From positions 258,292,001 to 258,356,000 of the forward strand of contig OZ024740.1 in assembly GCA_964016885.1 (NCBI GenBank): a stretch of 64,000 nt of DNA, given 5' to 3'. Below the pieces are notes generated by a model. It was given only the letters and a program-made list of their open reading frames with translations. It did not search any database and had not been told where the DNA came from. Shown in pieces: positions 1 through 64,000 of the stretch. The DNA comes from Eledone cirrhosa (taxonomy: Eukaryota). Within the stretch, counting starts at the first letter, position 1; each line of letters opens with the position of its first letter. A program made the position numbers and the translations under genes.

Positions 1-61
1 TGTTTTACACAACATATACAAAAGCTTTAATATAGTGGTTTCTGATTCATGTATAAGACCA

Positions 62-241
62 ACAATTTTGAGAGGAAGGGAAAGTCCATTAAATCGACCC
101 TAGTGCATTGCTGGTGCTTTATTTTCTCGATCCCGTAAGGATGAAAGACAAAGCTAACCTAGGTGAGATTTGAACTCAGAACGTAAAGGGCCATTACTCT
201 ATACCGCAAAGCATTTTGTCCGACGCTGTACTGATACTGCC
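62..241 (-). mobile_element. tRNA-derived SINE, diverged copy
   Basis: The reverse complement matches the SINE at 6418 and 12390 (box B GAGTTCAAAT, 'tttcatccttacgggatcga..aaaataaagcaccag'). Confidence 0.8.
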
Positions 242-1055
242 TTTACACCTTTAACATAATAGATAGTTTTTTTTTACCAACGCCAAACTGAACTTTATAA
301 TAATCTTTTCAAACAGAAGCGGAAATTTCAGAGGAAATCTAAGACGATTACATCGCCCCAGGATAGATGCACATCCTCATGTTTAGGGTGCTGGCTTAAC
401 AATCGCAATGCCATCTGTGTTTTCCATTCTGCGACTGGGCACTACTTATTGCCTTCTCATACAAAACATTTCGCTTTGTGATGTTCTTACGCAACAGAAA
501 ATAAGCATACGCAATAGCTAGGTTTTAAACATGGAAGACACGTAGTGATATACACACCTTTTCCAGTGCAGCGTCTTGTTCTCTTAGTTACTTTCAATGA
601 AATCGCGATAAACTCTGATCTTATGGACCTCAGCTTTGGGAGCAAACTAACTTTTTAAACTTTTTATTTGACTAGAACCATATAAGGTTTAAACTGATTT
701 TTTTTTCTGTATTCCATCACTAGGTCTATTACTTCTCTTGATAGTATAGGGGGGGGGGGGACAGTGATATATAGTGAACCTTGAGCATCCTCAAGGTGGA
801 GCCCATCCATCCCCAGGTGTGCAATCACTTCATTACAGCCACGTCATAAACTTTGAAATACTTTTAAAGAAGAGTAAACCCATAATCCTTTGTCCACTCT
901 ACTCTTGGGTAGCTCGCGTTCATGAAAAATGACGGGTTATTCTTTGGATAAATCCACTTATATGGAAGCCGTCACCACCCCCAATATCTAGACAACCCAA
1001 GTATACTTTACCTGTGGCCATGCTCAGTACGAATCAGCTCAACTGCGCCATAATA

Positions 1056-1075
1056 GACACACACATATATATATA

Positions 1076-1169
<94 letters not shown>

Positions 1170-1470
1170 TGTGTGTATGAGTTTGTGTGTGTGTGAGTAT
1201 GTATGTGGTTACTGGTATAAAACCCTTTCACCACTTTTTGATTAATGCACATGTAACACATGTTTGAGTGTGCGCGGGAATTATACATACAGACACACAC
1301 ACGCATAAATATATATATAGGGTGTGTGTGTAGAGGTGTGATATTAGCCATAATAAGCAATAAGTTGTGGAAGATAAACATAATCATATCAAATACACAT
1401 GAATGCTTAATTGTATAAACGCACACTTAAACCATATACAGCCACACACGCACATACACACATATGCATA

Positions 1471-1512
<42 letters not shown>

Positions 1513-1603
1513 CATATATGTATGTATATATATATGGATATATGTATATATGAATATATACATAAAAATATATGCATATATTATATATACATACATATAT
1601 ATA

Positions 1604-1673
<70 letters not shown>

Positions 1674-2124
1674 CATAGGCACAGTAAGCTCAGTGTTAGG
1701 CTGAATGCTGGGTGAGTGTTGATAGGGAGTTCACAGTATGAATAAAATGACGACCCCTACCCCATCTATTGCGTATTACATATAGTTCTCACGGGAACCT
1801 ATACTGTTGTAACGTATATTCATACGCACAGGCGCACACATATCACATATATACACGCACACATACTACACACGATTACACACACACGTGGATCACATAT
1901 ACATATATATATATGTGTGTGTGTGTTTGTCTTATTTTGTGTGTATGTGTGTGTGCCAGTGTGTGTATAATTTATATATACACACATAGAGAGAGAGAGA
2001 GATGAAATAAATATAGAATATTAGAGTATGTCTGATTTACGTGTATGTAACCGTATATAGTATGTGTGGTTGTGTGTATATGTGATATGTTTGAGTCTGT
2101 GCGTATGAAAATACATTACAACAG

Positions 2125-2208
<84 letters not shown>

Positions 2209-2370
2209 TATATATATTCTCTTTCCATTTAATTATGTACAGATATCTCTAAGTATCTAAATATATATTCTGTAGCACAGTTTAATCTCCCTCTCGCTAT
2301 GTATATATATATAGAGAGAGAGGGGGAGAGAGTGAGAGAGAGAGAGAGAGAGAGAAATAAAGAGATAGAT
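1056..2370. repeat. Microsatellite cluster (TG)n, (TA)n, (CA)n, (GA)n
   Basis: Visible dinucleotide tracts, e.g. (TG)n 1078-1161, (CA)n ~1605-1648, (GA)n ~2162-2206. Confidence 0.97.
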
Positions 2371-2497
2371 ACATATTTATATACTTTACGACGGTCGTGC
2401 TGTGAATGACACAACACGCATGTTTTGGTTTTCACTTCAATTTATTACAAATTTTCTGTTGGTTGGTTTAATAACCGGATGTTGTTTTTTTAATTTA

Positions 2498-2545
2498 TTG
2501 TTAAAGATCTTTCGTCACACAATATGAGACATCCTCAGTGACTAA
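2498..2545 (-). ncRNA. Minimal type I hammerhead ribozyme motif (stem I degenerate)
   Basis: The minus strand reads CTGAGGA-TGTCTCATATTGTGTGAC-GAAA-GATC-TT: core CUGANGA/GAAA, a stem II hairpin and palindromic stem III (AAAGATCTTT). Confidence 0.6.
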
Positions 2546-4016
2546 TTTGTTCTTTTTTTTATGTCTCTCCTATGTTCTGACTTACACCATCTATTTTTTT
2601 TCTTTTTTGTCAACTGGAAATCTGTAATAAATTGAAGTAAATTGAAGTGTATTTTTATTGGCAAGTATCACCCTTCCAAATTATATGAATACTTGTTTCA
2701 GTACACGTTTTCAGATAAGCAATCTTGCAAAAGAAATGCAAAAAAATGAAGTATATATATATGTACAGTATTTACGTATCGAGAGAGAGAAAAAAAGGGA
2801 AGGATAGGTGATACATATTGTTATTTGCCAAGTAGCGTATGCCAAAGGTGCTCGATACTAGTGCCGGCAGTATTAAATATTCGAAGTGTTAATATTTAGT
2901 GGGCTAGAGAGTTAGCAGAGCGTAAGCACGTGGGAAAGTAAGAAATCGGAGAATAGACCGTTAAAACATGTTTATTTAAAACAGCACCTACGTACGAATC
3001 GCCCAGTTTGGCTTCACAAGGGCATAAATAATCAAAAGTGTTCCTTACATTGCTAGGAAAGAGTTTTTGGGGTTAAATCCACGTCAAGGGTCATTGCTCA
3101 CAAAAATAGCTTGTTTTGATTTTGCAGCAGGTCAAGGGAGGTAACTCTGGCTGGTGTTAGGGCAGTCTTTCCCGGACAATTTTTTTAATCCGCTACGAGA
3201 TACCTTACCATTGTTGATACGCATGTAATCAACGCTTATTTTGAGAGTTTTTTTTTTGCCGCATCTGTTTGTCTGAGTAGTTTGAGGCTGGGTCTGGTAT
3301 GCAAGGATAGTTTCCTGTGTGTTATTTTGCAGCGCCTGCCCGCCCGAGTGTTTCGACTTGCTGCAGGGAGATCCGGTGCACGGTTTCACTCCTCATCCTT
3401 AACCCATCTGAAGAAGAATATTTTTAAGCGATGCGTACAACTTATCGCTGTTTCAGCTCTGCTGTTGATGAGCTCGTGGGGTGCAGTTATGATGTGGTAG
3501 AGCTCCATGAGACAAATATCGCATTTCCTCTTGAAGTTGTACGGTGCAGCCTTAGAGAAGAACTTCCCGCACAACCATAGGTATAGAAAAACTCTTAATA
3601 GGAACAATATAAAAATATCCTTCTCTACTACTCCTAACCTATCAGACATCATAGGAACAACGAACCACAGTAAGATCACCAAAACACAGCACCTCGACAC
3701 AGACGCACCTACACCTGACAATAAATATATCTGCCTTAACAACTCCCTGGCAGCATCCAATAGTGTTGGCAACGGCATCCGCAGAGGCAACCAGCATAAC
3801 CGCGAAATGGCTGGGGTACATGCAGGACATGACGCGCGGAATAACAATCGCACCACCCCGCGTGCTGTGGGTTGTAATGGTGTTAACGACATTTGCGGTA
3901 GCGTAGGTAACAACGTACGCAGGAACAATGATAGCCTTACCGTGGGAAATAGATGGAACCGCGACAGAAATTGAAACTGCCGCGACAGAAGACGCTGCCC
4001 CCTTAGATGATACTGC

Positions 4017-4395
4017 TTGACTATTAGGGTTATATATAGATGCACTATAACTAGCCACAATAGCGTTAAACATTATATAGGGGCTACCTCCGGCCCGTTC
4101 AAAATTAGGTTTCGAACACATCTCCACTCTTTCACAAATAAAAAATTAAGACACTCCACTTCGCTCGCGGACTACATCACTAAAGGACTTAAACATCAGC
4201 TTCTCCACGCACTGGGATATTGTCGGCAGGGCTGCACCGTACAACTTCAAGAGGAAATGCGATCTTTGCCTCATGGAGCTCTACCACATCATAACTGCAC
4301 CCCACGAGCTCATCAACAGCAGAGCTGAAACAGCGATAAGTTGTACGCATCGCTTAAAAATATCCTTCTTCAGATGGGTTAAGGATGAGGAATGA
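4017..4395 (+). pseudogene. Frameshifted GIY-YIG endonuclease domain of the Penelope-like element
   Basis: VIY...YIG motif pair, R-x3-H (RFRTH) and a C-terminal CxxC...CxH motif split over frames. Confidence 0.8.
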
Positions 4396-4767
4396 AACCT
4401 TGCACCGGATCTCTCTGCAACAAGTCTTAACACCCCGACGGGCAGGTGCTGCAAAATAACACCCAGGAAACTATCCTTGGATACCAGACCCAGCCTCAAA
4501 CGACTCAGACAAACAGATGCGGCAAAAAAAAAAAACTCTCAAAATAAGCGTTGATTACATGCGTATCGACAATGGTAAGGTTGCAACCTCATCTCGTAGC
4601 GGATAAAAAAAAATTGTCCGGGAAAGACTGCCCTAACACCGGCCAGATTTGCCTCCCTTGACCTGCTGCAAAATCAAAACAAGCTATTTTTGCGAGCAAT
4701 GAACCTTGACGTGGATTTAACCCCAAAAACTCTTTCCGAGCAATGTAAGGAACACTTTTGATTATTT

Positions 4768-4809
4768 ATGCCCTTGAGAAGCCCAACTGGGCGAAACGTA
4801 CGTAGGTGT
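4768..4809 (+). ncRNA. Variant-core hammerhead ribozyme in the Penelope 3' UTR
   Basis: ATGCC-CTTGAGAA-GCCC AACT GGGC-GAAA-CGTACG-TA-GGTGT. Stems I and II pair and stem III is palindromic. The copy on the inverted arm (2984-3025) has GAAA mutated to GATT. Confidence 0.65.
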
Positions 4810-4863
4810 TGTTTTAAATAAACATGTTTTAACGGTCTATTCTCCAATTTCTTACTTTCCCAC

Positions 4864-4919
<56 letters not shown>

Positions 4920-5054
4920 GGAAGTTGGTCCAGACAAAGAAACACGTCTTCCTGTTCTATTTCCGTTTCTTTTACTGGTCGTATTGATATATCAAAACTC
5001 GCCACACACAGTTGAGTTGCAATACTTGGATATCTCAACCAAATTATTACTACG

Positions 5055-5093
<39 letters not shown>

Positions 5094-5329
5094 TGTATGT
5101 GTACTTGTGTGTGTAACTGTGTCTGTGTGACTGTGATCGTGGCTATGCCGGTATGTCTGTGTGTATATATAATACCCGTCAGAATCGTCAAGGTTTAAAA
5201 TAAAAAAATAGTTTAATAATTCCTCCATAACGATATTCTATGTAAATATGCTCGAATGATAGACTAGATAGTTAGGTAGATAGATAGATCTAGAGACACA
5301 TAGTTATATATAAATAGTCTTTATAGAGA

Positions 5330-6030
5330 AAGGCTTGAGTGGACTTTGCTGTTAAAAATACAATCGCTTCCAAACTAGATGAGTTTCTCCGTCGCTTCTC
5401 AAATCGGCTCATTTCTGCGAGGATTCCTCTATCCAAAAATATGTGTTATATTTGTGTGCTTATATGTTTCAACTATGTGAGCTACGGCGGACGGATAGCT
5501 TGCGTTTTATCTTTCCTTAAAGGAACTTGTCCGGAAGACCCCCCGATCTGATGAAATTCTCATACTTGGGGATTTTAATGCTTGGGTTGGAAAAGACCTG
5601 GGATGTGATTGGTAAACATGGGATTGGAAAATTTAACAGCCATGACTTATTACTCCTGTAAATGTGCTAAGTTATTGTATAGCTAATACTTTATTCCAGC
5701 ACAGAGAGAAACACAAGACAACCTGGATGTATCCAGATTCAAGGAAGTTGCACATGAAAGATTTAATTTTTGATATCTGTAATGTCCATGCACTGCTAGG
5801 AGTTTAGTGCTGGACAAACCTTCATCTTATTTGCATCAAGGTAAAATTTGTTATTTGGTTGAAAATACAAGTAATTGTTGTTGCTGCTCCAAAGAAATTA
5901 AATATTGTTCTGAATAAAAATGCTTCAAGATGCAGTGTGATGACACATGGAAAGATTGACAGGAAACATCAACATTGATTTGATGAAAATGAGGAAAAGA
6001 TTGCAGTGCTACTTAATGAAAGGAAATCAG
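5330..6030 (+). mobile_element. Degenerate RTE-clade LINE fragment (AP endonuclease)
   Basis: DFAVKNTIASKL..SNRLISARIPL, ILILGDFNAWVG, IANTLFQH..HKTTWMYP, with stops and frameshifts. Confidence 0.75.
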
Positions 6031-6275
6031 CGATAATGAGAATGTTTACAGGAGGGCAAGGACCCTATCTGTTCTCTAATACATTTGATGTATATATTCT
6101 CAGCAGTTTTAGCGGGTAGCAATCTGGATAAGGAGCTAAAACCCCGAAATAATTGTCGATTCTTTTCTCTCAGCTACCACTGGGACAAAAAGTAGACGTT
6201 GGTCATCTAGAAAACACACATGGAGTTGTGAGGCTGTTTGCTTGCAGACAAACCGAATATTAATAATATTATGAT

Positions 6276-6384
6276 AAATCCTGCCGAGGTTAACTTTGCC
6301 ATTCATCCTTACGGGGTCGATAAAATAAAGTACCAGTAATATACTGGGTAATTGATGGCTTTGTGCCAAAAGTAGAAACAATTG
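6276..6384 (+). mobile_element. SINE 3' half
   Basis: aaatcctgccgagg...gtcgataaaataaagtaccagt...aaaagtagaaacaatt. Confidence 0.85.
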
Positions 6385-6417
6385 TGATACTATCATAATA
6401 TTATTTTTATTCACTCC

Positions 6418-6612
6418 GGGGCGGGGGATTGGCAGTATCGGTAGAGAGTCGGACGCCATGCTTTCCAGCATAGTTACGTCCCTTTACAGTCTGAGTTCAA
6501 ATCCCGCCAAGGTTTACTTTGCCTTTCATCCTTACGTGGTCGATAAAATAAAGTACCAGTAATGCACTGGGTAATTGCTGGCCTTGTGCCTAAAGTAGAA
6601 ACAATTATTATT
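6418..6612 (+). mobile_element. Full-length tRNA-derived SINE
   Basis: Box A-like TGGCAGTATCGG, box B GAGTTCAAATCC and an (ATT)n tail. Near-identical to the copies at 12390 and 52197. Confidence 0.9.
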
Positions 6613-6666
6613 CACTCCCGAATATATTTAGGTATCCACCAAATTAAGAGTGAAAACAAATGTTGT

Positions 6667-6710
<44 letters not shown>

Positions 6711-6964
6711 CGTGTGTGTATGTGTGCATGTATATGTATATATATATATATGTGTGTGTGTATATATATATTTGTTTTTATTTATTTATATATGCATACA
6801 CATAAATATATCTCGATGAAGGGTGAGGGGGAAAGACATTAAATAAACAAGTTAATAAAATAATGAGATGAAATGTAATATGTAAATATGTGAATAATAA
6901 ATCATTAATAAATATATTTATGAATGTTGTCTTGGTGTTGGCTGAAGATGATGTAGTTAAGATT

Positions 6965-7150
6965 GTCTTGTAGGAGTTGGGGATGGTGTCGTTTTCTAGG
7001 GGTCGGGGATGGTGTTGTTTTGTAGGAGTCGGGGATGGTGTTGTTTTGTAGGAGTCGGGGATGGTTTATTTTGTAGGAGTCGGGGTTGGTGTTGTTTTGT
7101 AGGATTTGGGGATGGTGTCGTTTTATAGGAGTCGGGGATGGTGTTGTTTT
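6965..7150. repeat. G-rich minisatellite, ~26-bp unit, about 7 copies
   Basis: Unit TTTTGTAGGAGTCGGGGATGGTGTTG repeated with few substitutions. Confidence 0.9.
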
Positions 7151-7329
7151 TAAGTTTGTTGTTCTGTAGGTAGATGTTGTTTTAATAACAAATATCAATG
7201 ATAAGAAATGCGCACACAAAACTAATTTAACACACCTACATTCATATATATATATATATTTAGACATACGTTATTTTCATAACACAAAAGATAACAACTT
7301 CATATAAGTATGGGAATATGTACCTTTAT

Positions 7330-8825
<1,496 letters not shown>

Positions 8826-9189
8826 ACTGTTATGGAATTTGAGACGGTACATTTGAAATTTATTGAATATGAAATATTAGTTTTGTGGAAAGGCAAATCC
8901 CTAAGGGAATTAATATAAGACCTGATGGAAACGATGAAAATCTAGAAAATGTCACCTCATTTTGTTTCATATTTCTTTATTTAAATTTAATTTAATATGT
9001 AATTTTTTTTTTATTATTACTATTTTGTCATTTGAAATTCAACATTTTTCGATTGAGAGACAACCACAGAGTACAAATAATGACACTGCTGGTAGTGGTG
9101 ATGATAATGATGATGATGATGATGATTATAATAATAATAATAATAATACCAATAATAATAACAATGCTACTAATAATAACAATAATGTT

Positions 9190-9770
9190 TTCTTTATTAA
9201 CCACAAAGGGTTCAGACCAAGAAAAACATTATGACAGTACAGGGCGAAAACATAGTGTGTGTATGTGTATGTGGGCGTTTGTATGTGGGTTTTGCGTGTA
9301 AACAAATTCCAACAATGTTAATAAAAAAAGATAATAAAATTAAAACAAAGAAGGTTCCTCAATAGGGGGGAGACATTCGAGGGTCATTCGTGGAAAAAAA
9401 ACCCATAAGACGACAGATGCTCTGATATTTATGGTGAGTGCCCTGTCACAGTTGTGCTCCTCCAATCTACAGGCTCACACACAGAGCAGACCCATTCACT
9501 CAGACCATGCTCTCTTCTCACACCCACCTTTCAACAAATTACTTTGAAGGCAGCACTTCTCTCTCTACCCTTAATTTCCCCCTCAAGTGGAATCTGAAGA
9601 AGTTAATCAGGGATTCTCCAAAGAAGAAAGTGATGGTCTTCAAACCTTTCAAGCGTGTCCGCCATATAACCTCTTTCACCATGGCCACAAGACGGCCTGC
9701 CCTTCTTGGCTAAAAGCGACGGGACAATTTTCACAATGGATTCGGTTTATAACCGAATTTGTCCTACACG
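9190..9770 (-). mobile_element. 3' fragment of an old Tx1-like LINE
   Basis: The reverse complement matches the ORF2 C-terminus (LVAMVKEVIWRTRLKGLK..FHLRGKLRVER) and the 3' end 'ccctttgtggttaataaagaaa' followed by an ATT-type repeat. Confidence 0.8.
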
Positions 9771-9917
9771 TGAAGCTGATTACGATGATGATGATGACGA
9801 CGATGATGATGATGATGATGATGTTGATGATGATACTGCTGCTCGCAGTCTTAGATCACTATATACTTCAGTCGAACAATAAACTGTTAATACACATTAT
9901 TAAATGAATTAGTTTAA

Positions 9918-10112
9918 TAATAATTGTTTCTACTTTTGGCACAAGGCCAGCAATTATCTCCAATGCATTACTGGTACTTTATTTTATCGACCCCATAAAG
10001 ATGAAAGGCAAAGTTAACCTCGGCGGGATTTGAACTCAGACCATAAAGGGCCGTAATTGTATGCAGCAAAGTATGGCGTCTGACCCTCTACTGATACTGC
10101 CAATCCACTGCC
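9918..10112 (-). mobile_element. tRNA-derived SINE
   Basis: Reverse complement of the SINE consensus, with its tail on (AAT)n. Confidence 0.88.
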
Positions 10113-10140
10113 CTATTAGTTTAATAATAATAATAATAAT

Positions 10141-10570
10141 TTCTTTATTAGCCACACAAGGACCTCATTAAGGAAACATTAAAGACGGTACAGGTCGATA
10201 CAGTGTGGGTTTTTTGTGTAAAATAGAATTTATAACAAAGATTAAGAAAACAGACATTTCAAAACCAAAACAAACATAAATTCCCCAAAGTTCAGGAGAC
10301 TCAGAGAATTACTCGCGGATAAAGTCCACAAAAGCCACGGTGACCCTGACTGCTAGTGCAAGCGCCCTCTTCCAGTTGTCCTCCTACAATACTACTGGCA
10401 CACGCCCGGAGCAGACCCATTCACATGTGACATTCTTGCCTCTCTCACCTATATTTCAACAAACTGGCTTGTAGGCAGCACTTCTCTATCCACCCTGATT
10501 TTCCTATTCAGGTGAAACCATAAAAAGTCAGCGAGGAGGAAAGTGCCCGTCTTCAACCCTTATAAGAGTG
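10141..10570 (-). mobile_element. 3' fragment of a Tx1-like LINE
   Basis: The minus strand ends 'ccttgtgtggctaataaagaaa(tta)n' and includes an ORF2 C-terminal remnant (FHLNRKIRVDREVL). Confidence 0.75.
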
Positions 10571-10657
10571 AATGAAATGTTTCAAGTAGTTAGTAACCAA
10601 ATTTCAACACCAACAATACATGCTATGCATATATAGCTTCTAATTTGAATGGAAAAG

Positions 10658-10725
10658 GGTGGGTGGTGTATTGGTGTAATTGTAGCGCACTGGTCTTGAT
10701 AACCAAAGATTTGGTTTCGACTCGC
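10658..10725 (+). other. Possible tRNA-derived pseudogene or SINE head
   Basis: TGGTGTAATTGTAGCGC...GGTTTCGACTC resemble Pol III boxes A and B; no convincing acceptor stem. Confidence 0.3.
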
Positions 10726-12389
10726 ATGTACGTTAATACTTTTCCATTTAGAGTGTTTTAAAATCCCCACTGTCAGTCTAATTTCTTTAGTCAAAATACG
10801 GCGAAAGCTTCTATTTCTACTAAATTTCAAACTTCGCTCGCTGTCTCCAAAGCAGACGCTTCCTTAATGTTATAATTATTAATTCAAAGGAATTTAAATT
10901 ATTTATTGTTATTATACTTAAGTAAATCAATAATCTACAATATCACCATACATCTAGTTGAAAAATAGTTTTGTAATTTATTTTACGGCTCAAAAGTAAC
11001 ATACTTTTCAAATCCATGCCAATATTATTTTGTACACGATGACAGAGAGCTGCGTAACGATCAAAACAATTTCACCGGCGACGCGGGAGGTGCTCTGTAT
11101 ATTGTTCCTAGGGTGTATCTTAAATTAAAACCTGTTAGGCGGTGAGCAGATTTAGTATTGTGTTTAAAAAAGATTAGTTGTGTTAGATAGCTTATATTAT
11201 TCATAGATCATTTCCACATGACTCTATACTATCATATTTCCATGCTGGGTACAGCAGGCCGTTACTCTGAGATATAAATAAAAATAAAATTATTTACTGT
11301 TACATTAAGATGGGCTTATAATCCTATCCACTCTAGAAAACATAACAACTGAAGGCTGAAGAATGGATAAAGGTTAACTGACACTCAAAATTCTCGCCCG
11401 AATGTTTAAGTCTACCTACCATTACCTCTTTAGAGTCAAGCCCAGACATTGGTAAGCCCTGTTAGATCAAGTGGCGTTTTACATTTTAATGGATCATGCC
11501 TATATTAGCTGGAGCAGAGTTCGATGTTATCACTGCATTGGGTGGCATGGTGGGAAATTACCAGAGGTATAATGTGTTAATTTCCCCAGAACTTGTTGCG
11601 ACCTCCAGGATGGCATAATTCGATATCCTTATTTGGGTGGAACGGATATCAGAAAGAGGGACACATAGATTCATATAACTGACGTAGAAACAGCCTACCT
11701 CATTTTAACGTCCTCTTTATGTATATACCATAGCCAACATATTTATTACAGTTAATGGAAATCCCCAAAAGTATGAGATCCCGCAATCAAAATTAAAAGG
11801 AAAATTCACACATGCGTGTGGTCGGTCCATTCTTGTTACTAAGCTAAGTGAGTGAAGTGAAATATATAGAATCTAAGGGACTTAGACGTAAATTATAAAT
11901 TAAATCTATCCAGGATCTAGGATTTAGGTACCACGTTCACTTTATACCTAGTATAATAAAAGGAGTGGGGGTTTCTATGCGGGCTAGCGGACGCAATATC
12001 AGGTTTCCTGTTTAGGATTTATGCCTTGATATCATTTTACACAGGTACTCAGTAAGGCACAGACTACACCTCTTATTTGTTGGTTGGTATGATAGGGCTA
12101 TTTTTAGGCCCCTCCAATTTATGGAGTATTAGGTCCAATTTTCATTTAATTCCCAACGAATTTGAGGTGCCGATTCTTTTTTACTTAAATGAGAGGTGGT
12201 GCATATAATACCTGGACTTGACTATCAGTTTGGGTAGAGATCGTTTATTTGTAAACCACGTTTTTCAATAAGCATCCATCGCTTAGATGACAGGTAGATG
12301 TGTTTCTACAATTGCAATTAATTCAAAGGGTGTGTGCATTCGATATTACGTTAATACTATTATTATTATTATTATTATTACATTATTAA

Positions 12390-12590
12390 AAGGCGGTGGA
12401 TTGGCAGTATCGGTAGAGGGTCGGACGCCATGCTTTCCAGCATAGTTACGTCCCTTTACGATCTGAGTTCAAATCCCGCCGAGGTTGACTTCGCCTTTCA
12501 TCCTTACGGGGTCGATAAAATAAAGTACCAGTAATGCACTGGGTAATTGCTGGCCTTGTGCCTAAAGTAGAAACAATTATTATTATTATT
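12390..12590 (+). mobile_element. Full-length tRNA-derived SINE in an (ATT)n tract
   Basis: Boxes A and B, consensus body, (ATT)n on both sides. Confidence 0.92.
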
Positions 12591-12718
12591 ACAGCTGCAT
12601 TTATCTTGCTTTATGTTCATACCAGTTATCACCATGAACATAAAGCAAGATAAATGCAGCTGTAATAATAATAATAATAATAGTATTAACGTAATATCGA
12701 ATGCACACAGCCTTTGAA

Positions 12719-12733
12719 TTATTATTATTATTA

Positions 12734-12821
<88 letters not shown>
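12719..12821. repeat. (ATT)n tract, tail/target of the Dong element
   Basis: About 30 ATT units. Confidence 0.97.
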
Positions 12822-12823
<2 letters not shown>

Positions 12824-15800
12824 AGTTGCATTTATCTTGCTTTATGTTCATACGAGTTATCACCAAGTCACAACCAGTGACCTCAAGAGACAACAAGGTC
12901 CGCCATGTTCAAGAAAGAACATACATACTCACACATGCATCTTTAGTGTTTAGACTTGTGTGTACTTACATTGACAGAATCTTCCTTAGTATATGGGCAG
13001 TTCCCATTAGTACTATCTTTTGTATTTCTCCTATACGCGGGTTTCCTGGGATTTGCGATAAGTAATCATTAGACCCCTTAGGTATCATTCCCAGAGCGCC
13101 TACAACCACTGGTATTGTTTTAGTTCTCAATTTCCACATTTTTCCAATTTCTATCTCCAGGTCCTTATACTTGCTCAATTTTTCAAATGTTTTTATAGAT
13201 ACATTCTTGTCTATTGGGACGGACATATCAATTAGCAGGCATACCCTCTTTCTAAAGTCCTTCGATATTATATCAGGTCTATTTGCATCTATTTTTCGGT
13301 CTTTTTGGATGCTAAAGTTCCACAAGATTGAGATGTGATCTTTTTCAAGTATGGGAGGTGGTTGATGCTCCCACCAATTCTTTTGATTGGGAAGGTCAAA
13401 ATGCTTACTCATTATCCAATGTATGTATTGTGCAGCTCTGTCATGCCTGTTTAGGTATTCGGTTGGAGCTATGGGACTGCACATTGAAATTATATGGTCA
13501 ATGGTCTCTGGTTGTTTTTTGCATACACGGCATAATGGGCTGCATCCATTTTTTATTATGTTGGCTTGGTCATTTTTTGTTGGCAGACACTGATCTTGTG
13601 CCGATATAATAAATCCTTCAGTCTCCGATTTCAGTCCAGAGGATACCAACCACTGATGGGTTAAAGTTTTGTCAACATCAGGATTGTTAGCTCGTTCTGG
13701 GTATTTTCCATACAGAGGCTTTTCTTGCCATTTCTTAGCCAGTTTCTGTAGCAGTTCTTTCTTTGCAGTTACTTTTACCTGCTTTGCTTTTTCTGTGTTT
13801 TCCATTTCAGCAGTAAATGGGACTTCTGAAATTTGTAGTCCATTACTGTATCTTTGTGCATCTTTCGTAATGGAATATGATCTTTTGATGCTTTCGTGTT
13901 TCAAAACGAGTTTGATCATCCAATCATGTGATTCCCTTAGATATGTAGATAATCCAATTGTTGCAGTTTTCAATGCAATGTCTAACTGGATTAACCCACG
14001 TCCTCCTTCTTTCCTAGGGAGATATATTCTATCTGTATCTACCTTAGGGTGATGCATTCTGTGCATGGTTAAGAATTTTCGAATTTTTGTATCGAGCCTA
14101 CGGATCTCTGTGCTTGACCAGTTGATGACATTGTAACTGTAGGTTACTACTGGTATGGCAAGCGTGTTTATGGCATCGATCCTATTCCTTGCATTCAATT
14201 CCGTTCTTAAGATTGCTCTTACTCTGCGGTAACATTCCTTCCTTATCCTTCCCCTCATTGTCGAGTGCTTGTTTCCGTCTCCTTCACAAACACCTAGATA
14301 TTTGTAAGTTTTTTCTCGATCAAGTTCTCTTATCACGTTCCCCCCGATCAAGATTAAGTCTGAACTCCTCAGCAGCTTTCCTCTGGTGAATGTTGCCTTG
14401 GCGCATTTATCTAATCCAAACTCCATTTTAATGTCATCACTGAACTGCTCCACAGTGGATAATAGCCCTTGCAATTGTTCATCATTTTTTGCAAATAGTT
14501 TCAGGTCATCCATGTAGAACAAGTGATTAATGGTTTTGTCATAGACTTTATATCTATGTTTTGTTTCATTGAACATTTTACTTAATAGTATAAGTGCGAT
14601 GCAGAATAAAAGCGGTGATAAAGAGTCACCCTGAAAAATTCCACAATTAATATTAACTTCTCCAGCTTCCAGTGATTTTGTTTCACTATTCAAAAGGAGT
14701 GTCGTTTTCCATGTCTTCATACTGAATGACAAAAACCTCCTGACAACGGGGGATATTTTGAAAATCTCTAAACATTTTTCAATCCAACTGTGTGGCAAAC
14801 TATCGAATGCTTTTTTTATAATCTATCCAAGCAATTGATAGATTTTTGTGTCTATTATGACAATCTTCCAGTATCATTTTGTTAACCAAAAGCTGATCCT
14901 TACAGCCATATGAGCCTCGTTTACACCCTTTCTGCTCAATGGGAAATAGGTCATTTGTTAGCAGGTGGTCATATGTGTATTCAGTTAGGACTGATGTTAA
15001 AATGTTATACATTGTGGTCAAGCAAGTTATCGGTCTGTAATTTTTGGGATTGTTTGTCTCATCATTCTTCGGAAGCAGGAATGTAATGCCGTTAACTAGC
15101 CATGATGGTATCTTTTCTGGCTCCTTAACTATTTCATTGTAAAGTTGGGCTAACAGCTCATGAGACTCTGTGAAGGCATTTATCCAAAAATTTTGTATTT
15201 TGTCTTTTCCTGGGGATTTCCATTTGCTGGTTTTTCTTAGAGCCAAGCGCAACTGTTCAACTGTTATATTTTCCCATATTTGTTCTTCAAGGTGAGCTGT
15301 ATCTTTCATTTGTCTGTCTATCCATGGGGCATGTATGTTATGAACTTTTTCTTCGGCCCAGTTCTTTTCCCAGAATTCTTGCACTTCCTCCCTGGGTGGT
15401 ATTGATTTAGCAGTTATTGTTGACTTACCAATTTTTCTGTAGAAGTTTCTTTGGTTGTTTTTGAACATATTATTGTCCTTATAGAATCTAGATCGTTTTT
15501 CAAAGCGCCTTATACGAGCAGCTTTGGCCGACACTTTTTGCTTGATTATTTCTATCAGCATGTCTATGTCACTTGTTGATTTTATACTGTACTTTCTTTT
15601 CAATTTTCTAAGTTTAGTTTGTTTAACATGTTCACCTACTTTATAGTTTGTTAAAATTTCCATGTCAGATCGGAGAAGGTTTATTTGGCGATTGATGTTC
15701 TCTTGCCAAGTAGATTTCTTGTGGGAATTCCTTTGTTTTTTCATCTTCACTCCACATAAGTGAGTGGTGACTTTAGCCGATGCATAATAGAGATGATTTA

Positions 15801-16785
15801 AATCAGTAATGTTTAGTTTGTTTGTGATGATAATGTTTTTGAGAAATATGTTTGTCTTGTGTATTATCTTTTGGTTCTGTTTGGAGTTCTGGATCTTAGG
15901 GAGGGTGTCTCGTTGCCCCATGTCAGATTCTTTCATTTTCATCCATTCGATCATAATTTCATCCTTCAAGTTGGCAAGTTCATTCTCATTCATTTCTTTA
16001 TCATTTACGATCTCATTATTTCCATTTGGAGTTTCATCTTGAGCATGCACTCCCTCCACTTTTTCGATCCTTTCTTTAATTTGTTCTGGTGCCAGTGATT
16101 CCGCCCCAAACCTGGGATTCGAAGTGTTACAATTTACCTCGTTTTCACTGACACATGTTTCATTTTCCCTTCGCTGACTTTGTGCTTGATCTGATCAATT
16201 TCTATATCAGTTAGTAACTTTCTTTTTACAATATTTCTACGTATATTGGCTAGTTTGTTACTGTCAATATAGCCTCTGTTTTCGGGATGTTTCTTTTTCC
16301 AGTTGATATATGTCTGTTCTGTATTCGATGTATTTGATGGGTAGTACATCGCAGTGTAGAAAGCCTCAAGGACTTCTTTATTATCTTCCCTTGACCATTT
16401 TTCTCTCTTTTTCTTTGGATTTCTTGGTGGTGAGCATGGAGGGCCAACAGTATTCCGGTTATGGGAGTTCTCCAGCTCCGAAGTGATGGGAAGGTTTGAA
16501 CCATTAGCTGATTTTTCGACCCCAGTCTGGTCCCTCTCTGAGGGATGCGGCCCTTTTTTACCCGGGTGACGGCCGATCCGGTATGAGATTTTATCATTAG
16601 ACATTTACTTTATTTTGTCGCGTTTTATCCTTATCCGCCAATGGGTAATCATTTCGTGTTACCACTTCTAGAACGAGTGTCAACCAAGACTAGAGGTGTC
16701 GTTCTCCCCTAGAGACACGGCTATTCCCCCCCCCCCCCGGCCGCCATCCCGATATTTCTTGGTCACGGGGTTTTCTTTTTTGTTG

Positions 16786-16788
<3 letters not shown>
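12822..16788 (-). mobile_element. R4/Dong-like non-LTR retrotransposon, lineage A, apparently full length
   Basis: N-terminal Myb-like W..E...W region, RT (NYRPITCL, IFQGDSLSP, FYMDDLKL), CCHC (CRVCKKQPETIDHIISMC), RHD and RPD...D...K restriction-like endonuclease. (TAA)n at both ends, as known for Dong elements. Confidence 0.9.
12966..16604 (-). pseudogene. Single RT+RLE ORF of Dong-A, broken by frameshifts near ~16100 and ~14810
   Basis: ORF-track pieces 16134-16604, 14800-16059 and 12966-14798 are collinear with the intact neighbouring ORF. Confidence 0.85.
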
Positions 16789-16836
<48 letters not shown>

Positions 16837-16837
<1 letters not shown>

Positions 16838-19552
16838 TGCATTTATCTTGCTTTATGTTTATACGAGTTATCACCAAGTCACAACCAGTGACCTCAAGAG
16901 ACAACAAGGTCCGCCATGTTCAAGAAAGAACACACATATTCACACATGCATCCTTAGTGTTTAGACTTGTGATGTACTTATATTGACAGGATCTTCCTTA
17001 GTATATGGGCAGTTCCCATTAGTACTATCTTTTGTATTTCTCCTATACGCGGGTTTCCTGGGATTTGCGATAAGTAGTCGTTAGACCCCTTAGGTATCAT
17101 TCCCAGAGCGCCTACAACCACTGGTATTGTTTTAGTTCTCAATTTCCACATTTTTCCAATTTCTATCTCCAGGTCCTTATACTTGCTCAATTTTTCAAAT
17201 GTTTTTATAGATACATTCTTGTCTATTGGAACAGACATATCAATTAGCAGGCATACCCTCCTTTGAAAGTCCTTCAATATTATATCAGGTCTATTTGCAT
17301 CTATTTTTCGGTCTGTTTGGATGCTAAAGTTCCACAAGATTGAGATGTGATCTTTTTCAAGTATGGGAGGTGGTTGATGCTCCCACCAATTCTTTTGATG
17401 GGGCAGGTCAAAATGCTTGCACATTATCCAATGTATGTATTGTGCAGCTCTGTCATGCCTGTTTAGGTATTCGGTTGGAGCTATAGGACTGCACATTGAA
17501 ATTATATGGTCAATGGTCTCTGGTTGTTTTTTGCATACACGGCATAATGGGCTGCACCCATTTTTTATTATGTTGGCTTGGTAATTTTTTGTTGGCAGAC
17601 ACTGATCTTGTGCGGATATAATCAGTCCTTCAGTCTCCGATTTCAGTCCAGAGGATGCCAACCACTGATGGGTTAAAGTTTTGTCAACATCAGGATTGTT
17701 AGCTCGCTCTGGGTATTTTCCATACAGAGGCTTTTCTTGCCATTTCTTAGCCAGTTTCTGTAGCAGTTCTTTCTTTGCAGTTACTTTTACCTGCTTTGCT
17801 TTTTCTGTGTTTTCCATTTCAGCAGTAAATGGGACTTCTGAAATTTGTAGTCCATTACTGTATCTTTGTGCATCTTTTGTAATGGAATATGATCTTTTGG
17901 TGCTTTCGTGTTTCAAAACGAGTTTGATCATCCAATCATGTGATTCCCTTAGATATGTGGATAATCCAATTGTTGCAGTTTTCAACGCAATGTCTAACTG
18001 GATTAACCCACGTCCTCCTTCTTTCCTAGGGAGATATATTCTATCTATGTCTGCCTTAGGGTGATGCATTCTGTGCATGGTTAAGAATTTTCGGATTTTT
18101 GTATCGAGCCTACGGATCTCTGTGCTTGACCAGTTGATGACATTGTAACTGTAGGTTACTACTGGTATGGCAAGCGTATTTATGGCATCGATCCTATTCC
18201 TTGCATTCAATTCCGTTCTTAAGATTGCTCTGACTCTGCGGTAACATTCCTTCCTTATCCTTTCCCTCATTGTCGAGTGCTTGATTCCGTCTCCTTCACA
18301 AACACCTAGATATTTGTAAGTTTGTTCTTGATCAAGCTCTCTTATCACGTTCCCCCGATCAAGATTAATGTCTGAACTCTTCAGCAGCTTTCCTCTGGTG
18401 AACGTTGCTTTGGCGCATTTATCCAGTCCAAACTCCATTTTAATGTCATCACTGAACTGCTTCACAGTGGATAATAGCCCTTGCAATTGTTCATCATTTT
18501 TTGCAAATAGTTTCAGGTCATCCATGTAGAACAGGTGATTAATGGTTTTGTCATAGACTCTATATCCATGTTTTGTTTCATTGAGCATTTTACTTAATGG
18601 TATAAGTGCGATGCAGAATAAAAGCGGTGATAAAGAGTCACCCTGAAAAATTCCACAATTAATGTTAACTTCTCCAGCTTCCAGTGATTTTGTTTCACTA
18701 TCCAAAAGGAGTGTCGTTCTCCATGTCCTCATACTGAATGACAAAAACCTCCTGATAACGGGGGATATTTTGAAAATCTCTAAACATTTTTCAATCCAAC
18801 TGTGTGGCAAACTATCAAATGCTTTTTTATAATCTATCCAAGCAATCGATAGATTTTTGTGTCTATTATGACAATCTTCCAGTATCATTTTGTTAACCAG
18901 AAGCTGATCCTTACAGCCATATGAGCCTCGTTTACACCCTTTCTGCTCAATGGGAAATAGGTCATTTGTTATCAGGTGGTCATATGTGTATTCAGTTAGG
19001 ACTGATGTTAAAATTTTATACATTGTGGTCAAGCAGGTTATCGGTCTGTAATTTTTGGGATTGTTTGTCTCATCATTCTTCGGTAGCAGGAATGTAATGC
19101 CGTTAACTAGCCATGATGGTATCTTTTCTGGCTCCTTAACTATTTCATTGTAAAGTTGGGCTAACAGCTCATGAGACTCTGTGAAGGCATTTATCCAAAA
19201 GTTTTGTATTTTGTCTTTTCCTGGGGATTTCCATTTGCTGGTTTTTCTTAGAGCCAAGCGCAGCTGTTCAACTGTTATATTTTCCCATGTTTGTTCTTCA
19301 AGGTGAGCTGTTTCTTTCATTTGTCTGTCTATCCATGGGGCATGTATGTTATGAACTTTTTCTTTGGCCCAGATCTTTTCCCAGAATTCTTGCACTTCCT
19401 CCTTGGGTGGTATTGATTTAGCAGTTATTGTTGACTTACCAATTTTTCTGTAGAAGTTTCTTTGGTTGTTTTTGAACATATTATTGTCCTTATAGAATCT
19501 AGATCGTTTTTCAAAGCGCCTTATACGAGCAGCTTTGGCCGACACTTTTTGC

Positions 19553-19555
<3 letters not shown>
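16837..19555 (-). mobile_element. 5'-truncated Dong-A copy, tandem to the previous one
   Basis: Same 3' UTR (gcatttatcttgctttatgtt..) and near-identical sequence, bounded by (ATT)n at 16789-16836 and 19556-19617. Confidence 0.92.
16978..19545 (-). CDS. Uninterrupted 855-codon RT + CCHC + restriction-like endonuclease frame (lacks native N-terminus)
   Basis: Open frame with YMDD, CCHC, RHD and PD-(D/E)xK motifs. The start is a truncation point, not a true initiator. Confidence 0.85.
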   Translation of the reverse strand: MSAKAARIRRFEKRSRFYKDNNMFKNNQRNFYRKIGKSTITAKSIPPKEEVQEFWEKIWAKEKVHNIHAPWIDRQMKETAHLEEQTWENITVEQLRLALRKTSKWKSPGKDKIQNFWINAFTESHELLAQLYNEIVKEPEKIPSWLVNGITFLLPKNDETNNPKNYRPITCLTTMYKILTSVLTEYTYDHLITNDLFPIEQKGCKRGSYGCKDQLLVNKMILEDCHNRHKNLSIAWIDYKKAFDSLPHSWIEKCLEIFKISPVIRRFLSFSMRTWRTTLLLDSETKSLEAGEVNINCGIFQGDSLSPLLFCIALIPLSKMLNETKHGYRVYDKTINHLFYMDDLKLFAKNDEQLQGLLSTVKQFSDDIKMEFGLDKCAKATFTRGKLLKSSDINLDRGNVIRELDQEQTYKYLGVCEGDGIKHSTMRERIRKECYRRVRAILRTELNARNRIDAINTLAIPVVTYSYNVINWSSTEIRRLDTKIRKFLTMHRMHHPKADIDRIYLPRKEGGRGLIQLDIALKTATIGLSTYLRESHDWMIKLVLKHESTKRSYSITKDAQRYSNGLQISEVPFTAEMENTEKAKQVKVTAKKELLQKLAKKWQEKPLYGKYPERANNPDVDKTLTHQWLASSGLKSETEGLIISAQDQCLPTKNYQANIIKNGCSPLCRVCKKQPETIDHIISMCSPIAPTEYLNRHDRAAQYIHWIMCKHFDLPHQKNWWEHQPPPILEKDHISILWNFSIQTDRKIDANRPDIILKDFQRRVCLLIDMSVPIDKNVSIKTFEKLSKYKDLEIEIGKMWKLRTKTIPVVVGALGMIPKGSNDYLSQIPGNPRIGEIQKIVLMGTAHILRKILSI

Positions 19556-19617
<62 letters not shown>

Positions 19618-19800
19618 GTTCTTTAAGTCTCAGTCATTGATGTTATTTAACTGGAAGGTTTGTTGAAATGAATATCAAGCGGCTATCTGCAGCCTCAGAA
19701 ATTCAGGACGTATCGGAGGGTTCTTGCTGTTCCCAGCAAGCATGCCTTTTGAAGTGTTCCAAAAATCGGGGCTGGACTAATCTTCTTTAACCATCCTTGG
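19618..19800 (-). mobile_element. ~180-bp 3' fragment of Dong lineage B
   Basis: Matches 19857-20036 and the 3' end at 47450-47630 (LQKACLLGTARTLRYVLN). Confidence 0.88.
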
Positions 19801-19856
19801 TTATTATTATTATGATTATTATTATTATTATGATTATTATTATTATTATTATTATT

Positions 19857-22690
19857 CTTTGAGTCTCAGTCATTGTTGTTAGTTAACTGGAAAGTTTGTT
19901 GAAATGAATATCAAGCCACTACCTGCAGCCTCAGATATTCAGGACGTATCGGAGGGTTCTTGCTGTTCCCAGCAAGCATGCCTTTTGAAGTGTTCCAAAA
20001 AGCGGGGCGGGGCCAATTTTCTTTAACCATCCTTGGAAACTTTTTGAGATAGTACCTAGTGCGCCTATGACAATCGGGACCACTTTGACTTCATGGCAGT
20101 TCCAAATCCTTTTTACCTCCCACTTTAAGTCCTGGTATCGGTTAATTTCTCCCTCTCCTTTTCTTGCACTCTCGTGTCAAATGGGCAGGCCACATCCACA
20201 ATCAGGCACGATCTTTCTTCCTTGTCCAAAACCACCAGGTCAGGTCTATTGTGTTCCAGTTTCTTGTTCGTCTGTATCCTAAAATCCCATAGCACCTTTA
20301 CCTGATCGTTTTCTATCACCGATTCTGGTTTATGCTCATACCACTTCTCAGAATGTGGTAAATTGTTTACTTTGCATAGGTGCCAGTGGATTACCCTGCC
20401 CATCACATCATGTCTCCAGCCTTTATAGTGAGTATGGGCTAGGTGTTTACACTCGGATACAATGTGAGCCACAGTCTCCTCTCTCTCTCCATAGATCCTG
20501 CACAGTGGGCTAGCCTCCTCCTTGTAAATATGGTGATTCAGCCACTTCGTTTTGAGGGCCTGCTCTTGCGCAGCCATTAGTATTCCTTCTGTAGCATTTT
20601 TAAGGTCTCCACTTCTCAACCAGTTCCATGTCTGTGGATCTCTGAATTCCGTTTTCTCAAAGAAGGTACTATGAAGGGATTTTTCATGAAGGTTGCTCTT
20701 CCTCCTCGTTGTTATTTCCTCCTAGGACATCCCCTGGTCTATTGTCCTCTCCTTCAGTACAATTCTGAGCATTGGCTCCTTACTATCGGCCACGTATTTA
20801 TGTAGGTTGTTTTTCTCCATCTGAACACAGTCCTCTATGCTGATAAGACCTCTTCCACCTTCAGATCTCTTAAGTAGAGTCTATCGACATCACTCCTCTT
20901 GTGGAACATGTTGTAGATAGTCAATAGCTTCCTAGTCTTCCTATCCATTTCTGTTTGTTCAGCAACATTCAATCTCAGAATTCTCGCACTGTACCTAATA
21001 ATTGTTTCTACTTTAGGCACAAGGCCAGCAATTACCCAGTGTATTACTAGTACTTTATTGTACCTAATAATAGACACAGCTCGGGAATTTACTGCACTTA
21101 TGGCATTCCTACTGTTCAGATGTGACTTTAATACGCTCCTTACTCTCCGAATGTATTCAGATCTTATCAATTCAATCATTTTTTTGTTCTTGATGTCATC
21201 AGCCTCCAGAATACCCAAACACTTGTATCCTTCTTCAGTGTCAATTTCCTTTATCATCTCACCTGTTGGTATCTGGATTCCGTTGCTTCTGCTCAATTTC
21301 CACCTCTTCATCACAAGGACTCCACACTTACTAATATCAAATTGCATACATATATCATTGCTGAAAATACGGACAGTGTCAACAAGCACATCCAACTCCT
21401 TCTCACTCTTCCCGAAGTGCTTAAGATCGTCCATGAAGAGGAGGTCATTGATGGTAAGCTCTCCCCTTCCCAACTTGTATCCTGCACTCACTTTTCGCAG
21501 TATAATGGTCAGGGGCATCAGGGCAAGGACAAACAACAGAGGGGACTGACTATCTACCTGGAAGATACCTCTCTTGATTTTCACGCCTCACAAGGATTCT
21601 CCAGCTGATGTTAACTCTGTTTTCCAGGACTTCATACTTTTGCTCAACAACTGTCTGATGTTATCTGCCACATTGAAGATCTCTAGGCTTTTGGTGATCC
21701 AAGAATGAGGCATCATGTCAAATGCCTTTTTGTAGTCTATCCATCCCATGGCAAGACCATTGTGCCTCCTCTTACAATTCCTCATTACCATCTTATCAAT
21801 AAGTAACTGGTCCTTTATACCACGGGACTTCTTTCGGCATCCTTTCTGTTCGTCCGGTAACAAGTTGTTTGTGTGGAGGTGATGGTAGATTTCCTCAGAC
21901 ACAATGCTTGTCAACAGTTTCCACATTACGGACAGATATGTGATAGTTCTATAGTTGGTAACATCATTACCCTTGATTCGGTCTTTCATTACCAGAACTG
22001 TGGTACCTTTTGTCAACCACTCTGGTACCTCACCTGACATCAAGCAGTCATTGAACATGGTTGTCAGTTTCGGGTGGAGGGATGTTACATTTTTAATCCA
22101 ATACCCCTGCACACCATCTGGGCCTGGTGATTTCCAGTTGGTTAGTTTTTTGGCCTGCCCCTTGAGAGTTTCAACTGTGATACTCAAATCAGTTTGTGTT
22201 GTGTGCCTGTTCACTATTCTCCATTTGTACTGTCTCAATCCACACTGCCTGGTCATTATTTTTAACATCCTGCCCCCATATTCCTCTCCAGAATGTCTTA
22301 GTTTGTTCCGCATCAGGGATCAAGTCGTTGCCTCTTTCTTTCCTTTCAAGCTGTCCAAACAACATCTTATGGTTGTTGTCAAACATGCGGTTCTGTCTAT
22401 ACTGACTGACTCTGCTGTCGTATCGCCTAATTTTTTTACTCTTTGCTACAATGCGTTGCTTCAGTTCCTCTATGATAATATTTAGTCTTTTCCTCCTATT
22501 TTTGTACTTTATTTCCAGTCTATTTTTAGTGTCTATATTTTTTAGTGTCCCATTCAGTAGGGACTCAAGCTTTACAACGTCATTTCTCATTTCCCTGATT
22601 TGACCATTCAGTCGTTTCTTCCACCAAGGTTCTGATCTTTCTTGTTTGTTGTTTCCACACCAAGGTTCTGATCTTTCTTGTTTGTTGTCT
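19857..22690 (-). mobile_element. 5'-truncated, frameshifted Dong lineage B copy containing a SINE fragment
   Basis: Peptides nearly identical to 44165-47554 (WKSPGPDGVQGYWIK, FMDDLK, RHDVMG, NRPDLVV); ATT repeats on both sides. Confidence 0.9.
21003..21059 (-). mobile_element. 5'-truncated SINE with a 12-bp target-site duplication
   Basis: SINE 3' end flanked by GTACCTAATAAT at 20991-21002 and 21060-21071. Confidence 0.9.
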
Positions 22691-22897
22691 CTATTATTAC
22701 TATTATTATTATTATTGTTGGTGAAGCCACGCTTCTTATCGCCTCCAGAATTTTTTCAACGTTTTACCTCGCTTTCAACCGTTCTAATCCTTTTATTCAA
22801 GTTTTAAATTTGATAAAAGTTTAGAAGAAGTGACCCACCTAATACGGGGTGTCGTAATAGTATTTGTGTAAAAAAAATTTTTTTTTTAAATTTCAAC

Positions 22898-24953
22898 ATG
22901 GATAACACAAGAAAGAGAGAGAGCGCTGTTAGACAACACAGAGAGAGGGAGACTTTATCAACATGACAAAAAGACAGCGTTCCAGCGAGGTAAATATAAA
23001 CGAAAATATTACAAAGGAAAAAAGATTGTTACAGATTTAAAATTAACAAATATTTCTAACACAAACAACACCAACAATAACACCAACAACAACACCAACA
23101 ACAACACCAACAACAACACCAACAATAACAACAGCAATAACAAAAATAACAGCGGTAAAGTCGAGAACGACAATAACAAAAATAACAGCGGTAAGGTCGC
23201 GAACAACAATGACGATAACAACCGCCACAACAACAATAATAGTAGGAACAGTATCAACAAAAACAACAATAATTACAACAGCCACAATAACAGTAACAAC
23301 AGCAACAGTATCAACGAAAACAACAACAACAACACCAACAACTGTACCAACGAAAAACAACAACAATGACACCGATACCTGTAATAGCGATCTCAGCACC
23401 ACCAGTAAGACCAGTAGCGGCAGCAATAGTGGTGCTGCTGAAAAAGGGACCACTTCTTTTGCAGGTGTCGCCCAAAATATCGAGACAGTGTTAGTCACAG
23501 AGGAAGAGATGGCAGTCGCAAGGGCCATGGTGACAAGAAGCGAAAATAGAGTTTTCCTGAAAACTCCACCCGATTTTTTCAAGGACCAGCAGCTACGGAC
23601 GGTGACTTTCCGCACCGTAAGCAAAATCTCACATCGAGTGGAGAGAGCCACGGAGGCTCAAATCCAAAAGGCCTTGGGGTGCGTCTGGGCACGCAACACC
23701 CACATCACCCGAGGCAGAAAGTACGCCACAGTAGACGTACTTTTCGCCACCCCCCAGGAAGCAATGTCTCACTCTTTGGAAATCCTAAAGAGTGAGGAGA
23801 TAGTCTTGGTGCCCTCCTACTGCGGGCAGAAAATTGTGAGGGTCAAAGTGACCCAGGTCCCACCCGACGTGCCAATACCTTGGCTGGCCGCGTCTGTCCT
23901 TGCTGGAATGGAGAGCAGGGCGACCATGCTGCAAGTAGAAAAAATAGGAAGAGAGAACTGGTCAGGTATAGGCATGCAAATGCTTATACAATCTGACCAG
24001 GAATGTATCGACGCTATCCCCGATATCATAGACACCGAGGAAGGACTCAAACTCCCTATAAGTGTAGAAGGAAGACGCCCAAAATGTTATCTCTGTGGGT
24101 TGAAGGGTCACCTCAGGGCCTTTTGCCCGCAGAAGACAGCGAAGAAGGCCCCTCTCCTTCCTATACCTCGTCCGCTGCTACCAAGAGCAGGGCAGGCAAC
24201 AAAAGAAGAAGCCCCTTCCACGGTGAGTAGGAGGGCAACATCCGTAGCACCCGTACCAAGGCCACGGACAACTAAAGCAGCATCATCAGTAGCGGCAACA
24301 CCAATAGATCCATTTGAAGTAGCTACACCAGCAACAAAATTGCCGAAGAGGGCTCTACTACCACCACCAACAGCCGTGGAGAACATACCCCTCCCAGACG
24401 CCACAGAATCCGACATGGAGTTTGAGGCGGGAGTGAAGTGGCAAACGGTCTGCCACAAAAAAGAAAAAAGAAAAAACCCTTAGATTCACCCTCCAAAAGC
24501 AAAGGCATACAAAGAGGGGTAAAGGCAGCAAGGAAACTTGCAGCAACACCACCACCATCACCACCACAAACACCAACAACACAAACACAACAAGACACAC
24601 ACACCAAACAGCAACAAGAAGAAAACAGCAACAAAATCACCCCTCCCGCCAAAAAGTACACAGCCATAAACATGGCAAAAAAATAACTCATACAATATAT
24701 AAAGCAGCACACAGACATCACAAAAAAAAACTACTACACGCCACCAACACCAAGAACTCTCCCGACAAACATAAGCATCAACGAAATCTCAATAGAACAG
24801 TACAAACCTTTAAAACAAAAATTCCCCAACGCAGTTGGAGACTTCAGAGGGTCGGTTACCAAGAGGATATACACTGACATCCTATTGGAAACACCCATGA
24901 CCAGCGAAAGGGACGGTTCTACTGTCCCTTCACCACACGAACAAGGTAAGTGA
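22898..24953 (+). pseudogene. Tx1 ORF1 (gag-like, zinc knuckle), frameshifted
   Basis: Thr/Asn-rich N-terminus, globular core, CCHC knuckle, Pro/Lys-rich linker; stop after EQGK. Confidence 0.75.
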
Positions 24954-24985
24954 CCCATTCTCACTTGCCTCGTTTCTCATCCAAC

Positions 24986-27900
24986 ATGGCTGTACTCAGA
25001 ATAGCAGTATAAATGCATGTGGCCTGTGGTCATCTTGGAAGCAGAGTCACCTGCTCAATGACCTCAGGTCACTAAACATAGATGTGGTGGCCATCAGTGA
25101 AACTAGAATCTCCGAAGCACAAGCCTTCGCACCGATCTTTGGCGGCTACGATGTATACGCATCTCCCAGCCGTCCAGGATCGGAGGGAAGAGTTGCCGTC
25201 CTTTTTCGGAGAGGCTTGGATCTCGCGATTCGGGCCATCTTCCTAGACCCAGAAGGTAAGTCGGTGGTGCTGGACATGACCGGCAGCGAAGGCAATGCTT
25301 TCAGGCTAGTAGCCGTCTACGCCCCAACAGGGTAAGGCCGGCCAGATTTCTTCAGACGTCTAGAGACCTTTCTTGGAACGTCCCGCTCTTTAGTATTAGT
25401 GGGCGACGGGAACGGTATGTTGGATGCACGCTGGGATCGTGTGAGGCTAGTGGATAGGGGAGGAGGGTGCAAGAGCCTCACCAACCTGCTCAGACGTTTT
25501 GAACTATCTGACAGGTATCGACTGGATCACCCGAATGTGCCAATTTGGACATGGACAAACCGCATCGGGTCATCCAGATCGTATCTCGATAGGGTATTCT
25601 GCAGAGAACTAGATAAGGCTAGTATAAGTTGTCCACAATTTAAAATAGTCGACTACACAGACCACAAATTTGTGATCTGTGAGATCGACATAGACAGACT
25701 TCATAGACAATGGCCTGGTTACTGGAAGCTGAAAGGGTCTTTCCCGGCGCGCAAAGCCTACAGAGACCGGATTAGCGTATTAGTTAAGCGGGCATTGACG
25801 GGAGCGGTCCTCAACAACAGGTGGTGGTTCGCCCTGAAAAGGGCAATTAAAGTAGAGTCGATTAGGTTTAGCAAAGGCGTAGTGATAGAGGAAAATGGAG
25901 TAGAGGGAGAGCTATTCAGAAAGCTAGAAGAGGCGTTTAGGACAGGCATCGCAACCGACGTGCTTGCGGCGAGATTGGCACTCGACCAATTCTTCAACGC
26001 AAAACACAAAGGCTGCGTTGTCAGAGCTAGAGCGCGTGCTCTGAAACACGAGGGGACAAAAGCCGTCCAATGGGCCCGGATGGCAGAGGCGCGATGTGGC
26101 AACAAAGCCACAATTCGGTCTTTGTCTGACCAAAACGGGTGCGTGATGCTCGAAGCCGAGCGGATGTGTGAAGCTTTTCAGCAGCACTTTTCTGAACTGT
26201 TCGGGAGCGTCGGCGGCCCGGATCCGGGCATGGACTTCAGGGCATACCTCGACGGACTGCCTCGGCTCTCGACGACCGCAGCACAGTGTTGCGTAGCAAA
26301 TAACAGCCGGTGAAATACGGGAAGCGATGGCTAACTGCACAAGTGGTAAATCGCCAGGTTTAGATGGTCTGCTCTACGAGCTTCATGCATTTATGCCAGA
26401 CTTGTTCGGTGACCTCTTGACAGACGTCTATTGCAACTGGCAGCTGAACGGGAGCATTCCCAGTTTTGTGAGCCGGGGAGCAGTGGCGCTGTTGAGAAAG
26501 GATCCGAACAAGGGGGATGTTATTGATAATTTCAGGCCCATAACCCTGCTAAACGCAGAGTTCAAGATTTTATCCAAGATGTTAGCAACGTGGTTGGCGC
26601 TTGTCGTCAAGGGTCTAGTGGGAGAGGCGCAGAAATGCGCTATTCCGGACAGATCCATACACGACAACCTCCACCTCATGCGATACATCATAGAGAGGGT
26701 GGTTAAGGAACCTGGCAAGGGTGGAGCACTGATCAACTTGGATCAATCCAAAGCATTCGATATGGTCGACCATCGGTACCTGGCGGCAGTCCTCGAGGCA
26801 ACCGCTTTCGGGCCCGTTTTCAGGGGTTGGATCGCAGCAATGTACAGCGACATCTGCTCAGTTGTGAGGGTGAACGGTCACCTGTCGCAGCCGTTCAGCA
26901 TCATGCGCTCACTCCGCCAGGGTTGTCCCCTCTCGTCCCTCTTGTACGTATTGGCTTTCGAGCCATTACTGCATAAACTGGGAGCGATGAGGTGCGTCCC
27001 ACGCGAACTAGGATGCGGGAAATCCGAGTCGGTTTATGCTGACGACGTCACCGTAGTGGTGTCGAGCACCAGACACGTCCAGATGCTCGGCACCGCTCTC
27101 AAGGAATACGAAGCGGTGACAGGAGCAAAGATAATCCAGGAAAAGTCGATGAGCTTGCAGCTCGGCACCTGGATAGGCAAGTCCATGCCGTCCGACAGCG
27201 TCGTGGGGCGTTGGACGGACGGACCGGTTAAATTGCTCGGGGTCTGGTTCGGACAGGACCTCCAGATGGAGATAAACTGGAACGAGGTGACGAGCAGGGT
27301 GGCCTCCCTCACCCAGTAATGGGCTGAGAGGAAGCTGTCCCTGAAAGGCCGGGCAGGGGTGGCGAATGCGTACATCGCATCCGTCATCTGCTACCGCCTC
27401 ACCGTCGTCCCTTGCTCCAGCCCAACTCTCACCAAAATGGAGCGCCTCCTCTTCCGCTTTTTGTGGAAGGCACGCGCTCCCATGGTCAGACGATCCATCT
27501 GCTCTAAATACCCGTTGCGTGGAGGACTGGGTATGCCATGGCTGATGATGCGCAAACATGCGCTGAGGCTGCGACGTCTCTGGTGCTTCCTTGACGGTGA
27601 ACAGGTGTGGTCGCCGTTCGCCAGGCACGTTTTCCCACAGCTCGTCTCCTTGACCGAGCTGCAGTCCTGGGTCAGAAAAAGACCGAGGGATAGTGCTTGG
27701 AAACTGGAATGTCTCCAGGCGCTCACTGCCCTCTCCCAGTTGGGCACCAGTATCGGTGGAACATCCACCTCGGCGTTCTATAGAGGACTAGTGGAGGGGA
27801 AGAGCGACGACATTCTCGGAGAGATCCTGGGCGTCGAAGAAGAACAGCTGTTTTCTCTCTTCCGGGAACTTTCAACCCGAGGCCTATGGATAACTTCCAA

Positions 27901-28401
27901 AAATCCCTGGCCTGGCAGTGGTACCGGGGAGCACTGCCGGTTCGAGATAAGCTCTACAGGCACGGAAGTGCCGTCAGCCGAGCCTGTCCGAGATGCACGC
28001 TTAGCGACGAAACCGTTGTGCACGCACTCCTTCAGTGCCCGAGCATTGCTGACTTGTGGAGCTATGTCGAACAGTTGCTGTCGCGTGTCGGACTGATCCG
28101 GTTGTCGACTGAGTCCATTGTGCAGATGGTCTCGCCGTCTTCCTTCGAGGAGGAAGGGCAGGCGGTTTTCATCTGCCTGGTGGCCATGGCGAAAGAGATT
28201 GTGTGGTGGACAAGGTTAAAAGGGTTAAAGACAGACACTTTCCTCTTCGGCGAATCCCTAATTAACTTTTTCAAGTTTCACTTGAAGAGGAAAATCAGCG
28301 TGGAGAGGCAAGTGCTGCTTTCTAGCAAGTTTGTTGAAAGGTGGGTGAATGTAGCGAGAATGGTCCGAGTGAATAGGACCACTCTGAATATACGTCTGTA
28401 G
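24986..28401 (+). pseudogene. Tx1 ORF2 (APE-RT-Zn), several stops and frameshifts
   Basis: ORF-track pieces at 25084, 25399, 26327, 27359 and 27886 are collinear domains. Confidence 0.88.
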
Positions 28402-28721
28402 TTTGTGAGATGGAAAAATTGAGAGAGGGCGCTTGCGCTGGTAGTCAGGGTGGCCGTGGTCATTTGTGTGGTTTTCGCCAGGAGTAACCCTGGGAGGTTT
28501 CTCCCCTATTGGGGAATTTTTCATTGTTTCAATTTTCATTTTTATTGTTTATATATATATATGTTTCTATATCCTTTTTTTCTTTTCTTATATAAATAAT
28601 AAACATATTTACACGCACAAAACCTACATCGTACCGTTCTGTGCCGTCTGTAATGTCAGCCCTTGCGCCAGCCCTTGTGGCAAATAAAGAAATCATTATT
28701 ATTATTATTATTATTATTATT

Positions 28722-31700
28722 GGCGACCTACGTAGTAAATCGTATGATCGTGAGCTCCGCAAAGGTTTGTTATTTCCAGTTGTTTAAAATAGGCATTTAT
28801 GGAAAACTTTTATTGTTAACTGTATATAAGTGCACATACATTGTTTTCTGAAAAGGACACCCAAAAAGATTGGGGCCTTGTGCCCAAAATTTAAACTTTT
28901 ATGATTATCAAACAATTTCTTTGAAAAAATCATGGCTGATTCACCTCTGCACCAAGCAACTGAGAGCCTTCCTCACAAACTAACACCTCACACCGACACC
29001 ACGATTGTAAATATTACTACGTTTACCAACACTAAAGATATAAGCAGTAGCAATATTTTTAATTTGTCTCAGGCAGACATTCATTTCCCGCCATTACCAA
29101 TGACTGCAGGTGTTAAAGCCGCCACCACCACCACCACCACCACCACCGCGACAACCACCACCCCCACCACCACCGCGACAACAGAAACAAAAGAAAAACT
29201 AAATGAACTCGTGATGTCGAAATGAATTCAACCAAAATGAACTCTTCCACACCGAACACCCTGACGCCACCACCACCACAACTGAAACTAAAATGAATAA
29301 TAACAATAATAACGATAACAACAACAGCAACAATGACATTAAGAAAACCACCCTGAGTTTTGCCAGAGTAGCAAAACAGTGCGAAGCATTTCACGTAACT
29401 CAGGAGGAATTAGAAGAAGCCAAAAAAATGGTAAAGAAAGATGGGTACAGAATCAGCCTCACCCCCACCTAATAAAATGGAGCATCGGCGCCTATGCACC
29501 GTGTCTTATCGAACAATTAATGTAAAATCGCGCCGAGTGGAACGGGCATCCGAGTCCCAAATACAAAAAGCTTTGGGACATGTGTGGGCAAAAAAACCCC
29601 ACATCAGACGTGGGCAGAAGTATGGAACCGTGGACGTGTTATTTGAAACACCAGAGGAGGCTAGAGAACACTCCATGGCCCCATTAAGAAGTGACGACTT
29701 CACACTCGTCCCAAGCTATTTTGGCCAGAGACTCGTAAAGATCAGGGTCACCCACGCACCACCGGCCATCGAAATTCCCTGGCTAATAGCTGCCGTCCTC
29801 GCCGGCATCGAAGCCAACACCAATATAATCGAAATAGCGAAAGAAAAGCAGGAGAACTGGTCCGGATCTGGGATGGAGCTCCTGATCCAAGCGGACCAAA
29901 AAAGCATTGAGGAGATCCCAGAGGTAATAGACCTCACTGACGGCAGCCACCTCAACGTAATTGTCGAGGGCAGAAGGCCTAGGTGTGTCGTTTGTGGTGA
30001 AGGAACCCACCTAAGGGCTTTCTGCCCTCAGGCTAAAAGGTTGAAGCCACCTCTCCTACCCACCCCAGTAACTCAACCATCAACACCACCAGCAGCAGAG
30101 ATGGCAGCAACAACTATAGCAGCAACAACAGAAGCAACTGTAACAGCAACAACCCCAGCAACAGTAGCAAAACCAACACCACCACCACCCAACGCGCCAG
30201 AACTAGCACCAGCGCCTACACCATCCACCACGCCACAACCAAAACCAGCGCCTGTGGACGATTTTCCACTCCCCGGCCTATCACAACTGGAGACAGATTG
30301 TGACGACGAGGAGTGGGAAACGGTATCAGGAAAAAAGAAAAAAGAAACCAAAAAAGAAAAAATTCTCTTCCTTCCCTCTCCAAAAACAAAATACAGAGGG
30401 AAACAAATAAACTATCAAACAAAAAAAGTTAGGACAGATATGCCACCATCCACACCAGCATCACCAACCCCATCACCCCAAACACCAACACCATCACCAT
30501 CATTAACCCCAACACCATCATCACCAACACCACAAAGGTCACCAAAAAGCGAAACAGGAACAAACCCACAACAAACGCAAACAAAACAAAACAACCAAAA
30601 CGATAGACACTACACAGCATTAAATTTGAACAACAACCAATTATTACACTACATCCAACACAACACCAGCTCACAGAAAAAGACTACACATCACCCCAAA
30701 AATTCACACCACGTCCACACATACAAATTACTCGCATCACACAGAAAACGTACACGACACTAAAACTAAAATTCCCCAAAGTCATCGAAGACTTCCGCCA
30801 AACACTCTCCAGGAGGATTTATAAGGAAGGACATCCTTCCTGAGGAGGCCACAAGCAGTGAAAAGGTTGGAGAAACCATCTTTCCTCTACGAGAACTAAG
30901 GTAAGTGGTCTTACCCATCTTTTCCACTCCATTTCAACATGACCTCACTCAGAATAGGCAGCATAAATGCGCGTGGTTTGAGGTCGTCATGGAAGCAGGG
31001 CCACCTGCTGAACAACCTCAGGTCACTAAACATAGATGTAGTGGCCATCAGCGAGACCAGAATCTCCGAAGCATTGGCCTTCGCACCGATCTTCGGCGGT
31101 TACGATGTGTACGCATCTCCCAGCCGTCCGGGATCGAGAGGAGGAGTTGCTGTGCTTTTTCGGAGAGGTTTGGATCTTGCCATACGGGCCATCTTCCTGG
31201 ACCCAGAAGGTAAGTTGGTGGTGCTGGACGTGACCAGCGGAGACGGGCAAGCTTTCAGGTTACTGGCCGTCTATGCCCTGACAGGAGCAGTGCGGCCTGA
31301 TTTCTTCCGGCGTCTGGAGACCTTTCTTGGAACGTCCCGCTCTTTAGTGTTAGTGGGCGACTGGAACGGGATCTTAGATGCACGCTGGGACTGTGTTGGA
31401 TTAGTGGATAGGGGAGGAGGGTGCAAGAGTCTCACAAACCAGCTCAGGCGTTTTGAACTGTCTGACAGGTACCGATTGGATTTCCCGAATGTGCCAACGT
31501 GGACTTGGACAAATCGTTTCGGGTCATCCAGATCATATGTAGATAGAGTATTTTGTAGGGAAATAGATAGGTCTAGCATAGGCTGTCCACAATTCAAGAT
31601 AGTCAGCTACACGGACCACAAATTTGTGATCTGTGTGCTTGACTTAGATAGGCTTCAGAGACGAGTACCCGGCTACTGGAAGCTAAACGCGTCCTTATCA

Positions 31701-34354
31701 GTGCGCAAGGCCTACAGAGACCGGATTAGCGAACTAGTTAAGCGGGCGTTGACGGGGGCCATCGTCAACAACAAGCGGTGGTTTGCTCTGAAAAGAGCAA
31801 TTAGAATAGAGTCCATTAGGTTTAGTAAGGCTTTAGCAATAGAGAAAAATAGAGCAGAGGGAGAATTAGTTAGAAAATGAGACGAGGCGCTTAGCAAAGG
31901 CATCGCGTCCGACCTACTTGCGGCGAAATTGGCCGTTGACCAATTCTTCAATGCAAAGCACGAAGGCTGCGTTGTCAGAGCTAGGGTGCGTGCTCTCAGA
32001 CACGAGGGGACGAAAGCCGTTCAATGGGCCCGAGTTGCGGAGGCGCGTCGTGGCAACAAAGCCACGATCTTGACCACGACGGCAGCATGCTACTCGATCC
32101 CGGGAAAATGTGTGAAGCTTTTCAGCGACACCTCGCTCAGCTGTTCGGGGGCAGCGGCGGGCCGAATATGGACTTTAGTGCCTACCTCGACGGACTGCCG
32201 CTGCTCTCGGCCACTGAGGCGGAGTGTTGCGAAAAGCCGATAACAGCCGCTGAAGTACGGGAGGCTATGACTGGCTGCACAAGGGGTAAATCGGCTGGTT
32301 TGAATGGTCTGCCCTACGAACTTTACGTACACATGCCAGACGTCTTCGGAGGCCTCTTGGCGGACGTCAACTGCAACTGGCAATAGAACAGGAAATTTCC
32401 CAGCTCTGTGGCTCAAGGTGCGGTGGCGCTGCTGATAAAGGATCCGAAAAAGGGGCATAACAGATAATTTCAGGCTAAACACAGAGTTCAAGGTTTTGGC
32501 CAAGGTGCTGGCAAAGTGGTTTTCGCTTGTCGTTGGTGGTCTGGTGAGAGAGGCGCAGACATGCGCCATTCTAGACAGATCCATCCACGACAACCTCCAC
32601 CTCATGCAATACATCGGGGAGAGGGTAGCTAGGGAACCTGGCATGGGTGGGTCCTTGATCAATTTAGATCAGTCGAAAGCTTTTTATAAGGTCGACCATC
32701 GTTATCTGGCGACTGTCCTGAGGGCGGCTGGCTTTGGGCCCTTCTTCAGAGGCTGTATCGCTGGCATGCACAGCCACATCTGCTCTGTGGTGAGAGTGAA
32801 CGGTAACCTTCCGGAACCGTTCAACATCATGCGCTCGGTCCGCCAAGTATGTCCCCCTCGTCCCTGTAGTACGTATTGACTCTCGAGCCATTACTGCACA
32901 AACTGGAGACGTTGAGGGGGTCCCGTGCGAACTAGGATGCGGAAGATCCGTGTCAGCATATGAGGATGATGTCACCGTAGTGGTGTCGAACGCCAAACAC
33001 ATCGACGCGATCGGCACTAAACAAAGAGAATACGAGGCGGTGACAGGAGCAATGATCAACTAGAAAAAGTCGGTGGACCTGCAGCTCGGCACCTGGAGAG
33101 GCAGGTCCATGTCGTCCAACAGCGTCATCGGGCGCTGGACGGACAGGTTAAATCGTTAGGTGTCTGGTTCAGTCCGGACCTCCAGACGGACAAAAAGTGG
33201 GACGAGGTGACGAGCAGGGTGGCTGCTCTCACCCAGAAATGGGCAGAGAAGAAAAGGTATCCTTGAAAGGTCGAGCGGAGGTGGCGAACGCGTACATCGC
33301 GTCCGTCATCTACTACAGCCTGACCGCTTGAGCGTTTTCTCTTTTTGTTGAAGTGATTCGCTCCGATGGTCAGGCGGTGCATCTGCTGTCAACATCCACT
33401 ACGTGGAGGGCTGGGCGTGTCGTGGCTGATGTTGCTCAGACACGCGCTCAGGCTACATCTCCGACATCATATAGAGGATTAGTGGAGGGGAAGAGCGACG
33501 ACGTGTTTGGGGAAAATCTAGACGTCGACGAAAATCAACAAGCCAATATCTTCGGAAGAACACTCGGGCCAGGGCCTATGGACAACTTCTAGAAATCCCT
33601 GGCGTGGCAGTGCTACCGAGGAGCTTTGCCAATTCGGGATAAACACTACAGGCATGGAAGTGCCGTCACTCGGGCATGTCCGAGATGCGGGCAGGGCGAC
33701 GAAACGGTCCTGCACGCACTCGTCCAGTGTCCGAGCATCGCTGAATTGTGGGTTTATGTCGAACACCTGCTGTTGCGTGTAGGAGGGATGCGGCTATCAG
33801 CTGAGTCCATCATGAGGATTGCCCCGCCATCCTCCTTCAGCCGGGAAGGGCAGGCAGTTTTTATCTGTCTGGTGGCCATGGCGAAAGAGATAGTATGGTG
33901 GACGCGTTTGAAAGGGCTGAAGTCGAGCACTTACCTCTTCGGTGATGCCCTGATTACCTTTTCAAATTTCATTTGAAAAGGAAAATCAGGGTAGAGTGGG
34001 AAGTGCTCTCTTCGCAGCATTTTCTTGAAAGATGAGTGAGAGAAGCAAGAATGGCACGAGTGAATAGGCCTACTCTGAGTATGTGCCTGTAAATTGAAGG
34101 TGGAAATCTGGGAGAGGGCACTTGCCATGGTGGTCAGGGTCATCGTGGCTTTTTTTATGGGCTTTCTCCACGATGTCCCTGAAGTCTCCCCCGTAGTGGG
34201 GAATATTTCATTGTTTCTTTTTTTGTTACATCCTCTGTTTTCTTTTTTACAGGCAGAAATGCCCAATTGTACCGTCCTGTATTGTCTTGTATTGTCCTGT
34301 ATTGTCCTTAATGTCTTACATTGTGTAAACCCTTGCGGTTAATAAAGAAAGCAT
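28722..34354 (+). mobile_element. Tx1/L1-clade LINE copy 2 (second ORF1 subfamily), degenerate
   Basis: ORF1 ~28932-30904 (CVVCGEGTHLRAFC) and ORF2 30939-34092 (SINARGL, AISETR, GDWN, LDQSKAF). Starts after (ATT)n and ends AATAAAGAAAGCATTA. Confidence 0.9.
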
Positions 34355-34946
34355 TACTATCCTTATCCCTATCATAGCTGTTGCCAGTATTTGAGTTACT
34401 ACAGACACGATTATTACCAAGAGATATTTTCTTCGTCTAGTATTGCGCCCGCCTATATTCCAGGCAATCGGTTTATAAATGGTATAAGAAATGCTATAGA
34501 TATTCTTCTTCGAGTTGTCATTAGGTTTCCCTAATTTATCCTTATATCCCGACCACATTATTGCCTCAATACAGTATTGAGCACTTCTATAAAATATTTC
34601 TATATTAGAGTCTGGAGATACGGTTAGAAACACTGCTTACAATTGAACTAAGTACAGATTTGGGATGATTACACTTGGAAGCCACATAAAACAACTCTCC
34701 ACCTGGTTTATGGTAGGACATATCGAGGCTGATATTAAGTTTAGGCGAACATACAGAAAGTTGACCGACTTTGTATTTCTATTATATCTATTATATTTAA
34801 GCTATTTTCTTTAAAGAAACTGTGCAGATCGATTTCGGATTACTGGTGTACCAAGGAAGCCTGATAGCATCGAGCTTTTCTCAGCTTTACCAGGATCTAT
34901 ATTGGAATACCTCAATATCACCATATATATATATATATATATATAT

Positions 34947-35510
34947 ATAAGTATGTACACGTACATACATATATGTATACAGACGTACAGTAGTATGTAT
35001 ATATATATACATACATGCACACATATATATATGTACGTATGGATTCACCGAACATTTATTATAATGCTCGGTGTATTTGTAAACAAACATCCCGTATTCA
35101 GCCGTTGTTCAACACTGACAAAGGAACGTTGTACTAGTTTCAAGCTTATTAGCTATCGTCAGCAACGTATACCTTCCTGCCAGATTGTTGAACGTATATA
35201 CTTACCTTATGCATATTAACGGCTGAGTAGCCCAATTTGCATATCGAGTGGGTGCACCGAAAACGGCCGGGTGCACCGAAAACGATAAACGGAAAAAATG
35301 AAACGAAATTTCATTTCCCACTCCTAGTACGGCTGTTACTTAAATATAAGTATGTACACATACATACATATATATATACAGACGTACAGTAGTATGTATA
35401 TATATATATATATACATACATGCACACAAATATATATGTACGTATGGATTCAACGAACATTTATTATAATGCTCGGTGTGTTTGTAAACAAACATCCCGT
35501 ATTAAGCCGT
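34947..35510. repeat. ~160-bp direct duplication (34947-35106 / 35347-35510) around an unidentified ~240-bp spacer
   Basis: ataagtatgtacac...aacatcccgtatt(c/a)agccgt occurs twice; the spacer has a tandem gggtgcaccgaaaacg. Confidence 0.85.
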
Positions 35511-35591
35511 AGTGTCTAGCAACCATCGTTGCTCGTTTGTTCAACACTGACTTTTGTTCAACACTGACTTTTGTTCACTCGTTTGTTCAAC

Positions 35592-38409
35592 ACTAGTTTT
35601 TCTAACTAGTTCTCCCTCTGCTCTATTTTTCTCTATTGCTAAAGCCTTACTAAATCTAATGGACTCTATTCTAATCGCTCTTTTCAGAGCATACCACCAC
35701 TTGTTGTTGACGATGGCCCCCGTCAACGCCCGCTTAACTAGTTCGCTAATCCGGTCTCTGTAGGCCTTGCGCGCTGGTAAGGACGCGTTTAGCTTCCAGT
35801 AGCCGGGTCTTCGTCTATGAAGCCTATCTAAGTCAAGCACACAGATCACGAATTTGTGGTCCGTGTAGCTGACTCTCTTGAATTGTTAGACCTATCTATT
35901 TCCCTTCAAAATACTCTATCTACATATGATCTGGATGACCCTATTCGATTTGTCCAAGTCCACATTTGAAAGGTCTCGAGACGCCGGAAGAAATCAGGCC
36001 GCCCTGCTCCTATCGGGGCATAGACGGCCACTAGCCTGAAAGCTTTCCCGTCTCCGCTGGTCACGTCCAGCACCACCAACTTACCTTCTGGATCCAGGAA
36101 GATGGCCCGTATGGCGAGATCCAAACATCTCCGAATAATCACAACAACTCCTCCCCCCGATCCAGGACGGCTGGGAGATGCGTACACATCCATGACAAGC
36201 CCCAAGTCACGCGTATTTATGCTGCCTATTCTGAGTGAGGTCATGTTGAAATTGAGTGGAAAAGATGGGAAAGACCACTTACCTTACTTCTCGTAGAGGA
36301 AGGATGGTTTCTCCATCCTTCTCACTGCTTAGGACCTCCTCTGGAAAGATGCCCTTATAAATTCTCCTGGAGAGTGTTTGGCGGAAGTCTCCGATGTCTT
36401 TGGGGAATTTTAGTTTTAGTGTCGTGTACGTTTTCTGTGTGATGCGAGTAATTTGTATGTGTGGAGGTGGTGTGAACTTTTGGGGTAGTCTTTTTCTGTG
36501 AGCTGGTGTTGTGTTGAATGTAGTGTAATAATTGGTTGTTGTTCAAATTTAATGCTGTGTAGTGTCCATCGTTTTGGTTGTTTTGCTTTGTTTGCGTTTG
36601 TTGGGTTTGATTCTGTTTCGCTTTTTGGTGACTTTTGTGGTGTTCGTAATGGTGGTGTTGGGGTTAATGATGCTGATGGTGTTATTGTTTGCGGTAATGG
36701 GGTTGGTGATGCTTGTGTTGATGGTTGCATAGCTGTCCTAACTTTTTTGTTTGATAGTTTATTTGTTTCCCTCTGTATTTTGTTTTTGGAGGGGCAAGGA
36801 AGACGATTTTTTTCTTTTTTGGCTTCTTTTTCTTTTTTCCTGATACCGTTTCACACTCCTCGTCGTCACAATCTGTCTCCAGTTGCGATAGGTCGGGGAG
36901 TGGAAAATCCTCCACAGGCGTTGGTTTTGGTTGTGGCGTGGTTGATGTTGTAGGCGCTGGTGCTAGTTCTGGCGCGTTGGGTAGTGGTGGTGTTGTTTTT
37001 CTCCTGTTGCTGGGGTTGTTGCAGCTACACTTTCTTCTGTTGTTGCTGCTACAGTTGTTGCTGACATTTCTGCTGCTGGTGGTGTTGATGGTTGATTCAC
37101 TGGGGTGGGCAAGAGAGGTGGCCTCAACTTTTTTGCCTGAGGGCAGAAAGCCCTTAGGTGGGTTCCTTCACCACAAACGACACGCCTATGCCTTCTACCC
37201 TCGACGATTACGGTGAGGTGGCTGCCGTCAGTGAGGTCTATTACCGCTGGGATCTCCTCAATGATTTTTTGGTCCGCTTGGATCAGGAGCTCCATCCCAG
37301 ATCCGGACCAGTTCTCTTACTTTTCTTTTGCTATTTCTATTATTTTGGCGTTGGCTTCGATCCCGGCAAGGACGGCAGACCTTAGCCAAGGAATTTCGAT
37401 GGCCGGTGGAACGTGGGTCACCCTGATCGTTGCGTGTCTCTGGCCACAATAGCTTGGGACGAGTGTGAAGTCATCGCTTCTTAATGGGGCCATGGAGTGC
37501 TCTCTGGCCTCCTGTGGTGTTCCAAAAAACACGTCCACGGTTCCATATTTCTGCCCACGTCTGATTTGTATTTTTTTTTGCCCACACATGTCCCAAAGCT
37601 TTTTGGATTTGGGACTCGGATGCCCGTTCCACTCGGCGCGATGTTATGTTAATCGTCCGATAAGACACGGTGCATAGGCGCCGATGCTCCATTTTATTAG
37701 GTGGGGGTGAGGCTGATTCTGTACCCATCTTTCTTTACCATTCTCTTGGCTTCATCTAATTCCTCCTGAGTTACCTGGATTGTTTCGCATTTTTTTGGCT
37801 GCTTTGGCAAACGACACGGTGTTGTTATTCTCATTGTTGTTGTTGCTGTTGTTGTTATTGTTATTTTTGTTGTTGTTATTTTTAGTATCAGTTGTGGTGG
37901 TGGTGGCGTCAGTGGTGTTCGGTGTGGAAGAGTCGATTCTGGGTGAATCCATTTCGATGTCACGAGATAATTTATTTTTTTCTTTTGTTTCTGTTGTCGC
38001 TGTGGTAGTGGTGGGGGTGGCGGCTTCAACACCTGCTGTCATTGGTAATGGCGGAAAATGAATATCTGCATGAGACAAATTTAAATTATTGCTACCGCCT
38101 ATATTTTTAGTGTTGGCAAACGTAGTAATATTTATAATGGTGGTGTCGGTGTGAGGTATTAGTTTGTGAGGAAGGTGTGGCTCTGAGACGTCCATGATTT
38201 TTTCAAATAATATTTTTGTTTGATAATTATAAAAGTTTAAATTTTGGGCTCAAAGCCCCAATCTTTTTGCGTGTCCTTTTCCGAAAGCAAATTTTGTGAC
38301 CTTATAAACAGTTAACAACAAAAATTTTCCATAAATGGCAATTTTTAACAAACGAAAAGAACAGACCTTTGCCGAGCTCACGATAATATGATTTCCTACG
38401 TAGGTGGTC
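35592..38409 (-). mobile_element. Tx1 copy 3 (same subfamily as copy 2): 5' UTR + ORF1 + APE, 3' part lost
   Basis: The reverse complement aligns with 28722-31877 (MGTESASPPPNK.., MTSLRIGSIN.., EGELVRK). The 5' end abuts (AAT)n. Confidence 0.9.
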
Positions 38410-38454
<45 letters not shown>

Positions 38455-38457
<3 letters not shown>

Positions 38458-38635
38458 TGTTTCTACTATTGGCACAAGGCCAGCAATTACCCAGTACATT
38501 ACTGGTACTTTATTTTATCGACCCGGTAAGGATGAAAGGCAAAGTTAACCTTGGGGGGATTTGAACTCAGAATGGCAAGGGCCGTAACTATATGCGTCAG
38601 ATCATGGTGTCCGACCCTCTACCGATACTGCCAAT
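38455..38635 (-). mobile_element. SINE between Tx1 copies 4 and 3
   Basis: SINE consensus with its tail on (AAT)n 38410-38457; its 5' end is fused to the AATAAAGAA terminus of copy 4. Confidence 0.9.
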
Positions 38636-41600
38636 CTTCTTTATTGGCCACAAGGGCTAACATGAAGAAAAAGATTACAGACGGCACAGGACGATACAAA
38701 ATGGGGTTTGGCCGTGTTAAAAGGATATAAAAGACAGAAAATTGTAAAATAAATAAAATTCAAATAACAAAAATTCCCCAATAAGAGGGAAGCTTCCGAG
38801 GGTCTCACATGGCGAAAACCACACAAAAGACCACGGCTACCCTGACCACCAGGACAAGCGCGCTCTCTCAGTTTTCCCACTCTTCAGTCTGCAGGCGCAT
38901 ACTCAGAGTGGGCCCGTTCACTCGGACCAGACTCGCCAATTTCACCCACCTTTTAACAAATTTGTCCGTCTTCAACCCTTTCAACCTTGTCCACCACACA
39001 ATCTCTTTCGTCATCGCCACCAGGCAGATTAAGATGGCTTGTCCTTCCTCCTCTTTAAAGGCGGATGGCGGGGCTATCTACACAATGGACTCGGTCGATA
39101 ACGGGATCCATCCTACATGCGACAGCAACTGTTCGACATAACTCCACAAGTCAGCAATTCCCGGGCACTGAACGAGTGCGTGCAGGACAGTTTCGTCATC
39201 CTGAGCGCATCTCGGACAGGATCGGCTGACGCCACCTCCGTGTCTGAAGAGCTTATCCCGAACCGGCAACGCTCCCCGGTAGCATTGCCAGGCCAGGGAT
39301 TACTGGAAATTGTCCATAGGTCCCCGGCTGAAAGTTCTCTTGAAGAGAGCAAACAGCTGATCGTCTTCGACGCCCAGGGTCTCCCCGAGAACGTCGTCGC
39401 TCTTTCCCTCCACTAGCCCTCTATAGAACGCCAAGGAGGATGTTCCACTGATATCAGCGAACGATCCAGCCTCTAAACACGGGCCTGAAGCCGGCCGCCT
39501 CGTGAACCGCAGCCAGGTACCGATGGTCGATCGTATCAAACGCGTTAGATTGATCCAAGTTGCTCTGGGCCCCACCCGTGCCAGGTTCCTTAACTACCCT
39601 CTCTATGATGTATCGCATGAGATGGAGGTTGTCGTGGATGGATTTGTCCGGAATGGTGCATATCTGCGTGTCTCCCACCAGATTACCGACAAGCGCCAAT
39701 CTTGTTGCTAACACCTTGGCCAAAATCTTGAAATCTGTGTTTAACAGAGTTATGGGCCTGAAGTTGTCTATAACGTCCTCTTTGTTCGGGTTTTTTCTCA
39801 GCAGCACTACCGCTCCACGGCTCACAATACTGGGGATGCTGCCAGTTGCAGTAGACATCTGCCAAGAGGTCGCCGAACAAGTCTGGCAGGTACGCATACA
39901 GCTCGTAGGGTACACATCCAAACCTGGCAATTTACCCATCGTGCTGATTTACCATCGTATTTCACCTGCTGTTATCGGCCTTTCGCAGCACAGTGCTGCG
40001 GTCGCTGGGAGCCGCAGCAGTCCGTCAAGTTATGCACCAAAGTCCATACTCCGATCCTGTCTGCCGCCGCCCCCGAACAATCGAGCAAAGTGCTGTTGAA
40101 AAGCCGCACACATCTGCTCGGCTTCGAACAATATGTGCCCAATTTCATCAAGCAAAGACCGTATTGTGGATTTGTTGCCACGTCGCGCCTCCACCAGCCG
40201 GGTCCGTTGAACGGCTTTCGTCTCCTCGTGTCTCAGAGCACGCACACTAGCTATGACAATATATCCTTCATGCTTTGCGTTGAAGAATTGGTCGAGTTCC
40301 AATCCGCCGCAAGCACGTCGGTTGCGATGCCTGTCCTAAACGCCTCTTCTAGTTTTCTAATTAGCTCTCCCTCCACTCTATTTTCCTCTATCACTACTCA
40401 TTTGAAAAACCTGATCGATTCTACTCTAATAGCCCTTTTCAGGGTAAACCACCACCTGTTGTTGACGATTGCACCTGTCAACGCACGCTTAACTAATTCG
40501 CCAATCCGGTCTCTGTCAATTTTGCGCGCCGGGAAAGACGCGTTCAGCTTCCAGTAGCCAGGCCCTTGTCTATGGAGTCTATCTAAGTCAACCTCAAAGG
40601 TCACGAATGTGTGGTCTGTGTAGCCGACTACTTTAAATTGTGAACAGATTTCACTAGCCTTTTCTGTTTCCCTACAGAATACTCTATCCAAATACGATCT
40701 GGATGACCCGATGCGTTTTGCCCATGTCCATATTGGTACATTCGGATAATCCAGTCTATACCTGTCAGACAGTTCAAAACGTCTGAGCAGGTTATTGAGG
40801 CTTTTGCACCCTATGTCCTGTCTACTAGCCCCACATAATCCCAGCGTGCATCTAAGATACCGTTCCAGTCGCCCACTAACCCTAAGGAGCGGAACATTCC
40901 AAGAAGGTTCTCTAGACGTCTGAAAAAATCTGGCCGTCCTGCTGTGTTGGGATGTAGACGGCTACTAGACTGAAAGCATTTCCTTCGCCTCCGGTCACGT
41001 CCAGCACCACCGACGTACCTTCTGGGTCCAGGAAGATGGCCCGTATGGCAAGATCCAAGCCTCTCCAAAAAAGCACAGCAACTCCTCACCCCGATCCTGG
41101 GCGGCTGGGAGATATGTATACATCGTAGCTGCTGCCGAAGATCGGTGTGAAGACTCGGGTTTTGGAGATTCTGGTCCCGCTGATAGCCACCCTGTCTATG
41201 TTTAGTGACCTGAAGTCGTTGAGCAGGTGACCCTGCTTACAAGATGACCCCAGGCCACATGCATTTATGTTGCCTATTCGAAGTACGGCCATGCTTGATG
41301 AGGAACGGGGCAAGTGAGAAAGGATCACTTACCTTGATCGTGTGGGGAAGAAACAGTAGAACCGTCCCCTCGGCTGGTGATGGATGTCTCCAAGACGATA
41401 ACTTTGTATATGCTTTTTGAGTGTGACCCCCTGAAATCCCCTGAAAATTTTTGTTTTAATTGTTTGTAGTTTTCGAGTTCAATTTCCATAATGTTAATGT
41501 TTTTTGGTAATTTTCTTGGTGTTGATGGTGTGTGGTAATTTACGTCTGAAATATCGGTGTGGTGTTTTATGTGTTCCATTAGTCCTTGGTGTGCAATGTT

Positions 41601-43642
41601 TATGACTGTGTACTTTTGGAGGAAGGGGTGGTTTTGTTGCTGTTTTCTTGTTGTTGCTGTTGGGTATGTGTGGTTTGTTGTGTTAGTGATGTTGGTGTTT
41701 TTGGTGATGCTGGTGGTAGTGTGGTTGTTGCTGGTGTTGATGCTTGTGGTGATGATGGTGATTGTGGTGGTGTTGCTGCAAGTCTCCTTGCAGTCTTTAT
41801 TCTTCTTTCTTTGCCTTCGCTTTTGTAGGGAGGAGCTAAGGTGTTTTTCCGTTTATTTGCTTTTTTGTTTTTTTCCTGTTAACAACCGTTTTTCATTCCC
41901 CAGCCGCCTCATACTCCATGTCCGACTGTGAGAGGTCGGGGAGGGTATCAGTTCTATCCTCTTATTTGTCTTTGCTGTTGTTGGTGGTAGTAGGGGTGGA
42001 GCCTGGTTCGCCGCTCCTGGCATAGGTGCAGCTAGTACAACTGATTTTTGTTTTTTATGCTGCAGCTGCCATCGCTGTTTTTGTTGTCCGTGGCTATGGT
42101 GTGGGTGCCACGGACGTTGTCCTCCTACTCTCTGTAGAAGCCCCGACTATTTAGCTGACTGCTCAGTTTCTGGCACCGGTTCCGGCGTTGGAAGGAGGGT
42201 GGCCTTGGCCTTTGTTATTTTCTGTGGGCAGAAAGCCCTGAGGTGAGAGTATGATCCACAGTTGAAGCATTTTGGGCGCCTTCCTTCCACACATATGGGA
42301 AGTTGGGAGCCATTCCCTAGGTCTATTACGTCGGGAATAGCGCTGATGCAGTCCTGGTTGGTTTGGATGAGCATCTCCATTCCAATACCGAACCAGTCCT
42401 TACTCCCCAAGTTCTGTACCTGCAGAATTGTTGTTTTATCTTCGATGCCCGTTAGAACAGACACGACCAGCCAAGGCACGGGTACGTAGGGCGTTACCCG
42501 GGTTACCTTGACCTTTGCAATTTTTTTCCCGCAGTAAAACGGAGAGAGGCCGTGGTGGCGAAAAGTACGTCTACTGTGGCGTACTTTTTGCCTCGGGCGA
42601 TGTGGGTTTTGCGCGCCCAGACGCACCCCAAGGTCTTTGGGATTTGAGCCTCCGTGGCTCTCTCCACACGATGTGACATTTTGCTTACGGTGCGGTACGT
42701 CACCTTGCGCAGCTGCTGGTCTTTGAAGAAATTGGGTGGCGGTTTCAGGGAAACTCTATTGTCTTGAAACCATGGCTATTGCGACTGCCATCTCCTCCTC
42801 TGTGACTAGCACTGTCTCTATATTTCGGGCCACACCGCTACTGCTGCTACTGGTCTTGTTGTTGCTGTTGCTACTGCTACAAACGGTGTTGTTGGTGTTG
42901 TTGCTGTTATCACTGTTATAGTTGGTTGTGTTTTTGGTGCCACCGTTATTGTTGTTTTCGGTGCAATTTGTATTGTTGCTGTTGTTTATTTTCTTGTTAG
43001 TGGTATTAATATCGTTGTTGCATTTGTTGTCATTTTTTTCTGTTGTCTGTATTTTGGTTGTAGCTGTTATTGTTGTAGTTGGTATGGTAATTTTTTTAGA
43101 ATTAGTGTTTTCAGTGTTGTTGTCTTTGTTCACGTTTGTGGTGGTGTTTGTTGTATCATTTTCTGTCTTTGCCGTAACTCACCCCTCAACTGTTACGCTG
43201 TTGTCACACGACAGCAGACATATCGCTGGGGGGCGTGGCTCAAACATGTTTTTTTTTTTGACAGTTTTTAAAAGTAAAATGTTCAAATATTTGGGCCAAA
43301 TATCGAAGATAAAACAATAATTCTGCAGGTACAGAACTTGGGGAGTAATGACTGGTTCGGTATTGGAATGGAGATGCTCATCCAAACCGACCAGGACTGC
43401 ATCAGCGCTATTCCCGACGTAATATACCTCGGGAATGGCTCCCAACTTCCCATATGTGTGGAAGGAAGGCGCCCCAAATGCTTCAACTGTGGATCATACT
43501 CTCACCTCAGGGCTTTCTGCCCACAGGGAAAAGTCCAAGGGCTTTTATCCCTTACACAACAAGAAAAATTAAACAACAAATAATTATAACAGGTAAATAA
43601 AGCGACTTACTGGGAGCACGAAAAAAGGCGTCCGAAGAGACC
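38636..43642 (-). mobile_element. Tx1 copy 4 (copy-1-like ORF1), internally deleted
   Basis: ORF1 (NIETVLVTEEEMAVA, CFNCGSYSHLRAFC), APE and partial RT with a deletion near 39455, and the 3' end cccttgtggccaataaagaa. The 5' end abuts (AAT)n. Confidence 0.88.
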
Positions 43643-43693
<51 letters not shown>

Positions 43694-46600
43694 TCCTACT
43701 ACTAACAAAGAGGAAGGCATCAAAATATATAGATAGACTCAAAAGAAAAAAGAAAAAACAAACAACAAAACCAAAGCAGCACAGCAACAACAGCAAAAAC
43801 GAGAAAAACAAACAGAGAAAAACAAAAACAAAAAAAGAAACCCCAAAAACGTAAAGAAAATAAGAATGAAGAGAGAAGCAGGCGGACGGACAGAGAAGAG
43901 GGGGGAAAAAGTAAAACTTAAAAAACAAAAACTAAGTCAGACATTCGAATACTACATTACAATGAAACTTATGCTTATTCATTTTTGGGGCACTTTCTGC
44001 CCGTGTGTTTGTTTGTTTATGTGTGTTCGTATACAGCGTGGTGATAATGCCACACAAGGGCCAAGTGGGATGGCGGATCCACAGATGGCTATGTAAACAT
44101 ACATTCGCCAATCCTCGATAAGAGTGTTTAAATATCGAACATAAACAGTTCGAATAACGGTGAAATGGAGACTAGAACGTCATGTGACAGACTCTCACCC
44201 AACAGGTGCCCCCTGGCTCAGCAGCAGGAACCTGACTGTCAACCAAATACTGCTGATGTTGGAGGAAGAAGAAGAAGGAAAGGGGCCAGAACCAACTGGA
44301 CGAAAGAATTGAATAGAACTGTTATGCAATGCTACCTGAAAAGTAACCCCAAGGAGAGGGGCTACAGGAGACGGATGCATAACATCTGGAACGAGATTGG
44401 TTTATTTAAATTAGATGAACAAAAATTGGCCGGGCAGGCTCGGGTAATAAGAACTAATGGGTGGATAAGCGAGCTGGAACTGGAGGAACTGAGCAGAGAG
44501 AATGGCTTGGAGATGGCGGGTGTAGTATGCCAGACAAGCGAGCCGGTGGGAAATGAAGGTGAGGAGGTCCTGAGAACGGAGGAACCACCCGAAGCAGACA
44601 ATGATCTGAATACTGAGATAAATAATACCTGGAACAGAGATACGGCCACTGAGGAGATGAATGCTGACGGGCTAGGACAAGATTCGGTTGACATCCTAAA
44701 TTTAGTGGTAGATGAATTGAACAATGATAGTGGGAGACCTATGAACCTAAGATTTGTAGACAGGAAAAAGTTAAAAGAAACAACAGCTAAGGTAAACAAA
44801 GTCATCCCATACCTTGAGGCGAGGAGCCTTCACCAGTGCAACAATATCCTCAAAGCAACAGCAAATACGGTGAGGAAACTACTTGGTATAAAAGCGAGAG
44901 GAAACAACAGACAAGAAAGAGCAGAGCCGTGGTGGAAGAAGCGACTGAGTGGGCAAATCGGGGAAATGAGAAATGACATAGGAAAGCTTGAGTCACTACT
45001 GAATGGGACACTAAAAAACATAGGCACTAAAAATAGACTGGAAATAAAATACAAAACTAGGAGTAAAAAGCTAAATATTATCATAGAGGAATTGAAGCAA
45101 CGCATTGTAGCAAAGAGTGCCAAAATCAGGCGATACGAGAACAGAGTCAGTCAGTATAAACAGAACCGCATGTTCGACAACAACCAGAAGATGCTGTTTG
45201 GACAGCTTGAGGGGAAAGAAAGAGGCAACGACTTGATCCCTGGGGCGGAACAAGCTAAAACATTCTGGAGAGGAATATGGGAGCAGGATGTTAGACACAA
45301 TGCCCAGGCAGGGTGGATTGAGACAGTACAGAGGGAGATCGGTGAGCAGGCACAACAACAGACTGATTTGAGTATCACAGTTGAAACTCTTAAGGGGCAA
45401 GCCAAAAAACTAACCGACTGGAAATCACCAGGCCCAGATGGTGTGCAGGGGTATTGGATTAAACATTTAACATCCCTCCACCCGAAGCTGACGGCCATGT
45501 TCAATGACTGCTTGGTGTCGGGTGAGGTGCCAGAGTGGTTGACAAAAGGTACCACAGTTCTGATAATGAAAGACCGAATCAAGGGTAATGATGTTACCAA
45601 CTATAGACCTATCACATGTCTGCCCGTAATGTGGAAACTGTTGACGAGCATTGTGTCTGAGGAAATCTACCATCACCTCCACACAAACAACTTGTTACCG
45701 GACGAACAGAAAGGATGCCGAAAGAAGTCACGTGGTACAAAGGACCAGTTGCTTATTGATAAGATGGTAATGGGGAATTGTAGGAGGAGACACACTGATC
45801 TTGCCATGGGATGGATAGACTACAGAAAGGCATTTGACATGGTGCCTCATTCCTGGATCACCAAAAGCCTGGAGATCTTCAGGGTGGCAGATAACATCAG
45901 ACAGTTGCTGGGCAGGAGTATGGGGTCCTGGGAGACAGAGTTGACATCAACTGGAGTATCCTTGGGAAGCGTGAAGATCAAGAGAGGTATCTTCCAGGGA
46001 GATAGCCTGTCCCCTCTGTTGTTTGTCCTTGCCCTGATGCCCTTGACCATTATGCTGTGAAAAGTGAGAGCAGGATACAAGTTGGGAAGGGGAGAGCTTA
46101 CCATCAATCACCTCCTCTTCATGGACGATCTTAAGCTCTTCGGGAAAAGTGAGGAGTTGGATGTGCTTGTTGACACTGTCCGTATTTTCAGCAGTGATAT
46201 ATGTATGCAGTTTGGTATTGGTAAATGTGGAGTCATTGTGATGAAGAGGGGTAGGTTGAGCAGAAGTAACGGGATCCAGATACCAACAGGTGAGATGATA
46301 AAGGAAATTGACTCTGAGGAAGGATACAAGTATTTGGGCGTTCTGGAGGCTGATGGAATAAAGAACAAAAAAATGAAGGAATTGTTAAGAACTGAATACA
46401 TTCGGAGAGTAAGGAGCGTATTGAAGTCACATCTGAACAGCAGAAATGCCATAAGCGCAGTAAATTCCCGAGCTGTGTCTATTATTAGGTACAGTGCGGG
46501 AATTCTGAGATGGAATGTTGCTGAACAAAAAGAAATGGATAGGAAGACTAGGAAGCTATTGACTATCTACAACATGTTCCACAAGAGGAGTGATGTCGAT

Positions 46601-47630
46601 AGACTCTACCTAAGGAGATCTGAGGGTGGAAGAGGTCTTATCAGCATAGAGGACTGTGTTCAGATGGAGAAAAACAACCTATACAAATACGTGACCTATA
46701 GTAAGGAGCCAATGCTCAGAACTGTACTGAAGGAGGGGACAGTAGGCCAGGGGATGTCCAAGGAGGAAATAACATCAAGGAGGAAGAGCAGCCTTAAGGG
46801 AAAATCCCTTCATAGTACCTTCTTTGAGAAAACTGAATTTAGAGATCCACAGACATGGAACTGGTTGAGAAGAGGAGACCTCAAAAAGGCTACAGAAGGA
46901 ATGCTAATGGCTGCGCAGGAGCAGGCCCTCAAAACGAAGTGGTTGAAGCACCATATCTACAAGGAGGAGGCTAGCCCACTGTGCAGGATCTGTGGAGAGA
47001 GAGAGGAGACTGTGGCTCACATTGTGTCCGAGTGTAAACACCTAGCCCAGACCCACTATAAGGGCTGGAGACACGATGTGATGGGCAGGGTGATCCACTG
47101 GCACCTGTGCAAAGTAAACAATCTACCACATTCTGAGAAATGGTATGAGCATAGGCCAGAGGCGGTGATGGAGAACAGTCAGGTGAAGGTGCTGTGGGAT
47201 TTTAGGATACAGACGGACAAAAAACTGGAACACAATAGACCTGACCTGGTGGTTGTGGACAAAGAAAAAAGATCGTGCCTGATTGTGGATGTGGCCTGCC
47301 CGTTCGACACGAGAGTGCAAGAGAAGGAGAGGGAGAAAATTAACCGATACCAGGACCTAAAGTGGGAGGTGAAAAGGATTTGGAACTGCCATGAAGTCAA
47401 AGTGATCCCGATTGTCATAGGCGCACTGGGGACTATCTCCAAAGGTTTCCAGGGATGGTTAAAGAAAATCGGCCCCTTCACGCTTTTTGGAACGCTTCAA
47501 AAGGCATGCTTGCTTGGAACGGCAAGAACCCTCCGATACGTCCTGAATATCTGAGGCTGCAGGTAGTGGCTTGATATTCAATCCAACGGACTTTCCAGTT
47601 AACCAACATCAATGACTGAGATTCAAGGAA
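43694..47630 (+). mobile_element. R4/Dong-like lineage B element, apparently full length
   Basis: (AAT)n on both sides; one long reading frame with Myb-like N-terminus, RT, CCHC, RHD and RPD..D..K. The exact 5' boundary is uncertain. Confidence 0.9.
44165..47554 (+). pseudogene. ~1130-codon RT+RLE ORF interrupted by one in-frame TGA (46058-46060)
   Basis: The 631-aa and 496-aa ORFs share a frame. The sister copy reads TIILRKV where this one reads TIML*KV. Confidence 0.88.
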
Positions 47631-47677
47631 TAACAATAACAATAATAATAATAATATTTATATATAAGAATATATAC

Positions 47678-49570
47678 AATGGAATGAGTTAGCTAAAGCC
47701 CCCTCTTATAAACCTCCCAACAAACTTTGTAACCTTTGTCTTCTTGAGTCTCGCATTATAATTAATGGTAAGGTAAATTTTCTAAATAGAAAATATGAGA
47801 TTTTTTCCACGTGTCCACACACATACAACACTCATTTCACTATTTTAAACCTAACAGCTAATTTATAACAATGTCAGATTTAAACCCACCTTTATATATT
47901 ATTTATACCTTTAGCTTTAAATCATCTAATTAATATACAACCTTTCTCCCTAGATCGCGCATTGGACCCATCATATTGTTTATAATATACCTGAATCACC
48001 CCATTAAACCTAGGCAAATATTTATTACCATCACATTAGTATTATTATTACATTCCTTACAATTTTATTATCTCTACTCCTATATAACTTAGATTTATAC
48101 CTTATTCCCTTAATAACACCTCTAATGGAATAAATAAGTACATAATATACCTTCCACTGTTATTCTTCTTTAATTATATTCCCTTTATTTTACTACTTTC
48201 CCCTTTTACCACTTTCCTTAAATACTTAACATATGATATGATATATATATTCATTAATAGTGCTTGTGAATTAATATCATTACTTGTCTTTAGGATGAAT
48301 AATATACGATTGTTACTGATCATTCTTATAGTAAATATAAAAATAAATATAATATATATTCGGTGGGCGGAGAATAATAGTTACATTATGTGTATTATAA
48401 ATTTAACGTGTGTATCTACCAAAGAACATTTTTTACTATTAAAAATTTCTTTCTATTATATATTAAAAAAAAATTTGTAAGTAAAGGATAGATATATAAC
48501 TAATGACAATGTTTATAACATTGTAATATATAACAATTTTCTTAATATTTCTTCATATTATTTTATCTTATAAGTCTGTAGCTCTATGTTTATAAGTTTA
48601 ATAATACTTAATATATAATTGTAAACATTTAAAAACCCTTAATATTTATTATGCCAACAACTCACGTGAACTACCTCCCTTAGTCTATGTACCACTTCCT
48701 CCATTCAAACTTTAATGGTTTAATACAAATTCATAAACCCCAGACACAGTCCAGGAGACGTTGCTGGTTGATGTTTGAATTTTAACTTAGTCCAGCATGT
48801 ACTACTATTTAGAAAGTGTGGAGCATTAAGTGTCTTAACTGCCTATATCTCTCATTGTTGTTTGCTGAATGGAGGTGGACAGTATTGATTGTGTTTATAG
48901 AATTAAAACTTTTGTTATGACAGGGCCACACGAGCATCAGACTGGTACTTACATTGTTAATATAGCCTTAAGGAAAGGCTTCTTAAGCTCTATATTTTTG
49001 GACTGTATGTTTTTTAATTATATAGTGCTGCACTCTATGCTATTAGGCTTTGTATGTTTGGGCTATGCATTCTGCTGCATTGATATTATGACAAACATTA
49101 TAAAAGTTTTTGCCTGAAATCTATATATCCTTTGATATTTATATCATAATTTTTAATACCTACATTAGATGCTTTCATTGTTCAATGTTGCTTACATTAT
49201 ATATATTGCAGGTACTCTATTGTAATTGATATGTTTGCTATAATATTCTTGCTAAGATATTTTGCTATAATTAATAACCATAGCCATATATATATATTAC
49301 TTATACCACCAATTATTTATCTTATAGCTGTATTATAAGTTTTCATTACAATTTTTATATCTGTTCAATGTTTATACTCTTGCTCTATAATATATTGATG
49401 TTAATACTTATACTTAGTCTTCTCACATATAATGTATCCTGTTAAATGTTCAAGTAAATAGGATTATATTTGTTTTAACCTTTGTATGTTCTGATGAACT
49501 AGACTTAAGTCTAGATGAAACAATCGTAAGTTAGTAATGTTTTAAACACCATTTGATTGTAATTTATTTT
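47678..49570 (+). mobile_element. 3' end of a Penelope-like element (GIY-YIG C-terminus + putative long AT-rich 3' region)
   Basis: 47680-47870 translates WNELAKAPSYKPPNKLCNLCLLESRII..FLNRKYEIFSTCPH. A hammerhead lies at 49491 before (TA)n. Continuity of the AT-rich part is inferred. Confidence 0.6.
49486..49533 (+). ncRNA. Hammerhead ribozyme motif
   Basis: CTGATGA-A CTAGAC TTAA GTCTAG AT-GAAA-CAATCG-TA; stem I weak. Confidence 0.6.
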
Positions 49571-49576
49571 GTATGT

Positions 49577-49637
<61 letters not shown>

Positions 49638-49641
<4 letters not shown>

Positions 49642-49970
49642 GGTGTTGGATGCTTAAAGCGTCCGTATGCGGTAGGCCGTTTGAGCACTCGATGCTCTCA
49701 TAGAGCAGAGTGCGATATCACAGAAAAAAAAGAGAATCAGCGTTGCGACGAGTGGAATTTATTGGACACATTACAATCGTTTCTCTGGTGACCAGCTCGA
49801 GGCACGAACAATGTGATAATTCGTAGAATCAAGACGTATCTGAGGAGCTTGCGATTTTCAGAGTCAGGTTCGATCATCACATCGATCGTGCCTCGAGCTG
49901 GTCGCCAGAGAAACGATTGTAATATGTCCAATAAAATCCATTCGTCGAAACACTGATTCTCTTTTTTTCT

Positions 49971-49976
<6 letters not shown>
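49638..49976 (+). mobile_element. Small non-coding hammerhead-bearing element with an internal inverted duplication, in (TA)n
   Basis: Homologous to 51141-51330 (-). The arms 49716-49806 and 49886-49976 are reverse complements. Confidence 0.7.
49833..49928 (+). ncRNA. Type I hammerhead ribozyme with a 63-nt stem II
   Basis: GACGTAT-CTGAGGA-[long hairpin]-GAAA-CGATTG-TA-ATATGTC: 7-bp stem I and a GUA site. Confidence 0.75.
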
Positions 49977-50045
<69 letters not shown>

Positions 50046-50097
50046 ATACATACATACATACATACATACATACAAACATACATACATACATACATAC

Positions 50098-50651
50098 AGC
50101 TGCCAACTCGTTTTCGAGTACGGCCATTACTTTATATCCATGTAGGAGAACCCCTACCGATGCGCTGAACGAGTGTGACTTTTCAGTCCAGCCAGCAACT
50201 TGAAAACTCTGGTAGGTACAAACGCTACACTTGTGACAATTATTGACACATAGTGCTGGGCCCATGGTACCATGTGACGACAAGGGCAGAGAGATCTCCA
50301 GATATAAAGCAATGCCTGTGCCGTGAAGCTTTTATAGTGAGGAAAGGCACTGCACAAAGCCAGTCCCACTCTCTTAACCAAGATGATATTTACCAAAAAG
50401 AAGAACAAGTCAACATCATTGGATACCATCAGGGTTGCAGGTGTTATATCAGAGTTTTCCTTCTCCTAGAATTCTGCCTTGACAAAGGCTACGAGGTCAT
50501 CTCTCCCGGTGATTTTGGATGGCCATTGACTTTCCCCTTTGACAGGTTTTGTTTTTAGTCCTGCAGGATGTCCAAAGTCACCCTCCTCACTAAGAAACCT
50601 GGTGGGGTTGCCAGTTTAGTCGCCAACAACCCGACCATGAGACAGGTTGTA
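50098..50651 (-). mobile_element. Short non-autonomous RTE derivative in (TATG)n
   Basis: RTE-type 5' UTR (ctaggagaaggaaaactctga) joined to a C2H2 remnant (LAGLKSHTRSAHR*) and a 3' CTCG-AAAA-CGAG stem-loop. (CATA)n on both sides. Confidence 0.7.
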
Positions 50652-51140
50652 CATACATACATACATACATACATACATACATACATACATACATACATAC
50701 ATACATACATACATACATACATACATACATACATACATACATACATACATTATAACCAATTCTATAAAATTCTAGTGAAGCCTGAGAGGTCCCGAGTCGA
50801 TTCCTGACTACACTTAATTTAATATTGCGTCAGTCCACTCAATTGAGAAATGTGTTGTTCATGTGATTCAAATGGTCAGCCACGTCACCAATTGTGTCAT
50901 GGTGAATGTCTCTGAGAATTAAGTTAAAGGTAAGCTTGTGTGTTTTGGTAGTATGCTCATCGACTTTCATCTTAATTTCACGAACAGTCTGTTCTGATGA
51001 TCAAACAAAAGGACGCCAAATCGTTGTAAGAAACGTAGGTCCAACACGCTATAACATTTCATTCTAATAACTATACTGATGTTTTATTGACCTCAGGTAA
51101 CACACATATATATATTTGATTATATATATATATATATCAC

Positions 51141-51330
51141 ATGAGAAACGTTCGTTTCTCTGGCGACCAGCTCGAGGCACGATCGATGCAGTGATCAAAC
51201 CTGACTCTGAAATCGCAAGATCCTCGGAAATGTCTCGATTCTACAAAGCATAACATACTGTGCTCTGTAAGAGCAACGAGTGCTCAAACGGCATACCGCT
51301 TACGGACGCTTTAAGCATCCCGCACCAATT
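51141..51330 (-). mobile_element. Second copy of the small hammerhead element (core mutated to CCGAGGA)
   Basis: The reverse complement aligns with 49638-49710 plus 49823-49916; TA repeats on both sides. Confidence 0.7.
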
Positions 51331-51340
51331 ATATATATAT

Positions 51341-51435
<95 letters not shown>

Positions 51436-51559
51436 CATATAGTTTAGGGATTGTAACGTCAACTTACTGTAGGTCCAACAGAATGATCACTCGATGCGTA
51501 GTCACCAGTTTTTGTCTTGGGGCTGTACTAAGCAGAGTGTAATAATAATAATAATTATA

Positions 51560-51680
51560 ATGGACGAGATATCGAATTTTTATTGCATTTATTGAGGTGT
51601 AATCCGCACCTTCAGCTGATCATTCGTGAAACGCACGTCACACCTCAACAAATGCATTGAGAATGTGTCACTTCGTCCAT
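51560..51680. repeat. ~120-bp imperfect inverted repeat (MITE-like)
   Basis: ATGGACGA/TCGTCCAT termini and TGCATTTATTGAGGTGT/ACACCTCAACAAATGCA inner arms. Confidence 0.65.
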
Positions 51681-51693
51681 ATCATTATCATTA

Positions 51694-51756
<63 letters not shown>

Positions 51757-52138
51757 TATATAGATGAATATATATAAATAAATATATGCGCGCGCGCGTG
51801 ATTGTGTGTGTGTGTACGGACACATATTTAGATATTTAGATATACATATGTATGTTTATCTACATCTATCTATTTGTCTATATATATATATATATATACA
51901 TATGTAGGTTAACAAATAGATGGATAAGTTAGATAACATATATGAGACTGACTTTCATTGGCAAACGCAAATACCTTTTATCATTTGATTTGATACTGTA
52001 AGTAATTCTTGTAGCCCTAAGGGAAAGCTTTAGTTTATTGTACTTTATACTGAGGCACAGATGAGTGGTGGTGAACGGTAATCTGTGGTGTTGTATGGGC
52101 CGCGTGCGGTGATATACTGACAGCTTAATTGGGGTGGA

Positions 52139-52170
<32 letters not shown>

Positions 52171-52196
52171 ATTATTATTATTATCATTATTCATTG

Positions 52197-52382
52197 TGGA
52201 TTGGCAGTATCGGTAGAGGGTCGGACGCCATGCTGTCCAGCATAGTTACGTGCCTTTACGATCTGAGTTCAAATCCCGCCGAGGTTGACTTTGCCTTTCA
52301 TCCTTACGAGGTCGATAAAATAAAGTACCAGTAATGCACTGGGTAATTGCTGGCCTTGTACCTAAAGTAGAAACAATTATAT

Positions 52383-52384
<2 letters not shown>
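52197..52384 (+). mobile_element. tRNA-derived SINE
   Basis: Consensus match, preceded and followed by ATT repeats. Confidence 0.9.
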
Positions 52385-52415
<31 letters not shown>

Positions 52416-52446
52416 ATCTATATTATATATATATATACACACACAG

Positions 52447-52482
<36 letters not shown>

Positions 52483-52630
52483 TCACCTCCCTTCCCACCC
52501 ATTATCTTACGTCTTTCTTTCTCTTCACATTCTCACTTTCACACTCTTTTGATCTTTATAAATACATATACATCTTTATAAACATATAAATATGAATATA
52601 TATGTATTTATATTTACACACACACACACT

Positions 52631-52678
<48 letters not shown>

Positions 52679-53369
52679 TGTGTGTGCATGTATGTATTTA
52701 CATATGCCTAACAGGGATATTATATGGAATGTTAGCAACATATCGCAGATAGCAGAGATATTTAGCCTGATATTGTCAAGAAGAGAGCGTAAATAACCGC
52801 TAGAACAACAACTAGAACAACAACGAAAATAACATTAACAACAACAACAGCATTAACGGTAACAACGCCAAACATTATAACAAGGCGGAGGCGAAGAATA
52901 GAGGAATCCGTGGACTAATACCAATGTTATTTTGTTATCCTTAACCACTTTTAACCTGGTTATGAAATAAGAGTTTAGACAAACATTGCTCTTATTACTA
53001 CCCCCACTTCACACCCATTCGCACAGACACACACACACACACACTCTCACACACATTCACATACACATATGGCCACATACACAAACTCACGTATATGTGT
53101 GTCTTTGTGTGTTTGTATTTATGTATAGACGCATTCATGTACGTGTTTTAATATATACTGTATTAGTGTACGTGTTTATGTGTTGATGTAGTTACGATCG
53201 AACATCGATACACTCTCACTTATCTATTGGATAATCATAGATATGAGAGTAGGATGGGGAAAATGGAAGTGCCAGCATTGGAGACGAGGTACTTTATCCA
53301 CTCCTGTATTGTGACAGGCAATGGACAGGAAAGGACTATATTATCATTAACAGAATAGAATATTTGATG

Positions 53370-54480
53370 GATATATTCAAAGGAGACAGTCTCTCTGTGA
53401 TGCGTTTTATACAGTCAGCATCCCCCTTGTCGTTTATACTGAGGAACAATGCGTTTGTTGTACCCGTACTAATACCAAAATTGAGTGGGGACAACAGTAA
53501 CATAGACTACCTCTGCTTAAACATAAATAGGGAGACAGCGTCTTAATATTGAACCAAACAGCTTTGGAATGACGCTGCATATCCGTTCACCAACCTGTAT
53601 TAACCAGCAAGTGTAGAAAACTATCATTGGAAAAAAGTCTGTCTAGAGGAGTGTTGGGAAGGAGTTTGCTGAGATAAACACTGAATGGTGACCCAAAACA
53701 CACACTCAGGGAAATAGCGCAGCATTACAGGGGAGAAAATTTTGTAAAAGTATCAGCAGAAAGTCATACATGGTTATGTTATCAGAAAACTTCAAATGGA
53801 GAGTAATTTAAATAACCAACAATGTCTATCTTGGACCAGCAACGGGTATTTTAGCTCTCATTTTGAAAGATATACGTCTGCAATCCAGGATGAGGAATTA
53901 ACAACACATTACCGTACAACACATTACCGTACAACACAGTACAAAAGCGATAGACATATACTTAAACAGCTAGATGTGACAACAAATGCAGGCTTTGAGG
54001 AATAAGCATCAAAGATGTAAATCATATAGTAAACAGATATTCGAAGATGTCATTATGATACTATCTATATATGAGGCATGATGTACTACCCAAAACAATA
54101 TTCAATGCTATCTGTAGAAAGGATTGACCTGAAAATAATAAAAAAATATTAAAATATACAATGGTGTAGAGGGTATATTTATACATAATATGAAAGAGCA
54201 CTGGTGGAATATTCCAGTCAAAACCCAAATGAAATATAAACATAACAGACCAGACATAGCAATGTAAGACACAAAAGACGGCATGCACAGTAGTGGAAAA
54301 CAGTTGCCCCGGAAATGTCAATATAATGCTAAAGTTTAGCGAAAGGGAGAACATTTATGCTGAACTAATGGAGAATCCGCAAATAGTCCATGCTTAATAT
54401 ACCTTTAGATTTGTACCTTGGATATATTACAAACTGCCTCATGACAAATCATGATAAGCTGGATTACTCAGAATCTGATA
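53370..54480 (+). mobile_element. Old, deleted R4/Dong-like remnant (third lineage)
   Basis: IFKGDSLS..PLSFIL, AIQDEELTT, RHD, WWNIPVKT..KHNRPDI, SCP..N..ERENIYAEL. Confidence 0.7.
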
Positions 54481-54775
54481 TAAAACGGATAATTAGGAAG
54501 TACAATTCAGAAATAGAAACGTACAAATATGTAAAGCATGTAAAATATTTAAAATATGTAATAACTGCTTATACACAGGGATACACAGGGAAACATAAGC
54601 TTATGTGCATATACACTACAAAACATACAGACCCACATATGCAATGATATCAATAGTTGTACACACAAACGCAAGAACGCACACCCACTTGCACAGACAG
54701 ACAGATAGACGTAATTACTTAGTTGTATAAAATGAAAGAGTCTTGTTAATCTGTTAGAAACCGGCTTCCTCTCCA

Positions 54776-54888
54776 ATAATTGTTTCTACTTTAGGCACAA
54801 TGCCAGCAATTATCCAGCACATTACTGGTACTTTATTTTATCGACCCCGTAAGGATGAAAGGCAAAGTTAACCTCGGCGGGATTTGAA
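54776..54888 (-). mobile_element. SINE 3' half
   Basis: Reverse complement of the consensus from box B to the tail. Confidence 0.87.
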
Positions 54889-55003
54889 CAATTAAAATAA
54901 TAAAACAAGAACATGAATGCCCTTGTTTATTCGCCAAAAGTATTTTTCCTTCCTTTCTCTTCTCAACCTCCATTTTTCTGTTTCAACTTTTATTTCAGGT
55001 TTT

Positions 55004-55037
55004 AAGCTCTGATGAAAGACCAGTGTCCGAAACGTTC
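55004..55037 (+). ncRNA. Hammerhead-like motif (3' strand of stem I absent)
   Basis: CTGATGA-AAGAC CAGT GTCC-GAAA-CGTT, immediately upstream of Penelope coding remnants. Confidence 0.5.
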
Positions 55038-55089
55038 ACATAATTTTTCTTACTATTTCAAGCGTTAAAAATAATACATTTCTGTTAAA

Positions 55090-57200
55090 GTTTGCATATA
55101 TAAGAAATGTAGGTCTTCCACTAATACTTTCGTCCTCTCTGACAAAACTAATAACATATACGAAGTCGATAATATTACATACATCCACTTGGCACGAAAC
55201 CCTATAACTTCTAAATATAAGAAGGCTGACCCCACGGCCTATCACGACATCAATACGGAAGCCAAGCACCTAGCTTCCACCCTTAAGGTAGATAAGAAAA
55301 TCCAATGCTTAGCTAAGCGTGAGGCCTTTCTCACCCTTAAAAATCACAAGGTAGACTTTGCTTCTAATCCCACTTGTAGACTGCTGAACTCGGCACGTAA
55401 AGAGATGAGGCTAGTCAGTAAGTATATACTTAGGAATATAGTGAAGACAATTAGGACTAACTCCAACCTGTCCCAGTGGTAGAACAGCGACTCTGTCATT
55501 AAGTGTCATTAACTCTTTCAGCTCCCAAAAAGCTAAATTCACTCATTTCGACATTTTGAATTTTTACTCGTCGATCTCAGTGATCCTGTTGAATAAAACG
55601 TTGGGCTTTGCCACCACTTACACCACCGTCAATGGTTTAGACCACCGTCACTTGATCATTGCTGGATAACCCGCCTGTTCAACAATGGAGTAGCCTTTTC
55701 AAAGAAGTCAACTACTTCAGAACTATTCGACGTATCAATGGGATCATTCGATAGTGCTGATATATGCGACTTGGTATGCTTATTTATTTTAGATACGTTG
55801 CGAACTAGATTCACAGACTTCCACACGGACTTATATCACGACGATGGTCTGGCCCTATCGAACCATAAAAATGGTCAGGACCTGGACCGTTTTAAAAAGG
55901 ATTTAATTGCTACTTTTGATGAGTTAGGACTTAGCATAACAGTAGCTATTAACCTTACTAGCGTAGATTACTTAGACATTAATTTAGATCTTCACACACA
56001 CACCTTTAGACCCTTTCATAAACTAAATGAAAAATTAAATTATATACACAAGGACTCATGTCACCCACCTACAGTTTTTAGAAACTTCGTGAAAAATATC
56101 GGCACTAGAATCTCTAACCTCTCCTCTAATAAAACAATATTTGACAGAGCGGCACCCTACTCCGGCTTTTCCCAACAAATTGCTTACCCCCTTACCAACG
56201 CCAACAACAATAGGAAAAGAAATCGTGCTAATAGAAAAATAATGTGGTTCTCCTCTTCTCACTCAACGTTAAAACTAATGTAGGTAAACGATCGCTTGCT
56301 CTCTTAGATAGACACTTCTCCATAGGTCATAAATACTACTCCATCTTTAACAGAAACAGGGTGAAACTAGGATACTCCTGCGCTAAGATTATGAAGATGT
56401 CACATCACCAACAACCCTAAAAGCAGAACCCTACCAGAATCTTGTCCCCTTTAACGACAATGTAACAAACCCGCTGTAATTTACGAAGCTGTGGTCACTT
56501 CTAACCGACCAAATCAACAACAAGGAGTCAAATACTATGTAGGTATGGCCAGAGGCCGGTTTAAGGAATGCTTCTTGAATCATCTGTCGACTTTCAGATA
56601 CCAGGACAAACGATCCTCCACGAAGCTCGTGAGCCACGTATGGTCCCTCAAGGACACAGTCGTGGATTCCTCCATGCAATGGAAAGGTATTACAAAGTCT
56701 AAGCCATACGGAAACGGGAATCGCTCTTGTGGGCTGTGCATTGATGAAAGAATCAATATCCTTAAAAGTTGGCATAATAGCGCTTGTCTAAATTCAAGGA
56801 ATTAACATTTTTTGCGTTGTCCGCACGCCTGGAAACACCTGTTACGTAATTCCAAAGCTCCAGACTGACTAACATGAACTATCTATAATTTTCTGGACTG
56901 AATAACATGAATAATTTATTTTCATTCTGAGTATCCACAGTTATTTCCCCCACACCCAGACGCACACCGATGCCACGTGGGTTACCTCCACCTTGGGAAT
57001 TGACTGTTTCTGCACATGCGTATTCGTACAATTGTTTTTCCCTTTCCGTACAATCTCATTTGAAACGAGCTGATGATCCGAATAAGGTGAAACAATTGTT
57101 CTCGGAGATGGTGAATTAACAGTTGTGGAACTATGTCTACCAAACTCGATCCATGGACTGAGTGTTCTCCTACCACGGATATAACCCACCAGTGTTCTAC
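55090..57200 (+). mobile_element. Degenerate Penelope-like retroelement (RT + C-terminal GIY-YIG)
   Basis: AFLTLKNHK.DF..NPTCRLLN, MGSFDSADICDLV, LYHDDGL, VDYLDINLDL, YIHKDSCHPP, VIYEAVV..YYVGMA, SCGLCIDE..LNSR..CPH. Ends near (TA)n. Confidence 0.88.
57066..57104 (+). ncRNA. Minimal type I hammerhead ribozyme in the Penelope 3' UTR
   Basis: CGAG-CTGATGA-TCC GAATAA GGT-GAAA-CAATTG-TT-CTCG: perfect stem I and palindromic stem III. Confidence 0.75.
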
Positions 57201-57540
57201 TTTATATATATATATATATATACATATATTATTAAAAGATCCGCCAAAATCAGTTGATTCAGGTTTATTTAAAACATATTTCACTGGGAATTATCAATTG
57301 TGGTAGCCTGAGCTCCTAAGAAGACAAAACCTATAAAAGAAAAATTAAAAACAATGAAAATTTCTTTTAAAATTCTTTAAATTTAAAAAAATCCAAAAGC
57401 TTTCACGAAAGAAATTTTCTTTACTTGATATAGGGGACAGCCGAGCGTAAGGTGCTGTTTCTTTGACCGCCGGCCCCTGTATAATGCGTGTGTGTATCTA
57501 TGTATGTATGTATATATGTATGTATGAATGTATGTATGTA

Positions 57541-57666
57541 TGTCCAAAGTCACCCCCCTCACGAAGAAACCTTGGTGGGGTTGCCAGTCTAGTCGCCAAC
57601 GACCCGACCATGAGACAGGTTGTACTGGAATACATGTTACCAGTAGCACCAACTGGTGACCTGAGA
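57541..57666 (-). mobile_element. 5' end of the short RTE derivative
   Basis: Matches 50568-50651 and extends it by about 45 nt. Confidence 0.75.
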
Positions 57667-57747
57667 TAAATATATACATACATATATATATATACATACA
57701 TACATATATACATACATATATACATATATACATACATACATATATGA

Positions 57748-58343
57748 TGGCTGCCAACTCGTTTTCGAGTACGGCCACTACTTTATATCCATGTAGGAGA
57801 ACCCCTACCGATGCGCTGAACGAGTGTGACCTTTTAGTCCAGCCAACGACTTGAAAACTCTGCTACAAACACAACACTTTTGACAATTATTGACACATAG
57901 TGCTGGGCGCATGGTACCATGTGACGACAAGTGCAGAGAGATCTCCAGATATAAAGCAATGTCAAGGCAGAATTCTAGGAGAAGGAAAACTCTGATATAA
58001 CACCTGCAACCCTGATGGTATCCGATGATGTTGACTTGTTCTTCTTTTTGGTAAATATCATCTTGTTTAATAGAGTGGGACTGGCTTTCTGCAGTACCTT
58101 TTCTCACTATAAAAGCTTCACAGCACAGGCATTGCTTTATATCTGGAGATCTCTCTGCACTTCCCGTCACATGATACCATGGGCCCAGCACTATGTGTCA
58201 ATAATTGTCACAGGTGTAGTGTTTGTACCAGAGTTTTCAAGTCGCTGGCCGGACTAAAAAGTAACACTCGTTCAGCGCATCGGTAGGGGTTCTCCTACAT
58301 GGATATAAAGTAGTGGCCGTACTAGAAAACGAGTTGGCAGCCA
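57748..58343. mobile_element. Tail-out palindrome of the short RTE derivative
   Basis: 57748-57961 is the reverse complement of 58130-58343; (CATA) on the left and (TATG) on the right. Confidence 0.85.
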
Positions 58344-58809
58344 CCATGAATGTATGTATGTATGTATGTTCAGCATCATCTGGTTTGCCAGCACAGTGAT
58401 CGAGTCTGCCAGAGCAAAGCTGATTTGATTAGACACGAACAATGTCATATCAGTAGACCTCATGCAGATTATGATCTGAAAAGGTGTCAGGAATGTGGCT
58501 AAGAAAATGAGTTGCAATAATTCGCTGACTTATTTTATAAACGTAGGCCAGGAACTCTGTCCAATTTGAAAGTTAAAATGTTAAAAGAAAAGTTTATATA
58601 AAATGTTTTAAGTTATATTTTTAAGGTTTTAAAATACTTTTAAAAAGTCTTTAAAGGTTTTTATGAAATATGCAAACCAGACGAGCGCTCAATGAACCAT
58701 CAGCACTCCACACACATACGATATATACATATTTACACACTATTGGATGGGCGTTGACTCTTATTAGTTCCTCCGCCATTTGTCAGGTTTTGTTTTTCGT
58801 TCCCCAGTG

Positions 58810-58935
58810 TGTCCAGAATCCCTTTCCTCACAAAGCAAACTTCCTGCGGTTGCCGGATTAGTCGCCGACGGTCCGACCATGTTACAGGTTGTACTGGGTT
58901 ATATGTTATCAGTAGCACACAAGAGTGACCTGACA
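58810..58935 (-). mobile_element. 5' end of a related RTE family
   Basis: Collinear but diverged relative to 57541-57666. Confidence 0.6.
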
Positions 58936-59479
58936 AAGAAAATCCATTAGGAGTGAAAGATCCCGAACTATTGTTACAGTATCTTTCTAAAAGAGGGAAA
59001 CTTTGAAATAAAACATGCAGTTGATGTGATTACTGGTCATCAGGCTTAGGCTTGTCACCAAACAATGATCACTGAAACTTAGAGAGTGATACTCGTGTAG
59101 TACAAGCGTTTGCCACTATAATACAATGATGTACTGATGTCACATCTGTGATCTTCTCATCTGTCAATTTTACAGCTGAAAGTCTTATGGCGATGGCGGA
59201 GTGATGACGTGTGCAGACCTGACCAGTTGGAAGCACTCAATTGCAAATCTACACATAGGCAGCAGGGGTATTATCATAACATGGTTATTGAATCTTCCTT
59301 TGACAGAGGCTAACTCCTGTGGAGACTACTGCGTCTCAGCAGCCTTATTAGAGAGATCACCGCTCACCCAGATTCTTGGGAAGGTACAAGAAAATGTGCA
59401 TTTAAAATTGCCTGTCACATCAACATTGTTTACTGCGGCTATTGGCTGTTCATTCAAGCTGGGAAAAGTGAAGGACTTA

Positions 59480-62400
59480 GCATTTATGAAACATCGAGTG
59501 AAACTCAATATTTGCTGCTGGCATGGATTCTTTTGGACCACAACTCATCAAACCGGCCACAAAGAAGAACAGAACTGGTAACAAAGGAACCCCAAACATT
59601 AAATGTAGATATAGCAGCCTTGTCAGAAACACGTCTTGCAGGGTGTGATCAGCTGCCTGAAACATCAACAAACTTTTCTGGACAGGAAAACCAAAAGGAG
59701 AACGGTGAGATGGTGGTGTAGGTTTTGCAGTGAAATATACTCTAGCACAAAATTTAGAATGCCCCTTTAGGATCAGTAATCGTATAAGGGAGATGCGCAT
59801 TCCACTTGCATGTGGGCGTTGTGCAACAATGTTGTCAGTTTATGCTCCAACTCGCCAGGCCAGTGAAGAAAGTATTAAGACGTTCTATGAATCTCTGCGT
59901 ATTGCAATTACATCTACTCCAGTTGAAGAAAAAGTGATAATTCTTGGTGATTTCAATGCCCGAGGTGGTGGAGATCGTGAGACATCGGATGTACGTGGCC
60001 ATTACGGCATCGGTAAGATGAATGTCAATGGTCTGAAGCTACTTGTGCCCTGTTCGGAACTCAACCTAACCATTTGCAATACATTCTTCCGCCAATAAAG
60101 AAGCATAAAGTTACTTGGATTCACCCAAGGTCAAAAGAGAGCCACATGATTGATCGCATAGTAACCCGGAGATGTAACTTGAATGATGTCTGTAACGTGC
60201 GTGTTATGCGTATTGCAGAATACAACACAGGCCATAAGATGGTTCGGGATAAATTTAAGTTATGTGTTCGTAAAAATACTCGTATGTGTGGGATCAAACA
60301 ACTGAACTGCATTGATGTTGGAAATCTAAAACAGCAAGAGGGACGCGAGGCTTTGAATAAACTTTTGGATAATATTGGCTTTGATGGAACTTGGATAAAC
60401 TTCAGGGATCAATTGTATACAGCAGGAGCAGAAGAACTTGCATTGAAGGAGAAAAATAATCATAAAGACTAGTTTGATGATAATAATCAGGTTCTCGACC
60501 AAATATTAAAGAACAAACATGCTCTTCATGAAAGTTTTTGGGAGAGTGAACTACGAATCTAATTGCTATTAAAAATAATATAAAGCCACCTTACAATGCG
60601 AGCTGAGATGGCTTAAAAATAAATAGTGGTTGAAGTTCTCTGAAATGTGCTTATAGCGTAAAGGATTCAAAACTGTTGTATAGTCTTTTGTGTGCAGTAT
60701 ATGGTCCATATGGTCCAACAACTTCGTGTATTGCTCCCATAATGTTTAATGACGACATTATAATCATCAAGGAATCCTTAAGCGTTAGCAATAATTCTTC
60801 AGTGATTTATTTGATAATCCATCGTCAGTTGATCATGATATGCTAGCTGGCATCCCCCAATATGTTGTAAATTTTAAAATGGATCGATTGCCTGATTGTA
60901 ATGAGGTTAAAATGGCCATCAACAAGTTAAACACAGGTAAGGCAGATGGAACAGATGGAATCCCTGTGGAAGTGTTAAAGGTTGGTAATAAGAATATAAC
61001 ACAAACAATACTCCATCTCATAAAATGGTGCTGGGCTGGAGCTCCTATACCACAGGATTGGGTAGATGGTATCTTGGTGACCTTGTTTAAAGGTAAAGGG
61101 GATAAAGGAATTTACGATCGCTACTGTGGCATCACTCTGTTGGAATCTGTGGACAAAATTCTTGCTAGATTATTGTTGAACAGATTGATGGAGGACATTT
61201 GTCCTACAGTCATTCCTGAATCACAAAATGGATTTAGATCTGGCAGAGGGACGATTGATATAATCTTCTCTGCAACGCAGATGCAGGAGAAATGAATTGA
61301 GCAGCGGGTTCTTCTGTATCAGGCTTTTGTGGATCTGGAAAATACTAGTGAAAATATGGTGCCCACCTAAGTTGATTGATATATTCGTCCGACGGCAGGG
61401 AAATATGAAGGCTCGGATTGTCTTGGGTGGAGAATTTTCTAATGAAATCCCAGTTGATAATGGAGGGAAGCAGGGATATGTCTCGGCTCCTACACTGTTT
61501 TCAATACTTTTTACTGTGATGCTGAGTAATGCAAAGGGTGTTCTATTGCAAGCGAGAAATACAGGAAGAATCTTTGACGCAAGAAAGGTCCATTTCAAGT
61601 CCAAGGTGCTCCAAATATTAGAGAACTCCTGTATGCAGACGATGTTGACTTTCTGGCTCACTCTCAAGATCACATGCAACACATCTTGGATTGCTTTGCA
61701 GATTCTTGTGATGCCTTTGGTATGAACATTAATCTGAAAAAGACTAAGTTAATGTTCACCCCATCACCAGGGGAAGCATATATTGAGCTAAATATAATGG
61801 TGCATGGAACTAGGTTGGGTTTATTTAACACATTAGTTTACCTATGCAGTGCATTGTCGAGGAATGGTTCGCTGGATGCAGAACTACACCTGCACATTCA
61901 GAAGGCCTATGTAGCCTTCGAAAAACCTAAAAAGAGAGTGTGGGAGGATAATGGCATCAGCTTCAATAGCAAGGCTTGCATAGTGAGTGCTCTGTTGCAC
62001 TCTTTGGAAACGTGGACAGTAGATCGTAGATATCTTAATTTGCTTGAACACTTCAAATGTGTTTAAGACGAATCCTAAACATCAAATGGCAACAAAAATT
62101 ACCTGAAAAACTAATCCTTATGCGTTGAGTAGGGCATGCTTTGCGCATGAATGAGGAAAGACTTTACAGTCAATTGCATTGAGAAACATCCTCAGCACAA
62201 ACCATGGAAAAGATATAAAGTTTGCATAAAAAACAAACTTAAGGATCTACAGTTTAAAGTTCAGAACTGGGAGGTGCTTGCTCTAAAGAGGGTTGAATGG
62301 AGAAGACATGTGAAAGGGGGCAGCAGTATGTTTGAAGAGAGACGTCTTGATCATGAAAAGCCTAAACGTTAGCTTCGAAAAAGCTACAGTTTGAAATTCA

Positions 62401-62737
62401 ATAAGAACATAAGGAGCTGTAGTTGAAAAGTGCATGGTCGTCTAGCCCGCTAAATCTGGGTACATCACTCATTTATATCACATGAAAATCCAACTGTATG
62501 CAACACTATCCCTCCAATAATAGGTAGTGGTGTACAAATACATGCGTGGTGTACAAAAACATCTGTAAATCAATTTCTAGACTTAAAAGGCACATGAGGG
62601 TACATAAGGATAACATCCCACAAATCTAACCCAATGAACCCATTAGTAGGCATAATTTTGTCTGTCACATTTGCTACAGACAATCCAAATCAGTAGCTGG
62701 ACGTAAAAGCCACCCAAGAGGCCATGAATGGACGTTA
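59480..62737 (+). mobile_element. Degenerate RTE-clade LINE (APE-RT, C-terminal C2H2 fingers)
   Basis: NRPQRRTELV, DIAALSETRL, SVYAPT, ILGDFNAR, KVTWIHPRSK, GKADGTDGIPVE, PESQNGFRSGRGTID, KQGYVSAPTLF, LYADD, followed by C2H2 remnants. Confidence 0.9.
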
Positions 62738-62779
62738 AGTCAGCTGTCGCATGACAGTGGTGCGGACGTTGATGGGAGG

Positions 62780-63900
62780 GATTACCTCCCCACTACAAAC
62801 TCCCTCAAGAAGAGACAAAACATAAGAACCAACACAATTTATTGAAGTCGATTTTTCGGGCAAGGAGCAACAGTGGGTCCAAGTGTGGAAACTGATTAAG
62901 CGAGAAAGAACCTGGGCCAACCTAACCTTCTCGCACGAAGCAATAGTAGCATCGCAAAGGAGGACTTTGCATTATAGATATATTTCAGTGCAGACCTGCA
63001 AAGCGAAACTCGCCACTCAGACTAAAGTTGAAGCTGCACTGAAATGCATTAAGAAGACATAGAATAAAATTCAAGGGCCTGACAGTTCGGCGCTATCATG
63101 GTGCTGTTCAAAACCAAAGCCCTTGCTATTAAACACACTCTCACGGTGAAGAACGGCCCGCATAGGGATGTACCCGTCCCAAATACGCAGAATAATGGTA
63201 AAGGTCTGCATTCCCAGTATCCCGCCAGGAGTGAACCTATTGTGACTCCTGAGATGCGAGGTCGAGATGGGTACACATATGTGGGTATACATCTGCGAGC
63301 CTTCTGCCTTCAGCTCAAATATCCAGGGGGCCGCAATCTTCCGTTGCTGTAAACGCCAGTACTGGGACGTAAAACTCCACAACCCCCAACATCAGCAACG
63401 GCAGTACCATCAACAGCAGCAACTCTCATCGAACCACCACCGCCACCGGCATCGAAACCAACCCACGTGGAAAATGAAGAAAGCTCTCCAACACCCCCTC
63501 CTGAAACAATACACACATAAACACACAGACAAATACAATCACTCAAATATCAGAAAATAACACAAAGTCAGAATCTTCTAGTAGCGAAGACGAGGGACAA
63601 CCAACGAAGATAAAAACCAAAAACGCAAAAACAAGAAAAAGAAAATCACAAACATCCCTTACTCAAAAACAACTGAAACCACAGACACACACCCGAAACA
63701 GCACCAACACTAACATCTCCACCACCACCACAACAACAACAATCTCCGAAACGGAAACAACCACAACAAACAGAACAAAACAAGACACACAACTTCGTGC
63801 TAGTAAGAAGGGCCAGCGAGGAGTTGATGGCCCTGATATCACGAATGGATGAAATAGAAAAAGAGGCGGAAATATTTGGCACCAGCACATTTTGTATGCC
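62780..63900 (+). mobile_element. Highly degenerate Tx1 ORF1 fragment
   Basis: HLRAFCLQ knuckle remnant at ~63290 followed by CAA/CCA-rich linker sequence as in the other ORF1 copies. Confidence 0.55.
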
Positions 63901-64000
63901 ACAAAATTTACTACTGGTACGAATGTCGGTCGACTCCTACAAAGGGATAAGGGAGAGTCTGGGGTGGAAGAATCCAATGTGAACCCCACATCAAGACTTT

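What the first reader, a model, noticed from the sequence alone, without database searches (positions are those of the whole stretch)
12355..47656. 35-kb train of retroelements chained on one triplet repeat with strict polarity
Seen: SINE, Dong-A x2, Dong-B x2 and Tx1 x2 are joined by (ATT)n from 12.4 to 34.4 kb. Tx1, SINE, Tx1 and Dong-B are joined by (AAT)n from 35.6 to 47.7 kb. Dong (RLE endonuclease) always reads with the AAT strand; Tx1 (APE) and the SINE always read with the ATT strand. Known: Dong targets TAA repeats. Inference: two unrelated endonuclease systems share one target on opposite strands, and each insertion regenerates target through its tail, giving a self-extending safe-harbour array.
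Basis: partly seen in the sequence, partly recalled or inferred. Interest (0 to 1): 0.75.

Follow-up and report, generated by a model that had tools for sequence, protein, structure and literature searches.

The report
Two back-to-back ATT-repeat retrotransposon stacks
This stretch is two separate stacks of jumping genes, one inside and one beside a decayed Penelope-like element, in which two unrelated kinds of jumping gene share ATT repeats and always face opposite ways, as they do across this genome, likely because each cuts its own strand of the repeat and leaves repeat behind for the next.

Summary
The elements, tracts and polarity are real, but this is two stacks (22.0 kb and 12.1 kb), not one 35-kb train. 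A 1.2-kb spacer without the triplet separates them.

Polarity is genome-wide: 322 of 322 element ends beside (AAT/ATT)4+ tracts in 231 other loci obey it. All 29 other Tx1-2 5' ends checked sit in an ATT tract. Chains of 5-14.5 kb are usual.

The left stack fills the Asn-codon linker of a decayed Penelope-like element, and a paralogue shows colinear flanks. Sister copies are independent insertions, youngest outermost.

The SINE is not tract-specific. It lands at ATTA-starting sites with duplications, and shares a 3' hairpin and 16-nt spacing with Tx1, its likely mobiliser.

Each part has a precedent: Dong on TAA, Kibi/Koshi Tx1, antiparallel TRAS/SART. I found no paper on an ATT-specific Tx1 sharing tracts with Dong. 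'Safe harbour' is untested. The scan reported this guild many times elsewhere in this genome.

The parts
12048..12357 (-). Decayed Penelope-like host, zinc-knuckle/GIY-YIG side; left flank of the left stack
   Evidence: tblastn of a paralogue ORF, E 3e-7; translation shows an Asn run, then CxC-x5-C
12358..12388 (+). (ATT)n tract at the host's Asn-codon linker (seed)
12389..12575 (+). SINE, youngest insert (100% identical to copies elsewhere)
12591..12634 (-). 44-bp Dong-A 3' stub
12634..12717 (+). Fold-back copy of stub, tract and 35 bp of left flank, without the SINE; likely snap-back synthesis; keeps the pre-SINE junction
12718..12822 (+). (ATT)n, about 35 units
12823..16787 (-). Dong-A copy 1 (RT, CCHC, PD..D nuclease motif); lacks about 1 kb of the family's 5' leader; ORF in three pieces
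16838..19555 (-). Dong-A copy 2, 5'-truncated, 858-aa open frame
19618..19800 (-). Dong-B 3' stub
19857..22691 (-). Dong-B left copy, 5'-truncated
20996..21062 (-). SINE 3' fragment nested in Dong-B with a 13-bp target duplication
22717..28694 (+). Tx1-like copy 1 (ORF1 with CCHC knuckle; APE, RT, zf-RVT), broken frames
28722..34352 (+). Tx1-like copy 2, full length, broken frames
34353..34828 (-). Same Penelope-like host, RT-end/linker side; right flank of the left stack
   Evidence: tblastn E 9e-10; colinear with the left flank in L298
34923..35592 (.). Unrelated high-copy repeat (1,227 candidates; matched 34923-35551) plus short tandem copies, at the break of the right stack
35593..38409 (-). 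Tx1-2-family copy, 5' half only
38410..38457 (+). (AAT)n, 16 units
38458..38636 (-). SINE abutting the Tx1-3 3' end without a tract
38637..43642 (-). Tx1-like copy 3 (third subfamily) with an inverted internal block at 43302-43526
43643..43693 (+). (AAT)17
43694..47625 (+). Dong-B right copy, young (99.9% to a copy elsewhere)
47626..47656 (+). Dong-B tail / (AAT)n
47674..47826 (+). GIY-YIG C-terminus of a second Penelope-like family; right flank of the right stack
   Evidence: tblastn E 3e-11

Best explanation
These are two separate stacks of independently inserted retrotransposons in which Dong-like (RLE) elements read the AAT strand and Tx1-like (APE) elements read the ATT strand, likely because each endonuclease nicks its own strand of the same triplet repeat, and each insertion likely leaves repeat on both sides as the next target.

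SHOWN: the anatomy; genome-wide polarity; repeat at Tx1 and Dong 5' ends as well as 3' ends; independent origin of sister copies; the left stack sits in the Asn-codon linker of a minus-strand Penelope-like remnant; target duplications at SINE copies and at a few Tx1 copies.

INFERRED from target-primed reverse transcription: Tx1 primes from the AAT strand, giving a junction just before ATTA, and Dong primes from the ATT strand. Tx1 proteins mobilise the SINE through a shared 3' hairpin. The right stack began in a plus-strand Penelope-like element, which would explain the mirror polarity. Growth went outward because the inner tracts were short or lost. No host function is needed.
For: Polarity: 322 of 322 element ends beside tracts in 231 loci (Dong 125 AAT; Tx1 132 ATT; SINE 65 ATT), 145 of them 5' ends.

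Tx1-2 5' ends: 29 of 29 in ATT tracts, 25 in the same phase. Dong 5' ends, mostly truncated: 25 of 36 have (AAT)4+ and 1 of 36 has (ATT)4+.

Duplications: informative ones at Tx1 copies L034 (about 20 bp) and L022; 18 of 25 scored SINE copies have one, and 23 of 25 continue with ATTA.

Independence: sister pairs are 97.2, 92.4 and 86.3% alike, against best matches elsewhere of 99.1, 99.9 and 94.9%.

Empty-site proxy: L298 carries both flanks, 311 bp apart after removing its SINE, against 297 bp here. L295 and L299 have an unfilled linker; L293 and L298 hold SINEs at the same seed.

Second host family: Dong-B joins the poly-Asn linker in 2 of 11 paralogues.

Hairpin: same 5-nt loop with stems ACC/GGT, GCC/GGC and GGC/GCC, 16 nt from the junction in 70 of 77 Tx1 ends and 150 of 161 SINE ends.
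Against: No nicking assay: strand choice is inferred.

Only 15 of 42 Tx1 5' ends among copies with an intact 3' end, mostly truncated, have (ATT)3+. About a quarter of the 42 look like alignment breaks inside the element, read by eye.

The SINE is much less tract-specific than Tx1, which is unexplained if both use one enzyme.

No informative Dong duplication was found beyond one doubtful case.

The right stack's seed is not shown: about 340 bp of host between linker and flank is missing, and the far flank is lost.

The polarity count is conditional on a tract being present and uses a library cut from this window. 171 of the 231 loci were found with element queries; the 60 random ones gave 14 of 14. 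The hairpin patterns required the loop.
Confidence: 0.75

Rival explanations
1. Polarity comes from pairing of each RNA's 3' repeat (read-through AUU or UAA) with whichever strand is nicked; the endonucleases only prefer AT-rich repeats and have no strand choice.
For: Tx1 ends lie just after a polyadenylation-like signal and run into ATT, so read-through tails are plausible. Annealing of RNA to target is proposed for SART1 (PMC7265360, passages). The SINE's loose specificity fits microhomology.
Against: SINE duplications start right after the SINE's last letter, one with GTTA (L096), so little or no tail is templated. Endonuclease swaps move specificity between TRAS1 and SART1 (PMC7265360, passages).
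Confidence: 0.15
2. The array is kept or enlarged by the host as a safe harbour or piRNA-type trap.
For: Large size (22 kb + 12 kb) inside dead repeats; no tRNA or Rfam match in the window.
Against: Such chains are common: 2 of 60 random 10-kb stretches hold a Dong-Tx1 junction, and 20 unselected loci give 5.3-14.5 kb chains. Trap loci need no strand rule tied to a repeat. No small-RNA data were seen.
Confidence: 0.05
3. The two arms arose by inverted duplication of one Dong-B/Tx1-2 block.
For: Both arms have Dong-B head-to-head with Tx1 and end in a Tx1-2 copy, in mirror order.
Against: Dong-B left/right are 92.4% alike, against 99.9% for the right copy elsewhere. The Tx1-2 pair is 86.3%, against 94.9% and 89.7% elsewhere. 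The right Tx1-2 copy is not among the 40 best matches of the left one. The outer flanks belong to different host families.
Confidence: 0.02
4. The array is a misassembly.
For: Short-read contigs break at the repeats, and no record spans either stretch laid.
Against: All copies differ, the flanks are colinear with a paralogue, and the same junction types occur on many contigs. A contig of single-copy depth joins 26-27 letters of the Tx1-2 end to the right flank with no loose end. That is below the tool's 31-letter bridging mark and possibly from the assembly's own sample.
Confidence: 0.03

Closest known systems
Dong, DongAg, DongBg (TAA-targeting; PMC3812793, passages)
   Same: TAA/AAT repeats on both sides, in sense; single ORF with RT and a C-terminal nuclease; Dong-R4 is an active LINE group in Octopus vulgaris (PMC13282606, Table 1).
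   Different: Here two families (Dong-A, Dong-B) share tracts with a Tx1-like element. That review lists Dong among APE-type elements, whereas these copies carry RLE motifs.
Kibi (TC)n, Koshi (TTC)n and crocodilian (TTCC)n/(TTTC)n Tx1 families (PMC4494074, passages)
   Same: Tx1-type APE elements specific for a microsatellite, with the T-rich strand in sense.
   Different: The unit is ATT, which I did not find reported. Kinship to Kibi/Koshi was not tested.
TRAS1/SART1 in Bombyx telomeric repeats (PMC7265360, passages)
   Same: Two elements insert into one repeat in opposite directions.
   Different: TRAS and SART are both APE elements (recalled) in a telomeric repeat. Here the pair is APE plus RLE in a dispersed microsatellite.
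SINEU mobilised by Tx1-Mar (PMC4494074, passages)
   Same: A SINE likely moved by Tx1 proteins, sharing target preference, often in tandem.
   Different: The target here is ATTA or (ATT)n, and the link is a shared 3' hairpin.
Hydra-clade Penelope-like elements (bioRxiv 10.1101/2021.04.23.441226, section 11 read)
   Same: The host remnants have a C-terminal GIY-YIG and a CxCX5C linker motif.
   Different: Here they are passive hosts. Clade membership rests on the motif only.

Membership tests
Dong / R4 clade | RT followed by CCHC finger and PD..D restriction-like nuclease, no APE | tested here: met
   Motifs in Dong-A and Dong-B translations; no APE Pfam hit; only R2 proteins match in PDB, over residues 91-804
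Dong / R4 clade | Insertion into (TAA)n in sense | tested here: met
   125 of 125 Dong ends beside tracts read AAT, 50 of them 5' ends
Dong / R4 clade | RT tree groups with named Dong/R4 elements | not testable with these tools
   No named reference came back; the original Dong paper is not held
Tx1 clade | Two ORFs; ORF2 with N-terminal APE, RT and zinc finger; L1 group | tested here: met
   PF03372, PF00078, PF13966; ORF1 CCHC knuckle; L1 ORF2p is the best PDB match, E 2e-24 against 2e-18 for R2
Tx1 clade | Target specificity (over 20% of flanks on one sequence type; criterion of PMC4494074) | tested here: met
   29 of 29 Tx1-2 5' ends; 26 of 28 scored Tx1-1 3' ends with (ATT)4+
Tx1 clade | RT tree places it in Tx1 rather than L1, and near Kibi/Koshi | not testable with these tools
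   No named Tx1 reference among the 120 listed hits
Tx1-mobilised SINE | 3' end shared with the partner LINE | tested here: met
   Same loop, covarying 3-bp stem, 16-nt spacing
Tx1-mobilised SINE | Same target as the LINE | tested here: inconclusive
   Same ATTA register (23 of 25), but only 17 of 124 3' ends have long tracts
Tx1-mobilised SINE | Pol III head (tRNA, 5S or 7SL) | tested here: inconclusive
   No ARAGORN or Rfam hit at gathering score; promoter boxes not examined
Penelope-like (Hydra clade) host | C-terminal GIY-YIG after RT, with CxCX5C linker | tested here: inconclusive
   Motifs seen; GIY-YIG hits below the Pfam cut-off, E 0.001-0.008, in 2 of 3 paralogue ORFs
Safe-harbour or piRNA locus | Neutral or protective effect; small-RNA output | not testable with these tools
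   No expression data examined

The most novel reading that the evidence does not exclude
This octopod-like genome holds an undescribed (ATT)n-specific Tx1 lineage whose APE nuclease nicks the A-rich strand. With RLE Dong elements on the other strand it forms an antiparallel APE/RLE pair on one dispersed microsatellite. It drives a very abundant SINE through a shared hairpin, and Asn-codon linkers of dead Penelope-like elements repeatedly seed the stacks.
Probability: 0.55. Interest if true: 0.55.

Novelty: new variant of a known kind. Interest (0 to 1): 0.38.

Why it matters
Tx1-like copies cover about 4% and Dong-like copies about 1% of a random 600-kb sample. A shared microsatellite target would therefore explain part of how this large genome grows and why LINEs cluster in it. 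The cephalopod repeat paper I read reports hot spots without a mechanism (PMC13282606, part 1 of 3 and passages).

It also offers a clean test of how an APE and an RLE nuclease read opposite strands of one 3-bp repeat, and a LINE-SINE pair with a covarying recognition hairpin. This locus in itself is one long example among many.

Tried and rejected
One 35-kb train: rejected (spacer). Arm duplication: rejected. SINE as a strict (ATT)n targeter: rejected. Right stack seeded at an Asn run inside the GIY-YIG C-terminus: rejected, because paralogues have no such run at that place.

One search used a faulty library entry (it ran past the Dong-A leader through a whole element and its flank). It undercounted Dong 3' ends and gave one false exception; one search replaces it. 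The Dong rows used the same library.

The own-genome search with the Dong-B 3' end returned nothing, so Dong-B counts come from copies met in other loci.

Sequencing runs could not show an empty allele: three contig sets from one sample and one RAD run; the SINE swamped.

Metagenome relatives were distant (best segments 23-51% identical), 0 of 58 had an (AAT/ATT)4+ tract, and most contigs end near the element. This says nothing about close relatives.

The Atlas could not read the Penelope-like ORF. The Dong-A leader gave no blastn match to this window's Tx1 5' ends.

Literature searches listed no paper on an ATT-specific Tx1 or a Dong-Tx1 shared target. Repbase entries, Kojima and Fujiwara 2004, and the figures and supplements of PMC4494074 were not seen and could hold it.
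Full report
SETTING. The window is G000:C1:258292001-258356000 in a 3.0-Gb genome. The closest named relative of the Tx1-like RT is from Argonauta hians (67%). R4-Dong elements among molluscs are found almost only in cephalopods (PMC10294476, passages). The genome is therefore probably an octopod's (inference).

ANATOMY. Self-BLAST, ORFs, Pfam and junction reading give two arms. The left arm (12358-34360) is SINE(+), a Dong-A stub with a fold-back, Dong-A(-) twice, a Dong-B stub, Dong-B(-) and Tx1(+) twice, on (ATT)n. The right arm (35593-47656) is a half Tx1(-), SINE(-), Tx1(-) and Dong-B(+), on (AAT)n. The 1.2 kb between them has no triplet tract. It holds host sequence and an unrelated high-copy repeat beside which the Tx1 copy breaks off. 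Dong-A and Dong-B have RT, CCHC and PD..D motifs, and Dong-A matches only R2 proteins in PDB. The Tx1 copies have ORF1, APE, RT and zf-RVT and match L1 ORF2p best. All LINE copies here are broken or truncated. Clade names rest on domain layout and target, not on a tree.

POLARITY IS GENOME-WIDE. I took the 30 best loci for each of six queries and 60 stretches of 10 kb at fixed positions. I dropped 6 self loci and 3 of 4 tandem neighbours, leaving 231 loci. Of 260 distinct (AAT/ATT)4+ tracts, 219 touch an element. All 322 element ends obey the rule: Dong 75 3' and 50 5' ends on AAT; Tx1 72 and 60 on ATT; SINE 30 and 35 on ATT. The 5' ends matter because a tail cannot explain them: 29 of 29 other Tx1-2 starts sit in an ATT tract, 25 in one phase. 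In the random stretches alone, 12 of 28 tracts touch an element, 14 of 14 ends obey, and 2 of 60 stretches hold a Dong-Tx1 junction. Around the first 20 non-self Tx1-2 hits, chains of 5.3-14.5 kb were seen within a 20-kb view, three of them running off the edge. The left arm is long but of a common kind. Against strictness: among 42 Tx1 copies with an intact 3' end, mostly truncated, only 15 have (ATT)3+ at the 5' end and none has AAT. By eye, about a quarter of these are alignment breaks, and several others abut the end of an ATT-tailed element.

THE SINE. It is not tract-specific: 17 of 124 3' ends have (ATT)4+. Of 29 top copies, 25 could be scored; 18 show a duplication and 23 continue with ATTA. 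Its 3' end shares a 5-nt loop with Tx1, closed by stems that differ in compensating ways (ACC/GGT 31, GCC/GGC 29 in Tx1; GGC/GCC 137 in the SINE). The loop lies 16 nt from the junction in 70 of 77 Tx1 ends and 150 of 161 SINE ends (the patterns required the loop but not the spacing). Mobilisation by Tx1 is the likely reading (inference; precedent SINEU/Tx1-Mar, PMC4494074, passages).

HISTORY OF THIS LOCUS. Sister copies are less alike than their best matches elsewhere, so they are independent insertions. Using best identity elsewhere as a rough age, the left arm runs Tx1-2 92-95%, Tx1-1 88-95%, Dong-B 94-96%, Dong-A 99% and 98%, SINE 100%. The right arm runs Tx1-2' 90%, SINE 95%, Dong-B 99.9%; Tx1-3 had no close relative in my sample. 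The youngest copies are outermost. Elsewhere Dong joins both ends of Tx1 (20 tail-to-tail, 15 head-to-head), so outward growth here is probably local. The fold-back at 12634-12717 repeats flank, tract and Dong stub without the SINE, which shows that the SINE entered an existing tract. Its form fits snap-back synthesis as described for R2 protein (PMC11204384, passages; inference).

SEEDS. Both flanks of the left arm match one old repeat that translates as a Penelope-like RT end, linker, Asn run, CxC-x5-C and GIY-YIG-like domain on the minus strand. In L298 the two flanks are colinear, 311 bp apart against 297 bp here once its SINE is removed. Of four paralogues that cover the seed, two hold SINEs there and two are unfilled. 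The whole 22-kb arm is thus nested in one short Asn-codon run. The right arm ends against the GIY-YIG C-terminus of a second Penelope-like family on the plus strand. In that family the linker is poly-Asn (L312), and Dong-B joins it in 2 of 11 paralogues. A plus-strand seed would give the mirror polarity, but about 340 bp of host is missing here and the other flank is lost, so this is inferred.

MECHANISM. In target-primed reverse transcription the nicked strand downstream primes the copy (established knowledge, recalled). An element that reads ATT in sense must then have primed from the AAT strand, and one that reads AAT from the ATT strand. I put 0.75 on strand-specific nicking with renewal of target by duplication (Tx1, SINE) and by tails (Dong), and 0.15 on tail annealing alone. 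Host selection, arm duplication and misassembly get little support. The runs laid neither span the array nor show an empty allele.

COMPARISON AND NOVELTY. Known precedents are Dong on TAA (PMC3812793, passages), microsatellite-specific Tx1 families (PMC4494074, passages), antiparallel TRAS1/SART1 (PMC7265360, passages), and multicopy targets as a survival strategy (PMC4640811, passages). Nine searches listed no report of an ATT-specific Tx1 or of a Dong-Tx1 shared tract. Repbase and several primary papers were not visible. It works like TRAS/SART on a dispersed microsatellite, with the twist that the partners use unrelated nucleases: a new variant of a known kind. The scan's own notes describe the same guild at many other places in this genome, including one stack in a Penelope poly-Asn run; those are unchecked notes and are not used as support.

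Noticed in passing
L122-L149 (Dong-A 5' leader); example L192:4032-4966: Dong-A copies with the leader carry a SINE 3' end, in sense, inside their roughly 1-kb leader as a fixed part of the family (28 of 29 top 5' hits).
   Followed up: partly
L129-L132 (G000:C28:114.44-114.46 Mb): Four Dong-A copies head-to-tail at a 4,955-bp period; three 3.3-kb loci are letter-for-letter identical. Tandem duplication, concatemer or assembly artefact.
   Followed up: partly
L241, L259: Dong-B copies are preceded by a leader 72-76% similar to the Dong-A leader.
   Followed up: no
window 34923-35551; L302-L310: High-copy unclassified repeat with internal direct repeats, often in inverted pairs, set in (AT)n.
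   Followed up: partly
L216: A random 10-kb stretch is covered end to end by same-strand Tx1-like matches with no (ATT)5+ tract; possibly a Tx1 family with another target.
   Followed up: no
L047, L078, L161: Another short repeat with an ATT-tailed 3' end precedes Tx1 copies and may be a further seed.
   Followed up: no
L002, L008, L014: Dong-A tails pass from (AAT)n into (AAG)n tracts.
   Followed up: no
window 2928-4865, 55831-56766: More Penelope-like remnants (tblastn at 3546-4293 and 55831-56766); the first lies between 636-bp inverted repeats.
   Followed up: no
window 9321-10565: Older Tx1 3' fragments and a SINE on short (AAT)n runs just left of the finding.
   Followed up: no
L028, L253-L254: Fold-back junctions involving the SINE, like the one at 12634-12717.
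   Followed up: no
window 61264-61725: RT fragment of another LINE (PF00078, E 3.5e-4).
   Followed up: no
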